The position numbers and the translations under genes are program-made. Below the pieces are notes generated by a model, which had not been told where the DNA came from, searched no databases, and was given only the letters and a program-made list of their open reading frames with translations. Shown here piece after piece: positions 1-64,000 of a DNA stretch of 64,000 bases; the stretch's first letter is position 1, and every line of letters starts with the position of its first letter. This DNA comes from an uncultured Thermoplasmatales archaeon (GTDB lineage: Archaea > Thermoplasmatota > SW-10-69-26): positions 76,014-140,013 of the forward strand of contig CAYNEI010000001.1 in NCBI GenBank assembly GCA_964396185.1, read 5' to 3'.

Positions 1-1737
1 CCAACCACCGGGCTCAAAGCCTCTCCGGTTGCATGCGTGTTCGCCCCCCACTTCACGACCCTATCCGGCGCGCTTCCGGGTGACTGCCAGGACATCAGCG
101 AGTTCAACCAGTTCTTCGCTGAGTCCGAGTCATCCACCTACGTGGCCAACAAGCCGGGCTGGTACATCCTGACCGGCTTCATCGACTCGGGCGCGCCCAT
201 CGCGTCCACCATCACCAAGACCGGTGACCGCACGGACGTGAGCCGGATCTTCTCGTTCTACGTGAACCCGGTCAACGTCGACGAGGCCCTCTGGTGCGCG
301 GCCCCGATGATCTCGACCGACGCCGACGACCAGCTCGACACGGGCGTGGAGCAGGTCCTCGACGAGGACGGCAACCCCACCGGTGACTGGGAGGTCACAG
401 GAGACTTCGACTACCTCGTCGAAGCCCACGACCTCGACATCTACACGAGCGATCTCGGCGGCGTCCAGCGCACACTCAACGAGCTGCAGCGTGACATCGT
501 GGACATGCTCCCCGACGATCTGATGCCACCGGAGGTTGAGCAGGCCATCGAAGACGCGAACGACCTCGCTGGGCAGACGCTCGACGACGCAGACAGCACC
601 CTCGACCCCGTTGTCCAGCGTGTTGCAGCGACGAAGGGCAACACCGCCGAGCGCAACGCGCCTGGCGACAACTCCTGGACGCTCACAGGCGAGACCGCAG
701 CCCAGCGCTGCACCCTCTCCAACGGGCTCGTCGAGGACACAAGCGAGCCGAACCAGCTGTACAACCGGATCCAGGCCACGATCCAGAGTACGGCTGTCGG
801 ATCGATCCCCGGCGGTGTGGGTGGCATCCCCGTCGTCGGAGGCGTGAACTTCCCGGGTCTCGGCGGCGACGCGCTGCGTGACTTCACGGACCTGGACGGG
901 GACGGTCTCCCGACGAGCGCCGACGAGCAGGGGTTCAACCCTTGGCACCCTGAGAGCTACTCCTTCAGTGGCTCCATCGCGGTCATCGAGGACCGCGACG
1001 GCGACGCTGAGTTCGACGGCTGCCCTGCCGGCGAACAGCCCCCAGGTCCCGGCCAGGACCGCTGTGCCGCGCGCCTCTACTTCGACTACACGAACGACAA
1101 GGCGCTGCGAGACAACAGCGAGACGATCCCCGACTTCATGGACCAGAACGGGTTCCGGGACGGTACCGGCATGTACGCCGTGCTCAAGGTCTCCGGACCC
1201 GTGGCGATCACGTCCACGGACACCAACGACCTGACGCAGGACAACTCCCCCGCGACGATCCTCGATCGGACGCGTGTCCTCAGTGGGGATGGTCTCCACT
1301 GCATCGTCGCGCTGAGCACGGGCCTTGAGAACCAAGACGACCGGTTCATCGACATCGTCGGTGCCAGCGGCACAGGCGACGACGAGATCACGGACGCGCT
1401 CTGCGGTGAGGACGTCACCGGCGAGACGCACCTGCTCCGCGACGGCTTCTTCGAGGGCGACGGCGCGGGCGGCTTCAACGCTGCGTTCTCCTGGACGCCG
1501 CTGGAGCCCCACCCGGACGCCTTGGACGCCGCGGGTGATGGTCTGACCGTGAACTACCTCGTGACCGTCGACGGGGAGACCGGCGACGACATCACGAAGG
1601 CGAACCTGAAGCTCGGAACCCACGGCATCGACGACCCCACGGTCGTCAAGGTCTGGGACAACGGCGACGGCACAGAGGACATCTCGTACCTCTGGACCGA
1701 CTTCGACCCGTTCACGTCCGACCCGGACGGCGTCTGA
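1..1737 (+). CDS. Secreted acidic protein, tandem-paralog family, copy 1 (5' end lies left of the window)
   Basis: Frame 1 is open from nt 1, and the track start at 37 is an internal GTG. ..ACVFAPHFTTLSG..ISEFNQFF..ANKPGWY..YVNPV..EAHDLDIY..EQGFNPWHPE..DRCAARLYFDY.. aligns colinearly with the C-terminal two thirds of the complete copies. Stop TGA at 1735-1737 is followed by a hairpin plus T-rich tract. Confidence 0.85.
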   Translation, partial: PTTGLKASPVACVFAPHFTTLSGALPGDCQDISEFNQFFAESESSTYVANKPGWYILTGFIDSGAPIASTITKTGDRTDVSRIFSFYVNPVNVDEALWCAAPMISTDADDQLDTGVEQVLDEDGNPTGDWEVTGDFDYLVEAHDLDIYTSDLGGVQRTLNELQRDIVDMLPDDLMPPEVEQAIEDANDLAGQTLDDADSTLDPVVQRVAATKGNTAERNAPGDNSWTLTGETAAQRCTLSNGLVEDTSEPNQLYNRIQATIQSTAVGSIPGGVGGIPVVGGVNFPGLGGDALRDFTDLDGDGLPTSADEQGFNPWHPESYSFSGSIAVIEDRDGDAEFDGCPAGEQPPGPGQDRCAARLYFDYTNDKALRDNSETIPDFMDQNGFRDGTGMYAVLKVSGPVAITSTDTNDLTQDNSPATILDRTRVLSGDGLHCIVALSTGLENQDDRFIDIVGASGTGDDEITDALCGEDVTGETHLLRDGFFEGDGAGGFNAAFSWTPLEPHPDALDAAGDGLTVNYLVTVDGETGDDITKANLKLGTHGIDDPTVVKVWDNGDGTEDISYLWTDFDPFTSDPDGV

Positions 1738-1760
1738 CCGGGGCCTTCGGCCCCAACGGC

Positions 1761-1808
1761 TTGGCCCGCGCACCGCGCGCGGGCCAAGGTCTCTTTCTTT
1801 TCATCTCT
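1761..1808 (+). terminator. Hairpin plus pyrimidine/T-rich tract downstream of paralog copy 1
   Basis: ggcccgcgc (1763-1771) pairs with gcgcgggcc (1777-1785), followed by ggtctctttcttttcatct. The same structure recurs after copies 2, 3 and 4. An extra small hairpin ggggcc-ttc-ggcccc sits at 1740-1754. Confidence 0.55.
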
Positions 1809-1845
1809 CGAGAACGCCAGCGGTTGCTCTCTCCATCCAGCCTCC

Positions 1846-1884
<39 letters not shown>

Positions 1885-2081
1885 CAGCAACCTCCAGCGC
1901 GTCGCTGGCGCACCGTATCGCGGCGCAGCCGCGCTCCATTCGTTGAGCGTGCGCCGGACGCCAACCGCACGGCACTAAACGCTCAACAGTCATTGAGTAC
2001 CATGCGAACACTTATCATGCGTGAGAGGCACTTCCAAGCGGGCTGGCTGGCCGGGAGAGCTAGCTGGCCCTGGAGGTACAC

Positions 2082-4601
2082 ATGAGGCGACTACTCGTCA
2101 TCCTGACAGGCTTGCTTATGATCACCATCGGTGCTGGGCCCGCGTTCGCGGAGCACAACGATGTCGGCTCCCAGTTCGTGGTGGGCAACCCCGACCCCAC
2201 ACCGACTGAGACCGCAGACGGGGATGTCTCTGATGATCTCCGGCTCATCTACCACGCCGGCGGCTCGCTGCCGTCCCCGGCTGGCGCCGGCACGGTCCCC
2301 CGGATCTCGCCCGCTGATCAGAGCGGGCTCGGCCTGGGCGATTGGATCGGGTTCATCGACGGTGTGATCGAGCACCCGGGACCCGCGTTCAACCAGTGCA
2401 TCCTGCTCGCTACGTGCGGGACGACCACAGACCCGCTCTACCGGGCCAACCCCGCCCCCGATGACACGGAATGCGAAGGGCCCGAGGACAACCAGAAGCT
2501 CGGAGAGGACCCCACGGATCCAAGCGACGATCCCTGTGACGGTGGCGACCACCTCATGCCCATCACCTTCTGGCCACCTGTGCGCGTGCAGAACCACGCC
2601 ATGGACGTCTTCAGCGACCCGGAGGATGATGGAAGCGGCTTCAGCTACCCCGGCGTCTACGGCTACTACCTCTACCTCTTCGGTGAGGGTAGTGGCGTGG
2701 CCGCGGGCGAGGGCTCGTTCAGCCACCTCGATGGGTTGTGCGAAGCCCCCACGGGCCACTATGCCCCCGGCTCCGACAAGCCGTGCAAGCTAATCACCAA
2801 AAAGGATATCGAAGACCACCGCGAGCCGGGTCAGCGGGCGGCTGTGTGCATGTACCGACCGTTCTTCAGCACGCTTAGCGGCGGATCCGACGACCAGGCC
2901 TGTCCGAACATCAGCGAGTTCAACCACGTCACGACGGAATCGGACTCGAGCCTCTACATCGCCAACAAGCCCGGCTGGTACATGTTCACGGCCTCGATCA
3001 ACCAGTTCGGATCTCTGTTGTCCAACAACAACGTCCCGACCTTCGGCGGGAACCACACGAACATCGCGGTCGGCGGCTCCTACCACTACTACGTGAACCC
3101 GGAGCGTCCGGCCAGCCACCTCTGGTGCATGGGCCCCCCCATCGCGACGCTAGCCGCGGATGGGATCGACACGGGCTTGGAGCTCGTGCAGGACCCAGAG
3201 ACAGACGAGTGGCTCGGCTGGGAACTCGAGGAGATCGGGTTCAACGTCGCGGCCCACGACATCGACGTTTACATCGCCAACGAGGAGACCTCTGGCGCGG
3301 CGGACACCACCTTCGAGCTCGTCAACGAGGTGCTCGACACGGTCCCGGCCCTCCCACCTGAGGTCCAGGAGACCATCGACGACGTCCAAGACATCGTTGA
3401 TCAGCTCGGTGACGACGCCGATGACACGCTAGGTCCGATCAACGACGCTCTCGATGAGACCGTCGATCGGTTCGCGGTCAACGTCGGCCAGAGCGAGGAG
3501 CCCAACCGGCCAGGCGACAACTCCTGGAGCCTCTCGGCCGCCAGCCCAGCGACCCAGTGCTCAACCTCCGACGGTCTCACCGAGGGTGAGGGGAGCACCA
3601 CGTTCTACAACCGCAACCAGGCAACCCTGGACAGCGAGGTTGTGGACTCGATCCCCGGCGGGGTCTGCTGCGTGCTTGGACTCGGCGTGAACTTCCCAGG
3701 GCTCGGCGGCGACGCCCTGCATGACTACACCTACACCGACGAGGACGGCCTCCCGGCCGGTGCAAGCGAACAGGGCTTCAACCCCTGGCACCCCGACCGC
3801 TGGACCTTCGACGGCTCACTGCTCGTGGTCGACGACCTCGACGACGACCAGAACTTCGACGGGTGTCCGCCTGGCGACGACCCGCCAAGTCCGAGTCAAG
3901 ATCGCTGCGCGGCGCGCATGCCCTTCGACGTCTACAACGACGACGCGATCCGGGAGGAGGACACCGGAGAGACCATGGGCGACTTCGCCCGCAGCCAGGG
4001 CTTCGCTGACCCCACCGGCGTTTACGCCGTGCTCATGGTCACCGGCCCCGTGATGGTGCTCCCCGAGGACGCCCCTGGCCAACTCGAGGAAGTCGGCCCC
4101 TTCACGGAGGACATTCGCGTGCTCGACAGCGAAGGACAGAACTGCGTCGTCTTCACGAGCACCGGTCTGCTCGATCTCGGTGACTTCGGCCAGGGGGAGC
4201 GATTCCGCACCCTCATCGGACTCGAGGACGACACCGCCGACCTGACCACCGTACGCGACCACCTGTGCGGTGACGTCACGGGCGACAGCCTGCTCATCGA
4301 CGACGGCTTCGACGATGCAGCGGGCTCAGGCGGGTACAGTCTCGACTTCGACTGGATCCCGCTGGAACCCAAGCCCGAGGCCCTTGAGGACGACGACGAC
4401 AGCCTCAGCGTGCACTACCTCGTCACCGTCGGCTCCGACGGCGACGACAAGACGCGCTCGAACATCGATCTCGGCTCTGCTGGGCACACCGAGGACACGG
4501 AAACCGTGGCCAAGGTGTGGGGCGACGAGATCGGCAGCATCACCTACGAATGGGTGGACGTCGAGCTCTTCGACAGCGAGCCGGGTCAGCCCGAGGACTG
4601 A
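2082..4601 (+). CDS. Secreted acidic protein, tandem-paralog family, copy 2 (839 aa)
   Basis: GGAGGT lies 4 nt upstream of ATG. N-terminal signal peptide is MRRLLVILTGLLMITIGAGPAFA|EHNDVG. Family motifs: GDWIGFIDGVIEHPGP, YLYLFGEGSG, NISEFN, ANKPGWY, YYVNP, AHDIDVY, EPNRPGDNS, EQGFNPWHPD, DRCAARMPFD, ELFDSEPGQPED. Very acidic, with no C-terminal anchor. Confidence 0.9.
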   Translation: MRRLLVILTGLLMITIGAGPAFAEHNDVGSQFVVGNPDPTPTETADGDVSDDLRLIYHAGGSLPSPAGAGTVPRISPADQSGLGLGDWIGFIDGVIEHPGPAFNQCILLATCGTTTDPLYRANPAPDDTECEGPEDNQKLGEDPTDPSDDPCDGGDHLMPITFWPPVRVQNHAMDVFSDPEDDGSGFSYPGVYGYYLYLFGEGSGVAAGEGSFSHLDGLCEAPTGHYAPGSDKPCKLITKKDIEDHREPGQRAAVCMYRPFFSTLSGGSDDQACPNISEFNHVTTESDSSLYIANKPGWYMFTASINQFGSLLSNNNVPTFGGNHTNIAVGGSYHYYVNPERPASHLWCMGPPIATLAADGIDTGLELVQDPETDEWLGWELEEIGFNVAAHDIDVYIANEETSGAADTTFELVNEVLDTVPALPPEVQETIDDVQDIVDQLGDDADDTLGPINDALDETVDRFAVNVGQSEEPNRPGDNSWSLSAASPATQCSTSDGLTEGEGSTTFYNRNQATLDSEVVDSIPGGVCCVLGLGVNFPGLGGDALHDYTYTDEDGLPAGASEQGFNPWHPDRWTFDGSLLVVDDLDDDQNFDGCPPGDDPPSPSQDRCAARMPFDVYNDDAIREEDTGETMGDFARSQGFADPTGVYAVLMVTGPVMVLPEDAPGQLEEVGPFTEDIRVLDSEGQNCVVFTSTGLLDLGDFGQGERFRTLIGLEDDTADLTTVRDHLCGDVTGDSLLIDDGFDDAAGSGGYSLDFDWIPLEPKPEALEDDDDSLSVHYLVTVGSDGDDKTRSNIDLGSAGHTEDTETVAKVWGDEIGSITYEWVDVELFDSEPGQPED

Positions 4602-4619
4602 GCCCGGCTCGCTACTTGC

Positions 4620-4668
4620 TTGGCCCGTGCGCACCGCGCGCGGGCCAAAGCTCTCTCTTTTCATCTTT
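4620..4668 (+). terminator. Hairpin plus T-rich tract downstream of copy 2
   Basis: ggcccgtgcgc (4622-4632) pairs with gcgcgcgggcc (4636-4646), loop acc, then ctctctcttttcatcttt. Confidence 0.55.
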
Positions 4669-4773
4669 CAAGAACGACAGCGGTAGCGCTTCCCAGCGAG
4701 CCTCTACCGCTCCGTAGGCGCGCTTCATCGCGGCCCCACCCCGAACCGTTGCTTCAACACCGCCACAGCGAAC

Positions 4774-4779
4774 TTTATA
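4774..4779 (+). promoter_or_regulatory. TATA-box-like element (TTTATA) upstream of paralog copy 3, immediately followed by the palindrome ACTCA-T-TGAGT
   Basis: aactTTTATActcattgagtgg lies about 60 nt upstream of the GTG at 4839. It is the only AT-rich hexamer in this GC-rich spacer. Confidence 0.45.
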
Positions 4780-4838
4780 CTCATTGAGTGGTGTGCCACA
4801 TGTGAGGCTGGCTCATGCGAGCCACCAGAGGTGATGTA

Positions 4839-7331
4839 GTGAGGCGAATATTGATCCTGATCACGTGCACAGCTATGCTCTTGGTAGGCGTCGGACCGGC
4901 GCTTGCCGAGCACAACGACATCGGCGTCCGCTACGGGGTCGGCAACCCCGACCCGGGGATCGCCGAGGATGCCTCCGGGGACGTCTCGGACGATCTTCGG
5001 TTGATCTACCACGCCGGCGGCAACCTCCCCGCACCTGCAGGCGTGGGCAACCTACCCCGCATCTCGCCCGCGGACCAGTCCGGTCAGGGCCTGGGGGATT
5101 GGATCGGGTTCATCGACGGTGTCATCGAGCACCCCGGGCCCGGCTGGAACCGGTGCTTCATCATCAACCCGAGCTTCGCGTGCGAGCCGCAGCCCGACCC
5201 CCTCTACCGGCTCAACCCGGCCGCCGAGGACGAGGGATGCGAAGATCTGGCTGACAACACAGAGCTAGGCGAGGACCCCGCGAACCCCGACGACGACCCG
5301 TGCAGCGGCGCGGATCACAGGAGCTTTATCGAGTTCTGGCCCCCGGTTCGCATCCAGAACCACAAGATCGACGTCATCAGCGATCCGGACGAGGATGGAA
5401 GCGGCTTCACCTTCCCCGGCAACTACGGCTACTACGTCTACCTCTTCGGCCAGGGCACCGGCCCCGCGGCCGGGACCGGCGACTTCGAGATGCTCCCTGA
5501 CGACCTCTGCGAAGCGCCCACGGGCCACTTCGCTCCGGGCTCCAACAAGGACTGCAAGCTCATCACGCCTGTGGACCTGGACGTCGACCTGGAGCCCGGC
5601 CAGCACGCTGCTGTGTGCATGTACCGGGCGTTCTTCACGACGATCAGCGGGGGCTCCAACAACAACGCCTGCCCGAACATCAGCGAGTTCAACGCGTGGC
5701 GTGAGCCCTCGGACTCGAGCTTCTATCTCGCCAACAAGCCGGGCTGGTACATGGTGACGCGCTCGAACAACGACTTCGCGTCGCTCGACGCCTACGACAA
5801 CGTGGTCACGTTCGGCGGCAACCGGACCGACATCGCCCGGGGTGGGGCCTACCACTACTACGTCAACCCCGTGCGCCCGGCCAGCCACCTCTGGTGCGTG
5901 GGACCACCAGTCGCAACGACCGCCAGCGACGGGCTCGACAGTGGGCTCACCCTCCTGCGCAACGAGGACGACTCCTGGGCCGGCTGGGAGCTGGACCGCT
6001 CCATCGAGTACCGCCTGGAGGCCCACGACGTCGACGTTTACCTTGCCTTCGAGGAGACCGACACCCTGTTCGATGAGGCCGACCGGCTTCAAGAGGACAT
6101 CGAGGACAGCGTGCCGCCGATCGTCGGCGACCTCCTCGGCCTGGTAGGCGACACGATCGACGCTCTCCAGGACGAAACAGCGCCCGTCACGGATGCGGTC
6201 GGCAGCCTCACCTCCCGGTTGGGTCCCAACGTCCCGAACGGAGCCGAGCCCAACCGGCCCGGAGACAACTCGTTCACCTTGAACGAGGACTCCCCCTCCA
6301 GCGAGTGCAGCCCGGTCAACGGCCTGACCGATGCGAGTGACCCCACGACGTACACGAACTACATCCAAGCCGTCGTAGACAGCGTCGTCGCTGACTCGAT
6401 CCCTGGCAGCGTGTCCGGCAACAACATCGCGGGCTTCGGTGGGGATGCCCTCCACGACTACACCTACCTGGGCAGTGACGGTCTCCCGGCAGACACCTCC
6501 GAGCAGGGGTTCAACCCCTGGCATCCGGACCAGTGGGCGATCTTCGGGAGCATCCTCACAATCGACGACCTCGACGAGGATCAGCGCTTCGATGACTGTC
6601 CGCCTGGTGACGACCCGCCGAGTTCTAGCGAGGACATCTGCGCTGCTCGGATGCCCTTCGATCTCTACAACCCGGATGCGCTGCGGGACGAGGGGAACAT
6701 GGGAGACAAGATGCGGCTCGAGCGCTTCGGTGACCCCACGGGCATGTACTTCGTGCTCCGTGTCACGGGCCCCACCGTGATCCTCAACGAGAACGAGGTT
6801 CTCGAGGGGGTCCCGGCTGCTGTCCAGGACTTCGAGACGGTACCGGACTTCCAGCTCTTGGAAGGCGAAGGTCAGCACTGTGTCGTCGGCACCAGCATCG
6901 GGCTGCTCGACCTCGGCGCCTTCGGCCAAGGCGAGCGGTTCCGCCAGCTCCACGATGTGGACGCCAACGCGAATCCCAGCGAGTTGCTGGCCAAGATCTG
7001 CGACGGTTCCGATGGCACGCATCTGCTCATCGAGGACGCCTTCGCCGATGCGCCCCAGGCCGGCTCGTTTACCAGCCAGGTCCAGTGGATCCCGCTGGAG
7101 CCCAAGCCCGAGGCCCTGGAGAACGACGACGACGGCGTCGACGTCCACTACGTCGTCACCGTCGGTCCTGGCAGCGATCTCCGAACCGAGACCAACTTGA
7201 AGCTCGGCACCCACGGCCCCGACGACCCGACGGTCGCCAAGGTCTGGACCGAGGACGGCTCCAACGACGTCACCTACAAGTGGACCGACCAGGAGCTCTT
7301 CGACAGCGAGCCGGGTCAGCCCTCGGACTGA
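4839..7331 (+). CDS. Secreted acidic protein, tandem-paralog family, copy 3 (830 aa from GTG 4839; the track's ATG 4815 is an alternative start)
   Basis: GTG 4839 gives MRRILILITCTAMLLVGVGPALA|EHNDIG. This is homologous to the MRR.. N-termini of copies 2 and 4 and is preceded by GAGGTGAT. All family motifs are present. Confidence 0.88.
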   Translation: MRRILILITCTAMLLVGVGPALAEHNDIGVRYGVGNPDPGIAEDASGDVSDDLRLIYHAGGNLPAPAGVGNLPRISPADQSGQGLGDWIGFIDGVIEHPGPGWNRCFIINPSFACEPQPDPLYRLNPAAEDEGCEDLADNTELGEDPANPDDDPCSGADHRSFIEFWPPVRIQNHKIDVISDPDEDGSGFTFPGNYGYYVYLFGQGTGPAAGTGDFEMLPDDLCEAPTGHFAPGSNKDCKLITPVDLDVDLEPGQHAAVCMYRAFFTTISGGSNNNACPNISEFNAWREPSDSSFYLANKPGWYMVTRSNNDFASLDAYDNVVTFGGNRTDIARGGAYHYYVNPVRPASHLWCVGPPVATTASDGLDSGLTLLRNEDDSWAGWELDRSIEYRLEAHDVDVYLAFEETDTLFDEADRLQEDIEDSVPPIVGDLLGLVGDTIDALQDETAPVTDAVGSLTSRLGPNVPNGAEPNRPGDNSFTLNEDSPSSECSPVNGLTDASDPTTYTNYIQAVVDSVVADSIPGSVSGNNIAGFGGDALHDYTYLGSDGLPADTSEQGFNPWHPDQWAIFGSILTIDDLDEDQRFDDCPPGDDPPSSSEDICAARMPFDLYNPDALRDEGNMGDKMRLERFGDPTGMYFVLRVTGPTVILNENEVLEGVPAAVQDFETVPDFQLLEGEGQHCVVGTSIGLLDLGAFGQGERFRQLHDVDANANPSELLAKICDGSDGTHLLIEDAFADAPQAGSFTSQVQWIPLEPKPEALENDDDGVDVHYVVTVGPGSDLRTETNLKLGTHGPDDPTVAKVWTEDGSNDVTYKWTDQELFDSEPGQPSD

Positions 7332-7644
7332 GCCCGGCTCACGAACCCTCGGCCCGCGCGGGGTGCGCGCGGGCCGAGATCTCTCTTCTTCTCCTCTCTC
7401 AAGCACGGCAGCGGTCGCTCTCGACCAACTTCTAGCGCACCGAGCGGCGCGCTTGATCGCGGCCGCAGGCCGCGAACCCCTCGTTGAGCGCGCACGAGCA
7501 CTGAGCGTGCCGAACTCAACGCTCAATACTCACTGAGCCTCTCGCAAAAGCTCATGCTGGCGTGACATGTTTTGGCACGTCGGAGGCTGTCCGCTCCTGG
7601 AGCTGTGCGCTCCGTGACCGGAGCGGTCGCCTCGGAGGTACCAC
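7332..7644 (+). repeat. Inter-paralog module, copy C
   Basis: Contains the terminator hairpin, the ctctcttcttctcctctctc tract, ggtcg-ctct-cgacc, the gcgcgcttgatcgcggccgcaggccgcga palindrome (7457-7475), the cgttgag..ctcaacg hairpin, actcactgag, and a nested 5'UTR hairpin at 7591-7626. Confidence 0.75.
7349..7400 (+). terminator. Hairpin plus pyrimidine-rich tract downstream of copy 3
   Basis: tcggcccgcgcg (7349-7360) pairs with cgcgcgggccga (7366-7377), loop gggtg, then ctctcttcttctcctctctc. Confidence 0.55.
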
Positions 7645-10173
7645 ATGAGGCGAAGCATCATCGTGTTCGCGAGTTTGACGCTCTTGTTCGTCGGGGTCGG
7701 CCCGGCGTTTGCAAGCCACAACGACGTAGGCGCCCGGTTCGCCGTAGGCAACCCGGACCACGGGCCTGCCGAGGACGCATCCGGCGATGTGGGAGAGGCC
7801 CTTGTGCCCGTCTACCACGTCGGCGGCGCGTTCGCCGGCACCGGAGACGACGGCGAGATCCCACGCCTGGGTCCGGAGGAGCAGAGCGGGCTCGGCCTGG
7901 GCGACTGGATCGGGTTCATCGACGGTGTCATCGAGCACCCAGGACCCGCGTTCAACCAGTGCTTGTCCGCCTCCGGCATCGGGATCTTCGGGATCACGGT
8001 CGGCCTGGGCCAGTGCGGGCTCACCAGCGATCCCCTGTACCGTGTGAGCCCGGCGCCGGACGATACCGAGTGCCGGGATCTCGGCGACAACGCGGACGTC
8101 GGGGACCCCGCCGACCCGGACGACGACGCGTGCTCGGGAGGGAACGATCACTTGATGCCGCTGGACTACTGGCCCGGCGTGGTCGTCCAGAACCACAAGA
8201 TCGACGTGGTCAACGACGAGGACGATGAGGGCAGCGGGTTCTACTACCCCAGCCTCCACGGCATGTACATCTACCTCTTCGGTGAAGGCAGCGGCGTGGC
8301 CGCGGGCGAGGGCAGCTTCAGCCACCTCGACGGCATCTGCGAAGCACCCACCGGCCACTATGCCCCGGGCTCCGACAAGGACTGCAACCTCATCACCCGA
8401 GAGGACCTCGACAAGCACACAAGCCTTGAGGGACAGCGCGCCGCGGTCTGCTCGTTCGGACCGTTCTTCGTGACGCTCTCCGGCGGCTCGGACGACCAAG
8501 CGTGCGCGAACATCAGCGAGTTCAACCAGTTCTTCGATGACTCCCAATCCAGCACGTACGTGGCTAACAAGCCCGGCTGGTACCTCCAGACGGGCTGGAT
8601 CAACCCGTTCGCTGGACTGCTCTCCACCGGCACCGTGCCCATGATGGACGGCAACCGCACGGATGTGGCCGTCGGCGGGCTCTTCCACTACTACGTCAAC
8701 CCCGTACGGCCGGCCAGCAACCTCTGGTGCGCCTTCCCACCCATCGCCACCGATGCTGGGGACGGCATCGACACCAGCGCCAACCTCGTGTTGGATGAGG
8801 ATGGCAACTGGTCGCACTGGGAGCGCGGGGATGCGACCTACCTCGTGGAGGCCCACGAGTTCGACGTCTACTTCGCCAACGAGCAGACCGATGGTGCGGC
8901 AGGGACCGCACTGGACCTTGTCAACGAGGTGCTCGATCAGATCCCGGCCCTCCCACCCGAGGTCCAGGAGGCCATCGATGATGTCGAGGACACGATCGAT
9001 GAGCTCGGCGACGACGCCAACGACGCGACCGGACCCATCTTGGACGCCCTGGATGAGAGCGTCGATCGTGTGGCTGTGAACGTGGGCCAGAGCGAGGAAC
9101 CCAACCGGCCAGGCGACAACTCCTGGAGCCTGTCTGCTGCCAGCCCCGCGACCCGGTGCTCATCCGCCAACGGCCTCACCGAGGGGGAAGGCTTCACCAC
9201 GTTCTACAACCGCAACCAAGCGACCCTGGACAGCCAGGTCGTGGACTCGATCCCAGGCGGCACCCTGGGTGTCAACTTCCCGGGCCTCGGCGGCGACGCG
9301 CTCCATGACTACACATACACCGACGAGGATGGCCTCCCCGGCGGTGCCAGCGAGCAGGGCTTCAACCCCTGGCACGCTGACCAATGGACGTTCGGCGGCT
9401 CCCTGCTCGTGGTCGACGACCTCGACGACGACCAGAACTTCGACGGCTGCCCGCCCGGCGACGACCCGCCAAGCGCGAGCCAAGACCGCTGTGCTGCGCG
9501 CATGCCCTTCGATGTCTACAACCCGGACGCGATCCGGGAGACCGACACCGGTCAGACCATCGGTGATTTCTCCCGGGGCCAGGGCTTCGGTGACCCCACA
9601 GGCCTCTACGCCGTGCTCAAGGTCACGGGCCCCACGATCGTGCTCCCGGCGGACCCCCCCGGCCAGGCCGAGGACGTCGAGGCGTTCGCTGACAACACCC
9701 ACGTCTTCGACGGTGACGGCCAACACTGCGTCCTCTTCACGAGCATCGGCCTGCTCGATCTGGGTGATCTCGGTCAGGGCGAGCGGTTCCGCACGCTGAT
9801 CGGGCTCGAGGACGACACCGCCGACCGGGCCACCGTACGCGACCACCTATGCGGTGACGTCACCGGCAGCACGCTGCTCATCGACGACGGCTTCGACGAC
9901 GCACCCGGCGCTGGCGGCTACAGCCTCGACTTCGACTGGATCCCTCTAGAACCGAAACCCGAGGCCCTCGAAGACGACGACGATGGCCTCAGCGTGCACT
10001 ACCTCGTCACCGTCGGCCCCGACGGCGATGACAAGACGCGCTCCAACCTCGCGCTGGGCAGCCACACCGGCGACGATGCGACCGTGGCCAAGGTCTGGGC
10101 CAACGATGACGTGACCTACGATTGGGTGGACGTCGAGCTCTTCGACAGCGAGCCAGGGGAGCCCGAGGACTGA
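7645..10173 (+). CDS. Secreted acidic protein, tandem-paralog family, copy 4 (842 aa)
   Basis: GGAGGT lies 5 nt upstream of ATG. Signal peptide is MRRSIIVFASLTLLFVGVGPAFA|SHNDVG. There are long runs identical to copy 2, e.g. VNVGQSEEPNRPGDNSWSLSAASPAT and LLVVDDLDDDQNFDGCPPGDDPPS. Confidence 0.9.
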   Translation: MRRSIIVFASLTLLFVGVGPAFASHNDVGARFAVGNPDHGPAEDASGDVGEALVPVYHVGGAFAGTGDDGEIPRLGPEEQSGLGLGDWIGFIDGVIEHPGPAFNQCLSASGIGIFGITVGLGQCGLTSDPLYRVSPAPDDTECRDLGDNADVGDPADPDDDACSGGNDHLMPLDYWPGVVVQNHKIDVVNDEDDEGSGFYYPSLHGMYIYLFGEGSGVAAGEGSFSHLDGICEAPTGHYAPGSDKDCNLITREDLDKHTSLEGQRAAVCSFGPFFVTLSGGSDDQACANISEFNQFFDDSQSSTYVANKPGWYLQTGWINPFAGLLSTGTVPMMDGNRTDVAVGGLFHYYVNPVRPASNLWCAFPPIATDAGDGIDTSANLVLDEDGNWSHWERGDATYLVEAHEFDVYFANEQTDGAAGTALDLVNEVLDQIPALPPEVQEAIDDVEDTIDELGDDANDATGPILDALDESVDRVAVNVGQSEEPNRPGDNSWSLSAASPATRCSSANGLTEGEGFTTFYNRNQATLDSQVVDSIPGGTLGVNFPGLGGDALHDYTYTDEDGLPGGASEQGFNPWHADQWTFGGSLLVVDDLDDDQNFDGCPPGDDPPSASQDRCAARMPFDVYNPDAIRETDTGQTIGDFSRGQGFGDPTGLYAVLKVTGPTIVLPADPPGQAEDVEAFADNTHVFDGDGQHCVLFTSIGLLDLGDLGQGERFRTLIGLEDDTADRATVRDHLCGDVTGSTLLIDDGFDDAPGAGGYSLDFDWIPLEPKPEALEDDDDGLSVHYLVTVGPDGDDKTRSNLALGSHTGDDATVAKVWANDDVTYDWVDVELFDSEPGEPED

Positions 10174-10190
10174 GCCGGCTCGCTGAACCC

Positions 10191-10240
10191 TTGGCCCGCG
10201 CGAGGTGCGCGCGGGCCAAAGTTCTCTCTTTTGTTCTCTC
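10191..10240 (+). terminator. Hairpin plus T-rich tract downstream of copy 4
   Basis: ttggcccgcgcg (10191-10202) pairs perfectly with cgcgcgggccaa (10208-10219), then gttctctcttttgttctctc. Confidence 0.55.
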
Positions 10241-10273
10241 AACCACGGCAGCGGTCGCTCTCGACCAACGTCT

Positions 10274-10314
10274 AGCACGCCGACGGCGCGCTTTATCGCG
10301 GCCGCAGGCCGCGA
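10274..10314. repeat. Left 41-bp direct repeat flanking the AbiEi-like cassette
   Basis: agcacgccgaCggcgcgcttTatcgcggccgcaggccgcga versus 11142-11182 agcacgccgaAggcgcgcttGatcgcggccgcaggccgcga, with 2 mismatches in 41 nt. Contains the palindrome (a)tcgcggcc-gca-ggccgcga(t). Confidence 0.9.
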
Positions 10315-10338
10315 TCGCTGGCTCCGTAAGCGAAATCC

Positions 10339-10350
10339 TATATCATTAAA
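10339..10350 (+). promoter_or_regulatory. AT-rich TATA-like element (tatatcattaaa) upstream of the AbiEi-like gene
   Basis: The only AT-rich patch here. It lies 10-21 nt before GTG 10360 and 25-36 nt before ATG 10375. The spacing fits a leaderless transcript starting at or near 10375. Confidence 0.4.
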
Positions 10351-10359
10351 GGACATATT

Positions 10360-11010
10360 GTGTCCCCTACTGATATGACTTCAAGCGCCGTGGCCTGGGA
10401 GTCGCTCTTCCGGGCGGACAAGACCGTGGTCACCAGTGAGGAGGTTCATCGAGCAGCCGAAAGGCTCGGCAAGGACCCCGCGCACACGGTCCGGCACCTG
10501 CGCCGGGAGGGCTATCTGCTGCCTCTGTTCAAGGGCTACTACTACGTTCGAAGCCCCGAGGAGGTTACGCTCGGAACCGCGCGCTACAACCCGCTCGAGC
10601 TCTTCGCGCTCGCCGCCGAGGCGAAAGGGATCGGTGCCTGGTACTTCGGCCTCCACACGGCGCTCTCGCTGAACGGGTTGACGCACGAGGACCGGCGCGA
10701 GGAGACCGTCATCTCCGATCACCTCTACCGGATCAACGGCGTGAAGGTCGGCGCGAAACGGTTCGTTATCCACAAATGGAGCGAGGATCTCCTCGGGTTC
10801 GGGGTGACCGAGCGTGGCCTGGTCCGGTTCAGTGATCCTGAGAAGACGGTGCTAGACTTCGCCTACTGGGACCACTGGCGCACACGCAAGAGCCACGCGC
10901 CCACGTGCGTCTGGCTCGACCATATCGACGGCGTCGACGCCGAGCTCCTCCGGGAGTACCTCGAACACTACCCCAACATGGTTCGAGAGATGGTGGAGGG
11001 GCGCGTGTGA
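10360..11010 (+). CDS. abiEi: AbiEi-like (type IV TA / abortive-infection antitoxin family) putative transcriptional regulator; alternative start ATG 10375
   Basis: The N-terminal wHTH-like segment VVTSEEVHRAAERLGKDPAHTVRHLRREGYLLPLFKGYYYVRSP matches the AbiEi pattern (..L.R.G.L.rl.rG.Y..), with a C-terminal domain of appropriate size. Composition is much less acidic than the neighbours. A GTGA overlap joins it to a downstream ORF fragment. Confidence 0.6.
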   Translation: MSPTDMTSSAVAWESLFRADKTVVTSEEVHRAAERLGKDPAHTVRHLRREGYLLPLFKGYYYVRSPEEVTLGTARYNPLELFALAAEAKGIGAWYFGLHTALSLNGLTHEDRREETVISDHLYRINGVKVGAKRFVIHKWSEDLLGFGVTERGLVRFSDPEKTVLDFAYWDHWRTRKSHAPTCVWLDHIDGVDAELLREYLEHYPNMVREMVEGRV

Positions 11011-11108
11011 AGAACCACGAGCCCATCGATGAGGTCGCCTTCGAGGAGCACCGGCAGCATGTCGTAGAAGTGCTGGCAGGTGTGGCGGATCGGCTAGGTG
11101 AGACATAG
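11007..11108 (+). pseudogene. 33-codon remnant, possibly the N-terminus of an AbiEii-type nucleotidyltransferase toxin
   Basis: GTG at 11007 overlaps the upstream stop (GTGTGA), which is typical TA coupling. VKNHEPIDEVAFEEHRQHVVEVLAGVADRLGET then hits TAG, and the sequence continues directly into a collapsed copy of the paralog 3' module (cccttggcc..gcgc..cctttg). Similarity to AbiEii N-termini is judged by eye only. Confidence 0.3.
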
Positions 11109-11319
11109 CCCCGGCCCTTGGCCGCGCTATCCCGTCCTTTGAGCACGCCGAAGGCGCGCTTGATCGCGGCCGCAGGCCGCGAGCCCTTGGCCGAGCGCGG
11201 TTCTCACGCCAGGTCAGTCACCGCGCTCACCAGGGGAAGACTTTTGTCCCCTCCCGGCCATCGCTGGCTCGCGGAGGCCGGAGTGGGAGTTCTGGCACTC
11301 CGTATCGGAGGTAGGCCAG
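11108..11319 (+). repeat. Inter-paralog module, copy D', collapsed 5' part plus 3' half leading into copy 5
   Basis: ccccggcccttggccgcgctatcccgtcctttg looks like a deleted version of the terminator hairpin/T tract. The second copy of the 41-bp repeat follows, then gcgagcccttggccgagcgcgg (compare gcgaacccctcgttgagcgcgc in copy C) and GGAGGT before ATG 11320. Confidence 0.55.
11142..11182. repeat. Right 41-bp direct repeat flanking the AbiEi-like cassette
   Basis: See 10274-10314. The palindrome tcgcggcc-gca-ggccgcga is at 11164-11182. Confidence 0.9.
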
Positions 11320-13773
11320 ATGAGGCACACGCACATCGTACTGATCGCGCTAGCGCTGATGTTAACCACCCTTGGACCAGCGTTGGCTACGCACAACAAC
11401 GCCGGCATGCGGATGGCTATTGGGAACCCGGATCCCACGCCAGACGCCGAGCCGAACACGCCAGACGACATGCTACCGATCTACCATCTGAGCGAGGTCC
11501 TGGATGAGGACATCTCGCCGGACATCTCGTTCTGGGGCGACTACCCCCGGGTCAACCCGCCCGAGCAGAGCGGGCTCGGCCTCGGTGGGGAGGACGGATG
11601 GATCGGCTACATCAATGGCATGGTGGAGTACGTGGGCGCGGCGTTCTCCCGCTGCCTCGGCTTCGAGTCGACGGCCTGCGAGAACGATCCAGACCCGCTC
11701 TACCGGGTCAACCCGGCAGCCGACGACGACGACTGCCAAGGCCCGGAGGACAACTTGGACCGCGGCGAGGACGACACAGACCCAAGCGACGATCCCTGTA
11801 GCGGCGAGGGCCATACCCAGCGAGTCGACGCCTGGCCCGCCGTACGCATCCAGGGCGAGAAGGCCAACCAGCCCCTGGACCAGGGCCGGCCTGGAAGCGG
11901 CTTCCTCTTCCCAGGCACGTACTCGTTCTACCTCTACCTCTTCGGTGAGGGCAGCGGGCTGGCAGCCGGCGAGGGTGTCTTCGACTACCTGCCCACGAAC
12001 CTCTGCGAGGTCTCTGGCGGGCTCGGCGGCGCCTACGCGGACGGCTCCGACAAGGCCTGCGACATGATCCTGCCCGAGGACATCGCCACGGATGACCGCA
12101 CGGACCTGGAGAGCCCAACTGGCTCCGAGCAGCGCACGGCCATCTGTATGTTCGCGCCCCGCTTCGGGACCCTGTCTGGGGCCAGTGATGTGGGTGCTTG
12201 CGGGAACATCATGGAGTTCAACCAGTTCTTCAGCGACACGGACTCCTCGTTCTACCTGGCCAACAAACCAGGCTGGTACATCCAGAGCGGGTTCATCGAC
12301 CCGGACGCCTCGCTGCTTCCGGTGACCACGTTCTTCACGAAGGGCGGGGTCAGGGACGACATCGCCCAGGTGTTCAGCTTCTACGTGAACCCCGTGCGGC
12401 CGGCCAAGACGGCCATCTGCGCCAACCCGCCCATCGCGACCAACGCGCCGGACGAGCTGGACACGGGCATCGAGCTGGTCGATGAGAACGACCCGGAAGG
12501 TGCATGGGTCCAGACCGAGGACTTCCACTACCTGGTCGAGGCCCACGAGGTGGACATCTACACCGGCCAGCCCACGCCGATCATCGGTGGCGAGGATGTG
12601 GAGACAGACCGGGCTGATCCCTTGATCGACCAGGTCAACAACTTCCTCGACAACCCGCCCCTTCCACCGGAGGTCCTGCCCATCGTGGACGCTGTCCAGT
12701 CGGCCGCCGATCGCGCCGACCCGACGGTCGGTACCGACGCAGAGCCCAACGCGGCCGATGACGACACGCTTGAGCTCGCCGTGGCCACGGAGACGGGTCC
12801 ATGCCCGCCCACGGGTCTCTCGCGCGATGCCGGTGGCGAGGAGGTGTTCTTCTACAACTACATCCAGTCCAGCATCTTCAGCGCTGGCACGGGTGTGACC
12901 CTCCACGACTACACGTACACCGACGAGCAAGGCCTGCCCGCCGAGTCCGACGACCAGAGCTACAACCCCTGGCACCCGGACACCCACAGCTTCTCTGGGA
13001 GCCTCTTCGGCTTCCTCGATCTGAACGACAACGAGGCCTTCGACGGGTGCCCGCCCGGTGCCGACCCGCCCACCGCGGGCTCACCGGATCTGTGCACAGC
13101 GCTGTTGCCATGGGACATCTACAACGAGGATGCCGTGCGCGACAGCGAGCAGACCATGGGTGAATGGGCGCGCGAGCGCGGGTTCACCGACCCCACGGGC
13201 ATGTACTTCGTGCTCGACCTCACCGGCCCCGCGGTCGTGACCGCCGAGAACGTGCCGACGAACACGGAGCAGGCTGGCGAGTCCCAGGACCGGCTCCGCA
13301 TCACGGTTGGCGAGGGCCAGCACTGCTTCGTGGGCACCAGCAAAGGCCTGCTCGACAACGACTTCGGGCAGGGCGACCGGTTCGCCGAGATCATCGGTGC
13401 GGCTGGGCTCTCGGACAACGAGATCACCGACGCGCTGTGCCCGGACGCCACCGGCGAGCCGCACGTCATCAAGGACGCCTTCGATGACGGCAGCGGCGCT
13501 GGCGGCTTCAGCGCGGACGTCGAGTGGACCAAGACCTCGTCCAGCGCGGCCGGCTTCGACCAGACCGAGGGCGACAGCCTGGAGGTCACCGCGGTGCTCA
13601 CCGTGGGCCCAGGCGTGGACGAGATCACCGCCGACTCCCTGAAGCTCGGCTCGCTCGACCACGACGAGAACACGCCCACCGTCGAGAAGGTCTGGGGCAG
13701 CGGTGACACCCGTGCTGTCACCTACGTCTGGACCGACAGCGATCCGTTCAACTCGGATCCCTCGGCGCAGTAG
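11320..13773 (+). CDS. Secreted acidic protein, tandem-paralog family, copy 5 (817 aa)
   Basis: GGAGGT lies 7 nt upstream of ATG. Signal peptide is MRHTHIVLIALALMLTTLGPALA|THNNAG. The family motifs are retained (YLYLFGEGSG, IMEFNQFF, ANKPGWY, YVNPVRPA, EAHEVDIY, NPWHPD, PDLCTALLPWDIYN). Its C-terminus is of the copy-1 type (WTDSDPFNSDPSAQ). Confidence 0.9.
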   Translation: MRHTHIVLIALALMLTTLGPALATHNNAGMRMAIGNPDPTPDAEPNTPDDMLPIYHLSEVLDEDISPDISFWGDYPRVNPPEQSGLGLGGEDGWIGYINGMVEYVGAAFSRCLGFESTACENDPDPLYRVNPAADDDDCQGPEDNLDRGEDDTDPSDDPCSGEGHTQRVDAWPAVRIQGEKANQPLDQGRPGSGFLFPGTYSFYLYLFGEGSGLAAGEGVFDYLPTNLCEVSGGLGGAYADGSDKACDMILPEDIATDDRTDLESPTGSEQRTAICMFAPRFGTLSGASDVGACGNIMEFNQFFSDTDSSFYLANKPGWYIQSGFIDPDASLLPVTTFFTKGGVRDDIAQVFSFYVNPVRPAKTAICANPPIATNAPDELDTGIELVDENDPEGAWVQTEDFHYLVEAHEVDIYTGQPTPIIGGEDVETDRADPLIDQVNNFLDNPPLPPEVLPIVDAVQSAADRADPTVGTDAEPNAADDDTLELAVATETGPCPPTGLSRDAGGEEVFFYNYIQSSIFSAGTGVTLHDYTYTDEQGLPAESDDQSYNPWHPDTHSFSGSLFGFLDLNDNEAFDGCPPGADPPTAGSPDLCTALLPWDIYNEDAVRDSEQTMGEWARERGFTDPTGMYFVLDLTGPAVVTAENVPTNTEQAGESQDRLRITVGEGQHCFVGTSKGLLDNDFGQGDRFAEIIGAAGLSDNEITDALCPDATGEPHVIKDAFDDGSGAGGFSADVEWTKTSSSAAGFDQTEGDSLEVTAVLTVGPGVDEITADSLKLGSLDHDENTPTVEKVWGSGDTRAVTYVWTDSDPFNSDPSAQ

Positions 13774-13788
13774 CTGCGGCACACCTTC

Positions 13789-13830
13789 GGTGGGGGCCTG
13801 TGGCCCCCACCGATGCTCTTCTCTTATTCT
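13789..13830 (+). terminator. Hairpin plus T-rich tract downstream of copy 5
   Basis: ggtgggggcc (13789-13798) pairs perfectly with ggcccccacc (13802-13811), loop tgt, then gatgctcttctcttattct. Confidence 0.6.
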
Positions 13831-14074
13831 ACCGAGGACTGGGCAGTGCTGGCTCTCCCCAGCCGACCTCCGCGCGCCTCCGGCGCGCCAGCGCGACGAA
13901 GTCTCGCTCCGCTGCACGTTAGACATATCAACCACGTGAGTGAACGCTCTTACCGTGGGGACGACTCGGTGAGCTTGGCGCCCGTTGCCGTGGCCGAAAC
14001 GATGAAGTACGCCACGGTTTTAGGGCCGCCGAAACCTTTGGGCCGGCGCACTGTGCCCGGTCCTGGGAGGCCCC

Positions 14075-16504
14075 ATGACCCGGAGACGAGCTCACACCGA
14101 CACCGCGGCCAAGCCTGCCTGGACGATCGTGCTGCTCGTGGTTGCGCTGCTGGCCACGCCTTTGCTGGCAAGCGTGAGCGCCACCCACCACGCCGTAGGC
14201 GCGCGCGTGGCCGTCGGCAACCCGGACCCTGGCCCCAGCGATGAGCCGGATGTGCCGCCTGGGCTGACCCCCGTGTACCACGCGGATGGCGACGCGGATC
14301 TGCTCGCGCTCCGCGGGGATCAACCGCGCAGCTCGCCCTTGGACCAGTCCGGGGCCGGGCTCGGGGCGTGGATCGGCTTCCTGGATGCGGTGCTCGAGCA
14401 GACCGGCCAGGCCTCAAGCACGTGTCTGGCTGTCATCCAGGGGATCTGCAACCGGCCCGATGATCCGCTCTACCGCGCTGATCCCGCCGATGGGGATCCT
14501 CGCTGTGAGACCATCGAGCAGCGCCTGGACCCGGAGGAGTGCACCGGGGACAGGCACACGTTCTTCGTGGATGTCTGGCCGGGTGTGCGCGTCCAGCCTC
14601 ATCGCAGCGACCCTGTGGGGGGCGAGGCCTCGGGCTTCCTGTACCCAGGCAGCTACAGCCTCTACGTGTACCTCTTCGGCGAGGGCTCAAGCGTGCTTTC
14701 TCCCGGCCAGGGTCCGTTCTCGCACCTTGAGTCCGAGCTGTGCGAGCAAGCCACCGGGCTGGAGACCTGCCAGCTGATCACGCCTGGTGATCTGCGCTCG
14801 CATGCCTCCAAGAGCTCAGCGCTGGGCTCGCCCCAGCAGGCCGGCATCTGCTTCTACGCCCCAGCCCTGCACCCGCTCAGCCAGATCACGACCACCAGCG
14901 GCTGTCCGATCAACGGGGATGTGAGCCTCTTCCTCGGGGAGACGGGCTCGAGCCTCTACATCGACAACCAGCCCGGCTGGTACGCCCGCCCAGCACTCAT
15001 CGAGCCCACGGGTTCGCTGCAGCCCAGCGAAGCCCGCAGCACCCTGGATGGCGTGCGCTCGGACATCTCGCGCGTGATCCATACCTACGTCAACCCGGTC
15101 ACCCCCCACCCATCCAACTGGTGCCTGGCACCGCCCATCGCCACGACGGCGGACGACGAGATCGCCACCGGGCCCACGGACTCCTTCATCGTCGAGGGCC
15201 ACGACCTGGACGTCTACCTGGCCGTGGCACCTGATGCCCAGGACCCCGTCGAGACCGTGGCCGGCCAGGCCGAGGCCCTGGTGAGCCAGCTTACAGACCT
15301 CCTGCCACCAGAGCTTGAGCAAGCCGTGGACGAAGTCGAGCAGGCCAGTGGGGACGTGAGCGCGGCAACCCAGGCCGCCCTGGAGCGCTTCGGGCCCTTC
15401 CAGCCGGCCAGCGCGGAACCGAACACGCCCGATCCCCGTGAGGACACGCTGCGCTTGATCGCCGAGCAGGACGCTCAGCGCTGCGATCCCGCCCTCGGGC
15501 TCTCACCTGATGGCGTCTCGCGAACGGCCTACAACTTGGTGGATGCCCGTATCGCTCAGCGCGCGGCTGTGGGCGTCGTGACCTTCGCGGAGGTGCACAC
15601 CCCGACACCTCAGGCCAGCTCCGAGCTGGGCCTCTCAGCCAGCGGGCCCGAACACCTGCCTGGGGAGCAGCCCCTCAAGGATCCTACGGTGCTGGATGAG
15701 GATGGCCTGCCGGCGCGTTCCAGCCAGACCGAGGGTGGTGCTTGGTACCCGAGCAGCTGGACGTTCGAGGGCGATCTCAACGTGTTCCTCGACACCGACG
15801 AGAACGGCGCCTTCGCCGGATGCCCGGCCAACGGCCAGGCGCCTAGCCCTGAGGCACCGGATATCTGCGCCGCCCAGCTCATCTGGGATGCCTACAACCC
15901 GCGGGCCTGCCTGGACCCCTCCTGCCTGGTCACCCTGGGGGATGCGGCCCAAGACCGTGGCTACACGGACCCGCTCGGTCTCGTGGCAACTGTTCGCACC
16001 CTTGGACCCACCATGGTCCAGCACCAGCACTCGCTGGAGACCTGGGTGCTCGGCGAGGAGGATCCTGCCAGCGAGGTCTGCATCGTGGGCACCAGCGAGG
16101 GCCTGCTCGCGCCTGGTACGCTCCAGCACGAGCGCATGCTGGCCCTCAACGGGCTGGGCTCGACCGCCACGGACGACGCGTTCCTGGAGGCTGCTTGCCC
16201 GGGGGCCGACGACGCGCTGCTCGTGCGGGATGCCTTCGGTACCCAAGGCCGGCTCGGCGAGTTCGGGGCGCTGTTCACGTGGACCCAGCTCTCCGCTGAG
16301 CCTGCAGCCACCAGCCAAGAGGGCGTGGGCGAGCTGGTGCTGGAAGCGGTCATCACGACCGCGCGCGTCACCGACGACACCGCCAGCAACCTGCGCCTAG
16401 GAGCGGATGGGACCACCACCACCCTGGCCGAGACATGGGGCAACGGGGATCGGACCTACATCTGGGCCGACGTGGATCCCTTCGTGTCGAGCCAGAGCAG
16501 CTAG
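14075..16504 (+). CDS. Secreted acidic protein, tandem-paralog family, copy 6 (809 aa, most divergent)
   Basis: GGGAGG lies 4 nt upstream of ATG. Signal-like N-terminus is MTRRRAHTDTAAKPAWTIVLLVVALLATPLLASVSA|THHAVG. Motifs are recognisable but diverged: DPLYRADP, YVYLFGEGSS, DNQPGWY, YVNPVTP, EGHDLDVY, AEPNTPD, PDICAAQLIWDAYNP, WADVDPF. Confidence 0.85.
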   Translation: MTRRRAHTDTAAKPAWTIVLLVVALLATPLLASVSATHHAVGARVAVGNPDPGPSDEPDVPPGLTPVYHADGDADLLALRGDQPRSSPLDQSGAGLGAWIGFLDAVLEQTGQASSTCLAVIQGICNRPDDPLYRADPADGDPRCETIEQRLDPEECTGDRHTFFVDVWPGVRVQPHRSDPVGGEASGFLYPGSYSLYVYLFGEGSSVLSPGQGPFSHLESELCEQATGLETCQLITPGDLRSHASKSSALGSPQQAGICFYAPALHPLSQITTTSGCPINGDVSLFLGETGSSLYIDNQPGWYARPALIEPTGSLQPSEARSTLDGVRSDISRVIHTYVNPVTPHPSNWCLAPPIATTADDEIATGPTDSFIVEGHDLDVYLAVAPDAQDPVETVAGQAEALVSQLTDLLPPELEQAVDEVEQASGDVSAATQAALERFGPFQPASAEPNTPDPREDTLRLIAEQDAQRCDPALGLSPDGVSRTAYNLVDARIAQRAAVGVVTFAEVHTPTPQASSELGLSASGPEHLPGEQPLKDPTVLDEDGLPARSSQTEGGAWYPSSWTFEGDLNVFLDTDENGAFAGCPANGQAPSPEAPDICAAQLIWDAYNPRACLDPSCLVTLGDAAQDRGYTDPLGLVATVRTLGPTMVQHQHSLETWVLGEEDPASEVCIVGTSEGLLAPGTLQHERMLALNGLGSTATDDAFLEAACPGADDALLVRDAFGTQGRLGEFGALFTWTQLSAEPAATSQEGVGELVLEAVITTARVTDDTASNLRLGADGTTTTLAETWGNGDRTYIWADVDPFVSSQSS

Positions 16505-16713
16505 GTGAAGGTCCAGCCATCCCGGTCGCGATGGCCCCCCGGCTGACAGGCCGCGCAACGAGGCAGTGGTTCCCGGGCCGTCAGGCCACGGGCTGACTCG
16601 GCTGGTCCGGTTAGCGCTGATGACCGACACAGGGGCCACAGAGTAGCACAGAGAACACAGAACGGAGGCGACCCTGCCGGTCGGCCTGGCGGGCGCCCCC
16701 GTGAGCGGGACGG

Positions 16714-18417
16714 CTAGTTGGATCGCACGCGCCGAGCCACCAAGCCCACCAGGCTGGCCAAGAGCACGGTGAGCAAGGCGCCTGGACCCGGGGCTCCGTT
16801 GGAGCCGCCGTCGTCCTCGCCGTCGTCCCCGTCCTGGCCATCGCCACCGTCGTTGGAGGGCGGGTCGCTGGATTGCGGGACGAGCGTCACGGTGTCCAGG
16901 GTGTGGCCCTCGTGGACCAGGCTCACCTGCACCGAGCCTTGGTTGGTGGGCACCGTAGCGGTGACCAGGCCCGAGCTCTCCTTGCTGACGGGCACGATGT
17001 CCCCTCCTGGCACGATGATCTCGGCCGAGGCTAGATCTGCGAGCTCCACCAGGAAGGTCTGCTGCGACTGATCGAACAGCGTACCGTTTCCGGGGCTCAA
17101 GATGTGGGGCCCGGTCTGGTTGGCTGAGCTCTGGCCGGGCTCGCCCGTGGTACCATCCCCGGTGCTGGATTCGCCAGGGATCGTCTCGGCCTGGGCCGGG
17201 TGCACGCGGATGGGGTGCGTGGCCTCGACGGCGTTGCCGTTGCGATCCACGCCGCTCACGGTGATCGAGTAGTTGCCTGGCTCCAGGAACGTGTGGGTGG
17301 TCTTGGAGCCGACCTGCTCGCTGGAGTCGTCACCGAAGTTCCAGCGCAGGCGCGCGAGCTCTTCGGCGGGCTCGGCGCGGAACTGGGTGCGCACGTCCTC
17401 GCGCACGTGGTCTGGAGCGAAGATGGTGAGATCCGTGGGCTGCTCGAGCACGCGCAGGAAGAGCGTGCGTCGCTGGGAGGCCGAGGCGTTGTCGGTGACC
17501 GTGAGCACGACCGGGTAGCGGCCGGGCTCGTCGTAGCTGAGCTCGATGGTCGGGCCGTCCAGGTGCGTACCGTTGTCCAGGCCCCACTCGAAGCTCTCGA
17601 TCGTACCATCGGGGTCCGTGGTCCCCGAGGCGTTGAGCACGATGGTGTCGCCCACGAGCGCGGGTTTGGGCGTGACGTCGACACGGATGTCCGGGCGCTG
17701 GGTCAACACCGCGTCCACGAGCACCCAACCTGGCTCCAGGCTGGCCTCACTGTCCCAGGAGGCCACCCAGTAGCGCATGGCCGGGCTGTAGGCGAACCGG
17801 GTCTTCTCGGCGGCGGGCTCCGGTGTCGAGGTGTTGCGCGAGCTCGTGGTGACCTCGTAGGTCTCGAACGTGCCGAACGGTACCGTGGTGTTGGTGGGGT
17901 CGTCCGAGACGCGCGAGGTGTAGATGCGCTCGCCCTGGGAGGTGCCTGCGGGCTGCCCGTTGAGCACGCGGCTCGTGCTCACCGAGGAGAGCACCTCGTC
18001 GTCCCGGTGCTGCATGATCTTGTACCACGGGATGGGCACTGCGGGGTCGAAGCCGTTGACCTGGCGTAGGTGGTCGCTGCCCGTGTAGATGTCCGTCTGC
18101 ACGAACACGGTTTTGAGAGTGTCCACCCGGATCTCGGCCACGGAGATCACCACGCTGCCGTTGGCCGACGTGGTGGTGCGCACGCTCCATGTCTCCATGG
18201 CCCCCCGGGAGCCGGGGCTTTGCACCTCGTGGCGGTCGATGATCTTGGTGACGGAGCGCTGGCCGTCCTGGTTCTCGAAGACCCAGGTCATGCCCTCGTG
18301 CCAGTTGGGCGAGCTGGGCCGTTCTGCGCTGGCTGTGGTGAGCGTGAACGTCGCCGCTAGCAAGAGCAGCGTGAGGATGGCTGGCGTGAGGCTGCGCTGG
18401 GAGATCACCGACACCAT
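16714..18417 (-). CDS. Anchored surface protein with two PKD domains (567 aa)
   Basis: Signal peptide is MVSVISQRSLTPAILTLLLLAATFTLTTASA. PKD signatures are ASGTTDPDGTIESFEWGLDNG..GRYPVVLTVTDN and WNFGDDSSEQ..GNYSITVSGVDRNGN. An acidic Gly/Asp linker is followed by the C-terminal APGPGALLTVLLASLVGLVARRVRSN anchor. Confidence 0.9.
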   Translation of the reverse strand: MVSVISQRSLTPAILTLLLLAATFTLTTASAERPSSPNWHEGMTWVFENQDGQRSVTKIIDRHEVQSPGSRGAMETWSVRTTTSANGSVVISVAEIRVDTLKTVFVQTDIYTGSDHLRQVNGFDPAVPIPWYKIMQHRDDEVLSSVSTSRVLNGQPAGTSQGERIYTSRVSDDPTNTTVPFGTFETYEVTTSSRNTSTPEPAAEKTRFAYSPAMRYWVASWDSEASLEPGWVLVDAVLTQRPDIRVDVTPKPALVGDTIVLNASGTTDPDGTIESFEWGLDNGTHLDGPTIELSYDEPGRYPVVLTVTDNASASQRRTLFLRVLEQPTDLTIFAPDHVREDVRTQFRAEPAEELARLRWNFGDDSSEQVGSKTTHTFLEPGNYSITVSGVDRNGNAVEATHPIRVHPAQAETIPGESSTGDGTTGEPGQSSANQTGPHILSPGNGTLFDQSQQTFLVELADLASAEIIVPGGDIVPVSKESSGLVTATVPTNQGSVQVSLVHEGHTLDTVTLVPQSSDPPSNDGGDGQDGDDGEDDGGSNGAPGPGALLTVLLASLVGLVARRVRSN

Positions 18418-18440
18418 GGGCGGGTGTAACCCATGGGCTC

Positions 18441-18447
18441 AATAAAC
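18441..18447 (-). promoter_or_regulatory. TATA-like box (GTTTATT on the minus strand) about 27 nt upstream of the 18417 ATG; implies a leaderless mRNA
   Basis: Minus-strand reading is aaaggTTTATTgagcccatgggttacacccgcccATG. No SD lies between the box and the start. Confidence 0.5.
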
Positions 18448-18580
18448 CTTTGTTCTGCCACGCTGGGGGGCGTGCATCGTCCGCTTCGTCTGAACATCCC
18501 CTCAAGGACTGTTCGACTCCCGAGACCCGATGGCTCCCGATCGGTGGACCGACCCCCGGCCAGACCGTCCAGCATGGGTC

Positions 18581-18587
18581 TTATATA
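18581..18587 (+). promoter_or_regulatory. TATA-like box (TTATATA) upstream of the HTH-ImmA/IrrE gene
   Basis: gggtcTTATATAcgctcg lies about 50 nt upstream of ATG 18634, with GGGAGG at 18615-18620 in between. Confidence 0.45.
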
Positions 18588-18633
18588 CGCTCGTATCTCG
18601 ACTCTTGTACAGCCGGGAGGATGGGTGATCCTT

Positions 18634-19779
18634 ATGACGCGTGTCGAGGTCCAACCGGAACTCCTGCAATGGGCCCGAAACCGGGCCAGGGTTCCAAGGG
18701 AGGATCTCATCGACCGATTCCCCAAGCTACCTGAATGGGAACGCGGCGACTGGCAGCCCACCCTGAAGCAACTCGAAGGCTACGCGAAGAAGACACACAC
18801 GCCCATCGGTTACTTCTTCTTACCTGAGCCGCCCGTCGAGGACGTACCGATCCCAGACCTCCGGACCATCGGGCTGGAGGGACTGCGACAGCCGAGCCCG
18901 GATCTGCTGGACACCATCTACGTCTGTCAGCAACGCCAGGAATGGTACCGAGATTTCGCCAGAGCATCCCGCCGAAACCCCCTCGACTTCGTTGGATCTG
19001 CGAGCCTCGGCGACGACGCGTCAGTGATCGCAAGGCGCATCAGGGACGAGCTTGAGTTCGACATCACAGAGCGGGCCGAGTTCTCTACGTGGACGCAGGC
19101 ACTCCGTGAGTCGATCCGCCAGGCGGACGCCGCGGGGATCCTCGTGATGGTCAACGGCGTCGTGGGGAACAACAACTACCGGAAGCTCGACCCCGAGGAG
19201 TTCCGAGGCTTCGCCCTCTCGGACGAATACGCACCGTTGGTGTTCATCAACGGCTCGGATACGAAGGCCGCGCAAATGTTCACGTTGGCCCACGAACTCG
19301 CCCACATCTGGCTCGGGCGCTCCGCCCTCTCGGATGTTCAAGCCGCAAGCAAGCCCGAACACAGCGTCGAACGATGGTGCAACCAGGTGGCAGCGGAGGT
19401 CCTGGTCCCATTGGATGCTCTGGAACGAGCATACCGCTCGAGCGACCCCCTGCAGAGCGAGATGGAGCGGCTGGCCCGAGTGTTCAAAGTGAGCACCCTC
19501 GTCATCCTCCGCCGAATCCACGATGCCGGCGGTCTTACGGAGGAGCAGATGTGGCACGAGTTCCGGAGGGAAAACGCCCGTCTGAAAGAACTCTCTGCAG
19601 GTGGACGCGGCGGGAACTTCTACAACACGCTGACCTCTCGTGTTGGCAATCGGTTCGCTCAAGCGCTCGTCGAAAGCACCCTGGAAGGACAGACCCTACG
19701 TCGTGACGCGCTGCGTATGCTCGGAATCTCCAAGCTCGAGACTTTCCACAAGTTGGGTCAGCGAATGGGAGTCGCCTGA
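18634..19779 (+). CDS. XRE-type HTH fused to ImmA/IrrE (Peptidase_M78/COG2856) zinc metallopeptidase domain (381 aa from ATG 18634)
   Basis: The N-terminus VQPELLQWARNRARVPREDLIDRFPKLPEWERGDWQPTLKQLEGYAKKTHTPIGYFFLPEPP has the characteristic HTH/..FFLPEPP arrangement. The HExxH motif is in FTLAHELAHIWLG. The track ORF starts at 18433, but its first 67 codons are Arg/Pro-rich spacer. Confidence 0.85.
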   Translation: MTRVEVQPELLQWARNRARVPREDLIDRFPKLPEWERGDWQPTLKQLEGYAKKTHTPIGYFFLPEPPVEDVPIPDLRTIGLEGLRQPSPDLLDTIYVCQQRQEWYRDFARASRRNPLDFVGSASLGDDASVIARRIRDELEFDITERAEFSTWTQALRESIRQADAAGILVMVNGVVGNNNYRKLDPEEFRGFALSDEYAPLVFINGSDTKAAQMFTLAHELAHIWLGRSALSDVQAASKPEHSVERWCNQVAAEVLVPLDALERAYRSSDPLQSEMERLARVFKVSTLVILRRIHDAGGLTEEQMWHEFRRENARLKELSAGGRGGNFYNTLTSRVGNRFAQALVESTLEGQTLRRDALRMLGISKLETFHKLGQRMGVA

Positions 19780-20270
19780 TGCCGTACCGGCTCGAAACGA
19801 ACGTGTTCATCGAGGCCAAGGACCGGTCCTACGGCTTCGACTTCTGCCCGGCCTTCTGGGACTGGCTCCGCGCCGCCAACCGTCAAGGCAGTGTGTTGAG
19901 TTTCGAGAAGGTGCGGGATGAGATCCAGGCCGCCGATGACGAGCTCTCGGATTGGGCCTCGAACCTGGGAAGCGAGTTCTTCCTAGAGCCTGATGCGAGC
20001 GTCGTGAACGCACTCGGCCGGGTGAGCGATTGGGCTACGAGCCAAGACTACGAACCCGGTGCCGTGAATCGGTTCCTGGAGGTGGCGGACTATTACCTCG
20101 TGGCGCACGCGCTGGCGGGAGAACAGATCATCGTGACGCACGAGGTCCCTTCGAACTCCCTCAGGAAGATCAAGATCCCCAACGCCTGCAGCGGCCTTGA
20201 CATCAAGTTCATGACCACCTTCCAGATGCTTAGTACCGAGCGAGCCCGGTTCGTGCTACAGGCCCCGTGA
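19779..20270 (+). CDS. DUF4411-family (PIN-like) protein, partner of the ImmA/IrrE gene (163 aa)
   Basis: MPYRLETNVFIEAKDRSYGFDFCPAFWDWL.. matches the DUF4411 N-terminal signature (..D.NVFIEA.. ..CP.FWDWL). Its ATG overlaps the upstream TGA by 1 nt (cctgATGcc). Confidence 0.8.
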   Translation: MPYRLETNVFIEAKDRSYGFDFCPAFWDWLRAANRQGSVLSFEKVRDEIQAADDELSDWASNLGSEFFLEPDASVVNALGRVSDWATSQDYEPGAVNRFLEVADYYLVAHALAGEQIIVTHEVPSNSLRKIKIPNACSGLDIKFMTTFQMLSTERARFVLQAP

Positions 20271-20311
20271 TGGGACCTGGGAGGGAGTCGGGGCGAACGG
20301 GCTGGACTGGG

Positions 20312-23300
20312 TCAACTTCCCGGAGCGTCGAGCGTTGCCAGGGCCAACCCCGTGGCCAGGGCCTGGCTCGAGGCGCCATCCAGGGTCCACGTGAACCCGC
20401 CGTCGGTGGAGAGCTGGTAGGGTCCCAGCGCCTGGGTGTCCAGCCCGCTCAAGGCGCGGTAGGCCACAGCATCCAGGGTGTCGCCCAGGATCTCGGTCTC
20501 CGGGCTGGCCCCGAGGGCGGCCAGGGCTTGGCGCTGGGCGAAGGCCTCGGCGGGTGAGCGGGGCTGGCCTGCCTCCAGGTAGCGTGTGATCTGCGCGGTC
20601 CACCAGGGGTCCAGGGCATCGAGCTGGCCGGTGGTCTCCAGGGCTGTGAGCAGCAGGCCCGTGGCCTCCAGGCTCGAAGCCGGGTGCGCCGAGGCCAACC
20701 CGGCGCTGCCATCCCAGCGCACTAGCGCACCCGGGTCCACGGGTGGGGCTTGGTCGAGCACGGCCAGCGCGCTGGAGGCCAGGCCCGTGGCCACCGCCGA
20801 GGCGGGTTGCCCGGGGCGCCAGGCGAAGCCCGGACCGGCTTGCAGCGAGGCGAGGTAGCTGGACGTGGACGGGCTCTGCGTGGCCCCCATGGCGTCGAGG
20901 CCCTGGACCGCCCACGCTGTGGCTCTCAGGCTGTCGTCGTAGGCGCCGGCCTGTTCGCGCCCGGCCAGCAACGCCGCGGCGGCCTCGGTGTCCATCTCGT
21001 CGTCGGTGCGGTGGGCGCTTGGATCCGTGCCGCCGGCGATGTGCTGGATGCGCGCGGTGGTGGTGGCGGCGTCATCCTCCGGGAGGCCCTGGCCAGGCGA
21101 TGGCACGAGGATCGAGGCAGCGAGGTCCTTGGGCTCGCCGGGGGCCGGAGCCACGGCGTGGACGACGGCCTCGTAGTCCCCGCTGGGCACGCCAGCCAGA
21201 TCCAGGGCCAGAGAGAATGCGCCCTGGGCGTCTGCCGTGGTCTCGGCGGTGAGCGTGAGCTCAGGGATCTCGACGGTGACGCTGGCCAAGGGCTCGGTGG
21301 TCCCTTCCACGCTGCCAGGGGCCGACGACGTGGCGTCCAGGGGGATGCGGTCCACGGTGAAGCTCCAGGCCGCTGCTGGCACGTCCACGGAGCCCTCCTT
21401 GGTGACCAGGCCACCGTCGTGGATCGCCCGGGCGTAGACCGTGAGGTCCATGGGATCGAGGTCCTGGGATGGGTAGAGGATCACGCCCCAGCTCTGGCCG
21501 CCGTCCGGGCTGAACGGGGGATCCTCGAAGGTGGCTGAGAAGAGCTCGTCGCCTTCCAGGGTGCGCAGGTCGATGAAGAGCTCCTGGATGTCGTCTTGGG
21601 AAAGCGGGTTGCCGTGTTGGTCCTGGGCGCCGAGCGCGATGGCCATGGGTTCGTGGCCGTCGAAGTCCCGGGTTGGTTCGACCACATCGCCGCCGATGCC
21701 GCCGTCCATGAACTTCTCGAGCCCCTGGAAGGTGCCCACGAGCTCCGGGGTCACCCGGTAGGTCTGCATGGATGTGAACGTGCCTGCCTCTGGGGCATCC
21801 AGGGGGTCAGGCGCGATGACGAGCGGGCGAACCCAGGATCCCCACACGTCGGGGCCTTGGCTGAGCACCGTGTAGGCCGGGTCTGTTAGCAGGGAGCCGT
21901 CGGCGAGCTCGCCCGCGTTGGCGACCTCGACGGTGGTCTCATCGGAGGCCCGGGGGGCCAGGCTGAACTGCTGCGTGGGCGTGGGCAGGACGACCCGGGG
22001 GGACAGGGGTGCATCGAGCAACCGGGTCGCATGCGTGAGCTCGCCGCTCAAGCGGTCCACGGGGGCCACGTCGGCCAGGCGAGCCGTGGTCTCCACGGCG
22101 TGCGCGATGGGCTCGCCGTTCAGGCTGTGGCTATCGACGATGGTCCATAACTGGTCCTCGGTCACGATGGTTCGCTCGACCACGAGGAGATCGTCGACGA
22201 GGTAGGCCGCGGCCTTGCGTCCCTGCGGCGCGCTGGGGTGCTCCCAGACCAGCGCGCTCCCGTCCCGGTTGGCCTCCCCGAGCGTGCTTGGGCCAGCAGC
22301 GGTGACCACACTGTGGGTGTCCAGGATCTCGACCAGTCGCACGCCGTCGCGGGTGAGGTTGTGCACCACGGGTCGCCCGGCGTCGTTGATCTCCATGGAG
22401 AAGGTGTTCTCGGCGCTGTCGACCTCATCGCTTCCCGCGCTGGGCTCGCCCGCGCTCGGCGAGCCATCCAGCCCAGTGGGCTCGTTGGACTCTGTGGAGC
22501 CGGTGGATCCATCCGGCTGCTCGGCGGGCGCGAGAGGACCCAGGGAGCCCACGGAAGCCGGGGAGGCCAGGGAAACCGGGGAGGCCAGGGAAACCGGGGA
22601 GGCCAGGGAAGCCGGGGAGCTCAGCCGAGGTTGTGGGCCTTGGTCATCGAGCTCGATGAGCTCTCCGGCGCTCACGCGCCAGCTCCGTGGCCCGGGTTCA
22701 TCGAGCACGAGCTTGGTGGTCTCCATAGAGCCGTCGGGTTGGTGGACGGCGAGGTGGGCCACGAAGACCTCTCCCGGGGCCATGTCCGCTGTGAGGAGGA
22801 TGTCGTTGGCGCCAGGCCCCGCATCGGTCGGGAGCAGGGGGATGGCGATGGCCCGCATGGCCGCGGCGTACTGGGGCGAGGCGACCCCAGGGGGCTGGAC
22901 GCGCTCCGGCCAGAAGCCGCCCTGCTCGAGCGTGGCCTCGATGGGCAGGCGCCACTCGCCGGTGGGCCCGGTGGCGATCCCGGTGGCGAAGTCGGGGGAG
23001 AGGTCGACGTAGGATCCCCAGGGGCCTGCCGGCGACCAGCCCACCATCTGGAGGTTCATCACGGTGCCAGGCGGCGTGGGCTGCCGGAACTCGAACCCGG
23101 GCGCTTCCACATCCCCTTGGGAGGCGTCGATGTCGCCGTTCTCGACTTGGAGCTGGGCGTGGTCCAGGTACATAGCACGCGTGAAGCTCGTGGGCACGGG
23201 GCTGGATGCCCCCGATCCGTCCGGCAGCGTGGTGCGCGGGTGCGTCGTCCAGGTGGCTTCGAGCACGTTGGACCAGTCGTCCCGGTGCTCCCATTGGAAG

Positions 23301-23854
23301 GTGCCCTGTTGGCCTGTGGGGGTGTGCTCGACCTGGTAGGCGTCATACGAGCCGCTCCAGGCCTTGATGTGGCCGACGTTGTCCCCGTCGGCGACGAGCG
23401 CGCCCTCCTGCATGCCGGTCCAGAGGTAGTAGTTGTCCGCGAAGGTGTCCTTCGGGGCTGGAGAGATCCCGCCGGCGATGACCCCGAGACCGCCCATCCA
23501 CTCCTCAGCACCCTCGCCAGGCGACCATGCCTCACGGGGCAGCGTCACAGTGTTCGAGACGTGGTCGCGCTCGAGGCGCTGGGTGCCATCCGGGACGTGG
23601 AACTGGGTGTTGATCGAGTAGCCGAGGTAGGCGGGCATGTCGTTGCCCTCGTGACCGTAGCCCGGCGAGACCAACGCGTTGAGCGCCATGTCCATCGCCA
23701 CGCCCCCGCCCTGACCGGAGGCCTGCACCGACGCAGAGGCGCCAGGGCTCACCTGGCCCATCGAGGGCCCCACAAGGGAGCCCAGGGGCCCCAGGGGCAC
23801 GAGCAGCATAGAAGCGACGACGAGGATGCTGACGAGATGTGGCTTGGCCTCCAT
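20312..23854 (-). CDS. Large secreted protein (1180 aa from ATG 23854) with a hexapeptide-repeat linker and a C-terminal alpha/alpha-repeat (prenyltransferase/terpenoid-cyclase-like) region
   Basis: GGAGGT lies 9 nt upstream of ATG 23854 and gives MEAKPHLVSILVVASMLLVPLGPLGSLVGPSMG (signal peptide). The track start at 23905 adds 17 unlikely codons. The C-terminal 300 aa have repeated ..A.A..AL/..GL helical pairs (SLRATAWAVQGLDAMG, SAVATGLASSALAVL, SLEATGLLLTALETTG, SQALATGLALATL). There is no C-terminal anchor. Confidence 0.8.
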   Translation of the reverse strand: MEAKPHLVSILVVASMLLVPLGPLGSLVGPSMGQVSPGASASVQASGQGGGVAMDMALNALVSPGYGHEGNDMPAYLGYSINTQFHVPDGTQRLERDHVSNTVTLPREAWSPGEGAEEWMGGLGVIAGGISPAPKDTFADNYYLWTGMQEGALVADGDNVGHIKAWSGSYDAYQVEHTPTGQQGTFQWEHRDDWSNVLEATWTTHPRTTLPDGSGASSPVPTSFTRAMYLDHAQLQVENGDIDASQGDVEAPGFEFRQPTPPGTVMNLQMVGWSPAGPWGSYVDLSPDFATGIATGPTGEWRLPIEATLEQGGFWPERVQPPGVASPQYAAAMRAIAIPLLPTDAGPGANDILLTADMAPGEVFVAHLAVHQPDGSMETTKLVLDEPGPRSWRVSAGELIELDDQGPQPRLSSPASLASPVSLASPVSLASPASVGSLGPLAPAEQPDGSTGSTESNEPTGLDGSPSAGEPSAGSDEVDSAENTFSMEINDAGRPVVHNLTRDGVRLVEILDTHSVVTAAGPSTLGEANRDGSALVWEHPSAPQGRKAAAYLVDDLLVVERTIVTEDQLWTIVDSHSLNGEPIAHAVETTARLADVAPVDRLSGELTHATRLLDAPLSPRVVLPTPTQQFSLAPRASDETTVEVANAGELADGSLLTDPAYTVLSQGPDVWGSWVRPLVIAPDPLDAPEAGTFTSMQTYRVTPELVGTFQGLEKFMDGGIGGDVVEPTRDFDGHEPMAIALGAQDQHGNPLSQDDIQELFIDLRTLEGDELFSATFEDPPFSPDGGQSWGVILYPSQDLDPMDLTVYARAIHDGGLVTKEGSVDVPAAAWSFTVDRIPLDATSSAPGSVEGTTEPLASVTVEIPELTLTAETTADAQGAFSLALDLAGVPSGDYEAVVHAVAPAPGEPKDLAASILVPSPGQGLPEDDAATTTARIQHIAGGTDPSAHRTDDEMDTEAAAALLAGREQAGAYDDSLRATAWAVQGLDAMGATQSPSTSSYLASLQAGPGFAWRPGQPASAVATGLASSALAVLDQAPPVDPGALVRWDGSAGLASAHPASSLEATGLLLTALETTGQLDALDPWWTAQITRYLEAGQPRSPAEAFAQRQALAALGASPETEILGDTLDAVAYRALSGLDTQALGPYQLSTDGGFTWTLDGASSQALATGLALATLDAPGS
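22553..22624. repeat. 18-bp tandem repeat x4 inside the 1180-aa gene (encodes SLASPV-type hexapeptides)
   Basis: ggaagccggggaggccag / ggaaaccggggaggccag / ggaaaccggggaggccag / ggaagccggggagctcag. The minus-strand translation is SSPASLASPVSLASPVSLASPASVGS. Confidence 0.95.
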
Positions 23855-24007
23855 GATGCATGGACCTCCTTCCCAGGAGCCTCTCAAGGACCCCAGCGCA
23901 TACACCAGGGAAAAAGTTTCCCCGCACCTTAGGGGGAGTGTGCCGAGGGCACGAGCCCGCGACAGGCGCTCTCGCCATGCGGGCGCCGCCGCGCCCGGGG
24001 TCAGCGG

Positions 24008-25357
24008 TCAGTCCAGCCAGCGCGCTGCGATCACGATGAGCAGCAAGACCACCAGGAACCCGATGCCCAGGGTTCGCCAGGGGATGTCTCGATCCTCGTC
24101 GGCGTGGTCATCGCCGTGGCCGTTGGCCTCGGCGTGCACATCATCACCCGGGAGCCAGAACAGGGGCTCCAGGGGCGCTTCCCCGTGGGCTTGGAGCAGC
24201 AGGCTTGCGGCGAACCGGTGGCTAGCGATGTAGCCGAGCCCCGAGCCGGCGGTGAGGATGGCGGAGTGCTCGTCCCCGGTGCTGTTGGCCTCGGCCAACC
24301 GGTTGGCCGCCGAGTTGTAGCTCTGGAGAGCCGCGCGGAGGTACGTCGAATTGCTCACGCCCGCATCGCCCGCGCCGTCCAAGGCGTGCAGGGTCTCAGG
24401 CAGCCGAAGCGCGTCCTCCAGGGTCGCCACCGCATCCTCCGCCTCGATGGAGAAGGCTTCCTCCTGGATCATGTGCTGGGCCACAGCAGACGGCTGTTGG
24501 CGCACGAGCGTGACCATAGCACCCAGGCTGGCCAGGGTGCGGTTGGCTTCCAGGTTGTCGTTGACCACGTTGGTGAGCTGCTGGTCGAAGCTGCGCTTGA
24601 GGTGCTCGACCTGCGGGACCCAGACCTCCAGGCGGGCGTGCAAGGTCTCGTTGGTGACCACGGGCCCCGTGGGTGAATCGGGCGCCTCGGCCAAGCTCTC
24701 GGAGAGCAACTCGGCGGCCAACTCGATCTCCCAGGCCGCAGCGTTGGACCACGCGATCAGGCCCAGGCGAACCTGTTGCTCGCGGTTGTCGTTGTTCCAG
24801 CCGCGGTCGAACTCGCCGTACGTGAACAGGGCAAGCTGGCCTTCGGCGAGCACGTCGCCAACGTGCAGGGTGCGGTCGAGCAACCACGGGTCCACGCCTC
24901 CGCGCTCGATGTTGCCCAGGCGCGCGTGGAGCCGGTCCACCTCGCTGACCGTGTCCTCGAAGAGATCCCGGCTGCGGGTGTAGATGGCCGCGTCCTGGTC
25001 GCTGGAGTCCTCGGTCTCGGTCTCCCAGATGGCCTGAGAGACGGCAGCGTGGAAGTTACGCAGCCCCTCCAGGGTCAAGTGCAGGTCCCCGGACTCGTAG
25101 AAGCGAGCCGCTCGGTTGAGCTCGACGGCGGCCTGGCCGATGGCCTGGTGGTTGGGGGCGGCCTCGTTGGCCTCGTTCCAGGTCCGGTTGGCCGCCCGGA
25201 GCTCCTCGAGCAAGACCCGGTCCAGGATCGGGTCCGGGTTCGGGGGCTCGAAGGGCAGATCCACCTGGGCGGTAGCCTGCATCGGGACCACGGATCCGAC
25301 CAGGAGCAAGAGGGCGACCGAGAGGATGGTTCGCGGGGATCCCCGCTGGAAGCGCAT
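24008..25357 (-). CDS. Secreted, predominantly alpha-helical protein with a C-terminal membrane anchor (449 aa from ATG 25357), function unknown
   Basis: The internal Met gives MRFQRGSPRTILSVALLLLVGSVVPMQATAQ (signal peptide). The upstream 172 codons of the track ORF are Arg/Ser-rich and overlap the vapB-like gene on the other strand. The C-terminus is IPWRTLGIGFLVVLLLIVIAARWLD. On the minus strand a T5 run (plus strand aaaaa 23911-23915) lies downstream of the stop. Confidence 0.75.
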   Translation of the reverse strand: MRFQRGSPRTILSVALLLLVGSVVPMQATAQVDLPFEPPNPDPILDRVLLEELRAANRTWNEANEAAPNHQAIGQAAVELNRAARFYESGDLHLTLEGLRNFHAAVSQAIWETETEDSSDQDAAIYTRSRDLFEDTVSEVDRLHARLGNIERGGVDPWLLDRTLHVGDVLAEGQLALFTYGEFDRGWNNDNREQQVRLGLIAWSNAAAWEIELAAELLSESLAEAPDSPTGPVVTNETLHARLEVWVPQVEHLKRSFDQQLTNVVNDNLEANRTLASLGAMVTLVRQQPSAVAQHMIQEEAFSIEAEDAVATLEDALRLPETLHALDGAGDAGVSNSTYLRAALQSYNSAANRLAEANSTGDEHSAILTAGSGLGYIASHRFAASLLLQAHGEAPLEPLFWLPGDDVHAEANGHGDDHADEDRDIPWRTLGIGFLVVLLLIVIAARWLD

Positions 25358-25502
25358 AGCCGGGCACACGGGCTCGTTCGCTTCAATGTTTCCAGTCCTC
25401 CCCCAGTGGTTGGAGGACCCCCGCGGGGCGCTCTGGAGGTCGTGTTCACCTCCGGGGCGTGGGTTGGCTGTGCGGCGGACGGTCAGGTCTCTTGTCTGTC
25501 CC

Positions 25503-25509
25503 TTTATAT
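25503..25509 (+). promoter_or_regulatory. TATA box (TTTATAT) centred about 27 nt upstream of ATG 25533; leaderless antitoxin mRNA
   Basis: ccTTTATATgttctgaggtcataccgtccgcgATGgca, with no SD. Confidence 0.6.
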
Positions 25510-25532
25510 GTTCTGAGGTCATACCGTCCGCG

Positions 25533-25751
25533 ATGGCAGATGTGGATCTCCGCCGGACCCTGGCGCAAGTGGAGTCCCTGGAGCGGGAGATCGAGCGCGT
25601 CAAGCGTGATCTTCTGCGGCATCTCTCCGAGGAGCATGCTGGAACGGAGCTGCCATCGCTGTACGGGACGGTCGCGGGTGGCGATATCCCGGATGAGCTG
25701 ATCCACGAAGCCCAACGCTCCCTCTTCCAAGGTGGCGACACTGGATCCTGA
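25533..25751 (+). CDS. Small antitoxin-like protein (72 aa), partner of the downstream PIN-domain gene
   Basis: MADVDLRRTLAQVESLEREIERVKRDLLRHL..LPSLYGTVAGGDIPDELIHEAQRSLFQGGDTGS has a coiled-coil N-terminus plus the ..LyG....DI..EeI.EA.rSLF tail seen in archaeal VapB-type antitoxins. It lies immediately upstream of the PIN ORF. Confidence 0.65.
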   Translation: MADVDLRRTLAQVESLEREIERVKRDLLRHLSEEHAGTELPSLYGTVAGGDIPDELIHEAQRSLFQGGDTGS

Positions 25752-26186
25752 AGGGGGCTTGATGGACTGCTGTACGTCATCGATACACACGTCCTGATTT
25801 GGTATCTCATCGGTAGCCAGCGGCTCTCTGACGATCTCCGCACCAGAGTCGACGAGCTCCGGCACGCAGGCACTCGGCTCCTGGTACCGACGATCGTGCT
25901 GGCAGAGGCGCTCTACGTTTCGGAGAAGGGCCGTGATGTCTCAGCCGGCGATGAACAGGTATTGGATTTCGAGGCCCTGTACGAGACCGTCCTGGAGGAC
26001 CCTGGGTTCGAGATCGTGAGCTTCGGCCGAGACATCCTTGAACAGACAACCCAGGTTCAAGATGTCCCTGGACTACACGACCGGATCATCACCGCGACCG
26101 CCCGGTGCTACGGGGCCGGGATCCTGACACGTGACCGAGAGATCTCAGCGTCACAAGCCGCCCTCGACGGCCCGGTACGGGATTGA
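25752..26186 (+). CDS. vapC: PIN-domain ribonuclease toxin (VapC-like); start codon unresolved (possible 1-nt frameshift relative to ATG 25762, non-canonical start, or readthrough)
   Basis: The open frame RGLDGLLYVIDTHVLIWYL..LLVPTIVLAEALYV..LHDRIITATARCYGAGILTRDREI carries the four PIN acidic positions (D, E, D, D). The first in-frame ATG/GTG/TTG is GTG 25896, downstream of the first catalytic Asp. ATG 25762-25764 is in the +1 frame. Confidence 0.7.
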   Translation, partial: RGLDGLLYVIDTHVLIWYLIGSQRLSDDLRTRVDELRHAGTRLLVPTIVLAEALYVSEKGRDVSAGDEQVLDFEALYETVLEDPGFEIVSFGRDILEQTTQVQDVPGLHDRIITATARCYGAGILTRDREISASQAALDGPVRD

Positions 26187-26372
26187 TACGCAGGGTCCTC
26201 GTCCCACACCACGCACCTTCCAAGCGGAGCCCGGCGCGTAACCGAGCGGACCGCCAGCGAGCACCCCCGGAGGAGCTGATCTCCAACAACCCCTGGAAGA
26301 TGAAGCGGTTCATCGAGGGATGTCGCCGGGACAAGGCTGCTGACGACGCTTAGACTGCCGAACGTAATCTGG

Positions 26373-26789
26373 GGAACCCGCGCCGGCCAGTTGGCGCTTG
26401 AAGGTCGTCGAGCCGGGCCGCAAGGAGTAGCCGTAGGCTACTTCGAGGACACGGGTCGACGGCATGCGTTCATCGTGGAGTCAAGCGTCCAGGTGGCCGG
26501 CCCAGCGGCCCTATCGATGCAGGGTGAGCCCCTGGCCGCGCCGGGTCGACGGTGCCGGCGCGTCTCTTCCCGGTCGGTGCGCCGCTGGCAGGGCGGCCGT
26601 GTGCGGCGGTTGAAAGGTTGCACGAACCGCGGTGCGGTTCGTGCGCTCGCGGGCCCTGGTGGCCCCGCGATCCCTCCGGGCCTTGTGAGGGGTCGCCCTG
26701 CGACCCCGAACGAGCCCGAATCTCTGATTCGGGCGGACCTGCCCTTGCCCCCGACCACCTGCCAACGACCAGGGGCTCACGCGGGTTCC
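26373..26789. other. ORF-free, hairpin-dense 417-nt element bounded by a perfect 10-bp inverted repeat (candidate structured RNA or MITE-like element)
   Basis: GGAACCCGCG (26373-26382) pairs with CGCGGGTTCC (26780-26789). Nested pairs are gttggc 26390-95 with gccaac 26761-66, and ggtcg 26403-07 with cgacc 26752-56. Internal perfect hairpins lie at 26427-26441, 26620-26644 (11 bp), 26689-26707 and 26714-26734. The only long ORF (26391-27116) is Arg/Pro/Gly junk. Confidence 0.35.
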
Positions 26790-26904
26790 GCACATTCCGT
26801 CCGGCAGTCTTGCTCGACCGCTTGGTCCGACCCAGGATGGCCGGTGGCGGCAGGCAGGTCTTCACGATCCAGGGAACGGATCGCCCTGTTCCATCTGGCC
26901 GAGT

Positions 26905-27246
26905 CTATGCGGGCCGCGCGACGAGCGCGTGGATCGCCTGGACCACGCGATCGTACATCGCGTCGTCGACCCGCCCGAAGGATCGGTCCACGAGTTCCTT
27001 TTCGACCTGCACGAGCTTGTCAGCCCGGACCATGCTCTCCAGGGGCAGATCACCTTCGCTCAGTTCGTCGGGCGAGAGGGCGACCTTGTAGGGAGCAGGG
27101 GAGAGGTTGGCGGTGACCGCGCAGATGAGCACGTCGTCGTGCTCCTGGTTGTAGGCGTCCTGGGATACCACGATGGCAGGACGGGCTTTAGCATCCTGGA
27201 GGTTCGAGAAAGGGAACCGGATCCAGACGAGGTCCTGCTGGTTCAT
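26905..27246 (-). CDS. mazF: MazF/PemK-family endoribonuclease toxin (113 aa from ATG 27246)
   Basis: MNQQDLVWIRFPFSNLQDAKARPAIVVSQDAYN..VLICAVTANL..ESMVRADKLVQVEKELV..FGRV fits the PemK/MazF pattern. Its ATG overlaps the stop of the upstream AbrB-type gene (ATGA at 27243-27246). Confidence 0.85.
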   Translation of the reverse strand: MNQQDLVWIRFPFSNLQDAKARPAIVVSQDAYNQEHDDVLICAVTANLSPAPYKVALSPDELSEGDLPLESMVRADKLVQVEKELVDRSFGRVDDAMYDRVVQAIHALVARPA

Positions 27247-27524
27247 GCAGGGGCCTCTTGGTAGAACTCCTCCCACACCTCGTCCTCCGGGCCCCACGCG
27301 CGCTCAAGCGCCCGTGCGGTGATGGTGCGCCAGGAGGCCTCGAGCTCCTCTAGGACGTCCTCCTCACGCCGAAGCACGATCTCCCCGCCCCGCTTGACGA
27401 GCACAAGCACCGAGCCCCCCTCGATCCCCAGCGCGGTGCGCATCTCCTCTGGGATGACGAGCTGACCGCGATCGTTCACCCGCACAGCCCGAAGCATATC
27501 CTCCGTATCAGTCGTCATAATCAT
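27243..27524 (-). CDS. mazE: SpoVT/AbrB-domain antitoxin (MazE-like, 93 aa from ATG 27524)
   Basis: MIMTTDTEDMLRAVRVNDRGQLVIPEEMRTALGIEGGSVLVLVKRGGEIVLRRE is a classic AbrB swapped-hairpin motif. An AT-rich ttaagcta lies about 25 nt upstream. The track ORF (to 27920) adds an implausible in-frame extension. Confidence 0.8.
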   Translation of the reverse strand: MIMTTDTEDMLRAVRVNDRGQLVIPEEMRTALGIEGGSVLVLVKRGGEIVLRREEDVLEELEASWRTITARALERAWGPEDEVWEEFYQEAPA

Positions 27525-27678
27525 ACCAGTATGATTCTTCCCATAGCTTAAGGTTTCTGGGTCCGGTTCGTACTCGCCGTCCGGTTCCATCTCAGCACGG
27601 CACCATGGCAGCCTGGTCCACCGTTCCTCCAGGAACGCCAGGTCTCTGCGCCGATCCGCGAAAGGGCCATGGATAGAC

Positions 27679-27723
27679 GTACTCACGAGGAGGATACTCA
27701 CGAGGAACATACTCACGAGTACC
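27679..27723. repeat. 15-bp direct repeat x3 in the spacer between the 394-aa gene and mazE
   Basis: gtactcacgaggagg / atactcacgaggaac / atactcacgagtacc, read directly. The patch is visibly lower in GC. Confidence 0.9.
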
Positions 27724-27840
27724 ATGCGCAAGCGTAGACAAGCTGGCGGCCGGCTCGCCGGGCCCCAGCTCAGGCTAGAGAAGAAGAGGAGAAGAGCGCC
27801 CGGCCCACCATGGGCCGGGCAGCTTACGAGTCGATCCCGT

Positions 27841-29025
27841 CTAGGAGATCGTGACCGTCTTGGTCGCCTGGTTGCCGGCCTCGTCCACCGCGGAGACGAT
27901 GACGACGTCGCCAGGCTCAAGCGGGTCGCTGGTCCGGTCGATCTTGACCATCTTCCCGTAGCTCGTCGTCTGGAACGTGAACAGCGGGAAGGAGTCCACG
28001 TCGCGCGGCGTGCTGTCCTCGAAGCTCGTGCTCGGGGTCACACCGTTGATGGTCACCGAGAACGAGTCTGGGACGATGGCTTCACCGAACTCGACGATGA
28101 GCTCGTCAGCGCCATTCTCGGCCTGGCTGATGCTCACATCACCCGGGACGATGGCGGGCCAGGGGGGCAGCAAATCGCGGTTCTCACAGTCCGGAGGCTG
28201 GCAGGACGCGTAGCCGTCCGGCGTGGCCGCCGTCTTGGGCTCGTCTTCGTACGTGTTGTCCACGATGGCGTAGATGAAGCCCGTCTTGACCGGGGCCAGA
28301 CCACCGGGCGGGGTGTCGCTCGGGACGTCTGGCGGGCCGAAGGCGCGCAGCACGGCACCGTAGATGTTGTCGGGCACCAGGTGCGTGTTGATGGGGATCA
28401 ACCAGCCGTCCTGGGGCGTGGTGTCGCCACGGTAGAACTCGTAGTAAGCACCCGAGACACCGATGCCGGCGTCGTTGCCAGTCATGTCGCAGACCTGGTC
28501 GGGGCCAAGCACGGCCTGGCCCGAGAGGTCGTTGACGGTGAGCGTGGTGTGCAGGAAGCCGAACCAGACGGCCTCGATGCTCTCATCGGGCTCGCCGGTG
28601 GCCTTCTCGAGCACGCGGGGGATCACGTAGAGCCCGCCGTCGGCGCGCAGGATGCTCTGGGTCTCCTTGTCGGCACCGTCGGGGACGTGGAGCGCGAAGG
28701 GGTTGCCGATGCGAAGCTCCAGGTCCTCATCGCCGCACTCGTAGAAGGGCGGGATACCGGCCTGGATGTTGCCGTCGTCATCGCGGGCAAGCTGGTCGGG
28801 CTGACCGTTGGCACCCTCTCCGTTGCTGCGTTGATCCGGGCCGTCGTTCCCGCACTCGTCACCGGCTAGGTTGACGCACGTGTCCTCGTTGAACTCTGCA
28901 GGAACGTCTGCAGGCTCCGGGACGAACGTGTCCAGGATGATGTTGTGTGCAGGGCGCGTGCTGATGATCGCCGATGCCGGCGCCGTCAGCATGATCGCTA
29001 CGATGATGATCGCTCCAACTCGCAT
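27841..29025 (-). CDS. Secreted acidic protein (394 aa), unknown function, C-terminal Ig-like/beta-sandwich segment
   Basis: Signal peptide is MRVGAIIIVAIMLTAPASA. GGAGG lies 10 nt upstream of ATG 29025. The protein is Cys-containing and acidic. The C-terminal ..FSVTINGVTP..VVIVSAVDEAGNQATKTVTIS resembles bacterial Ig-like domains. Confidence 0.8.
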   Translation of the reverse strand: MRVGAIIIVAIMLTAPASAIISTRPAHNIILDTFVPEPADVPAEFNEDTCVNLAGDECGNDGPDQRSNGEGANGQPDQLARDDDGNIQAGIPPFYECGDEDLELRIGNPFALHVPDGADKETQSILRADGGLYVIPRVLEKATGEPDESIEAVWFGFLHTTLTVNDLSGQAVLGPDQVCDMTGNDAGIGVSGAYYEFYRGDTTPQDGWLIPINTHLVPDNIYGAVLRAFGPPDVPSDTPPGGLAPVKTGFIYAIVDNTYEDEPKTAATPDGYASCQPPDCENRDLLPPWPAIVPGDVSISQAENGADELIVEFGEAIVPDSFSVTINGVTPSTSFEDSTPRDVDSFPLFTFQTTSYGKMVKIDRTSDPLEPGDVVIVSAVDEAGNQATKTVTIS

Positions 29026-29062
29026 GGGGGACTCGCCTCCAGCTCAAGGATTCCTTAGTGGG

Positions 29063-29068
29063 TATAAA
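29063..29068 (-). promoter_or_regulatory. TATA-like box (TTTATA on the minus strand) upstream of the 394-aa gene
   Basis: Minus-strand reading is caccTTTATAcccactaaggaatccttgagctGGAGGcgagtcccccATG. It lies in the 156-nt gap that separates this gene from the giant operon. Confidence 0.45.
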
Positions 29069-29181
29069 GGTGTTTTCGTGCCTCTGGCTTCGCCAATGCG
29101 AGTGCGCCGGTGCCTGAGTGACGAGTGCACTCGCCACGGGAGCGCGGCTTCGCCGCGATCAGGCGCGCCGACGGCGATCTG

Positions 29182-32100
29182 CTAACGTTCATCGCCGTCA
29201 GGCGATGCGGACGCGTCCGCATCGCGGGCGAGCACGGCCTGGAGCACCCAGCCGGCCACCCCGATGAGCACGAGCATGATGAGAAGCAAGGGGATCCAGC
29301 CGATGGGGTCATCGATGTCCACGGTGCCGGCCTGCGCGATCTCCACCTCGCCATCCTCGGTGACCATGCGCACGGTGAGCTCGTAGTCGCCGGCCTCCTC
29401 GAAGGTGAACGTGGCCGTGCCCTGGCCGGGGCGCTGGACCTCGATGGGCGCGCTGGCGACCTCAGCACCGTCCCGGGTGGCCACGGCGGTCAGCTTGCTC
29501 GCCGCGCGCTCCCAGGTCACGTTGATCTCCACGGGCTCGCCCGTGTCCCGGTCCCCATCGGCCTTGGCGTGGAGGAACGGGCCCTGGCCGCGCAGGAGCA
29601 CGGTCTCATGCGTGACGGTCTTCCCGTGGGCCTCGGCCCGGATGTGGACCAGGAGCTCGCCGCGCCAGTCCGGGAGCTGGATCGCGCCGTCCTCGATGGG
29701 CACCGTGGTCTCGCGCTCGGTGACACGGTGGCGCACCGTGATCGTGGTGTCCAAGGCGTCGTTGTCGGGATCGTCCACCGTGATGGGGAGCGTGTCCCCG
29801 TCGCGCTGGCCCACGGTGATGGTGGGCTCGGCGTCCTGCACGGTCAGACGCTCCGTGAGGGCGGCCTCGTTGCCCACGCGGTCTTGGGCGGTGAGCGAGG
29901 CCACGATCCGGTCCCCGCGCACGACGTTGTCCAGGGCCACGCGGTGGGTGCTGGAGGCCAGGGGGACGGGCAGTGTGGTGCCATCCACGGAGAAGGTGAG
30001 GGTGTCGAGGCCGCTGAGCTCTTCTCTGGCGGTGACGAGCACCTCGTGGCCCTGGATGTCCAGCAGGAGCTCCGGGGCCTCGTCGTCGAGCACGAGCTCA
30101 AGCGTGCGGTTGGCCTGGTTGCCCACACCATCGGTGGCCTGGGCGTGCACGGGGCCGCTGCCGAGCTCCCTGGCCGGCAGGGTCTCTCCGACGGGATCCA
30201 GGGAGAGGCGTCGGGGGAGCACGAGGTCGAACGCCGTGACCTCGCTGACATCGTCGGTGGCGGTGAAGGTGAGATTCGCTGTGGAGCGGGCCAGGATAGC
30301 TGTGGCGTTGCGCACGCCCTGGTCGGAGGTGATCTCGATGCGGGGCCCGCGCAGATCCGCGGTGAGCTCTTGGGAGGCGCTGGCTCCTTGGCCGAGATCA
30401 TCCACCGCGGTGACCGAGAGCGTGGCTTGCTCGCCGTGGAGCAGCGACGGCAGGTCCACGCTGATGTGCAGGCCGCGCTCTAGCAGCGTGACGCGCTCGC
30501 GCAGATCGGCCAGGCGCTGTCCGTCCTGGGTGGCCGTGATCGTGACGTTGCTGGGGCGCACGCTGCGGTCCTCCACCGTGATGGTGAGCTGGGCGGTGGA
30601 GCCCACGACGCTGGCACCGGGCAGGCGGATGCGTGGCTCTTGGGCGCGCTCGACCGTGAGGTTGGCGGTCTCGGTGGCTTGGTTGCCCCAGTGGTCGGTG
30701 ACCTCGACGGTCAACGTGTGGTTGCCGGCTTCCAGGCCGGGCACGGTGAGGTTGAACGCCGCTTCCAGGCTCTCGTGAGCGGCCAGCTCCATCTCCCCAT
30801 CGAGCACGCGCACGGTCAACGGTGGCGTCTCGTCGGTGGCCGAGAGGTCCACGTGGACCGGCAGGCCAGCTTCCTGGATGGGAGCACCCCTGAACCCGTT
30901 GATCTCCAGGTCCTCGAGCACCGGGGCTCGGGGCTCCCGGATGTTGTAGACGAGCAGCTCGCGCGAGATCGCACCGGCCACGTCCTCGGCCACGATGTGG
31001 ACCTCGTGGCGGCCGGGGCGATCCGTGGGCAGGGGGATGGAGACGTTCTGCTCCGTGGTGTTCGAGGCCAGCACGACCCCGTCACCGGTGGTCACGTTCC
31101 AGGTGATACAAGCCTCGACGCGCTGGCACCCGTCATCGGTGATGTTGAGACGGGTGTGGATGACCTGGTCCTCGTCGGCCTCCTCGGGAGGCGCGTCGAT
31201 CACCTGGATCGACGGGGGCTCGGGGTCGAGCTCAAGCTCCACGAAGCCGTCCAGCGTCGCATTGTTGCCATCCCAGTCCACCACGAAGAGATCCAGCGGC
31301 CCCGTGGGGGTCGAGGCCTCGATGGGGAGGGTGAGTTGGACATCGCGGGTGCCGTTGAAGGCGTCGGTGAGGCTGGCGCGAGCCAGCTCGGTGTCCTCCT
31401 GGGAGACGACCACGGAGCGCATGCCACCGCGCCGGTCGGTGATGTTGACGTCCAGGGTGACGTTGCCGCCCACGGGCCCGAAGAGCGTTCCCTCGACGGT
31501 GCCGGGGTCCGTGTCCACGTGCCGGATGCGCGGCGCGTTGGGGTTCCAGGTGGTGATCGAGAACGATTCGCCGCGCTCGACCTGAAGCGTCGGCTCCCCG
31601 CGGGTGCTGCTCACCGGGGTGCCGTCCACGCTGACGAGCTCGACGAGCCAGCCCTGCCAGGGCGCCCCGTCTCCCCAATCCCGGTAGTGCTCGGTAACGT
31701 CGAAGTTGAGCGGGATGTTCGAGGCGCAGTCCTCGCGCGTGTACGTGGTCGTGTGTGGGTCCGTGGTGTTCGGCAGGGTCTCCCACGTGGTGGTGGTGCC
31801 CCACGGTTGGAGCACGCGGCTGGCGCGCAGCGTGAACTCCCGGTCGCACTGCTTGGTGAACGTATCGGAGAACGTGAACCCCTTCAATTGGAGGGTCGCC
31901 TGCGAGAACGTCGCGTTGGTGTAGCTCGGGAGGAAGAACGGTTTCAGGAAGGCGATTTGGTCCTCCCGGATCTCGTAGGAGAACCCGTCGATCTCGCGTC
32001 CTCCAGCCCCGGTGTCGTCCACGACCACGACGCGCTCGATGCTCATGACCGTGGTCCGCTCGCCCTGCTGTTGGCCGGGCTGGGCCTCGGCCGGGGGTGT

Positions 32101-32643
32101 CAGGGGCACCAGCGCCAGGGCGACCAACACGGCCAGCACCGTGACCGTGATGGCACTGGTGGGGGTGGAGCGGCGTTGGTGGATGAGCGTGAGGATGCCC
32201 CAGGCGGCCAAGAGCAGGAAGGGCGCGCTCACCGCCACGCCAAGGCCTTGGGCTAGGTCCAGGCTCTCGCGCCCGCTCTGGGTGGTGAGCGCTGCCAGGG
32301 CGACCAGCAAGCTGGCCAGGAGCAAGAGAGCTGGGAGCAGGAAGGCCTTAAGCGGTGGGGGTGGCGTGGCCTCGCGGCGGGCTCTGGCGCCCTCGAAGAG
32401 GAGCACCGCGCCGAGAGCGGCAAGCACAGCCGGGATCCAGTCCATGGGCAGCGGCGGGGGGATCGTGGCGGCCAGGCCCGTTGCCAGGGCCACAAGGGCG
32501 AGCCATTCGCGGCCCCAGACCACGGCGATGAGGCCGAGCACGCTGGCGGCTGCGGGGAGAAGCGTGGTGCTGGCTTGGCCGAACAAGGGGTCCGGTGATG
32601 CGGTAAGCAGGGTGCCAGCGCCCACGAGCAGGGCGCCGAGCAC
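29182..32643 (-). CDS. Polytopic membrane protein (about 6 N-terminal TM helices) with a large extracellular Ig-like repeat region and a C-terminal TM helix (1153 aa); last gene of the giant operon
   Basis: The hydrophobic N-terminal 190 aa are followed by ..RASRVLQPWGTTTTWETLPN..FDVTEHYRDWGDGAPWQGWLVEL (tentatively DNRLRE-like). Repeats of about 90-100 aa follow (..HEVHIVAEDVAGA.., ..HTLTVEVTDHWGNQATE.., ..LSVTAVDDLGQGAS.., ..AQATDGVGNQANRT.., ..LTAQDRVGNEAA..), with many N-x-S/T sequons. The end is IPLLLIMLVLIGVAGWVLQAVLAR. The GTG start at 32643 has no obvious SD, so the start is uncertain. Confidence 0.8.
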   Translation of the reverse strand: MLGALLVGAGTLLTASPDPLFGQASTTLLPAAASVLGLIAVVWGREWLALVALATGLAATIPPPLPMDWIPAVLAALGAVLLFEGARARREATPPPPLKAFLLPALLLLASLLVALAALTTQSGRESLDLAQGLGVAVSAPFLLLAAWGILTLIHQRRSTPTSAITVTVLAVLVALALVPLTPPAEAQPGQQQGERTTVMSIERVVVVDDTGAGGREIDGFSYEIREDQIAFLKPFFLPSYTNATFSQATLQLKGFTFSDTFTKQCDREFTLRASRVLQPWGTTTTWETLPNTTDPHTTTYTREDCASNIPLNFDVTEHYRDWGDGAPWQGWLVELVSVDGTPVSSTRGEPTLQVERGESFSITTWNPNAPRIRHVDTDPGTVEGTLFGPVGGNVTLDVNITDRRGGMRSVVVSQEDTELARASLTDAFNGTRDVQLTLPIEASTPTGPLDLFVVDWDGNNATLDGFVELELDPEPPSIQVIDAPPEEADEDQVIHTRLNITDDGCQRVEACITWNVTTGDGVVLASNTTEQNVSIPLPTDRPGRHEVHIVAEDVAGAISRELLVYNIREPRAPVLEDLEINGFRGAPIQEAGLPVHVDLSATDETPPLTVRVLDGEMELAAHESLEAAFNLTVPGLEAGNHTLTVEVTDHWGNQATETANLTVERAQEPRIRLPGASVVGSTAQLTITVEDRSVRPSNVTITATQDGQRLADLRERVTLLERGLHISVDLPSLLHGEQATLSVTAVDDLGQGASASQELTADLRGPRIEITSDQGVRNATAILARSTANLTFTATDDVSEVTAFDLVLPRRLSLDPVGETLPARELGSGPVHAQATDGVGNQANRTLELVLDDEAPELLLDIQGHEVLVTAREELSGLDTLTFSVDGTTLPVPLASSTHRVALDNVVRGDRIVASLTAQDRVGNEAALTERLTVQDAEPTITVGQRDGDTLPITVDDPDNDALDTTITVRHRVTERETTVPIEDGAIQLPDWRGELLVHIRAEAHGKTVTHETVLLRGQGPFLHAKADGDRDTGEPVEINVTWERAASKLTAVATRDGAEVASAPIEVQRPGQGTATFTFEEAGDYELTVRMVTEDGEVEIAQAGTVDIDDPIGWIPLLLIMLVLIGVAGWVLQAVLARDADASASPDGDER

Positions 32644-32669
32644 GCCGATGGCCAGCGTGGTGGTTCGGT

Positions 32670-33890
32670 TCAGATCTTCACCCCCGCACCGTGGGCGTGG
32701 CTGACCACGCCCAACGGGAGCTCCACCAGGGTGACCTGGAAGCCACGCAGAGCTTTCACGTTCTCCTCGTGGTTCTCGTAGAGCTCTTGTTCGAGCTCGT
32801 TGGTGGGCTCGGGCACGTTGGGCACGAGGGCTGTGACCGCGCAGTTATGCGCGAGCAAGAGGATCACGCCGTCGAGATCGCCTGGGTGCATGAACGGTGA
32901 GCACACGAGCACCTTGGCGCCCTCGTGGAGCCGGTGCATGTTGTCCCGGATGGCCGGCTCCAGCGGGAAGGTGCCCTCAGGCTCCATCTCGGCCAACTGC
33001 TGGAAGTAGCGGGCCTTGAAGGCCGAGGATCCGTCGCTTTTGAGCGCCCTGGGCTCTTGGCCCAGGAACAGTGCTGTGAAGGAGTCGCCGCCCTCGCTGG
33101 CCAGCCGGTAGCTCAGAGCCCCGGAGCGGGCCACCTCGTGGATGGGCGCGTCCTGGAAGGGGCCCATGGCGGTCCAGAGGCGGTGGTCGATGACGGCCAG
33201 GGCTTGCGTGGATCGCTCGTCCTGGTACTGGTTGACCATGAGATCGCCTGTGGCGGCCGAGGCCTTCCAGTTGACCAGGCGCAGGGGGTCCATGGGCAGG
33301 TACTCCCGGATGCTGTAGAACTCGCTGCCGGACCCGGGTTTCGTGCTGGAGAACTTGCCGGGCCGGGGGTAGCTGTGCTTGGGCCGGCCCACGGCGTCCC
33401 GGGGCCGGGGCTCGGAGGGGAGCACGGTGAGCGTGAGGCTCTCGGCCTGGATGTCGAGCACGCGTTCGACCAGGCGGAAGGGGTCGCTGGCCCGCACCTC
33501 CAGGGGTGCAAGCGTGTAGGAGCCGCGCACGGGGGTCTCGAGCTCGAACTCAGCGGACAGGGTCTCGCCTTTGCCCAGCACGCCCTGGACGCGGGCTTGG
33601 CCGTGGAGCACGATGCCCTGGGGGAGCGGTTGGTGGACGTCCACGCGCTGGAACCCGCCTGTGGAGGCCACCTCGTAGGTGAGCTCGGTGCCGCTGCCCT
33701 CGGGGATGCGCTCGTTGGCCGCACTGCGCGTGGCCTCGACGCGGATCTGGCGCGCGCTGATCTGGGCGGCCAGGGCCACCGCAAGGCCTGTAGCACCGAG
33801 CAGGGCGAGCACGAGGTGGTTGAGCGCGGCGGCCGCCACGAGCGCAGCGGCCGAGAAGGCGATGACGGTGATGCCTCGCTTGGTGATCAT
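32670..33890 (-). CDS. DUF58-family protein (406 aa)
   Basis: Two N-terminal TM helices are followed by the diagnostic core GSGSEFYSIREYLPMDPLRLVNWKASAATGDLMVNQYQDERS (G.EF...R.Y..GD..R.I.W..SA+...L.V+.). GGAGG lies 7 nt upstream. There is an ATGA overlap with the upstream gene. Confidence 0.85.
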   Translation of the reverse strand: MITKRGITVIAFSAAALVAAAALNHLVLALLGATGLAVALAAQISARQIRVEATRSAANERIPEGSGTELTYEVASTGGFQRVDVHQPLPQGIVLHGQARVQGVLGKGETLSAEFELETPVRGSYTLAPLEVRASDPFRLVERVLDIQAESLTLTVLPSEPRPRDAVGRPKHSYPRPGKFSSTKPGSGSEFYSIREYLPMDPLRLVNWKASAATGDLMVNQYQDERSTQALAVIDHRLWTAMGPFQDAPIHEVARSGALSYRLASEGGDSFTALFLGQEPRALKSDGSSAFKARYFQQLAEMEPEGTFPLEPAIRDNMHRLHEGAKVLVCSPFMHPGDLDGVILLLAHNCAVTALVPNVPEPTNELEQELYENHEENVKALRGFQVTLVELPLGVVSHAHGAGVKI

Positions 33891-44000: not shown

Positions 44001-44997
44001 GTTCCAGGGCGACGACGTAGATCGACGTGGACCCGGTCGGGGCGGGTGCGAGCAGGGTGCGATCGGCGGAGTGGCCGTGGATCCCGGAGAGGGGGATGAC
44101 CTTGCGCTTGTCTGGCTCGCCACCGGAGCTCGCGTACGCAGGACCAGGCCACGCGTAGACGGCCACAGGCGTGGAGGCCTCCACGCGCACGGGCTGAGCC
44201 TGCTCGCCTGTGTTGAGGCTGCAGGTGACCCACTGGGACGGGCTTACGCTTCCGCTGGTGCACGCGATGGGCGCCCATCCCTCGGGGGTGAGCTGCTGGG
44301 CCTCGACGCTGCCGGTGTAGCCGCTGCCGATGGCCAGGCGCACCGCGCCTTGCGCGATGCCGATGTTGCGGTGGCCCGCGCCTGGGCCGGCCAGCGCTTG
44401 CAGGATCTGGTGCTCGCGCACGGGATCGCGGGGCAGGGGGTCGTCGGTGCCGTCCTCCTCGCGGTCGAAGTAGATGAAGTAGTCGTCCACGCCGCGCTCG
44501 GCGGCGAAGGCGACGGTGACCACGTCGTGGCCGGCCTCCACGGTGCCCGGCGGCTCGAACGGGGCGCCATCCCAGGCCAGGTGGCTCAAGGGTTCGGCTT
44601 CCCCGTCGGCCGGCACGACGCGGATGCTGTCCATGTCAACGGTGAACCGCAGCGGTTGATCGGTGACGGCGTCCAGGGGCCAGTTGCCGCGCTGGAGCAC
44701 CTCGGTGACGTCGAGCGCGTGGGCCACCACGCGCTCGCCGGACCATGTGCTCGGGTAGGCGCCGGTGAGCGAGAGGCTCAGCGGGACGCGGACCTTGAGG
44801 GTCTCGTCGTACCAGGGCGCCCAGTCCTCGGGGGCAGGCGCGATCGTTGTCCCGGAGGTGGTCTCCCCGTCGTCCCCGGTCTCGTCTGCATCCCCTTGCG
44901 CGGTGATGGGGACCGGGAGCAGGAGAAGGGCCAGCAGCACCACGACGAAGGTGGGAAGCGCTTGGGCGCCGGTGCGCCTGCGCGGGGCCCTGGTCAC
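41017..44997 (-). CDS. Giant anchored surface protein (1326 aa) with CARDB/NEW3-like beta-sandwich repeats
   Basis: Signal peptide is MTRAPRRRTGAQALPTFVVVLLALLLLPVPITAQG. C-terminal-half repeats of the V.N.G....v.l type: RTLEIDVENRGNAAGEAGLAL, FKALVSVTNTGDAPARDVSLVLTSD, ATANLVLANRGSPVNVRI. The C-terminal anchor is APLPWSLSLVALLAAWGVLWRRRNL. The GTG start overlaps the upstream stop (GTGA). Confidence 0.85.
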   Translation of the reverse strand: MTRAPRRRTGAQALPTFVVVLLALLLLPVPITAQGDADETGDDGETTSGTTIAPAPEDWAPWYDETLKVRVPLSLSLTGAYPSTWSGERVVAHALDVTEVLQRGNWPLDAVTDQPLRFTVDMDSIRVVPADGEAEPLSHLAWDGAPFEPPGTVEAGHDVVTVAFAAERGVDDYFIYFDREEDGTDDPLPRDPVREHQILQALAGPGAGHRNIGIAQGAVRLAIGSGYTGSVEAQQLTPEGWAPIACTSGSVSPSQWVTCSLNTGEQAQPVRVEASTPVAVYAWPGPAYASSGGEPDKRKVIPLSGIHGHSADRTLLAPAPTGSTSIYVVALEPCPGGCSVTPTPGGAPSALSVGIPREIPLSQPALLEANGPIIGWLQGSGRGPANLPVGITPNATFAGMTSPEVMDRFEPRLSATGDDGARILLTDEDGSVSAERRFAQGQPVNPAHDLTATTWTQVADFQGRGFMLQAENTLYWPQLLEADVQGSTDVPDQVSGITQLGPTPVGATGWIGEDPSPHSRSEASRESVRLISLPFQGEDSLRIALSTQEQAGIIVEDGKGGSASPLATEALRYSEDGNSKESGTIDIDGALAEVFAAGTTGPLAAFAIYGDLDDSKPGNVRDAVSGLFAGQLEGVPAEEGAPDILGALFQLAIEPPDVFARPGETVTLSLMGTGFIQRVDGSRAELSLSFSTNTSGGPPGLPPDLLLASSSATLDPSELTKVTDLQVKLPAQYPPDALPTTYAVAVTGDPEGVEGDDVTTRSTLTVRVKRDVSLTFEDGTHETALETEDGRATTPLILRNLGTGPQAVTLTISMPPVQGWSVEVTERGAPVSSLTLPPGGQARLELAIDAPEGTAVVLPVTVSAQGTQDASVSDSVTAQVVHNVELDVDARILPDLVSLPRGATATANLVLANRGSPVNVRISPLETEGLQLEAARSSVNLGEEGTGVENATIPINLTVAPDAPLGAVLVGTVEALYGRGQDLEPTRQLLSLRARVVPVHDLSVVDRIDALPGLEQPVRVDVLNEGDVDERLELTVLRAPLNWQVDLPDVLEAPQNTTTPLRFNLTLPPGIPAGSESIRLLADPASAGEDLTITIPVRVLDGPAFQFELPDQLEMGLGERRTLEIDVENRGNAAGEAGLALDGPGVESTAIPEAITLGPGDTDTISLRLAATELGNHTLVGTIDPSPAHELTVRVGQVAFELDVVSTDPAPPRPGEPFKALVSVTNTGDAPARDVSLVLTSDEGPLVNETIGMLAPGRSATITLATQSLPTLDGLQVLVDPEGRYENAGATTTGLPGAGADAPLPWSLSLVALLAAWGVLWRRRNL

Positions 44998-47900
44998 TCG
45001 CGGCGCACCCCCTTGGCAGCCAGCGCCACGAGGGAAGCCGCTGCCAGAAGGAACAGCATGGAGGGGCCCGGCACGGTGGACACCGTCTCGGAGCCGAACC
45101 GGGAGCCGGCCACCTCGACGCTCTCGATCTGGCCGGCCACGTCGTTGGATTGGAAGGCCTCCAGGTTCACCGCGCCCAGGCTAAGCGTGCCCGAGCGGGG
45201 CAGCACGACGTCGTGGCTGACGAGCTGGGTCTCCCCGGGCTCAAGCAGGCCGATCTCCTGGGTGCCCACGAGCTCTCCGTCCACCAGGAACCCGAGCGGC
45301 GTGTTGTTCAGGGGTTGGCTGCCCATGTTCTCGGCGTTGGCCACGATGGTCACCGTCATGCCTTGCTCGAGGTTGACGCTGGGTCTCAGGTTGATGGACG
45401 CAACGTGCACGTCCGTGGGGTCCGGGCCACTGGGGAGCTCGGCCTCGTAGAGGCGCGTGCCGGCCAGGTCCTCGAGCACGAGCTGGCCCGGGGTTCCAAG
45501 CTCCGGGCTCCAGTCGTAGCGCACGGTGGTCTCTTGGCCGGGTTGGAGCGAGACCACGGGGCTCGACGAGAGCACGGCGGCACCCTGGATGGTCAGGTGA
45601 CCGGCGGCCGGCGCGTTCCCGATGTTGGACAGGTTCGTGGACAGGGCCAGGGTCCCGTTGATCCCGCGCCGTGGCTCGGTGTCGTCCATGGCGAAGGCCG
45701 GGGCGCGCTGCACCGTGAACCGCACGGTCTCGTTCGTCACGAGGTCCTCGCTCTCAAGGCGCAACGCGACATCCTGGGAGCCAGGCAGGGCACCCTGCTT
45801 GACCGTGAGCGGGAGCGTGAGGGTGGCGTTGGTGGCCGTCGGAAGCTCCACCTCGGCGGCCCCCGTGATGTTGTCGCCTTGGGCGACCAGCGTCCCGCGC
45901 AGGGGCACGTTGCCGGTGTTCTCGACGCTCACCTGGATGGGCGTGGTGCCGGGCTTGATCCGGGTGGTGGAGAGCTCGAAGCTGGCCTGGGCGTCGCGGG
46001 CCACCTCGAAGGTGATGGCCTGGGCCTTGGGTTGGGTGGGCAGGCGCGCGGTGCGCTCGCCAGGGGAGCTGCCCTCGGAAGCGAAGAGCAGCACGGTGAC
46101 GCTCTCCTCGCTGCCAGCCTCGACGGTGAGCGGCTGGTCGAGCACGGCAGCCATGGCGAAGGAGTCACCGACCACGGGCTCCACGCCGATCTGGGCGGGC
46201 ACGGTCCCGTCGTTGGAGACCGTGGCCTGCACCAGGGTCGGCTGACCCGGCTTGATCGTGACGCCCTTCTCCAGGGAGACCTTGAGGCCCGCCTTACGCA
46301 CCTCGACCTCCTGGGTGAACGTGTTGTCGCGGGCTGCCGAGGTCCCGTCGACGCGGATGGCCTTGAACTCGTTGGGGGCCTGAACCGAGGCGATGACCAC
46401 GATCTCGCCGGCGGTGACCGGGATCCAGTCGGCCTCGATGACGTGCTGTTGGCCAGGGTCGATGTCCGGCAGTTCCACCGTGAGGTCCTCGAGGATCGGG
46501 AGCAGCCCGTTCTCGGTGAGGGTGAGCTCGGCGCTCGTCGCCGGCACGCCACCCTTGTTCTCGATGACGATCTGGATGGGCACGCGCTCCCCGGCCGTGA
46601 CGGCCTCGGGGATGCCGCGCAGCTCCACGGCCAAGTCAGGCCGCTGGAGCGGGGTCACGTCGATGATCTTGTCTGCAACGTTGTTGCAGCCCACGCCCGG
46701 CAGGCACTCGGCCTCCTCGTAGACCAGGCCCTGGAAGGCCCGGAGCTCAGGCGTGGCCAAGACGGCCACATCACCCTCGTCGGGGTCGGCCACGATGCGC
46801 AACCTGTGCTCGCCGGGCTCGAGGGGGTTCCACTTGAAGAGAGCCTTGACCTGTCCGCCTGGCGGGATGCTCACCGTGGTCTCCTTCTCGCCGGTGAGGC
46901 TCTCGAGCACGCGGAACCCGCTGGGCCCGGAGACGCTGGCTTGGACGGCCACGCCCTTGGCTTGGCGCTCGCCCTTGTTCTCGACGGTGACCGAGAACGC
47001 GGCCTCGCGCCCGACCTCGAGGTTCTGGACGCTGATGTCCTCGGGCACCACCGAGATGTCGGGCCGGGGCTCAGCGTCGGTGGAGATCTCCGTTCGGCCA
47101 GCCGACTGCATGCCGCCAAGCCCGCGCAGAAGCGCCTCCCCGCTCTTTCCCACAGAGGCTTCCACGTTGTTGTCCAGCGCGGTGAGGTAGGCGTTGGTGC
47201 CTGTGCCAGAGACCGCGCCTGGGGCTTGGAGGGGGTAGGCGACGATGTCGAGGTTGACCGTGGGCCCGCTGGAGCGTCCAGCCGGGATGTTCACGCGCCA
47301 GGTCCCTTCGACCTCCGTGTGCTGTGCCAGCTCGATGGGCTCCATGATCCCGGTCTCGGAGTCGTAGAGGATCTCACCCTCGGGGCCCGTGATCTGCATC
47401 TCCCAGGAGCGCGGCACTTGCGTGCCGGGGACCACGTGGAACACATCCGAGCCAGCACCCGCGTTCTCGAAGGTGAAGCGGAACCGCTTCTCCGTGCCGG
47501 GCCCGGCCAGGATCTCCTCCTCGGCCACCGTGACCTGTGGCATGGCGCTCAGGATGCCCGGCTGGTCGACGAGCACGCGGGACGGGGCGTCGGTGTTGCA
47601 GTTGTTGACCACGAGGTAGAACTCCACGCTTGCCGCGCCTGCAGCGAACAGGGGCGCCATCTCGTCGGCGGTCAGCGGGTAGACGGCGGTGTGCCAGGCC
47701 GAGAGGAGGTTGGGCTGGCCGGTGCCGCCGCGGGTACCGTAGGCGATGTCCGCCTGCTCGCCCTCCAGGGCCCACTCGGCTGGCGTGTTGCGACCGGGCT
47801 GGTTGGCCTGGTCGACTCGATCGCAGATGTCCATGTCTTGCTGGTTCTCATGCGCCTTACGCTTGATCGTGGGGTCCGGGCTGTAGCCAGCCAGGGTGCA

Positions 47901-50900
47901 CAAGCCGCTCGTCGGGCTCTCCGTGGTGCACGCGTCGAGGTGGCCCCCGTTGTTGGCTCGAGCCTCGGCGACGACCGCCATGGAACCGTAGTTCGCTCCA
48001 GAGGTGATCGGGTGGTTGGCCAAGCTGCGCTGGTGCTGGAAGACCAGGGCAGGCACTGGGCCCTCCTTGCCACCGTGCAGGTCGAGCATGTCACGCAGAT
48101 CCCCCGTGCTCATCTCGGCCAGCAGCATGGCTTGCACCTCGCCGCGGTCAGCCGTGACCAGGTAGCCCTCCTCGCTGGGCACTTGGCCTGGCAGAGCGGG
48201 CTTGGCGAACTCGGGATCCATCTCGATGTCCCCCTCGCCTCCTGCGGGGGCTGGGCCGGAGACATCGTCCATCTCGTGGTCCTCGGTGGCGCGGTAGTCA
48301 TCCCAGGCCTCGGTCAGATCCGACTCATCGTTGTCCGGGATCCCCTGCTGGACCTGGGCGAGCACGGTCATGCGCGTGTTCTCCTGGCGGGGGAGGTCGA
48401 CGGGCACCGTGATCTGCTCCTGGGGGGTCCAGGGCAGAAGGATGGTGGATGGGATCGGGGTCGAGCCCACAGCGCGGTTGTTGCGCTGGGTGATGAGCTC
48501 GCCGGCCAGCTCGACGGGGGCGCCCGTGGGGTTGGTGAACGTGAGGATCGCGTTGCGTGGCGAACCGGCGGGCGCGCGGTCGGGCGTGATCTCGATCTGG
48601 GCCAAGCCGGGCGCCTGGAGCGCTGCGGGGCCGATGATGTCCAGGGTGACGTGGTCGTCGGCCGGGTTGGGGTCGACGAGCTGGCGGCAGGCGAAGCGCT
48701 CGTGCTCGGCCAGGTCCTCTAAGTCCGTGGGGCAATCTCCCACGCTCTGGGTGAGCTCCTCTGGGAAGCTTCGCACGTAAACCCGCATGGAGACGATGTC
48801 CTCGGGGACCGCTGGGTCCTCGCGATCGCGCAGCTCGGGGTGGGCATCCCGGATCTCAGCCCAGGGGACCGTGATCGTTGCAGAGCCGCTGCCCTCGTCG
48901 GGGTCCACGTCCACGTCCCAGGTGTGGTTGTGCTCCAGGGGGTCTTGGTCCAGGTGGAAGCGGCGCTCGAGGCAGCGCGGGTTGCGGTGCTCGTCCTCTT
49001 CGGGGTTCTCAAGCTCGATGCAGACCCCGACCTCGAGCTCCCAGTTGGCCTGGGACCGGCCGGGTTCCTTGACGTCGATCTTGAGCTCGGGGATCACATC
49101 AGGACCGAGCACGCGCTGGTTGCGGAAGAACGTGGAGCCTACGAGCTCGGCGTCGACGCCGTGGGTGAACCGGGGCTCCATGGTCTGGACCGCGGTCTCC
49201 GCGAGCTCGAAGACCCCCTCGTGGATCGTGTCGTCGGTGAGCCCGCGCAGCGTGGGCTGGTAGGTCTTGGCCTTGGGGGCGGCCAGGAGCAGCTCTGTCG
49301 TGGCGATGCGCATGCTGCCCTCATCGTCCGGCGACCAGATGCGCAGGCCCACCCGTGTGATGTGGCCGGCCAGTGGCGTCAAGTCGGCGCAGACCGTCCT
49401 GTTCGTGGTCGAGCTGTCGACCCGGGCGACGTCACCGGGCAGGGGCCCGACCAGGCGGTTGGCGTTGGCGCCCAGGGGTGTCGGAGCGCGCTCCTCGTCG
49501 CTGTCCGCGCGCAACGGGCTGGTGCAGTCGAAGCTCCAAGGACGAGCATCGTCGGGACCAAGGAGCTTGAGCGGCTCCCAGTCGACGCGCGCGGGGGCTT
49601 GCTCGCCGAAGGCCTCCGTGGACTCCACTGGGATGCCCACGACTTGCACGCGGTTGCCGCTGCCGTTGGCCGTAGCGTTGAACCGGAGCACGGCGGTGGC
49701 GTTGGCCGCGCTGGCCGGATCGTCGCTGCCGTTGCAGTTCGGGTTGTCGTCGTTGGCGCTGGTCTCGAGGCAGCCGCGCACGGCGCGGATGTCCAGGGTG
49801 GTGGCCGTGTCCACGTAGCGGAACGGGTTGGGCAGCCGCTGGTCGTCGTCGCTGCAGCCGGTGCGCTGGACCTCACCGTCGATGGTCTCGGTGTCCCAAG
49901 CGATGCAGCCATCGCGGTCAGGCAGGATGAGGTCCTCGCGGGACTTCTCCTGGTCGTTCTCGTTGACCCACTTGAACCGGTCTTCCTTGAGCTCGCGCTC
50001 CCGCATGAGCGGGGAGATCCACTCCTCTGCATCCGTGAGCTGCCCGAGCTCGGCCTCGGTGGCGGGCGCGATGGTGCGCGCGCTGGAGCCGCTCCACTGG
50101 ATGATCTGCACATGGCCGCTATCGCCGCGGCTGGGGTTGGGGCCGGTGGTGCACACGCCCCAGTACCGCGGCACGTTCACGAATTCGAAGTCGTAGCGGT
50201 CCAGGCAGCGGTCACCGTTGTCGCCCACCTCGCGGTCGCCGACCCGGGAGGGGCCCATGGCGACATCGGGGCTGGAGTCGTCGGTGCCGAACTTGGTGTT
50301 GACCTCGCCGATGAACCAGCCGAGGTCCATGGCGTTGGTGTGGTTGGAGTAGCCGTCGAGCGCGAAGATCAAGTGCGCGTTCGTCGGGAGGGACTTGTGC
50401 ACCCCGCTCAGGGGGCAGGAGCCGAGCGCTTCCCCCTCGAACTTCGTCTCCTTGGTCCACGGGCGCTGCTGGTCGAGGATCTGCTCGATGGCTGGCCGGA
50501 GGTCGATCTCGTAGATGACGCGCGTCCAGCCGGTGCGGTGCTCGTCCTGGAGAGCCGTGATGATGCGGCCCGGGAGTCTGGCGGGATCACCATCGCCGGT
50601 GGGGCCGACGAGCTGGTTGGTGAAGAAGCGCACGGAGGGATCCCAGGTGTCCTCCATGATGCGGCGCTCGAAGGTCTCGACAAGCATCTTGGTGGCGCCC
50701 TGCTCGACCTGCTCGGCCATGGAGCACCACTCGCCCGTCTTGAGGGGGAGGCGGAGCTCGTGGTGGACGGGATCGTTCTCGTCCGTCGCCGAGAGGTAGG
50801 GTGCGGTGGGGAGCCAGAACGCCCGGCGACCCTCGCTGGGGGGCTCATCGAGCGTGAGCCCGCCGAAGTCGTCCCATGCGTCGGGCGCGATGCGCTTGGC

Positions 50901-53900
50901 AGGCCGCATGTCCCCGGCGGCCAGATCCGTGGACCAGGCCCGCACGGGCTCGTTGTGCTCTCCGGTGATGGCGGGGACGGCCTCGCCAGCGCGGGCGCCA
51001 GCGTGGCTGGAGGCAAGCACCTGGTCGGGGCTCACAGCCGTGTGGAACGGATGCGTGGTGTCCCGGCGGTCCACGGCCTCGGAGCGCTCGGACCAGTTGA
51101 CCGCGACACCGTCGAACCCGGTCTCCAGGTCGATGGTGCCGTTGAGCATGAGCGCGGAGACGGGCGAGGCCACCAGGTCGAGCTGGCCGTCCAGCGGCAG
51201 GTCCTCGCGGGCCTGGCTGGGCACGCGCAGCCCGTCGCCGAAGCGTGGCTGGGGGGTCAGCGTCCAGTGGTCGTAGTCGCCGGCCTGGCCGGTGATAGCC
51301 TGCTGGGTGAGCACGAGGAGGCGGTCGCCGCCTTGAGCGATCAGCGTGGCCTCGGACGAGCGGGATGCAGCCGGGTTCTCGGCTGTGGCCGTGACCAGCA
51401 CGGTCTGGCTGCCTGCATCGCGCGGCGTGATGAGCACCCTGGCGGTGGCGTTCTTTCCTGGCAGCAGCAGCGGGATCGGCTCGTCTGCGAGCCGCTCGGT
51501 GCCAGCCGGGTCCAGGGCCACGGTGACGGTGACGTTGCGAAGCGGCACGTTGCCCTTGTTCTCCACGAGCACCGGGATCGGGATCTCGTCTCCCGTGATG
51601 GCCGTGCGCGGCGGATCGATGTCGCTGACCACCAGGCGCGGGAGCGACCGCGTGAGGCCCGTGAGACGGACCACGTTGTCGCCGGGATTGGGGTCGTCGG
51701 TGGCCACGGGGGCCTCGAGGACCTCGAAGGTGACTGGGAGTACGCGCTGGCCGAAGGGAACGCCGGCCTGGCGGAACAGGACCAGGGCCACGTAGGTGCC
51801 GGCCTCGAGGTCCTCGAAGACGACGCGGCCGGTCTCGGAGCCCTTCTGCTCGAGGTTGCCGTCGCTGGTGGGCACGCGCACGGTCCAGAACGGTCGATCG
51901 CTGTTGGACGCGACGTTGATGACGACACGGCTACCTGGCGCGCTGGCGGTCACCTTCGCGGTGACCTCCGCGCCCTGCTCCTTAGCCATGCCCTTGGGGG
52001 CCGGCGAGAGGAACGTTTCCGGGGCCTTCTGGCCCCAGGGGTCCTCCAGGGTCGCCTTGACCACCGCATCAAGGGGCTCGATGTCCACGTTGCGCTGGAC
52101 CGTGATCTCGGTCCAGCTCACGGTGATGTCGCCGGAATAGCTGTCCTGGATGGTGGTCTCGAGACCCTGGCCCTCCACCACGAGGGTGTACTCACCAGGG
52201 AGCTCCACCGGGATCGACAGCTCCTCGTCGGTATCGCCGTTGTCGACGTTCATGGCACCGATCTCTTCGCCTTGCGGGTCGATGACGCGGAAGGTGAGCC
52301 GGGTGGCACCACTGTCCTCCGGGATCGTGGCCGTGACGTCGACGAGGGCCTCGTCTTCGTTGACGTCGAAGAAGTACTCCTTGTGGTAGAACGGGTCGGG
52401 GACGACCTCGCCGATGGGGGTGATGGAGGAGCGGGTCTCCAGCTCCGCGCGGTCGGCGGGGTTGCGCGTGCCCTCAGCGGTGATGGAGAGCTGGTTCGTG
52501 CGTACCCTCACATCGCTGCGCTCCCCGATGATCTCGTGGTCGAAGTTGCGCCTGAGATCGTCGCCGCAGTCGTCGCCGTCTACGCCGGTGGCGCGGATCA
52601 CGAGGCTGCCGTCGTCCATGCGCGTGGTGGGCAGGAGCTCGGGCGCCTCGCTGATGGGCTGACCTGGCCCGGTCTGCACGGTGAGCCGGCGCTCGAAGCG
52701 GTCGAGCTCCTCGTCGGGGGCCTCCCAGCCAAGCGAGCTGGTCTCGAAGACCATCTGCTTGCCTGGTGGCAGGCCTGGGAGCCCGGTGTCCGGGTCCTGG
52801 AGCGCGATGGGTACCACGGTGGGCGGGATGACGTCCCCGTGGCTGTCCTCGGCCACGCACCCGTCGTTGTCCAGGATGACGCGGCGCACGGTGGCCTCCT
52901 GGAGGGTCGAGGCGCCGGTGTTGTTCACGATGAGCTTGAAGCGCTCCTCGACGCCTGGCGCGATGAAGGGGGCCGGGTCGTGGTCGGCAGCGAGGTCCAG
53001 GGGCGGGGCGCCCTCGCGCACGTTCCAGTCATCGACGCGGAGCTGCCCGGCCGAGCGGGCGTGTTTGGCCAGGCCCATGGCGTGGATCTCAAGGACCACA
53101 CGCTGGCCCTGGAAGGGGGTGAGGTCGAACTGCACGTCCGTCCAGTTCGTCGGCAGCGCGAAGACGGGCTCGTCGTGGCCGAAGACGAGCTCGGTGGGCA
53201 CGCAGGCGTTGGTGGGATCCGGGACGAGGAAGCTCGCGGAGCCCCCGAATTCCGTTTGGAAGCAGTCCGCCAGGAGGGCGGCGTCGAAGTTCACGTCCGT
53301 GAGCTCCCTGAAATCGGCTTGCTTGACGATGGCGGGCGGGGTCTGGTGAGTGGCTGTCCCGTTGAACAGCACGGGCACGTTGCCGTCCTCGACCTCGCTG
53401 CAGTTGTCGTAGCCGCCCAGGGGCTCGATGGTCTCGGCGGGGCCAAGGCTTCCATCGGCAAGCACGGGCCGGGCGCGGACGTTCCAGCCCACGCGCGTGT
53501 AGACGGTGCCGTTGGTGGAATCCTCCTCTTTGTCGCATGCCTTGCCGACCGCGTCGGGGAGCTGGGATAATCGCGTGTGCATCTCTGAGACGGGAGAGGC
53601 GTAGCCGCTGAGATCGAGCACCGGGCTCTGGAGAACGCCGTAGGTCACGGGGTCGTCGGTTCGGATGGACACGCGGCCACTGGGGTGGACGTGCTTGACC
53701 GGGGTGGTTGAGGCTGACTCGGCCTTGAAGTGATCGTGGGTCTGGGTGAACTCGGACGGCCTGTCGTCGCCCAGGGCTGTGCCCCTCCAGACGAACGCGC
53801 CGGGAGCCACGCTGTCCGGGTTGCCGCCCAGGGGTTCGAAGTTCCAGGGGAGCGTGAGGTTCTCGCTGGCCGGGAGGAAGCCCCAGCCCTGGATGCCCGT

Positions 53901-56900
53901 GGGGGGCAGGGCACTGGTCGGCTTGCTGCACGCGTACGAGGCGGTCAGCGGCGCATCGCACAGGCGCTCCATGCGGATCTCGACGCCGGCGCGCTCGTGC
54001 TGTACCGTCATGTTGTCCACGGTCCACACGGGCACGGCATCGGGGGACCAGCCCAGCTCGGGCCGGGTCTTGATGAACGGATCCTGCTTGCAGACGACGA
54101 CCGTGTTGTCAGCACTGGAGCAAGCGTTCGGGTTGAGGGTACCGGTGGCGGCCCGGGCTTCCAGCTCGGGGCGCACGCGCTCAGGTCGCTCGGTGACCGC
54201 TGCGCTGGCGAGCACGTCCTCGAAGTTGCTCACGGTCTCCAGATCGAAGACGACGTAGAACTTGCCCTCGCGGATGGCTTCCGTGGCGATCCCCGTCTCA
54301 AGGGCGCCTGGACCTTGGTTCTTGAGGATCGCTTGCCGGATGACCTCGGTGGCCGTGAGCTCGATGTGCTCCCAGCCTGAAGGCTCGGTGAACTCGACAG
54401 CGTCCACGGCCCCCTGAAGCTCACGGAGCGCCAACGCGTGGGCGCTCACATCATCCTCGGGGAGCGCGCAGTCCACGAAGGCGGGCTCAGACGGGCACCC
54501 CTCCTCCACGGTGCGCACGTACCCCGGTGCGCCGCAGATGTTGACCGGCTGGCCCGGCTCGCTCACGATGCCGGTGTCGTCAAGGCCCTCCAGGATCCCG
54601 ATGACGCCGCTGAGCTCCTCGAGGCCCAGGATCTGGCAGGCATCTCCCGGGACCTCGCGGATGCCGGGGATCTCGAAGACCTGGTCGAGCAGGGCGTCCA
54701 GGTTGGCTTGCCCTACCACCTCTTCGACCGCAGCGCGCAGGGTCGCATTCGGGATACCCTCGATGGTGACGTTCTGGACCTCGCGGAAAGCATCCACCAG
54801 GTCGGTGTCGTTCTGGGTGGGCACGATGAAGGCGCGGGCCCGGCTGCCGGTGCCGAGATCCTCGGCCAGGGAGTCGTAGAGGGCCTTGGTTGCGTGGTCG
54901 AACTCGACGCTGAGCTCATCACCAGGCTCCCAGCGCTCGGAGAGCACCTCGCTTGGATCAAGCTCGTAGGCGATGAGGTGGTGCTGGCGCACCTGCCACG
55001 TCTCAGGCACGGCGACCAGGCCCGTCTCATCCGGCAGATCGAAGCCTGCCTTGCCATCCACCAGGGAGGCGCAGAGAGCATCACCGACGAGTGGGACGTC
55101 GTTGACTGGGCCGATGCCCACTGTGGTCTGGTCGCAATCCTCGCCGAGGCCGACGAACGCGTGGTCGGCGAAGCCGCTGACGTCGCGGCTCGCGTCGATC
55201 TGGAGGTCCGCGCCGCTCGTGGCCAAAGCGCTTTCGCCCTGGAGCACGAACCGCGTCTCCGGCCCGCGGAAGCTGTCCAGCAGGTCCTGGGTGTATGTGC
55301 CCTCGGGTGTCTCGAAGGTGCCGTTGGGCAGCAGCGAGGTGGGGCCCTCCTTGACGCCGGTGACCTCCTCGGTGAGCGCGGGCGGGGCTGCCGTGTCGAA
55401 GGGCACGACCACGCTGGCCTGTGCCCCTGGGTCCACGGGGGTCTCGAGCACCAGCGCCCAGACGCCGGGCTCCGGGAGCTGCACGTCGAAGCCGACGTTG
55501 GCCTCCGGTGAGACAGCGCCCAGCACGTTGACGTCGCGGCTGTGGGGGACCGTGGTCCGGCCCACCTCGCCCAACGAGATAGCCTCGTCTGCCCGGGGCA
55601 GGCGCGTGATGCGATCGATGGGGATCAGGGTCCCTTGGACCGGGACGGAGAGCGGCGTGTTGCCGCGGTTCTCGATGGTGGCGTTGAAGCTGGCTGTACC
55701 ATCCTCGACCCCCTCGGCGGCCACGGAGAGATCGATGTCCGTGAGCTCCTCGATCGTGGTGGTCACGGTGGCTTCGTTGTTGAGCTGGTACGGGTCGCTG
55801 GGGATGGGCGTGCCGGGGGCCTGGCCCGGGGGCACGATCTCGGCCGTGATGTTCAGCTCGCCGAACGCGTCGGCAGGGAAGGAGATCGTGGTGACGTTGC
55901 GCTCCACGGGCTCAAGGGCCGGGATGGCCACGCGTCGCTCCATCTCGCCGCTGCGCACCACGAGGTCCACGGGGTTGCTGGTCAGCCGGCCGAGGTTGAC
56001 GACCTGGACCTCTGCTGGCACTTGGCCTTTGGGGAACGAGGAGTCGTGCGTCGGGTGCTCGATGAGCACGGCGATGTCCGTGGGGGGTCCAGTGTACTCG
56101 AGCCCGAAGGCGTCGATCCACCAGCCGCCGTCCTTGGTCGTGATGCCGGGTCCACCTGTGGCGTGCAGGCGGATCTCGACGCTCTCACCCGCGTACGGGG
56201 CAAGATCGAACCAGTGCTCGACGAACTCGGGGTTCTGGCTCCCGGCAGGCGCGCTGGTACCGATGAACCCGCGGCCTTCGCCTCGGATCACACCGGGGTA
56301 GCCGTAGAACTGGGTCGCCCCTGTGGCGAAGCTGCTCGTGTCGATGTTGACCTGGATGCCCTCCGTGCGGGCGGTCCCCTCCTTGGATCCGGGGTGCGTG
56401 GTGACCCAGAGCAGGCTCTCGCAGAACTTGGCCCACTCGGAAGGCCTGCTCTCTTCGCCGAGGTCCATGTCCTCGTCGCTGCCAGGGGAGGTGAACGGGA
56501 AGACGCCGACGCTCCCCCGACCGCGCTCGGCCTGGAAGTTGGAGGCTGCACCGCAGAGGATCTTCTCGCCGTCGGCGCGCGTGGCGTATGCAGCCACCGG
56601 GTCCAGGCGCGTCCACGAGTCGCCGGGGGTGCGCACCTCGAGCCAGCCACCGTCGCGGCCGTGGATGGACGCGGGGTCCTCGAACTGGTAGGCGTGACGC
56701 ATGGTGAGATGCAGCGCGCCAGCGCCAGCACGCAGGGTGGGGACGTCGATCTCCTGGGTGCCCATGATGAGGTTGCGGCAGACTTGGCGCAGCGGCATGG
56801 CCCCTGTGTCCAGGAAGCCTGGCCACGCCGAGCAGGTGCCCATAAGCCGGCCAGCCGTCTCGGGGCTAACCCCCTCCTCACGCAGGGCGTTGACCACGCC

Positions 56901-57293
56901 GTTGAGCGTGTCGTCGGCCGAGCCGTCGGCTGCCAGGTGACCGGTGGGGAGCGTGGGGGAGCGCAGCGTGGCCCGGGTCCCGGAGCGGTACGAGCCGTCG
57001 CCCCAGGCGGTCACGCAACCGTCCTCGCTGCCAGCGAACGTGGTGTTCGTCCATCCCGTGCGGCCCTGGAGGATCTGGCCGAACCAGTCCTCCAGCGGGC
57101 AGTCCCAGGAGCGGATCGTGGTCGTGGCACGCGTGTTGTTCAGGGTCTCCAGCGGCAGCTCGTCCACGGCCTCGCCGGCGTCCGGGATCTCCTCGTCGGG
57201 GTCGGGCAGGGTGTCGTCGTCGACTTGAGCCACAGCCGTCGGTGGCACGACCGAGAGCATCATGAAGGCCAGCAGAAGCGAGAGGGCTCTCAT
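44994..57293 (-). CDS. Giant anchored surface protein (4099 aa from ATG 57293) with many CARDB-like repeats and jelly-roll-like modules
   Basis: GGAGGTG lies 6 nt upstream of ATG 57293 (MRALSLLLAFMMLSVVPPTAVAQ). The track start at 57302 is the GTG inside the SD. CARDB-type units include IPIPVLVENKGNVPLRNVTVTVAL, AAFSVTVENKGERQAKGVAVQASV, VPIQIVIENKGGVPATSAELTL, IQVSVENTGNVPLRGTLVAQ and VTIVANAENMGSQPLNNTPLGFLVDG. N-terminal and internal segments look like ..LTMRHAYQFE..DGGWLEVRTPGDSWTRL.. and ..VEIRLHATGG..GWWIDAFGLEY. The C-terminal anchor is VPGPSMLFLLAAASLVALAAKGVRRE. Confidence 0.88.
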   Translation of the reverse strand: MRALSLLLAFMMLSVVPPTAVAQVDDDTLPDPDEEIPDAGEAVDELPLETLNNTRATTTIRSWDCPLEDWFGQILQGRTGWTNTTFAGSEDGCVTAWGDGSYRSGTRATLRSPTLPTGHLAADGSADDTLNGVVNALREEGVSPETAGRLMGTCSAWPGFLDTGAMPLRQVCRNLIMGTQEIDVPTLRAGAGALHLTMRHAYQFEDPASIHGRDGGWLEVRTPGDSWTRLDPVAAYATRADGEKILCGAASNFQAERGRGSVGVFPFTSPGSDEDMDLGEESRPSEWAKFCESLLWVTTHPGSKEGTARTEGIQVNIDTSSFATGATQFYGYPGVIRGEGRGFIGTSAPAGSQNPEFVEHWFDLAPYAGESVEIRLHATGGPGITTKDGGWWIDAFGLEYTGPPTDIAVLIEHPTHDSSFPKGQVPAEVQVVNLGRLTSNPVDLVVRSGEMERRVAIPALEPVERNVTTISFPADAFGELNITAEIVPPGQAPGTPIPSDPYQLNNEATVTTTIEELTDIDLSVAAEGVEDGTASFNATIENRGNTPLSVPVQGTLIPIDRITRLPRADEAISLGEVGRTTVPHSRDVNVLGAVSPEANVGFDVQLPEPGVWALVLETPVDPGAQASVVVPFDTAAPPALTEEVTGVKEGPTSLLPNGTFETPEGTYTQDLLDSFRGPETRFVLQGESALATSGADLQIDASRDVSGFADHAFVGLGEDCDQTTVGIGPVNDVPLVGDALCASLVDGKAGFDLPDETGLVAVPETWQVRQHHLIAYELDPSEVLSERWEPGDELSVEFDHATKALYDSLAEDLGTGSRARAFIVPTQNDTDLVDAFREVQNVTIEGIPNATLRAAVEEVVGQANLDALLDQVFEIPGIREVPGDACQILGLEELSGVIGILEGLDDTGIVSEPGQPVNICGAPGYVRTVEEGCPSEPAFVDCALPEDDVSAHALALRELQGAVDAVEFTEPSGWEHIELTATEVIRQAILKNQGPGALETGIATEAIREGKFYVVFDLETVSNFEDVLASAAVTERPERVRPELEARAATGTLNPNACSSADNTVVVCKQDPFIKTRPELGWSPDAVPVWTVDNMTVQHERAGVEIRMERLCDAPLTASYACSKPTSALPPTGIQGWGFLPASENLTLPWNFEPLGGNPDSVAPGAFVWRGTALGDDRPSEFTQTHDHFKAESASTTPVKHVHPSGRVSIRTDDPVTYGVLQSPVLDLSGYASPVSEMHTRLSQLPDAVGKACDKEEDSTNGTVYTRVGWNVRARPVLADGSLGPAETIEPLGGYDNCSEVEDGNVPVLFNGTATHQTPPAIVKQADFRELTDVNFDAALLADCFQTEFGGSASFLVPDPTNACVPTELVFGHDEPVFALPTNWTDVQFDLTPFQGQRVVLEIHAMGLAKHARSAGQLRVDDWNVREGAPPLDLAADHDPAPFIAPGVEERFKLIVNNTGASTLQEATVRRVILDNDGCVAEDSHGDVIPPTVVPIALQDPDTGLPGLPPGKQMVFETSSLGWEAPDEELDRFERRLTVQTGPGQPISEAPELLPTTRMDDGSLVIRATGVDGDDCGDDLRRNFDHEIIGERSDVRVRTNQLSITAEGTRNPADRAELETRSSITPIGEVVPDPFYHKEYFFDVNEDEALVDVTATIPEDSGATRLTFRVIDPQGEEIGAMNVDNGDTDEELSIPVELPGEYTLVVEGQGLETTIQDSYSGDITVSWTEITVQRNVDIEPLDAVVKATLEDPWGQKAPETFLSPAPKGMAKEQGAEVTAKVTASAPGSRVVINVASNSDRPFWTVRVPTSDGNLEQKGSETGRVVFEDLEAGTYVALVLFRQAGVPFGQRVLPVTFEVLEAPVATDDPNPGDNVVRLTGLTRSLPRLVVSDIDPPRTAITGDEIPIPVLVENKGNVPLRNVTVTVALDPAGTERLADEPIPLLLPGKNATARVLITPRDAGSQTVLVTATAENPAASRSSEATLIAQGGDRLLVLTQQAITGQAGDYDHWTLTPQPRFGDGLRVPSQAREDLPLDGQLDLVASPVSALMLNGTIDLETGFDGVAVNWSERSEAVDRRDTTHPFHTAVSPDQVLASSHAGARAGEAVPAITGEHNEPVRAWSTDLAAGDMRPAKRIAPDAWDDFGGLTLDEPPSEGRRAFWLPTAPYLSATDENDPVHHELRLPLKTGEWCSMAEQVEQGATKMLVETFERRIMEDTWDPSVRFFTNQLVGPTGDGDPARLPGRIITALQDEHRTGWTRVIYEIDLRPAIEQILDQQRPWTKETKFEGEALGSCPLSGVHKSLPTNAHLIFALDGYSNHTNAMDLGWFIGEVNTKFGTDDSSPDVAMGPSRVGDREVGDNGDRCLDRYDFEFVNVPRYWGVCTTGPNPSRGDSGHVQIIQWSGSSARTIAPATEAELGQLTDAEEWISPLMRERELKEDRFKWVNENDQEKSREDLILPDRDGCIAWDTETIDGEVQRTGCSDDDQRLPNPFRYVDTATTLDIRAVRGCLETSANDDNPNCNGSDDPASAANATAVLRFNATANGSGNRVQVVGIPVESTEAFGEQAPARVDWEPLKLLGPDDARPWSFDCTSPLRADSDEERAPTPLGANANRLVGPLPGDVARVDSSTTNRTVCADLTPLAGHITRVGLRIWSPDDEGSMRIATTELLLAAPKAKTYQPTLRGLTDDTIHEGVFELAETAVQTMEPRFTHGVDAELVGSTFFRNQRVLGPDVIPELKIDVKEPGRSQANWELEVGVCIELENPEEDEHRNPRCLERRFHLDQDPLEHNHTWDVDVDPDEGSGSATITVPWAEIRDAHPELRDREDPAVPEDIVSMRVYVRSFPEELTQSVGDCPTDLEDLAEHERFACRQLVDPNPADDHVTLDIIGPAALQAPGLAQIEITPDRAPAGSPRNAILTFTNPTGAPVELAGELITQRNNRAVGSTPIPSTILLPWTPQEQITVPVDLPRQENTRMTVLAQVQQGIPDNDESDLTEAWDDYRATEDHEMDDVSGPAPAGGEGDIEMDPEFAKPALPGQVPSEEGYLVTADRGEVQAMLLAEMSTGDLRDMLDLHGGKEGPVPALVFQHQRSLANHPITSGANYGSMAVVAEARANNGGHLDACTTESPTSGLCTLAGYSPDPTIKRKAHENQQDMDICDRVDQANQPGRNTPAEWALEGEQADIAYGTRGGTGQPNLLSAWHTAVYPLTADEMAPLFAAGAASVEFYLVVNNCNTDAPSRVLVDQPGILSAMPQVTVAEEEILAGPGTEKRFRFTFENAGAGSDVFHVVPGTQVPRSWEMQITGPEGEILYDSETGIMEPIELAQHTEVEGTWRVNIPAGRSSGPTVNLDIVAYPLQAPGAVSGTGTNAYLTALDNNVEASVGKSGEALLRGLGGMQSAGRTEISTDAEPRPDISVVPEDISVQNLEVGREAAFSVTVENKGERQAKGVAVQASVSGPSGFRVLESLTGEKETTVSIPPGGQVKALFKWNPLEPGEHRLRIVADPDEGDVAVLATPELRAFQGLVYEEAECLPGVGCNNVADKIIDVTPLQRPDLAVELRGIPEAVTAGERVPIQIVIENKGGVPATSAELTLTENGLLPILEDLTVELPDIDPGQQHVIEADWIPVTAGEIVVIASVQAPNEFKAIRVDGTSAARDNTFTQEVEVRKAGLKVSLEKGVTIKPGQPTLVQATVSNDGTVPAQIGVEPVVGDSFAMAAVLDQPLTVEAGSEESVTVLLFASEGSSPGERTARLPTQPKAQAITFEVARDAQASFELSTTRIKPGTTPIQVSVENTGNVPLRGTLVAQGDNITGAAEVELPTATNATLTLPLTVKQGALPGSQDVALRLESEDLVTNETVRFTVQRAPAFAMDDTEPRRGINGTLALSTNLSNIGNAPAAGHLTIQGAAVLSSSPVVSLQPGQETTVRYDWSPELGTPGQLVLEDLAGTRLYEAELPSGPDPTDVHVASINLRPSVNLEQGMTVTIVANAENMGSQPLNNTPLGFLVDGELVGTQEIGLLEPGETQLVSHDVVLPRSGTLSLGAVNLEAFQSNDVAGQIESVEVAGSRFGSETVSTVPGPSMLFLLAAASLVALAAKGVRRE

Positions 57294-60200
57294 GGCTCCC
57301 ACCTCCGTCGAGCAAGCACAGCACCCAGGAGTGTCAACAGGATGGCCAGGGGTGCCGAGAGGGTGGGCACCGGGAGCAGGCCGCTGTCAGCGTCTAGAGC
57401 GGCGGCTTGCACGATGGGGCCGGGCAGGGTGCCCTCGTCGGGGTAGGCTTGCCCGTCCACCAGGAACCGCACGTCGGCGGGGTCGAAGAGGTCGGTGGTG
57501 GGGAAGGGGATGCTGGCCTGGTAGAGCCAGCGGCCTTCGCCACCGCTCTCCAGATGGAGCTCGTGGGTGGCGTCGCCGATCTCGATGCTCACGGAGCCTG
57601 GGCGCTGGCTGGCTTGGATGACGGTGCGAACGGTCACTGGGTCTCCCTCGTCTGCGATGCGGGGGTCGAACGAGTAGTGGGCAAGGCGGGTGGCGAGCTC
57701 GCCGTCCACCGTGGTGGCCGGCGACCAGACGCTCTGCTTCCCGCTGAGGTCCACGGCCTGGACGCGGTAGGCGTGGGCGAGCCCTGGGGTGGGGTCGTCG
57801 AGAACTTGGGTCTCGTTGGTGATCTGGGTCGTCGTACCCTCGGTGTTGGAGCGCTCCACGACGTAGTGGCCGATGCCGCCGTCGTCGTCGGCAGGCGCCC
57901 ACTGGATGAGCACCGTGCCGTCGTCGTTGACCTTGGTTTCCACGGCCTTGGGTGGGGTGGGTGGGGCGGCGTCGTCGGGGAGCTGGATGGCGCGCTCGAT
58001 GAGCGTGTGCTGGGATCCGGTGGCGAGCTGGGCGGCGATCTCCACCGTGACCTCCTGGCCAGGCGGGAGCCCGGTCAGCGTGAGGGTGTGGGTCTCGGCG
58101 GCCTCGGAGCTGGCCTTGGCGAGGACTTGGTCGCCGGTGAGCGCGGTGGCCACCAAGGGCGCGCTGCGGTCCAGGTCCACGGTGGCCTGGATCGTGCCTG
58201 GGCCCTCGGCCGTGATCCGCTCGCCGAGCACCTCAGGGGCCTCGAGCGCGGAGCGAAGGGGCAGGGTGACGCGCGTGGTGTGGCCGGCGCGGTCGATGCC
58301 CTCGGCCACGAGCACGTCGATGCCGCGCACGTCCACGGGCATGGTGATGCCCTGGATCACGGGGAACCAGGGGGTCCAGGAGCCGTTGGCGGCTTGCGTG
58401 CGGATGGATCGAAGCCCCGAAGCGTCATCCGTGGAGGCCACGCGCAGGTCAAGCATGGGGCGCTTGACGGGCAGCGGGTCCTCTGGGATGAGCTCGACGC
58501 TGGGGGGGTCGAGGTCCACGGGGACCTCGAAGGTGCGCGTCGCGTTGCGGCCCACGGCGTCCGTGGCCTGCACCTGGATGGTGTGGACGCCGGGCTGGGA
58601 GAGGGTGAGCGCCTTGAGCTTGTGCCCGTCGTGCAGGATGTGGGCGGTGGTCTCGGAGGCGTCGTCGGTGGCCGTGGGCTTGATGCGCACCTTGCTGGTG
58701 TACCAGCCGGTGGACGAGAGCTCGCCCTCGACCACGTGTCCCGGGACGGGCGCTCGCGTGTCGTGGATGGTGCGCGTGGCCAGGGCCACGGTCTCCAGCC
58801 CGGTGGTGAACGTGGCATGCAGGGTGAGGTTGCCGGCCGGGCAGTCCAGGATGGAGAGGGTGGCTTCGTGGCTGGATGGATCGTCCATGGGGGCCGAGAT
58901 GAAGCTGGGGATGCTGCGCGAGGCGCACGGCGTGCCGTCGGCGCGGGCTTCCAGGGTGACAAGCGTGCTGGGGTCGCCGCCCTCGACGGTGGGCATGGCA
59001 CCGGCCAGCCACGTGAACAGGGCTTGGTCGCCGGAGACCTCGGCCACAGGCTCCAGGGTGACGTTGAGGGTGCGCGCGGCGGTCACGTTCACGCTCTGGG
59101 TCACGCGGTGGCCAGCGAGGTCGATGATCTCCAGGGTCACGGGGTAGGTCTGGTTCGCCTTGAGCCGGGTGAAGGAGAGGTGGTGCTCGTCGGTGAAGGC
59201 CGACGGGAGCAGTTGAGTGGGTCCGCGCACGCGCTCAGGCGTGAGCTGGAGCTCGGCGTCCACGATGCGCACGGGCTCGTCGGCGGTGATCTCGAGGGTC
59301 GCACCGTGGGGCGCGCTTCGGGTCTGGGTCACGTTGATCTCGGGGGCGCGCAGGTCGTAGGTGATGACCGCGTCGAAGGCGGATCGGCTGAGCTCCTCGT
59401 TCCCGGTTTCGTCGAGGGCCACGGTGCGGACCTGGACGACGGCTTGCTCGTCCTCGCCCAGCCCTCGCAGCTCCTGGATGTCCACGGTGAGGCGCTTCCA
59501 GTCGGAGCGGTCGTCGCTCTCGCAGTCCTGGTCGACCTCCTCGAGATCGTCGAGCTCGTGGTAGGCGCCAGGCGCGCGCTCCCAGCTCTGCTCACCGAGC
59601 AGCCGGGTCTCGATGAACAGGCCGAGGACGTCGTCGGAGAGCTCCTGGTAGAGCAGATCGGCGGTGGTGGCGTTGGTGATCAGCGAGGTGCCGGCACCGC
59701 CGCAGGTGAGCACGAGGTCCTCGGGCGGTGCGAGGTTGATGCGGATCGAGCCGAGACCGGAGGAGGCCACGCGGCGGGCATCATCCACGGTGCGCACGCC
59801 GCCAGGCACCACGAGTCGGGCTTCCTCATCACCCGTCACCAGGCGTCCAGCGGCCCGGTCGATGTCGCCCGCGTCGCTCGAGTCCAGGTTGAACGTGACG
59901 TTGAGGGTGGCTCGGCGCTCCCAGCCGGTGCCATCTTGGCTGGGTCCAGCGTAGGTGCGGTTGAGCTCCACGAGACACGCCGCCTCGTCCAGGGGCTCGG
60001 TGTTGCACGTGAGCTCCTCGCGCACGCGGTCGTCGTTGGGCGGGAGCAGGACGGTGATGGGGTCGCCGTCGGGCCCGACGGGTAGCGGGCCTCGGATGCT
60101 GTCGTCCAGGCCGGCCACGGTCATGGAGCGGATGGGGCTGTCGTCGGTGACGTTGATGGGGAGCTCGAAGCGCAGGCAGTCGATGCGTCCGGGACTGGTG

Positions 60201-63200
60201 ACCGCTTCGAAGAGCTTCTCGAAGGAGCCCGGGCAGGCGAGCTGGGCGTAGCCCGCAGTGACCCGGTCGATCTGGGGCTTGCCGGGCGAGATGGAGAGCT
60301 CGGGGGACTCGTCGTCGACGATGAGGGTGTCGGCGATGCGCTGTTGCGGGATGTCCAGGACCCGGAACTCGAACCCGCGGTCGAAGACGAGCCAGAGCTC
60401 GACCTCGTTGGGTCCCTCGGCCAGGGGAAGCGTGGAGCTGCCGGGCGTGAAGCCGAAGAGGGGAGCGAGTTCGTCGTCCTCGACGAGCCGGTAGGTGGTC
60501 ATCCAGAGGCCGAGGTCGTCGTTCCAGCTCACGTCACTGATGCGGTCGTCGGCAGCCGAGTAGACCGTGCCCTTGTGGGCCAGCACGGGGTAGACGTGGG
60601 GGACGTGGTTGAGCTGCATCGGGGACCAGACCTCCACGGCCTGGGGCCGCGACGTGCTGGATTGGGACTTGGCGCGCACCCAGATGCCATCCAGGTAGGT
60701 GGGGAGCTCGGTCGTGTTGTCGTCGTGGCTCTCGATCCAGGTGCCGATGGGGTCAGGGAGGCTGGGTCGCACGGGATCCCCGAACGGGGTCTCGTAGTCG
60801 ACACGCAGCGTGCCGTCGACCTCGGCGTTGGCGCCCAGCAGGGTCTCAAGCGCGCCGTGGAAGGTGAGGTTGTAGCGGTAGTCGCCCTCAGGCAGGAGAA
60901 CGCGGCCGGCCTCGTGGCCGCCGGTGCCGTCGACGTGGTGGGGTGTCGGGAAGGCGTCTGTGGAGCAGGCGATCCCCTCGACGGGCACCACAGATAGGAT
61001 GCCGCTGTTGCCGCCGTCGTCGACGATAGTGCAGATCACGGGGCCTTCGAGCACGACGGTGTCCCGGGTGGCGTTCGGGATGCGGGGCTCCCAGATGGGG
61101 CTGGGACCGATGTCGTGGAACTTGCTTGTCTCGGTCGAGTTGACATGGAGCTCGAGCACGGCCCAGCAGCCAGACAGGCCTTGGGCCAGCGGGTTGCCGC
61201 GGGGGACGTTGCTGTCGTGGATCTCCAGGCCGAGCGAGGCGTTCTGGCCGCCCTCGTCGCTGGCGCGACCGATATCACACGGGTCCAGGGTGTCGAGGAG
61301 GTTGACAGGCACCTCGAGCTCCGAGCGCAGCGAGATGTGCATCTTCTCGTCCAGGGTCGGCCCTGTGCCGCAGCTCATGCCATCCACCACGAGCGCCTTG
61401 CCGTCGCTCTCGGCGAACGAACGGGGTTGGCCCGTGCAGATCTCCGCGGAGAGCAGGTCCACGAAGGACTCGAGACTCCGGTCGGCGGTCTCGGACACGG
61501 TTCCCACAGGCGTGGTCGCCCACGGGAGCACGTTGTCGATGCCCTGGGCATCCGCCCAGCGGCGCTCGATGGTGGAGGCGGCAGGCAGATCGTTGAGGAG
61601 CTGGCGAGCCAGCGGGTAGGCCTCGCCGATGACGTAGGGGACACCCTGATCGTCCAGGGTCTCGGCAGTCGCCTCGGTGAAGCTCAACAAGGCGATGACC
61701 GTCGCCAGGCCTCCCACCCAGTTCCCGGAGCAGAACACGTTGCGGGCCGCCCGCAGGGCGCTGTCGTTGATGCTCGGGTGGACAGCGTTCGTGGAGAGCT
61801 CGTTGTCGCACCTCTTGAGGGTCTCGTCCACGCCCCCGTCCTCGCACTCGATGCCGTTCCAGTCGTTGTCGTTGCCCCATGCACGGACGTCGATGTCGGT
61901 GCGGGAGAGCTCGTAGGTGTCCGAGCCGCCCAGGTCGATGAAACGCGTGATCCAGTACGGGAGGTTGTTCACGGTGGTGGGGTCGAACTGCTGGCAGGCG
62001 TCCTCGACACCGTCGCCGTCCGAGTCGCCGGTGATGACCTCGCCGGGACCGGGGAGGTCGTGGATGCGGTACGTGTCCGAGCCCTGGCTGCCCAGGAAGA
62101 GGGCAGCCACGGAAGCCCCGGGTAACAAGCCTTGGATGAAGGGGGGTTGAACGAGTGCGCGGTTGCTTTCCCCCACGTCGTCGCAGCCGCCTTGGGCGTT
62201 CTCGACACAGGAGCGCCAGTCGATGGCACCCAGGCTTGCGGGTCCGACGGTGTAGTCCGAGCCGGAGGTCACGACTGCGCCGGCGATGATGCGGCCGTCC
62301 TGGAAGACGGCGCCATTGGTATCGCCGGTGCGCACGTCGAGCACGACGCCGCCGAGGCTGCCTTGGCCCGTCTGGAACGTGTTGCGGCCGCGGCCACCGT
62401 CCAGCAGCACGGCGGTGGTGTAGTCCGGCATGGCTTGCTGGCTGTTCCCGAGATCCCCGGGATCGATGGTCTCCTCCAGGCGCACGCCAGCCATCTGGCC
62501 ATCACCGGTGTCGTAGCGGTCGGTGCCGTTGGCATCGTAGACGAGCAGGGTGAGCCGGTCCGCCGTCATGGGGACCGTGGCGTTGAAGGTCACGCTGGAG
62601 ACGTTGCCCATGTAGTGGTCGTCGCCCTGGATGTCGGCGACCACGGCGGCCACACCCGCGGCGACCAGTTGGCGTTCGTGCACATTGGTTGTATCCGCGC
62701 GCACGTGTGCCGTGTCCCCGAGGTAGGTGTCATCCCCTGAGGCGTCCAGCACCAGCATGGGAAGCGATTGCGTACTGGAGGCCGAGCTGGACTCGGTGAT
62801 GTCGACGAAGAGGTTCGTCGGAGTCGCGTTGATGTATGTGTCGTCGCCGGCGGCGTCGATGAGGATCGCTGGGAAGAGGCCATCGTGGATGTCGTTCCGG
62901 TCGGTGAGGGCCATCTCCAGCAAGCCCGGGAGCTCAAGGTCTTGGAAGCCCTCCGGGAGCCTGAACCCGAAGATGGAACCGGAGCCGAGTTCCAGGATCG
63001 AGACGCTCGGCCGGGCCTCTGCCGTCATGTTCGAGACCGTGATCGTCCCGTTGCTCAGCTCGGTCGTGTTGGCGAAGTAGCCCCGTTGGAGGGCTTGAAC
63101 GGTGAAGAAGTGGGTCCTGAAAACCTCGCCAGCGAAACTGCACTCGTTCGACTGTGTTTCATCCTCACAGTCAGCGTTCGAAGCGCCGGAGCCGGTTGGC

Positions 63201-64000
63201 ACCATCACCTGTTCCCAATAGCGCGCAGCCCCTTTGCCGTCCTCCTCGAAGGAGACACTCGGGTCGAGGCGCTCGCCACCCGCGATGGGGGTGAAGCCCT
63301 CGGCGCGACCGTCGAGATCCAAGGCGGTGGCATGGGCGCGGTAGATCGAGGGAGTCCCCGTCAAGCCACCGGAGGAGTCGGCGACCGAGAAGAGCGTGGA
63401 GTTGTAGAACGCGGTCCCGTGGCCGAAGTCGTCGAGCCGGTAGGTGTCATCGCCTAGCGTGTCCACGAAGGCGGCCAAGCTGGGGAGGTTCATGGGCAGT
63501 TGCTCGCCGGTCTTGGGCATGACCGCTCCCATGCCGTTCTCGGCACGGTACCGGTCATCTCCCCTCGCATCGAAGAGGAAGCCGTAGCCGTCGAGCTCCA
63601 CGAGGCCGAGCCCGTCAGTGGTGCGGTAGTCGTCCGAGCCGTTGAGATCGATGATGCCCGCCGTGGCCCCACCAGCGGCGTAGGCGACGCGATCGCCCCG
63701 ATAAGTGTCGTCGCCGTCCAGGTCGATGACGATACTGGCCGGCTGGGGAACGGCTAGCGTTGCTTCGATGTCGGTGAAGTTGTCCGCCCGTCTGCCCTCG
63801 CGGCCGACGCTATCGCCGGCGATTTCAAGGAAGACCTCGGTGAACACGTCCACGAGGAAGTTGCCCGTCGATATGCCGCCATCGGTCTCCTCGTCGATGG
63901 GGTCCGTGACCTCGCTGACCCCCGCGCCGGGGCCGCGGGCATGCAGGATGCGCTTGGTGCCGTTGGCATGCGCGACGTTCTTGTACGTGTCGTTGCCGCC
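57290..64000 (-). CDS. Giant anchored surface protein, 5'-truncated by the right window edge (>2236 aa): RTX-like G(D/N)DTY motifs, Ig-like domains, FN3 domain
   Basis: The frame stays open from the track's GTG (63853) to nt 64000 (..GGNDTYKNVAHANGTKRILHARGPG..), so the true start is outside the window. Motifs DGDDTY, NGSDDY, RGDDRY, LGDDTY, AGDDTY, SGDDTY, QGDDHY and GGSDTY recur. An FN3-like segment lies at about 57707-57964 (LIQWAPADDDGGIGHYVVERS..YRVQAVDLSGKQSVWS). The C-terminal anchor is LPVPTLSAPLAILLTLLGAVLARRRWEP. Its TGA overlaps the next ATG (ATGA). Confidence 0.85.
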   Translation of the reverse strand, partial: GGNDTYKNVAHANGTKRILHARGPGAGVSEVTDPIDEETDGGISTGNFLVDVFTEVFLEIAGDSVGREGRRADNFTDIEATLAVPQPASIVIDLDGDDTYRGDRVAYAAGGATAGIIDLNGSDDYRTTDGLGLVELDGYGFLFDARGDDRYRAENGMGAVMPKTGEQLPMNLPSLAAFVDTLGDDTYRLDDFGHGTAFYNSTLFSVADSSGGLTGTPSIYRAHATALDLDGRAEGFTPIAGGERLDPSVSFEEDGKGAARYWEQVMVPTGSGASNADCEDETQSNECSFAGEVFRTHFFTVQALQRGYFANTTELSNGTITVSNMTAEARPSVSILELGSGSIFGFRLPEGFQDLELPGLLEMALTDRNDIHDGLFPAILIDAAGDDTYINATPTNLFVDITESSSASSTQSLPMLVLDASGDDTYLGDTAHVRADTTNVHERQLVAAGVAAVVADIQGDDHYMGNVSSVTFNATVPMTADRLTLLVYDANGTDRYDTGDGQMAGVRLEETIDPGDLGNSQQAMPDYTTAVLLDGGRGRNTFQTGQGSLGGVVLDVRTGDTNGAVFQDGRIIAGAVVTSGSDYTVGPASLGAIDWRSCVENAQGGCDDVGESNRALVQPPFIQGLLPGASVAALFLGSQGSDTYRIHDLPGPGEVITGDSDGDGVEDACQQFDPTTVNNLPYWITRFIDLGGSDTYELSRTDIDVRAWGNDNDWNGIECEDGGVDETLKRCDNELSTNAVHPSINDSALRAARNVFCSGNWVGGLATVIALLSFTEATAETLDDQGVPYVIGEAYPLARQLLNDLPAASTIERRWADAQGIDNVLPWATTPVGTVSETADRSLESFVDLLSAEICTGQPRSFAESDGKALVVDGMSCGTGPTLDEKMHISLRSELEVPVNLLDTLDPCDIGRASDEGGQNASLGLEIHDSNVPRGNPLAQGLSGCWAVLELHVNSTETSKFHDIGPSPIWEPRIPNATRDTVVLEGPVICTIVDDGGNSGILSVVPVEGIACSTDAFPTPHHVDGTGGHEAGRVLLPEGDYRYNLTFHGALETLLGANAEVDGTLRVDYETPFGDPVRPSLPDPIGTWIESHDDNTTELPTYLDGIWVRAKSQSSTSRPQAVEVWSPMQLNHVPHVYPVLAHKGTVYSAADDRISDVSWNDDLGLWMTTYRLVEDDELAPLFGFTPGSSTLPLAEGPNEVELWLVFDRGFEFRVLDIPQQRIADTLIVDDESPELSISPGKPQIDRVTAGYAQLACPGSFEKLFEAVTSPGRIDCLRFELPINVTDDSPIRSMTVAGLDDSIRGPLPVGPDGDPITVLLPPNDDRVREELTCNTEPLDEAACLVELNRTYAGPSQDGTGWERRATLNVTFNLDSSDAGDIDRAAGRLVTGDEEARLVVPGGVRTVDDARRVASSGLGSIRINLAPPEDLVLTCGGAGTSLITNATTADLLYQELSDDVLGLFIETRLLGEQSWERAPGAYHELDDLEEVDQDCESDDRSDWKRLTVDIQELRGLGEDEQAVVQVRTVALDETGNEELSRSAFDAVITYDLRAPEINVTQTRSAPHGATLEITADEPVRIVDAELQLTPERVRGPTQLLPSAFTDEHHLSFTRLKANQTYPVTLEIIDLAGHRVTQSVNVTAARTLNVTLEPVAEVSGDQALFTWLAGAMPTVEGGDPSTLVTLEARADGTPCASRSIPSFISAPMDDPSSHEATLSILDCPAGNLTLHATFTTGLETVALATRTIHDTRAPVPGHVVEGELSSTGWYTSKVRIKPTATDDASETTAHILHDGHKLKALTLSQPGVHTIQVQATDAVGRNATRTFEVPVDLDPPSVELIPEDPLPVKRPMLDLRVASTDDASGLRSIRTQAANGSWTPWFPVIQGITMPVDVRGIDVLVAEGIDRAGHTTRVTLPLRSALEAPEVLGERITAEGPGTIQATVDLDRSAPLVATALTGDQVLAKASSEAAETHTLTLTGLPPGQEVTVEIAAQLATGSQHTLIERAIQLPDDAAPPTPPKAVETKVNDDGTVLIQWAPADDDGGIGHYVVERSNTEGTTTQITNETQVLDDPTPGLAHAYRVQAVDLSGKQSVWSPATTVDGELATRLAHYSFDPRIADEGDPVTVRTVIQASQRPGSVSIEIGDATHELHLESGGEGRWLYQASIPFPTTDLFDPADVRFLVDGQAYPDEGTLPGPIVQAAALDADSGLLPVPTLSAPLAILLTLLGAVLARRRWEP

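Follow-up and report, generated by a model that had tools for sequence, protein, structure and literature searches.

Four kinds of described systems come closest to the locus analysed here. Archaeal S-layer and surface glycoproteins, such as the csg product of Haloferax volcanii and the paralogue families of methanogens, are exported, very acidic, large and extracellular proteins, which can occur as sets of paralogues with other envelope genes nearby; as a rule, S-layer proteins contain little cysteine and show weak conservation. Metal sites formed at the N-terminus of the mature chain are found in the histidine-brace copper proteins (LPMOs, CopC, PmoB), where the His is residue 1, and in proteins with X-His or X-X-His (ATCUN-type) Cu/Ni motifs, where it is residue 2 or 3; we use likeness to these sites as a lead only. 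The remaining two are bacterial and archaeal envelope gene clusters of the MoxR/DUF58 (vWA-like)/DUF4129-transglutaminase type and lineage-specific prokaryotic families of exported surface proteins amplified in tandem, which consist of co-oriented paralogues whose copy number varies by genome. The 64-kb stretch of DNA studied here, referred to as the window, carries an array of paralogous genes that has traits in common with each of these systems.

Organization of the array

The + strand of the window contains six colinear ORFs with products of 809–842 aa. Copy 1 is represented by its 3′ 579 codons (1–1737; family HMM E 3.5e-123), as its start lies upstream of the window; the complete protein corresponds to P0004 (831 aa) or to P0007 (845 aa), both of which are 100% identical to it across 578 aa. 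Copy 2 (2082–4601; 839 aa, P0001), identified by ORF call and alignment, served as the reference for residue numbering. Sequence identity linked the ORFs of copy 3 (4815–7331; 838 aa), copy 4 (7645–10173; 842 aa) and copy 5 (11320–13773; 817 aa) to P0003, P0002 and P0005, respectively, and copy 3 has an alternative GTG start at 4839, giving the VRR/MRR start that matches the other copies. Copy 6 (14075–16504; 809 aa), assigned by ORF call, alignment and the family HMM, diverges most from the others and has the lowest acidity (14% D+E), and HH replaces HN in its cleavage-site motif (see below). Each gene of the array is an intact ORF. The copies could be aligned end to end with 38–72% identity to copy 2, 32–72% identity among all pairs and 120+ invariant columns. 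When the 64-kb sequence was searched with the family HMM, these six ORFs were the only matches (E 1e-123 to 1e-192), so their likeness is far above chance.

The initial annotation had described six co-oriented, colinear ORFs with a series of shared motifs, each with its own SD and, for copies 1–5, its own hairpin terminator. All of these features were recovered: the motifs are all visible in the alignment, the ORFs are as described (with the start of copy 3 at 4815 or 4839), and GGAGG lies 5–10 nt upstream of the start codon in each window copy. Copies 1–5 are each followed on the + strand by a GC-rich, terminator-like hairpin and a T/C-rich run; these hairpins lie at 1760–1788 (12 bp stem), at about 4620–4648 (imperfect), and at 7348–7378 (13 bp stem), 10191–10219 and 13787–13813. 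Two points of that description had to be corrected. Four extra paralogues (P0006, P0008, P0009 and P0010) are encoded on the same 291,347-bp contig, thus the array exceeds six genes and the genome holds at least 10 copies. Moreover, the six genes in the window do not form an uninterrupted run, since an AbiEi gene (10360–11010) separates copies 4 and 5. This gene encodes 216 aa (PADLOC AbiEi, 9.7e-42; the match to AbiEi_4 is weak) and is carried on the + strand by an inserted unit (10274–11187) recognized by its flanking 46-nt direct repeats (10274–10319 and 11142–11187), which are 91% identical. No AbiEii partner was found for it in the inserted unit.

Comparison of the intergenic regions revealed a conserved palindromic element, GGCGCGCTTnATCGCGGCCGCAGGCCGCGA, at 7446–7475, which is repeated at 10285–10314 and 11153–11182 and occurs in a degenerate version at 4717–4746. 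A repeat scan also detected a (CT)17.5 microsatellite (1848–1882) between the hairpin of copy 1 and the upstream region of copy 2.

Export signal and conserved residues

The proteins encoded by the window copies contain 14–19% D+E and 4–5% K+R, with a computed pI of about 4.05, and have 14–16 Cys. In the alignment of 39 members, 12 Cys are invariant family-wide, which is enough for six disulfides. Inspection of 40+ N-termini by eye showed a signal peptide with a charged n-region, a hydrophobic core and an A-x-A site; a lipobox is absent, and a twin-arginine motif is not kept family-wide (MRH, MRT and MKK variants occur). According to the −3/−1 rule, the predicted cleavage site falls within an AxA-x-His-Asn motif (A-x-A-[TSEGHNM]-H-N in 38/38 members with an intact N-terminus; His 38/38, Asn 37/38). 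In the alignment, codons 22–26 of copy 2 (F-A-E-H-N; 2145–2159, + strand) span the predicted cleavage point, with A-F-A before it and E after it, together with His25-Asn26. Besides His25 (38/38) and Asn26 (37/38), conservation is complete or nearly so at Gly29 (38/38), His58 (37/38), Arg74 (38/38) and His157 (38/39). The C-termini of all members are acidic and hydrophilic, with no hydrophobic tail, transmembrane anchor or PGF-CTERM, in agreement with the lack of a C-terminal anchor claimed earlier. These termini indicate that the family consists of Sec-exported proteins that are soluble or peripherally attached. Residues 584–595 of copy 2 (3831–3866, + strand) form the loop DDLDDDQNFDGC, which follows the pattern D-x-[DN]-x-[DN]-G-x-F-D-x-C, found in its strict form in 26/47 family proteins. 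The loop resembles calcium-binding loops and may bind calcium.

Searches for a known family or fold

Sequence searches gave no assignment. The five window copies searched matched no Pfam family at E ≤ 1 and only one NCBIfam model below threshold (E 0.27; 11.6 bits vs the 191-bit cutoff), the 39 aligned members matched no Pfam family at E ≤ 0.01, and neither did the short divergent members. Among PDB sequences, phmmer found no significant match (best E 0.27) and the 39-sequence profile found none at E ≤ 10. Copy 2 matched no PADLOC defence family, the AbiEi match being limited to the inserted 216-aa ORF. An AF2 model of a family protein (pLDDT 73, pTM 0.64; least confident in the N-terminal segment, residues 21–40, with pLDDT 31–47) was compared by Foldseek, as the initial annotation had suggested, with PDB (best E 0.93, nothing at E ≤ 0.001) and BFVD (best E 0.18), with no significant match in either. 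The weak, non-significant top matches were mostly jelly-roll-type barrels. Relatives of the family are absent from the viral contigs of IMG/VR, and no DNA match was found among the plasmids of PLSDB. The claim that the proteins belong to no named domain withstood the Pfam, NCBIfam, PDB, BFVD and PADLOC searches, and we concluded that this set of secreted paralogues is a new family.

Distribution, age and selection

When 1.84 billion representatives were searched exhaustively with HMMER, only 44 members came up. The proposed check of phyletic distribution and copy number showed a family limited to a small number of genomes of high GC content whose proteins are very acidic; there it is usually multi-copy and lies beside one conserved cell-surface gene cluster. 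All of its loci are alike in GC content (66–73%), GGAGG sites and acidity. Distant members (approximately 25% identity) occur in a MAG labelled "uncultured Thermoplasmatales archaeon" as arrays of 5, 2 and 1 copies, while short metagenome contigs carry at least three copies each. This MAG also carries aIF2-beta and PvlArgDC genes; the contig of the window contains no rRNA, tRNA or marker genes.

The array had been regarded as a recent expansion, but even copies 2 and 4, the two most similar ones (72% protein and 77% DNA identity), already have a dS of 0.65, and the remaining pairs are near saturation (dS 0.8–1.1). Since arrays are also present among the approximately 25%-identical members of other genomes, the multi-copy state is old or recurrent. 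The intact copies are under purifying selection, with a dN/dS of 0.30 in the least saturated pair. Sliding-window pN/pS analysis between copies gave no clear signal of positive selection in any window, and the copies showed no region that was hypervariable and positively selected. Diversified binding or effector proteins, the example given in the initial annotation, are a candidate role for them.

The adjacent envelope gene cluster

Comparison of the loci by domain content and gene order identified a conserved cluster on the − strand of the window. It comprises genes for a 394-aa secreted acidic protein (p394; 27841–29025), recognized by cross-contig comparison, a 1153-aa membrane protein with Ig-like domains (29182–32643), a DUF58 protein (32670–33890), a DUF4350 protein (33887–34936) and a 2027-aa protein with TSP3, Big, MG and DUF4129 domains (34933–41016). 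p394 represents a second rare family, and on other contigs a p394-type gene lies directly 5′ of the family genes. The order of the cluster is giant DUF4129 protein, DUF4350, DUF58, approximately 1160-aa membrane protein, approximately 400-aa secreted protein and then the family gene(s). On two independent contigs (L006 and L013) the DUF58 gene, the gene for the approximately 1160-aa protein and those for a p394 homologue and a family member all run in one direction, and L006 additionally has the DUF4350 and giant DUF4129 genes upstream. In L001 five family copies come after a p394 homologue, and in L012 the same cluster runs to the contig end. In the window, the cluster (27841–41016) lies 11 kb from the array, which is inverted and separated from it by other genes, and the family genes of L007 and L009 stand in unrelated contexts. 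In this conserved cell-envelope cluster, the family genes stand last and vary in copy number.

The array had been placed at the edge of a surface/defence island. A surface-protein region with toxin–antitoxin/defence-like genes does adjoin it, but the location is more specific than an island edge, as on independent contigs the family genes are directly 3′ of one conserved envelope cluster. M78/DUF4411 genes are situated near the array, and in L004 a DUF2281-like gene and an adjacent small ORF form a putative toxin–antitoxin pair.

Proposed explanation and alternatives

Our preferred explanation, held tentatively and at somewhat less than an even chance, is that the at least 10-gene array encodes lineage-restricted, exported extracellular proteins that are associated with the envelope and possibly bind metal. 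Signal peptidase would leave X-His-Asn as the mature N-terminus, the proteins would fold extracellularly with disulfides and probably Ca2+ loops, and they would be retained, non-covalently, on the products of the neighbouring envelope genes. A metal site could be formed by the invariant N-terminal His along with His58 and His157; the proteins would then bind metal or act as catalysts in the envelope and would not be an inert coat. The many old paralogues may supply differing specificities. The most probable host is an archaeon adapted to salt and near to the MAG labelled Thermoplasmatales. The narrower proposal that the family represents a new extracellular metalloprotein fold, with a metal centre of the mature X-His-Asn N-terminus, His58 and His157 in the envelope of halophilic Thermoplasmatota, is doubtful. 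If true, the site would be a functional analogue of histidine-brace/ATCUN sites on a new scaffold, serving a redox or hydrolytic enzyme or a metal scavenger assembled on the envelope with the products of the DUF58/DUF4350/DUF4129 cluster.

The proteins might alternatively be S-layer or surface-coat subunits, held by the approximately 1160-aa protein, which is membrane-anchored, or by the giant proteins, with the paralogues as alternative coats whose multiple divergent copies let the surface vary against viruses or symbionts. Size (about 85–100 kDa), acidity and export signal fit this role, with a partner needed in place of the absent anchor, as do the conserved adjacency of membrane-anchored and giant surface protein genes and the multi-copy arrays in several genomes; a ribosome-binding site for each window gene and a strong hairpin after copies 1–5 are as for separately expressed abundant proteins. 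We nevertheless consider coat subunits unlikely, given the 12 invariant Cys, the invariant N-terminal His-Asn and numerous invariant polar residues, the presence of just 0–3 N-glycosylation sequons in the window copies, the lack of a solved structure matched by Foldseek, and the failure to detect any region with hypervariability and positive selection.

Secreted enzymes for nutrient acquisition, such as polymer hydrolases or oxidases of a new class with paralogues for different substrates, are improbable to the same degree. The invariant His, Asp, Asn, Ser and Arg cluster mostly within the first approximately 400 residues, exo-enzymes are typically secreted and contain disulfides, and the N-terminal halves of copies 2 and 4 diverge faster than their C-terminal halves at similar pS, which fits changes of specificity. 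However, the Pfam, NCBIfam, PDB and Foldseek searches found neither a catalytic motif nor a fold match. Furthermore, nearness to the cluster would have to be a lineage-specific accident; the members in L007 and L009 agree with this, but it is hard to accept when the succession of p394 and family gene is found on three independent contigs as well as in the neighbourhood of the window.

Diversification in an arms race, with the proteins as secreted effectors or toxins against competitors or hosts, is very unlikely: the paralogues are many and divergent, and AbiEi, the putative pair of L004 and the M78/DUF4411 genes are nearby or interspersed with the array, but Pfam, NCBIfam and PADLOC revealed no immunity genes, secretion-system genes or toxin domains, purifying selection extends over the full length, and the family is not on the viral contigs of IMG/VR. 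That the ORFs are non-functional, being high-GC artefacts or decaying pseudogenes, is effectively refuted by conservation across genomes, for although high-GC DNA yields long spurious ORFs, for example on the opposite strand of the window, here six intact colinear frames have conserved signal peptides, dN/dS is below 1 and the 12 Cys are invariant even in 25%-identical members of other genomes.

Comparison with known systems

Like the archaeal S-layer and surface glycoproteins, the family is exported, very acidic, large and predicted to be extracellular. It differs from them in lacking an anchor or sorting signal at the C-terminus and in having no fold or sequence match, and it combines many invariant Cys and polar residues with few glycosylation sequons. 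A Halobacteria-type chain of Ig-like domains found no support from Foldseek, which matched the family model to no entry of the PDB library, where csg entries are assumed to be present. With the histidine-brace proteins the family shares a His at a fixed distance from the cleavage site and further invariant His elsewhere in the chain (His58, His157); nevertheless, membership based on His1 was rejected, because the cleavage-site motif puts the His at predicted position 2 in all 38 members, and the folds of LPMO, CopC and PmoB gave no structural match to the family model by Foldseek against PDB. The sequence pattern would accord with an X-His/ATCUN-type motif, with the His at position 2 according to the predicted cleavage.

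The conserved DUF58, DUF4350 and DUF4129 neighbours, which stand in a fixed order here, recall the MoxR/DUF58/DUF4129-transglutaminase-type clusters, from which the locus differs in that a MoxR ATPase and a transglutaminase core were undetected in the window. To our knowledge, neither the family nor p394 has been described as part of such clusters. The array agrees with tandemly amplified exported surface families in its co-oriented paralogues and genome-dependent copy number, and likewise a separate ribosome-binding site precedes every window copy and a separate hairpin follows each of copies 1–5. It departs from them in that its duplicates, with a dS of at least 0.65, are old rather than recent, and evolve under purifying selection rather than being hypervariable.

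Organization of the tandem array

ORF calling on the + strand of the window, the GC content of which is 68%, found the six paralogous genes exactly where the initial annotation had placed them: copy 1 (1-1737, open at the 5′-end), copy 2 (2082-4601), copy 3 (4815-7331), copy 4 (7645-10173), copy 5 (11320-13773), and copy 6 (14075-16504). In copy 3, an alternative GTG at 4839 matches the start of the paralogues and may be the true start codon. The products are 809-842 aa long, contain 14-19% D+E, 4-5% K+R, and 14-16 Cys, and have a computed pI of ~4.05. They are colinear end to end, their identity to copy 2 is 38-72%, and their alignment contains more than 120 invariant columns as well as all of the motifs listed previously. 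The family HMM matched these six ORFs and nothing else over the 64-kb window. Each copy has a GGAGG 5-10 nt ahead of its start, while GC-rich hairpins with T/C-rich tails lie 3′ of copies 1-5. Copy 6 stands apart from the others: its acidity is lower (D+E 14%), HH replaces HN in its N-terminal motif, its signal region is longer, and the helical acidic segment and a part of the 361-380 loop (residue numbers follow copy 2) are missing. Its exact counterpart was not found in the protein searches.

Sequence comparison showed that the intergenic spacers of the array are homologous to one another, thus the duplicated unit consisted of the gene and its flanks. The array is interrupted between copies 4 and 5 by a gene that the initial annotation had overlooked, a full-length antitoxin-type AbiEi gene (216 aa, 10360-11010; PADLOC, 9.7e-42), which no AbiEii toxin gene adjoins. 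AbiEi is carried by an 868-bp unit (10274-11187) flanked by 46-nt direct repeats of 91% identity, and these repeats are copies of a palindromic element present in other spacers of the array. The palindrome, GGCGCGCTTnATCGCGGCCGCAGGCCGCGA, occurs at 7446-7475, 10285-10314, and 11153-11182, and in a degenerate form at 4717-4746, ~150-190 nt upstream of start codons, while the motif AACGCTCAA is found ~100-130 nt upstream, at 1978-1986 and 7518-7526; both are candidate regulatory sites. A perfect (CT)17.5 microsatellite, which is missing from the homologous spacers and could change in length by slippage, lies at 1848-1882, after the hairpin of copy 1 and ahead of the upstream region of copy 2.

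Extent of the array, distribution and host

Word-indexed protein searches, carried out with one sequence or with a 39-sequence profile, gave matches only from one 291,347-bp NCBI contig, and the wider family was recovered only by an exhaustive HMMER search. According to BLAST, the entries P0001, P0002, P0003, P0004, and P0005 correspond to window copies 2, 4, 3, 1, and 5, respectively. P0006, for which identity with copy 6 was ruled out, is a separate paralogue that shares 37-41% identity with each copy in the window, and P0008, P0009, and P0010 from the same contig are each distinct from the window copies. Therefore, at least 10 paralogues are present there, and the count of six, though right for the window, understates the array. 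P0006 also occurs on L004, a short assembly contig of the sequencing run SRR12687320; after it come a small gene that faintly matches DUF2281 and a neighbouring 137-aa ORF (2651-3375), together a putative toxin-antitoxin pair, and then a further family paralogue. The array therefore extends past the window and is again broken by small genes.

The family profile, run by HMMER against 1.84 billion cluster representatives, retrieved 44 proteins (34 with E<1e-30). Most of these members are full length (760-1030 aa), and all are acidic (pI 4.0-4.5) with 12-22 Cys. The sole taxonomically labelled source is the MAG CAZOQA01, titled "uncultured Thermoplasmatales archaeon", one contig of which carries the genes of aIF2-beta and a pyruvoyl arginine decarboxylase; in this MAG, the family is spread over three contigs, with five copies in tandem, two copies, and a single copy, respectively. 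Two metagenome contigs contain at least three tandem copies each. The GGAGG site is common to all family genes, including those of the archaeal MAG, and is therefore no argument for a bacterial host; an assignment to bacteria from these sites alone was dropped. Close-group patterns were found neither in GTDB genomes nor in JGI metagenomes, distant-group patterns were not found in JGI metagenomes, neither set occurred in IMG/VR, and PLSDB gave no DNA match. Models of C-terminal sorting signals, run for host taxonomy, produced weak MYXO/JDVT-CTERM-like matches. Across the window, searches for tRNA, rRNA, and Rfam families were negative, and its taxonomic placement is therefore presumptive. The GC content of all family loci is 66-73%, and only a few high-GC genomes, all encoding very acidic proteins, carry the family.

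Divergence of the copies

The array had been described as recently expanded, which the Nei-Gojobori estimates did not bear out. Copies 2 and 4, the closest pair, have dN 0.20 and dS 0.65 (ratio 0.30), and every other pair has dS 0.8-1.1, near saturation at a GC3 of ~0.9, and ratios of 0.45-0.70. The duplicates are thus old and under purifying selection, and in sliding windows, non-synonymous changes were not clearly in excess. For the pair of copies 2 and 4, pN amounts to 0.13-0.31 over residues 1-476 and 0.03-0.07 over most of residues 457-791, except around residues 617-711 (0.16-0.18), while pS is similar along the gene (~0.3-0.5); the N-terminal half has thus diverged several-fold faster than the C-terminal half. 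Gene conversion was rejected as the source of the conserved C-terminal half, since it does not agree with the even pS, and the asymmetry indicates that the halves are under different constraint. Among the 39 aligned members, conservation is spread over the whole length, with variable patches at residues 301-320, 361-380, 401-460 (a three-helix acidic segment), 521-540, and 661-680.

Protein anatomy and search for a known fold

In all members whose N-terminus is intact, the signal peptide ends in A-x-A and is followed by one variable residue and then His-Asn. Strongly conserved columns include His25 (38/38), Asn26 (37/38), Gly29 (38/38), His58 (37/38), Arg74 (38/38), and His157 (38/39). Twelve Cys are invariant, a number that would fit six disulfides, and many members contain a D-x-[DN]-x-[DN]-G-x-F-D-x-C loop that resembles calcium-binding loops. 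No lipobox, conserved twin-arginine motif, or anchor was found in the family.

Pfam and NCBIfam gave no match above threshold with the window copies, nor did Pfam with the 39 aligned members or the short divergent ones; the PDB sequence and profile searches with the family and PADLOC with a family protein were likewise empty. AlphaFold2 reached a pLDDT of 31 from the six local copies only, and 73 (pTM 0.64) with 39 sequences, exceeding 85 across much of residues 640-760, while the N-terminal segment was modelled with low confidence. Foldseek found nothing at E<=0.001 for the 39-sequence model in either PDB (best 0.93) or BFVD (best 0.18). The insignificant top matches were mostly jelly-roll-type barrels (cNMP-binding domains, cupins, and picornavirus capsids), at most a hint to one domain. 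The earlier statement that the family cannot be assigned to any named domain thus held throughout: it is without counterpart in current family and structure libraries, and the predicted fold probably likewise has none in the structure libraries.

Genomic association with a conserved cluster

A run of abutting or overlapping minus-strand genes extends over ~36 kb, from 63853 to 27841, the first four genes encoding giant surface proteins: a 2187-aa protein (57290-63853), a 4102-aa protein with CARDB domains (44994-57302), a 1326-aa protein (41017-44997), and a 2027-aa protein (TSP3, Big, MG, DUF4129). Next come the genes of a DUF4350 protein, a DUF58 protein, a 1153-aa membrane protein with Ig-like domains, and p394, a 394-aa secreted acidic protein (27841-29025). 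In the first three proteins and in the surface protein encoded at 16714-18417 (-), the C-terminus is made up of a Pro/Gly motif, then a hydrophobic helix, and then a tail rich in Arg, for example, GAPGPGALLTVLLASLVGLVARRVRSN; such C-termini look like sortase-type sorting signals, matching CTERM models weakly (JDVT-CTERM, 1.9e-4; GC_trans_RRR, 0.014).

The order of the last five genes is kept on two other contigs, L006 and L012, in the latter up to the contig end, and L013 keeps the last three, its DUF58 gene being cut by the contig end. A family gene lies directly 3′ of the cluster, in one direction with it, on L006 (whole order) and L013 (from DUF58), where the cluster proteins are 33-53% identical to those of the window. 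On three other contigs, family genes stand immediately after a p394-type gene (L001, 1-1212, at the contig start and followed by five family copies; L006, 8256-9413; L013, 4043-5341). The p394 family is rare (13 clusters at 90% identity in 5.8 billion sequences), has an invariant YYEFYRGDT motif, and shows a weak likeness to an Ig-like domain in the last ~45 residues of p394. A distant relationship between p394 and the array family was ruled out, as hhalign matched the signal peptide only (probability 0.6%).

The association is not uniform. The window has an inverted array that lies 11 kb from the cluster, separated from it by a PKD protein, two unknown proteins, and toxin-antitoxin-type genes, namely an M78 peptidase and DUF4411 pair (18433-20270, +) and a MazE-like ORF (27243-27920, -). 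Some family genes occur in other contexts (L007 and L009), and a p394 paralogue on L011 stands in an unrelated metabolic one. A literature search on the DUF58/DUF4350/DUF4129 trio gave no useful result.

Possible function of the family

We tentatively propose that the family consists of exported, disulfide-stabilised extracellular proteins working at the cell envelope with the conserved cluster, the paralogues giving different specificities. Their size, export, multiplicity, and need for an anchoring partner would also suit S-layer or coat proteins, with which the many invariant Cys and polar residues fit poorly, and we regard this explanation as rather doubtful. Nutrient-acquiring exo-enzymes without connection to the cluster would account for the residue conservation, yet not for the repeated adjacency to the cluster, and seem similarly improbable. 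That the proteins are effectors or toxins is very unlikely, and that the ORFs are non-functional is hardly conceivable.

Should the proteins be associated with the envelope, they and their ~400-aa partner would be candidate major surface components of an uncultured group of organisms, the proteins of which are very acidic. The widespread DUF58/DUF4350/DUF4129 set is here tied to specific exported cargo-like proteins, which offers an experimental handle on the cluster. Even in a modest reading, the family is protein dark matter: 44 of 1.84 billion representatives belong to it and no fold matches, yet one genome has at least 10 conserved copies.

As a kind, lineage-specific, tandemly amplified exported envelope proteins are already familiar. 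In our view, the family is more likely to bind metal or act catalytically than to be purely structural. That an invariant His stands at a constant distance from the cleavage site suggests that a free N-terminus would be of functional importance, and if this His site binds metal, the family would represent a new type of scaffold for an extracellular metalloprotein, based on the mature N-terminus, a prospect that we consider quite unlikely. Metal sites at the N-terminus have precedents in the histidine-brace copper proteins and in N-terminal X-His and X-X-His motifs; set against these, the His of the family is predicted at position 2 of the mature protein.

What the first reader, a model, noticed from the sequence alone, without database searches (positions are those of the whole stretch)
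29182..64000. A >35-kb translationally coupled operon: four giant surface proteins plus a DUF4350 / DUF58 / polytopic-membrane tail
Seen in sequence: seven same-strand ORFs run from the right edge down to 29182 with almost no intergenic DNA.
- ATGA overlap at 57290-57293.
- GTGA overlap at 44994-44997.
- TAG abutting ATG at 41016/41017.
- ATGA overlaps at 34933-34936 and 33887-33890.
- A 26-nt gap at 32644-32669.
GGAGG-type SD sites are embedded in the 3' ends of the upstream genes. The products are >2236, 4099, 1326, 2027, 349, 406 and 1153 aa, about 11,600 codons inside the window. A TATA-like box and a 156-nt gap appear only after the last gene.

Established knowledge: DUF58 proteins are normally encoded beside MoxR-class AAA+ ATPases. 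DUF4350 and DUF4129 genes travel in the same neighbourhoods in Actinobacteria and Halobacteria, and the function of these modules is still unknown.

Inference: here that enigmatic module is hard-wired to a set of mega-adhesin-like proteins (TSP3, CARDB, Ig-like, FN3, RTX-like). This suggests one dedicated machine for building, anchoring or remodelling a giant cell-surface structure used for cell-cell, host-symbiont or virus interaction. I am not aware of a characterised system with this composition.
Basis: partly seen in the sequence, partly recalled or inferred. Interest (0 to 1): 0.85.

Follow-up and report, generated by a model that had tools for sequence, protein, structure and literature searches.

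The report
Giant archaeal surface-protein operon lacking MoxR
A conserved ~36-kb run of seven tightly coupled genes in an uncultured archaeon (probably Thermoplasmatota-related) joins giant, probably glycosylated surface proteins to a membrane DUF4129/DUF4350/DUF58 module that has lost its usual MoxR ATPase gene; it is real and unusual in scale, but its parts belong to known kinds and its function is untested.

Summary
Seven minus-strand genes (G1-G7, 29182 to beyond 64000) have the stated junctions, a GC3 of 0.87-0.90, and no TATA-like hexamer, T-run or AT-rich stretch across 35 kb. G1 is 2618 aa in full, so the seven genes span about 35.96 kb and 11,978 codons.

Pfam recovers DUF58 (G6), DUF4350 (G5) and a near-threshold DUF4129 at the cytoplasmic C-terminus of G4. 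It also recovers TSP3, CARDB, Ig-like and FN3 domains.

Five relatives (DUF58 51-56% identical) keep the order G3-G4-G5-G6-G7-G8. One of them also keeps G1-G2, preceded by a PKD-domain gene.

The core is a variant of a known but uncharacterised module, DUF4129-DUF4350-MoxR-DUF58. Poseidoniia MAGs carry it with an equally giant TSP3/Ig DUF4129 protein. Here MoxR is missing from the cluster, the window and all relatives' loci, although 75 of 80 other DUF58 loci have it.

G7 has a 7-TM domain found in only five proteins among 1.84 billion. N-glycosylation sequons are strongly enriched in G1, G2 and G7.

The host is archaeal (conserved BRE/TATA) and not a salt-in halophile.

Best reading: a membrane platform that anchors or organises a giant glycoprotein surface coat. 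Verdict: a new variant of a known kind, of moderate interest.

The parts
57290..64000 (-). G1: C-terminal 2236 of 2618 aa. Signal peptide lies outside the window. Ten hhDxxGxDxY motifs, an FN3 domain near the C-terminus, and a C-terminal TM helix followed by RRR. Rich in N-glycosylation sequons.
   Evidence: FN3: Pfam 19.9 bits and titin FN3 at E=2e-8. Sequons: 30 observed against 11 expected, z=6.3. One orthologue, P0027, at 34% identity in the same position.
44994..57293 (-). G2: 4099-aa surface protein. Signal peptide, at least 4 CARDB domains, DUF7507/DUF11 (CLIPPER-type) domains, and a C-terminal 'PGPS'+TM+basic tail. Its ATG overlaps the G1 stop (ATGA).
   Evidence: Orthologue of 3855 aa in L088. 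Sequon z=3.7.
41017..44997 (-). G3: 1326-aa surface protein. Signal peptide, CARDB domain, and a C-terminal TM helix followed by RRR. GTGA overlap with G2.
   Evidence: Orthologues at 34-37% identity were aligned in L005, L086 and L087. L130 has a large, unaligned gene in the same position. C-terminal tails are conserved as TM plus RR.
34933..41016 (-). G4: 2027-aa giant DUF4129 subunit. N-terminal TM helix, an ectodomain of about 1850 aa (13 TSP3-type DxDxDGxxDxxE motifs, Big_3_5, Big_1/MG4), a second TM helix at about 1887-1915, and a cytoplasmic DUF4129 domain at 1947-2009.
   Evidence: Homologous over 821 aa, including the tail, to the 1997-aa DUF4129 protein of Poseidoniia locus L010. Orthologues at 43-45% identity. 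No transglutaminase core.
33887..34936 (-). G5: DUF4350 protein of 349 aa. N-terminal TM helix, extracytoplasmic DUF4350 domain, C-terminal TM helix, and an acidic cytoplasmic tail.
   Evidence: Pfam 49.1 bits. Topology from hydrophobic segments and flanking Arg residues. Orthologues at 41-47% identity.
32670..33890 (-). G6: DUF58 protein of 406 aa. TM hairpin, cytoplasmic beta-sandwich and VWA-like alpha/beta domain. It is the most conserved gene of the cluster.
   Evidence: Pfam 39.2 bits. AF2 model with pLDDT 83. Foldseek matches the sandwich to TRAP-beta/CARDB and the alpha/beta domain to the VWA domains of Rpn10, BatB (3ibs) and CLCA1. Ten orthologues at 51-56% identity, then a drop to 31% or less.
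29182..32643 (-). G7: 1153 aa. An orphan domain with 7 predicted TM helices (1-190), a linker, about 8 Ig-like beta-sandwich domains (370-1110), a C-terminal TM helix and an acidic tail. 60% of its Asn residues lie in N-glycosylation sequons.
   Evidence: An exhaustive phmmer search of residues 1-230 against 1.84e9 representatives found only itself and 4 orthologues. Sequon z=7-11 in all five.
29026..29181 (-). Intergenic region with an archaeal-type BRE/TATA (AAAACACCTTTATACCC; TTTATA at 29068-29063) followed by a GGAGG SD. This is the promoter of G8 and the likely end of the G1-G7 transcription unit.
   Evidence: The same CTTTATA ... GGAGG arrangement is conserved in L005, L086 and L087.
27841..29025 (-). 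G8: 394-aa secreted protein with no Pfam hit. It always follows G7 in relatives and has its own promoter.
   Evidence: Aligned orthologues at 36-41% identity in L005, L086 and L087. L130 and L131 have unaligned genes in the same position.
24008..25873 (-). P621: C-terminally anchored protein. Its homologue lies upstream of the PKD gene and the G1 homologue in the relative L088.
   Evidence: 29% identity, E=5e-40.
16714..18417 (-). PKD567: PKD-domain surface protein with a 'PGPG'+TM+RR tail. In L088 its homologue is the first gene of the operon and overlaps the G1 homologue by 4 nt.

Best explanation
The locus is a vertically conserved operon of an uncultured archaeon, probably related to Thermoplasmatota/Poseidoniia. 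It encodes a membrane-anchored cell-surface assembly made of two kinds of parts.

(a) A membrane platform, derived from the widespread but uncharacterised four-gene module DUF4129-DUF4350-MoxR-DUF58:
- G4 has a TM helix, a Ca2+-binding TSP3/Ig ectodomain of about 1850 aa, a second TM helix and a cytoplasmic DUF4129 domain.
- G5 has an extracytoplasmic DUF4350 domain held between two TM helices.
- G6 has a TM hairpin and a cytoplasmic beta-sandwich plus VWA-like DUF58 domain.
- G7 is clade-specific, with 7 TM helices, about 8 Ig-like domains and a C-terminal TM helix.

(b) Three giant C-terminally anchored surface proteins (G1-G3, about 8000 aa together), plus PKD567, P621 and G8 as looser associates. 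G1 and G2, like G7, are probably N-glycosylated.

Proposed mechanism (inference). The products are made in fixed proportion from one long, translationally coupled mRNA. G4-G7 form a trans-membrane scaffold. Its cytoplasmic DUF58/DUF4129 parts organise or gate assembly. Its ectodomains, together with G1-G3, build a Ca2+-stabilised glycoprotein coat or adhesive layer.

The dedicated MoxR ATPase gene has been lost from the cluster. The platform therefore works either without ATP-driven remodelling or with a MoxR encoded elsewhere.

Shown: the gene structure, the domain content, the predicted topology, the conserved synteny, the absence of MoxR from the locus, and the sequon enrichment. Inferred: physical association of the products, a single transcript, and the coat or adhesion function.
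For: - Coupled junctions and SD sites.
- No TATA-like hexamer, T5 run or AT-rich window in 29182-64000. No consensus promoter, and no terminator-like site on the coding strand, in the scanned part 27000-46000.
- Coding GC3 of 0.87-0.90.
- Pfam hits to DUF58, DUF4350, DUF4129, TSP3, CARDB and Big domains.
- The order G3-G4-G5-G6-G7-G8 is conserved in five relatives. L005, L086 and L087 were aligned; L130 and L131 were judged from gene sizes and Pfam.
- One 41-kb contig also carries PKD-G1-G2.
- Poseidoniia loci L008-L010 carry a giant DUF4129 protein, DUF4350, MoxR and DUF58 in that order.
- L007 has a 2539-aa TSP3/transglutaminase/DUF4129 protein followed by DUF4350 and DUF58 without MoxR.
- MoxR is found beside DUF58 in 75 of 80 loci from GTDB representative genomes, but in none of the clade's loci. 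There is no remnant in the window.
- The G6 model shows a TM hairpin, a beta-sandwich and a VWA-like fold.
- The G7 model shows 7 helices, an Ig chain and a TM helix.
- Signal peptides and C-terminal TM-plus-Arg tails are conserved in orthologues.
- Sequon enrichment has z=6.3 (G1), 3.7 (G2) and 7-11 (G7 and its orthologues).
- The TSP3 and GxDxY motif counts are far above chance.
- The BRE/TATA before G8 is conserved.
Against: - There is no expression, interaction or localisation data.
- G1-G2 conservation was seen in only one relative. The large-database search with G1 returned only G1 itself and that one homologue.
- The contig of GCA_964581775.1 has 63 kb upstream of its DUF58 gene, yet no G1 homologue from it surfaced.
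- PKD567 and P621 are placed differently in the window and in L088, so membership of the outer genes is loose.
- DUF4129 in G4 is 0.7 bit below Pfam's cut-off.
- The function of the parent DUF4129-DUF4350-MoxR-DUF58 module is itself unknown, so any mechanism is by analogy with MoxR/VWA systems.
- The taxon is inferred only from distant DUF58 neighbours (26-33% identity) and promoter type.
Confidence: 0.5

Rival explanations
1. The module G4-G5-G6 (with or without G7) is still an ordinary MoxR-dependent maturation system, whose ATPase gene has merely moved elsewhere in the genome. Its only client is its own giant DUF4129 subunit, G4. G1-G3 are unrelated adhesins or coat proteins that are simply co-transcribed with it.
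For: DUF58 keeps every residue that is invariant across the alignment with MoxR-linked relatives (A2), and it is the most conserved gene of the cluster, as expected if it still binds a conserved partner. MoxR is almost always the neighbour of DUF58 (75 of 80 loci). The Poseidoniia version has the giant DUF4129 protein but no G1-G3 homologues in the stretch that was read.
Against: No MoxR lies within the 64-kb window or within 10 kb of the DUF58 gene in the clade's loci, and there is none in the read stretch of L007. G3 is fused to G4 by abutting or overlapping codons in the window and in the four relatives whose G3/G4 junction could be read.
Confidence: 0.3
2. The cluster is a variable 'surface-protein island' of fast-evolving adhesins for particle, host or cell-cell attachment. 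The DUF module is a passenger with a separate housekeeping role in the envelope.
For: Almost the whole 64-kb window encodes secreted or anchored proteins: six tandem paralogues, PKD567, P1197, P621 and G8. The surface genes diverge faster (33-37% identity) than DUF58 (51-56%). Toxin-antitoxin and M78/DUF4411 genes and a GC dip interrupt the region. Thrombospondin-repeat genes in Poseidoniales have been read as adhesion factors (PMC6461757).
Against: Gene order and coupling are conserved down to about 34% protein identity, which is not typical of a shuffling island. GC content and GC3 are uniform across G1-G8.
Confidence: 0.15
3. The adjacency is due to chance or is an assembly or annotation artefact (shadow ORFs in high-GC DNA, or a chimeric contig).
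For: High-GC DNA yields many long spurious ORFs, for example a 1397-aa antisense ORF at 34960-39153.
Against: The GC3 signature, the domain hits, identical sequence in independent Logan assemblies, and orthologous clusters in five other assemblies.
Confidence: 0.02

Closest known systems
DUF4129-DUF4350-MoxR-DUF58 gene module, as in the Poseidoniia/Thermoplasmatota MAG loci L008-L010 and L006. The same module is annotated in Actinobacteria and Halobacteria (own knowledge). Its function is uncharacterised.
   Same: The order DUF4129 then DUF4350 then DUF58 is the same. The predicted topologies are the same. In Poseidoniia the DUF4129 protein is likewise about 2000 aa with TSP3, Big_3_5, Big_1/MG and CarboxypepD_reg-type domains, and it aligns with G4 over 821 aa.
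   Different: There is no MoxR gene between DUF4350 and DUF58; the two genes overlap by 4 nt. The gene after DUF58 is a 1153-aa 7-TM/Ig protein, not a 270-aa polytopic protein, and hhalign detects no homology between them (probability 0.5%). Three further giant genes are coupled upstream.
PFNA cluster of Bifidobacterium (pkb2-fn3-aaa_atp[MoxR]-duf58-tgm; PMC8430577)
   Same: A large secreted Ig/FN3-type surface protein is encoded in one operon with DUF58 and a membrane protein of the transglutaminase/DUF4129 type. It is interpreted as an adhesion or host-interaction system.
   Different: PFNA has a Ser/Thr kinase, a MoxR ATPase and a transglutaminase core, all absent here. It has no DUF4350 gene among the five core genes listed. 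It is bacterial, and far smaller.
TgpA-type transglutaminases (TgpA_N - Transglut_core - DUF4129) in MoxR-DUF58-TgpA operons
   Same: A cytoplasmic C-terminal DUF4129 domain follows a large extracytoplasmic domain. The relative L007 retains a Transglut_core in its giant DUF4129 protein (65 bits).
   Different: The window's G4 has no transglutaminase core. The TgpA_N hit of the G7 N-terminus is faint (15.7 bits against a cut-off of 30) and did not reappear at E<=0.1 in full-length scans of G7 and its orthologues.
Bacteroides aerotolerance (Bat) type MoxR-DUF58-BatA/B(VWA)-BatC/D/E operons
   Same: A membrane DUF58 protein with a VWA-like fold. BatB (3ibs) is among the structural matches of G6. 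Most of the Bacteroidota loci retrieved show MoxR directly upstream of DUF58.
   Different: No MoxR was found here, and no separate BatA/B-type VWA protein or TPR protein among the Pfam hits to the genes scanned. DUF4350, DUF4129 and the giant proteins are present instead.
Giant Ca2+-dependent repeat adhesins and archaeal surface glycoproteins (for example RTX adhesins such as MpIBP/SiiE, halomucin, S-layer glycoproteins; own knowledge)
   Same: Sizes of thousands of residues, Ig-like/CARDB/FN3 repeats, acidic Ca2+-binding motifs, and N-glycosylation sequon enrichment.
   Different: There are no RTX nonapeptide (HemolysinCabind) hits and no T1SS genes. Export is by an N-terminal signal peptide, and anchoring is by a C-terminal TM helix with an Arg cluster. 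The tail is not a recognised PGF-CTERM or other named sorting signal.

Membership tests
DUF58 (PF01882) family | Match to the Pfam model above the gathering score | tested here: met
   G6 scores 39.2 bits against a cut-off of 23.4, E=5.8e-10. The signature block G-x-G-x-EF..R.Y.P.D..R.VNWKA is conserved.
DUF58 (PF01882) family | N-terminal TM hairpin followed by a beta-sandwich and a VWA-like alpha/beta domain | tested here: met
   AF2 model with pLDDT 83. Foldseek hits to VWA domains (Rpn10, BatB, CLCA1) and to Ig-like sandwiches.
DUF58 (PF01882) family | Encoded directly beside a MoxR-class AAA+ ATPase (typical context, not part of the domain definition) | tested here: not met
   There is no AAA_3/MoxR gene in the window (tblastn best E=0.28; Pfam) or in the clade's loci. 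MoxR is present in 75 of 80 other DUF58 loci.
DUF4350 (PF14258) family | Match to the Pfam model above the gathering score | tested here: met
   G5 scores 49.1 bits against a cut-off of 30.4. Orthologues are also annotated as DUF4350.
DUF4129 (PF13559) family | Match to the Pfam model above the gathering score, at the C-terminus after a TM helix | tested here: inconclusive
   G4 residues 1947-2009 score 24.1 bits against a cut-off of 24.8. The region aligns with the C-terminal half of the L010 protein, whose DUF4129 domain scores 37.6 bits. The L007 protein, whose DUF4129 domain scores 38.5 bits, is also a G4 homologue. Weak or faint DUF4129 hits are recorded for orthologues.
Four-gene module DUF4129-DUF4350-MoxR-DUF58 | All four genes present in this order on one strand | tested here: not met
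   The order DUF4129 (G4), DUF4350 (G5), DUF58 (G6) is kept, but MoxR is absent. G5 and G6 overlap by ATGA. The complete module is seen in L008-L010.
PFNA cluster (Bifidobacterium) | Core genes pkb2 (STPK), fn3, MoxR, duf58 and tgm in fixed order | tested here: not met
   Only the duf58 equivalent and FN3/Ig-type surface proteins are present. There are no kinase, MoxR or Transglut_core hits. The definition is taken from PMC8430577.
TgpA-type transglutaminase | TgpA_N polytopic domain, Transglut_core with a Cys-His-Asp triad, and DUF4129 in one protein | tested here: not met
   G4 lacks Transglut_core. The TgpA_N hit is only a faint match in a different protein, G7 (15.7 against 30 bits), and did not reappear at E<=0.1 in full-length scans of G7 and its orthologues.
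RTX / T1SS giant adhesins | GGxGxDxUx nonapeptide repeats (HemolysinCabind) and adjacent T1SS genes | tested here: not met
   No HemolysinCabind or RTX family hit in Pfam or NCBIfam. The G1 motif is hhDxxGxDxY at a spacing of 25-94 residues within its two main runs. No ABC, MFP or TolC genes were found in the window.
Archaeosortase / exosortase substrates (PGF-CTERM, PEP-CTERM and similar) | C-terminal signature motif, TM helix and Arg cluster matching a named sorting-domain model above its cut-off | tested here: inconclusive
   The tails have the tripartite shape, conserved in orthologues. For G1-G3 only sub-threshold generic hits were found (JDVT-CTERM 22 against 27; MYXO-CTERM 19.4 against 20). 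GC_trans_RRR scores 16.8 against 15.85 for PKD567. There is no PGF-CTERM hit and no sortase gene in the window.

The most novel reading that the evidence does not exclude
The DUF4129/DUF4350/DUF58 platform, freed from MoxR and joined to a clade-specific 7-TM/Ig protein, is a self-contained anchoring and assembly device for about 12,000 residues of glycosylated giant proteins. It would then be a previously undescribed type of archaeal cell-surface organelle or coat, in a lineage with no cultured member. It would also give the first functional handle on the orphan DUF4129-DUF4350-(MoxR)-DUF58 module that is spread across Actinobacteria, Halobacteria and Thermoplasmatota.
Probability: 0.2. Interest if true: 0.75.

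Novelty: new variant of a known kind. Interest (0 to 1): 0.5.

Why it matters
The DUF4129-DUF4350-MoxR-DUF58 module is widespread, yet only two papers in the searchable library mention even two of the three DUF names together, and neither characterises the module. This clade offers a natural experiment. The ATPase gene is gone, the DUF4129 subunit is a giant Ca2+-binding surface protein, and the module is translationally welded to further giant glycoproteins. That points to a cell-surface assembly or anchoring role for the whole module family.

It also documents one of the longest tightly coupled operons one is likely to meet in an archaeon, about 36 kb and 7-8 genes. It adds a clade-restricted 7-TM domain and a family of six tandem secreted paralogues with no known domains. 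For the ecology of uncultured Thermoplasmatota-like archaea, such a coat is likely to govern attachment to particles, hosts or viruses.

Tried and rejected
- Retrieving the window's own contig to see the operon start. The exact proteins are on an NCBI contig of 291,347 bp, but it is not in the position index. The Logan contigs stop inside G1.
- A genome-contig scan with G1 found no relative.
The clade's own genomes were not recovered, so the taxon remains inferred.
- The large-database search with full G2 timed out. Its N-terminal 1000 aa gave nothing.
- The JGI metagenome scan with the G1 alignment found only distant matches to the GxDxY repeat region, with no DUF58, DUF4350 or MoxR nearby.
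- Named sorting signals for the C-terminal tails: only sub-threshold generic hits for G1-G3.
- G7 N-terminus as TgpA_N: a faint hit that did not reappear at E<=0.1 in full-length scans of G7 and its orthologues.
- G7 N-terminus as a homologue of the 270-aa polytopic protein that follows DUF58 in Poseidoniia: hhalign probability 0.5%.
- A transglutaminase core in G4 or any other window protein: none.
- A MoxR pseudogene in the window: none.
- Sequence matches of G5 and G6 to solved structures: none.
- Internal repeats or paralogy among G1-G3 by BLASTP: none.
- tRNA or Rfam features in the window: none.
- Sample accessions in the literature: none.
- The Halobacteria or salt-in halophile reading is rejected. 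Probable cytoplasmic proteins have pI 5.5-8.7.


Full report
**1. Observation**

The window has seven consecutive minus-strand ORFs:

| Gene | Coordinates | Length |
|---|---|---|
| G1 | 57290 to beyond 64000 | 2618 aa in full |
| G2 | 44994-57293 | 4099 aa from the ATG |
| G3 | 41017-44997 | 1326 aa |
| G4 | 34933-41016 | 2027 aa |
| G5 | 33887-34936 | 349 aa |
| G6 | 32670-33890 | 406 aa |
| G7 | 29182-32643 | 1153 aa |

The G1 frame stays open to base 64000. The matching database protein, P0026, is 2618 aa and has an N-terminal signal-like sequence. G1 therefore starts about 1146 nt past the edge. The seven genes cover about 35.96 kb and 11,978 codons.

GGAGG-type motifs lie 6-10 nt before the starts of G2, G4 and G6.

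These are genuine genes. GC3 is 0.87-0.90, whereas the long antisense ORFs show the mirror pattern of GC1 about 0.90. Identical sequence occurs in independent Logan assemblies.

Between 29182 and 64000 there is no T5 run, no TTTAWA hexamer and no 30-nt window with at least 60% A+T on either strand. The only minus-strand TTTATA of the whole 64 kb lies in the gap after G7. The bacterial-consensus scan, run on 27000-46000 only, found no promoter-like site and no terminator-like site on the minus strand.

**2. What the genes encode**

Pfam and NCBIfam give the following:
- G6 is DUF58 (39.2 bits).
- G5 is DUF4350 (49.1 bits).
- G4 has TSP3_bac repeats, Big_3_5 and Big_1/MG4. Its C-terminal DUF4129 domain scores 24.1 bits against a cut-off of 24.8.
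- G3 has CARDB.
- G2 has four CARDB stretches plus DUF7507/DUF11.
- G1 has a weak FN3 hit, confirmed by titin FN3 matches at E=2e-8.
- G7 has Big_13 and other Ig-like hits.

Motif counts are far above chance. G4 has 13 DxDxDGxxDxxE Ca2+-binding motifs in residues 55-929. G1 has 10 hhDxxGxDxY motifs, against 0.09 expected by shuffling. No RTX model matches, so the 'RTX-like' label is not confirmed.

Predicted topologies, from hydrophobic segments and flanking arginines:
- G1-G3 have a signal peptide, a huge ectodomain, and a C-terminal TM helix with an Arg cluster.
- G4 has a TM helix, an ectodomain of about 1850 aa, a second TM helix and a cytoplasmic DUF4129 domain.
- G5 has a TM helix, an external DUF4350 domain, a second TM helix and an acidic cytoplasmic tail.
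- G6 has a TM hairpin followed by a cytoplasmic domain.

The AF2 model of G6 (pLDDT 83) shows the hairpin, a beta-sandwich and an alpha/beta domain. That domain matches VWA domains, including BatB of the Bacteroides MoxR-linked operon.

The AF2 model of G7 has 7 N-terminal helices at low confidence. About eight Ig-like sandwiches follow (pLDDT 80-90), then a C-terminal TM helix.

The 230-residue N-terminal membrane domain of G7 is an orphan. An exhaustive phmmer search of 1.84 billion representative proteins returned only G7 and four orthologues.

N-glycosylation sequons are strongly enriched:
- G1: 30 observed against 11 expected, z=6.3.
- G2: z=3.7.
- G7: 18 against 4.3, with 60% of all Asn residues in sequons.
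- G7's four orthologues and the G1 homologue: z between 5 and 11.
- G4, G5, G6 and G8: no enrichment.

This fits exposed archaeal glycoproteins.

**3. Conservation**

DUF58 (G6) has ten orthologues at 51-56% identity, followed by a gap down to 31% or less.

Five of their contigs could be read:
- L005, from NCBI MAG GCA_964581775.1
- L086/L088, one 41-kb Logan contig
- L087
- L130
- L131

All show G3-like, G4-like, DUF4350, DUF58, G7-like and G8-like genes in the same order with overlapping junctions, as far as each contig reaches. L131 begins inside the G4-like gene. L005, L086 and L087 were aligned by tblastn. L130 and L131 were judged from gene sizes and Pfam annotations.

The 41-kb contig also carries, in order:
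- a homologue of the window's P621
- a PKD gene, homologous to the window's PKD567, that overlaps the next gene by 4 nt
- a 2589-aa G1 homologue (34% identity)
- a 3855-aa G2 homologue

A TATA-like element lies about 27 nt upstream of the PKD gene's start. In that relative the operon therefore starts one gene earlier.

In the window, PKD567 (16714-18417) and P621 (24008-25873) lie downstream on the same strand. The outer genes are thus linked but movable.

Identity to the window by gene:

| Gene | Identity |
|---|---|
| DUF58 (G6) | 51-56% |
| G4 | 43-45% |
| G5 | 41-47% |
| G8 | 36-41% |
| G3 | 34-37% |
| G7 | 33-34% |
| G1 / G2 | 34-35% |

The cytoplasmic component is the most constrained and the exposed ones the least. 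The linkage is not chance.

**4. What it derives from**

A scan of GTDB representative genomes with the DUF58 alignment returned Thermoplasmata, Thermoplasmatota and Poseidoniia MAGs as the nearest relatives, at 26-33% identity.

Poseidoniia loci L008-L010 carry, in order:
- a 1997-aa DUF4129 protein with Big_3_5, CarboxypepD_reg, Big_1 and MG domains
- DUF4350
- MoxR (AAA_3, 214 bits)
- DUF58

In L010 a TSP3 protein precedes these. The 1997-aa protein aligns with G4 over 821 residues, including the tail.

L006 has a small DUF4129 protein, MoxR and DUF58. Seventy-five of the 80 retrieved DUF58 loci have MoxR beside DUF58.

In the window's clade DUF4350 and DUF58 overlap by 4 nt. No MoxR is detectable in the 64-kb window (best tblastn E=0.28) or in any of the clade's loci.

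A second MoxR-less case is L007 (Thermoplasmatota CSMAG_283). There a 2539-aa protein is followed directly by DUF4350 and DUF58. That protein has 18 TSP3 repeats, a Transglut_core (65 bits) and DUF4129. This ties the giant DUF4129 proteins to TgpA-type transglutaminases. The window's G4 has no such core.

The 'enigmatic triad' is therefore a MoxR-less derivative of the DUF4129-DUF4350-MoxR-DUF58 module, and G4 is one of its subunits and not a separate adhesin.

**5. Host**

The gap after G7 holds AAAACACCTTTATACCC followed by GGAGG and the ATG of G8. The same CTTTATA ... GGAGG layout is conserved before G8 in three relatives. This is an archaeal BRE/TATA promoter.

Probable cytoplasmic proteins have pI 5.5-8.7, so the organism is not a salt-in halophile. 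GC is 66-74% in the clade. One MGIII Poseidoniia locus reaches 66%. Assignment to Thermoplasmatota is inference only.

**6. Mechanism (inference)**

By analogy with MoxR/VWA systems (established knowledge), the cytoplasmic DUF58 VWA-like domain is the adaptor side of a trans-membrane complex. The other members present DUF4129 inside the cell and DUF4350 and giant ectodomains outside.

In this clade the complex is co-translated with three further giant anchored glycoproteins and a clade-specific 7-TM/Ig protein. The most economical reading is a membrane platform that anchors and organises a Ca2+-stabilised glycoprotein coat or adhesive layer. It would operate either without ATP-driven remodelling or with a MoxR encoded elsewhere.

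I put about 0.5 on this general picture. I put 0.3 on the narrower rival that the module serves only G4 with a trans-encoded MoxR while G1-G3 are mere co-transcribed adhesins. I put 0.15 on a 'variable adhesin island with passenger module', and 0.02 on an artefact.

**7. Comparison with known systems**

The closest systems are:
- the complete four-gene module in Poseidoniia
- the PFNA cluster of Bifidobacterium, pkb2-fn3-MoxR-duf58-tgm, which already links an FN3 surface protein to MoxR-DUF58-transglutaminase (PMC8430577)
- TgpA-type transglutaminases
- Bat operons
- giant Ca2+-dependent adhesins

Membership fails for each on at least one tested defining feature: MoxR, kinase, transglutaminase core, BatA/B, or RTX/T1SS. 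The C-terminal tails have the shape of sorting signals, but those of G1-G3 match no named type above threshold.

Thrombospondin-repeat genes in Poseidoniales have been interpreted as adhesion factors (PMC6461757). Literature on the DUF triad is essentially nil.

**8. Verdict**

The finding is real, conserved and unusually large. Its novelty lies in the MoxR-less configuration, the clade-specific G7, and the scale of the coupled giant genes, not in a new kind of component. I rate it a new variant of a known kind, with interest 0.5.

Noticed in passing
window 1-16504 (+): 1-1737 (cut by the left edge), 2082-4601, 4815-7331, 7645-10173, 11320-13773, 14075-16504: Six tandem paralogues of about 810-840 aa, 32-70% identical. 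Signal peptides were seen in the five complete copies, and one copy examined has 16 Cys. There is no Pfam hit even at E=0.1. Homologues also lie just after G8 in relatives L005 and L087, so the family is part of the same conserved surface-protein neighbourhood.
   Followed up: partly
L007 1171-11248 (Thermoplasmatota archaeon CSMAG_283, JAUVCY010000004.1): A 2539-aa protein with 18 TSP3 repeats, a transglutaminase core (65 bits) and a C-terminal DUF4129 domain. It is followed directly by DUF4350 and DUF58 with no MoxR. This is a second, distant MoxR-less case and a link between the giant DUF4129 proteins and TgpA-type transglutaminases.
   Followed up: partly
window 18433-20270 (+): A gene pair of an M78 peptidase (IrrE-like, 448 aa) and DUF4411 (163 aa, 174 bits). 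It sits in a local GC dip (0.62 against about 0.69) and interrupts the minus-strand run of surface-protein genes. It is possibly an inserted toxin-antitoxin or defence-type element.
   Followed up: no
window about 27243-27920 (-); L001 12437-13122: A MazE antitoxin / PemK toxin pair lies directly downstream of G8, between the cluster and P621.
   Followed up: no
window 20312-23905 (-) and 24008-25873 (-): Two further minus-strand genes. P1197 has an N-terminal hydrophobic stretch (probably secreted) and only a weak Big_6 hit. P621 has a C-terminal TM helix. In L088 the P621 homologue lies upstream of the PKD-G1 genes, showing rearrangement of the outer genes between relatives.
   Followed up: partly
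L008 5611-6423, L009 7167-7979, L010 11266-12078: In Poseidoniia the gene after DUF58 encodes a conserved 270-aa polytopic membrane protein (about 6-7 TM helices; no Pfam hit for the L010 copy). It occupies the same position as G7's 7-TM domain but shows no detectable homology to it (hhalign probability 0.5%).
   Followed up: yes
L089-L129 (JGI metagenome contigs): The GxDxY-repeat region of G1 (residues about 310-600 of P0026) has distant relatives (25-42% identity) on many unrelated metagenome contigs with GC from 36% to 70%. It is therefore an unannotated repeat-domain family of wider distribution, not linked to DUF58 or DUF4350 in those contigs.
   Followed up: partly
window 10360-11010 (+): A 216-aa ORF between two of the tandem paralogues has a weak AbiEi_4 antitoxin-like N-terminus (21.8 bits, below the cut-off).
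   Followed up: no
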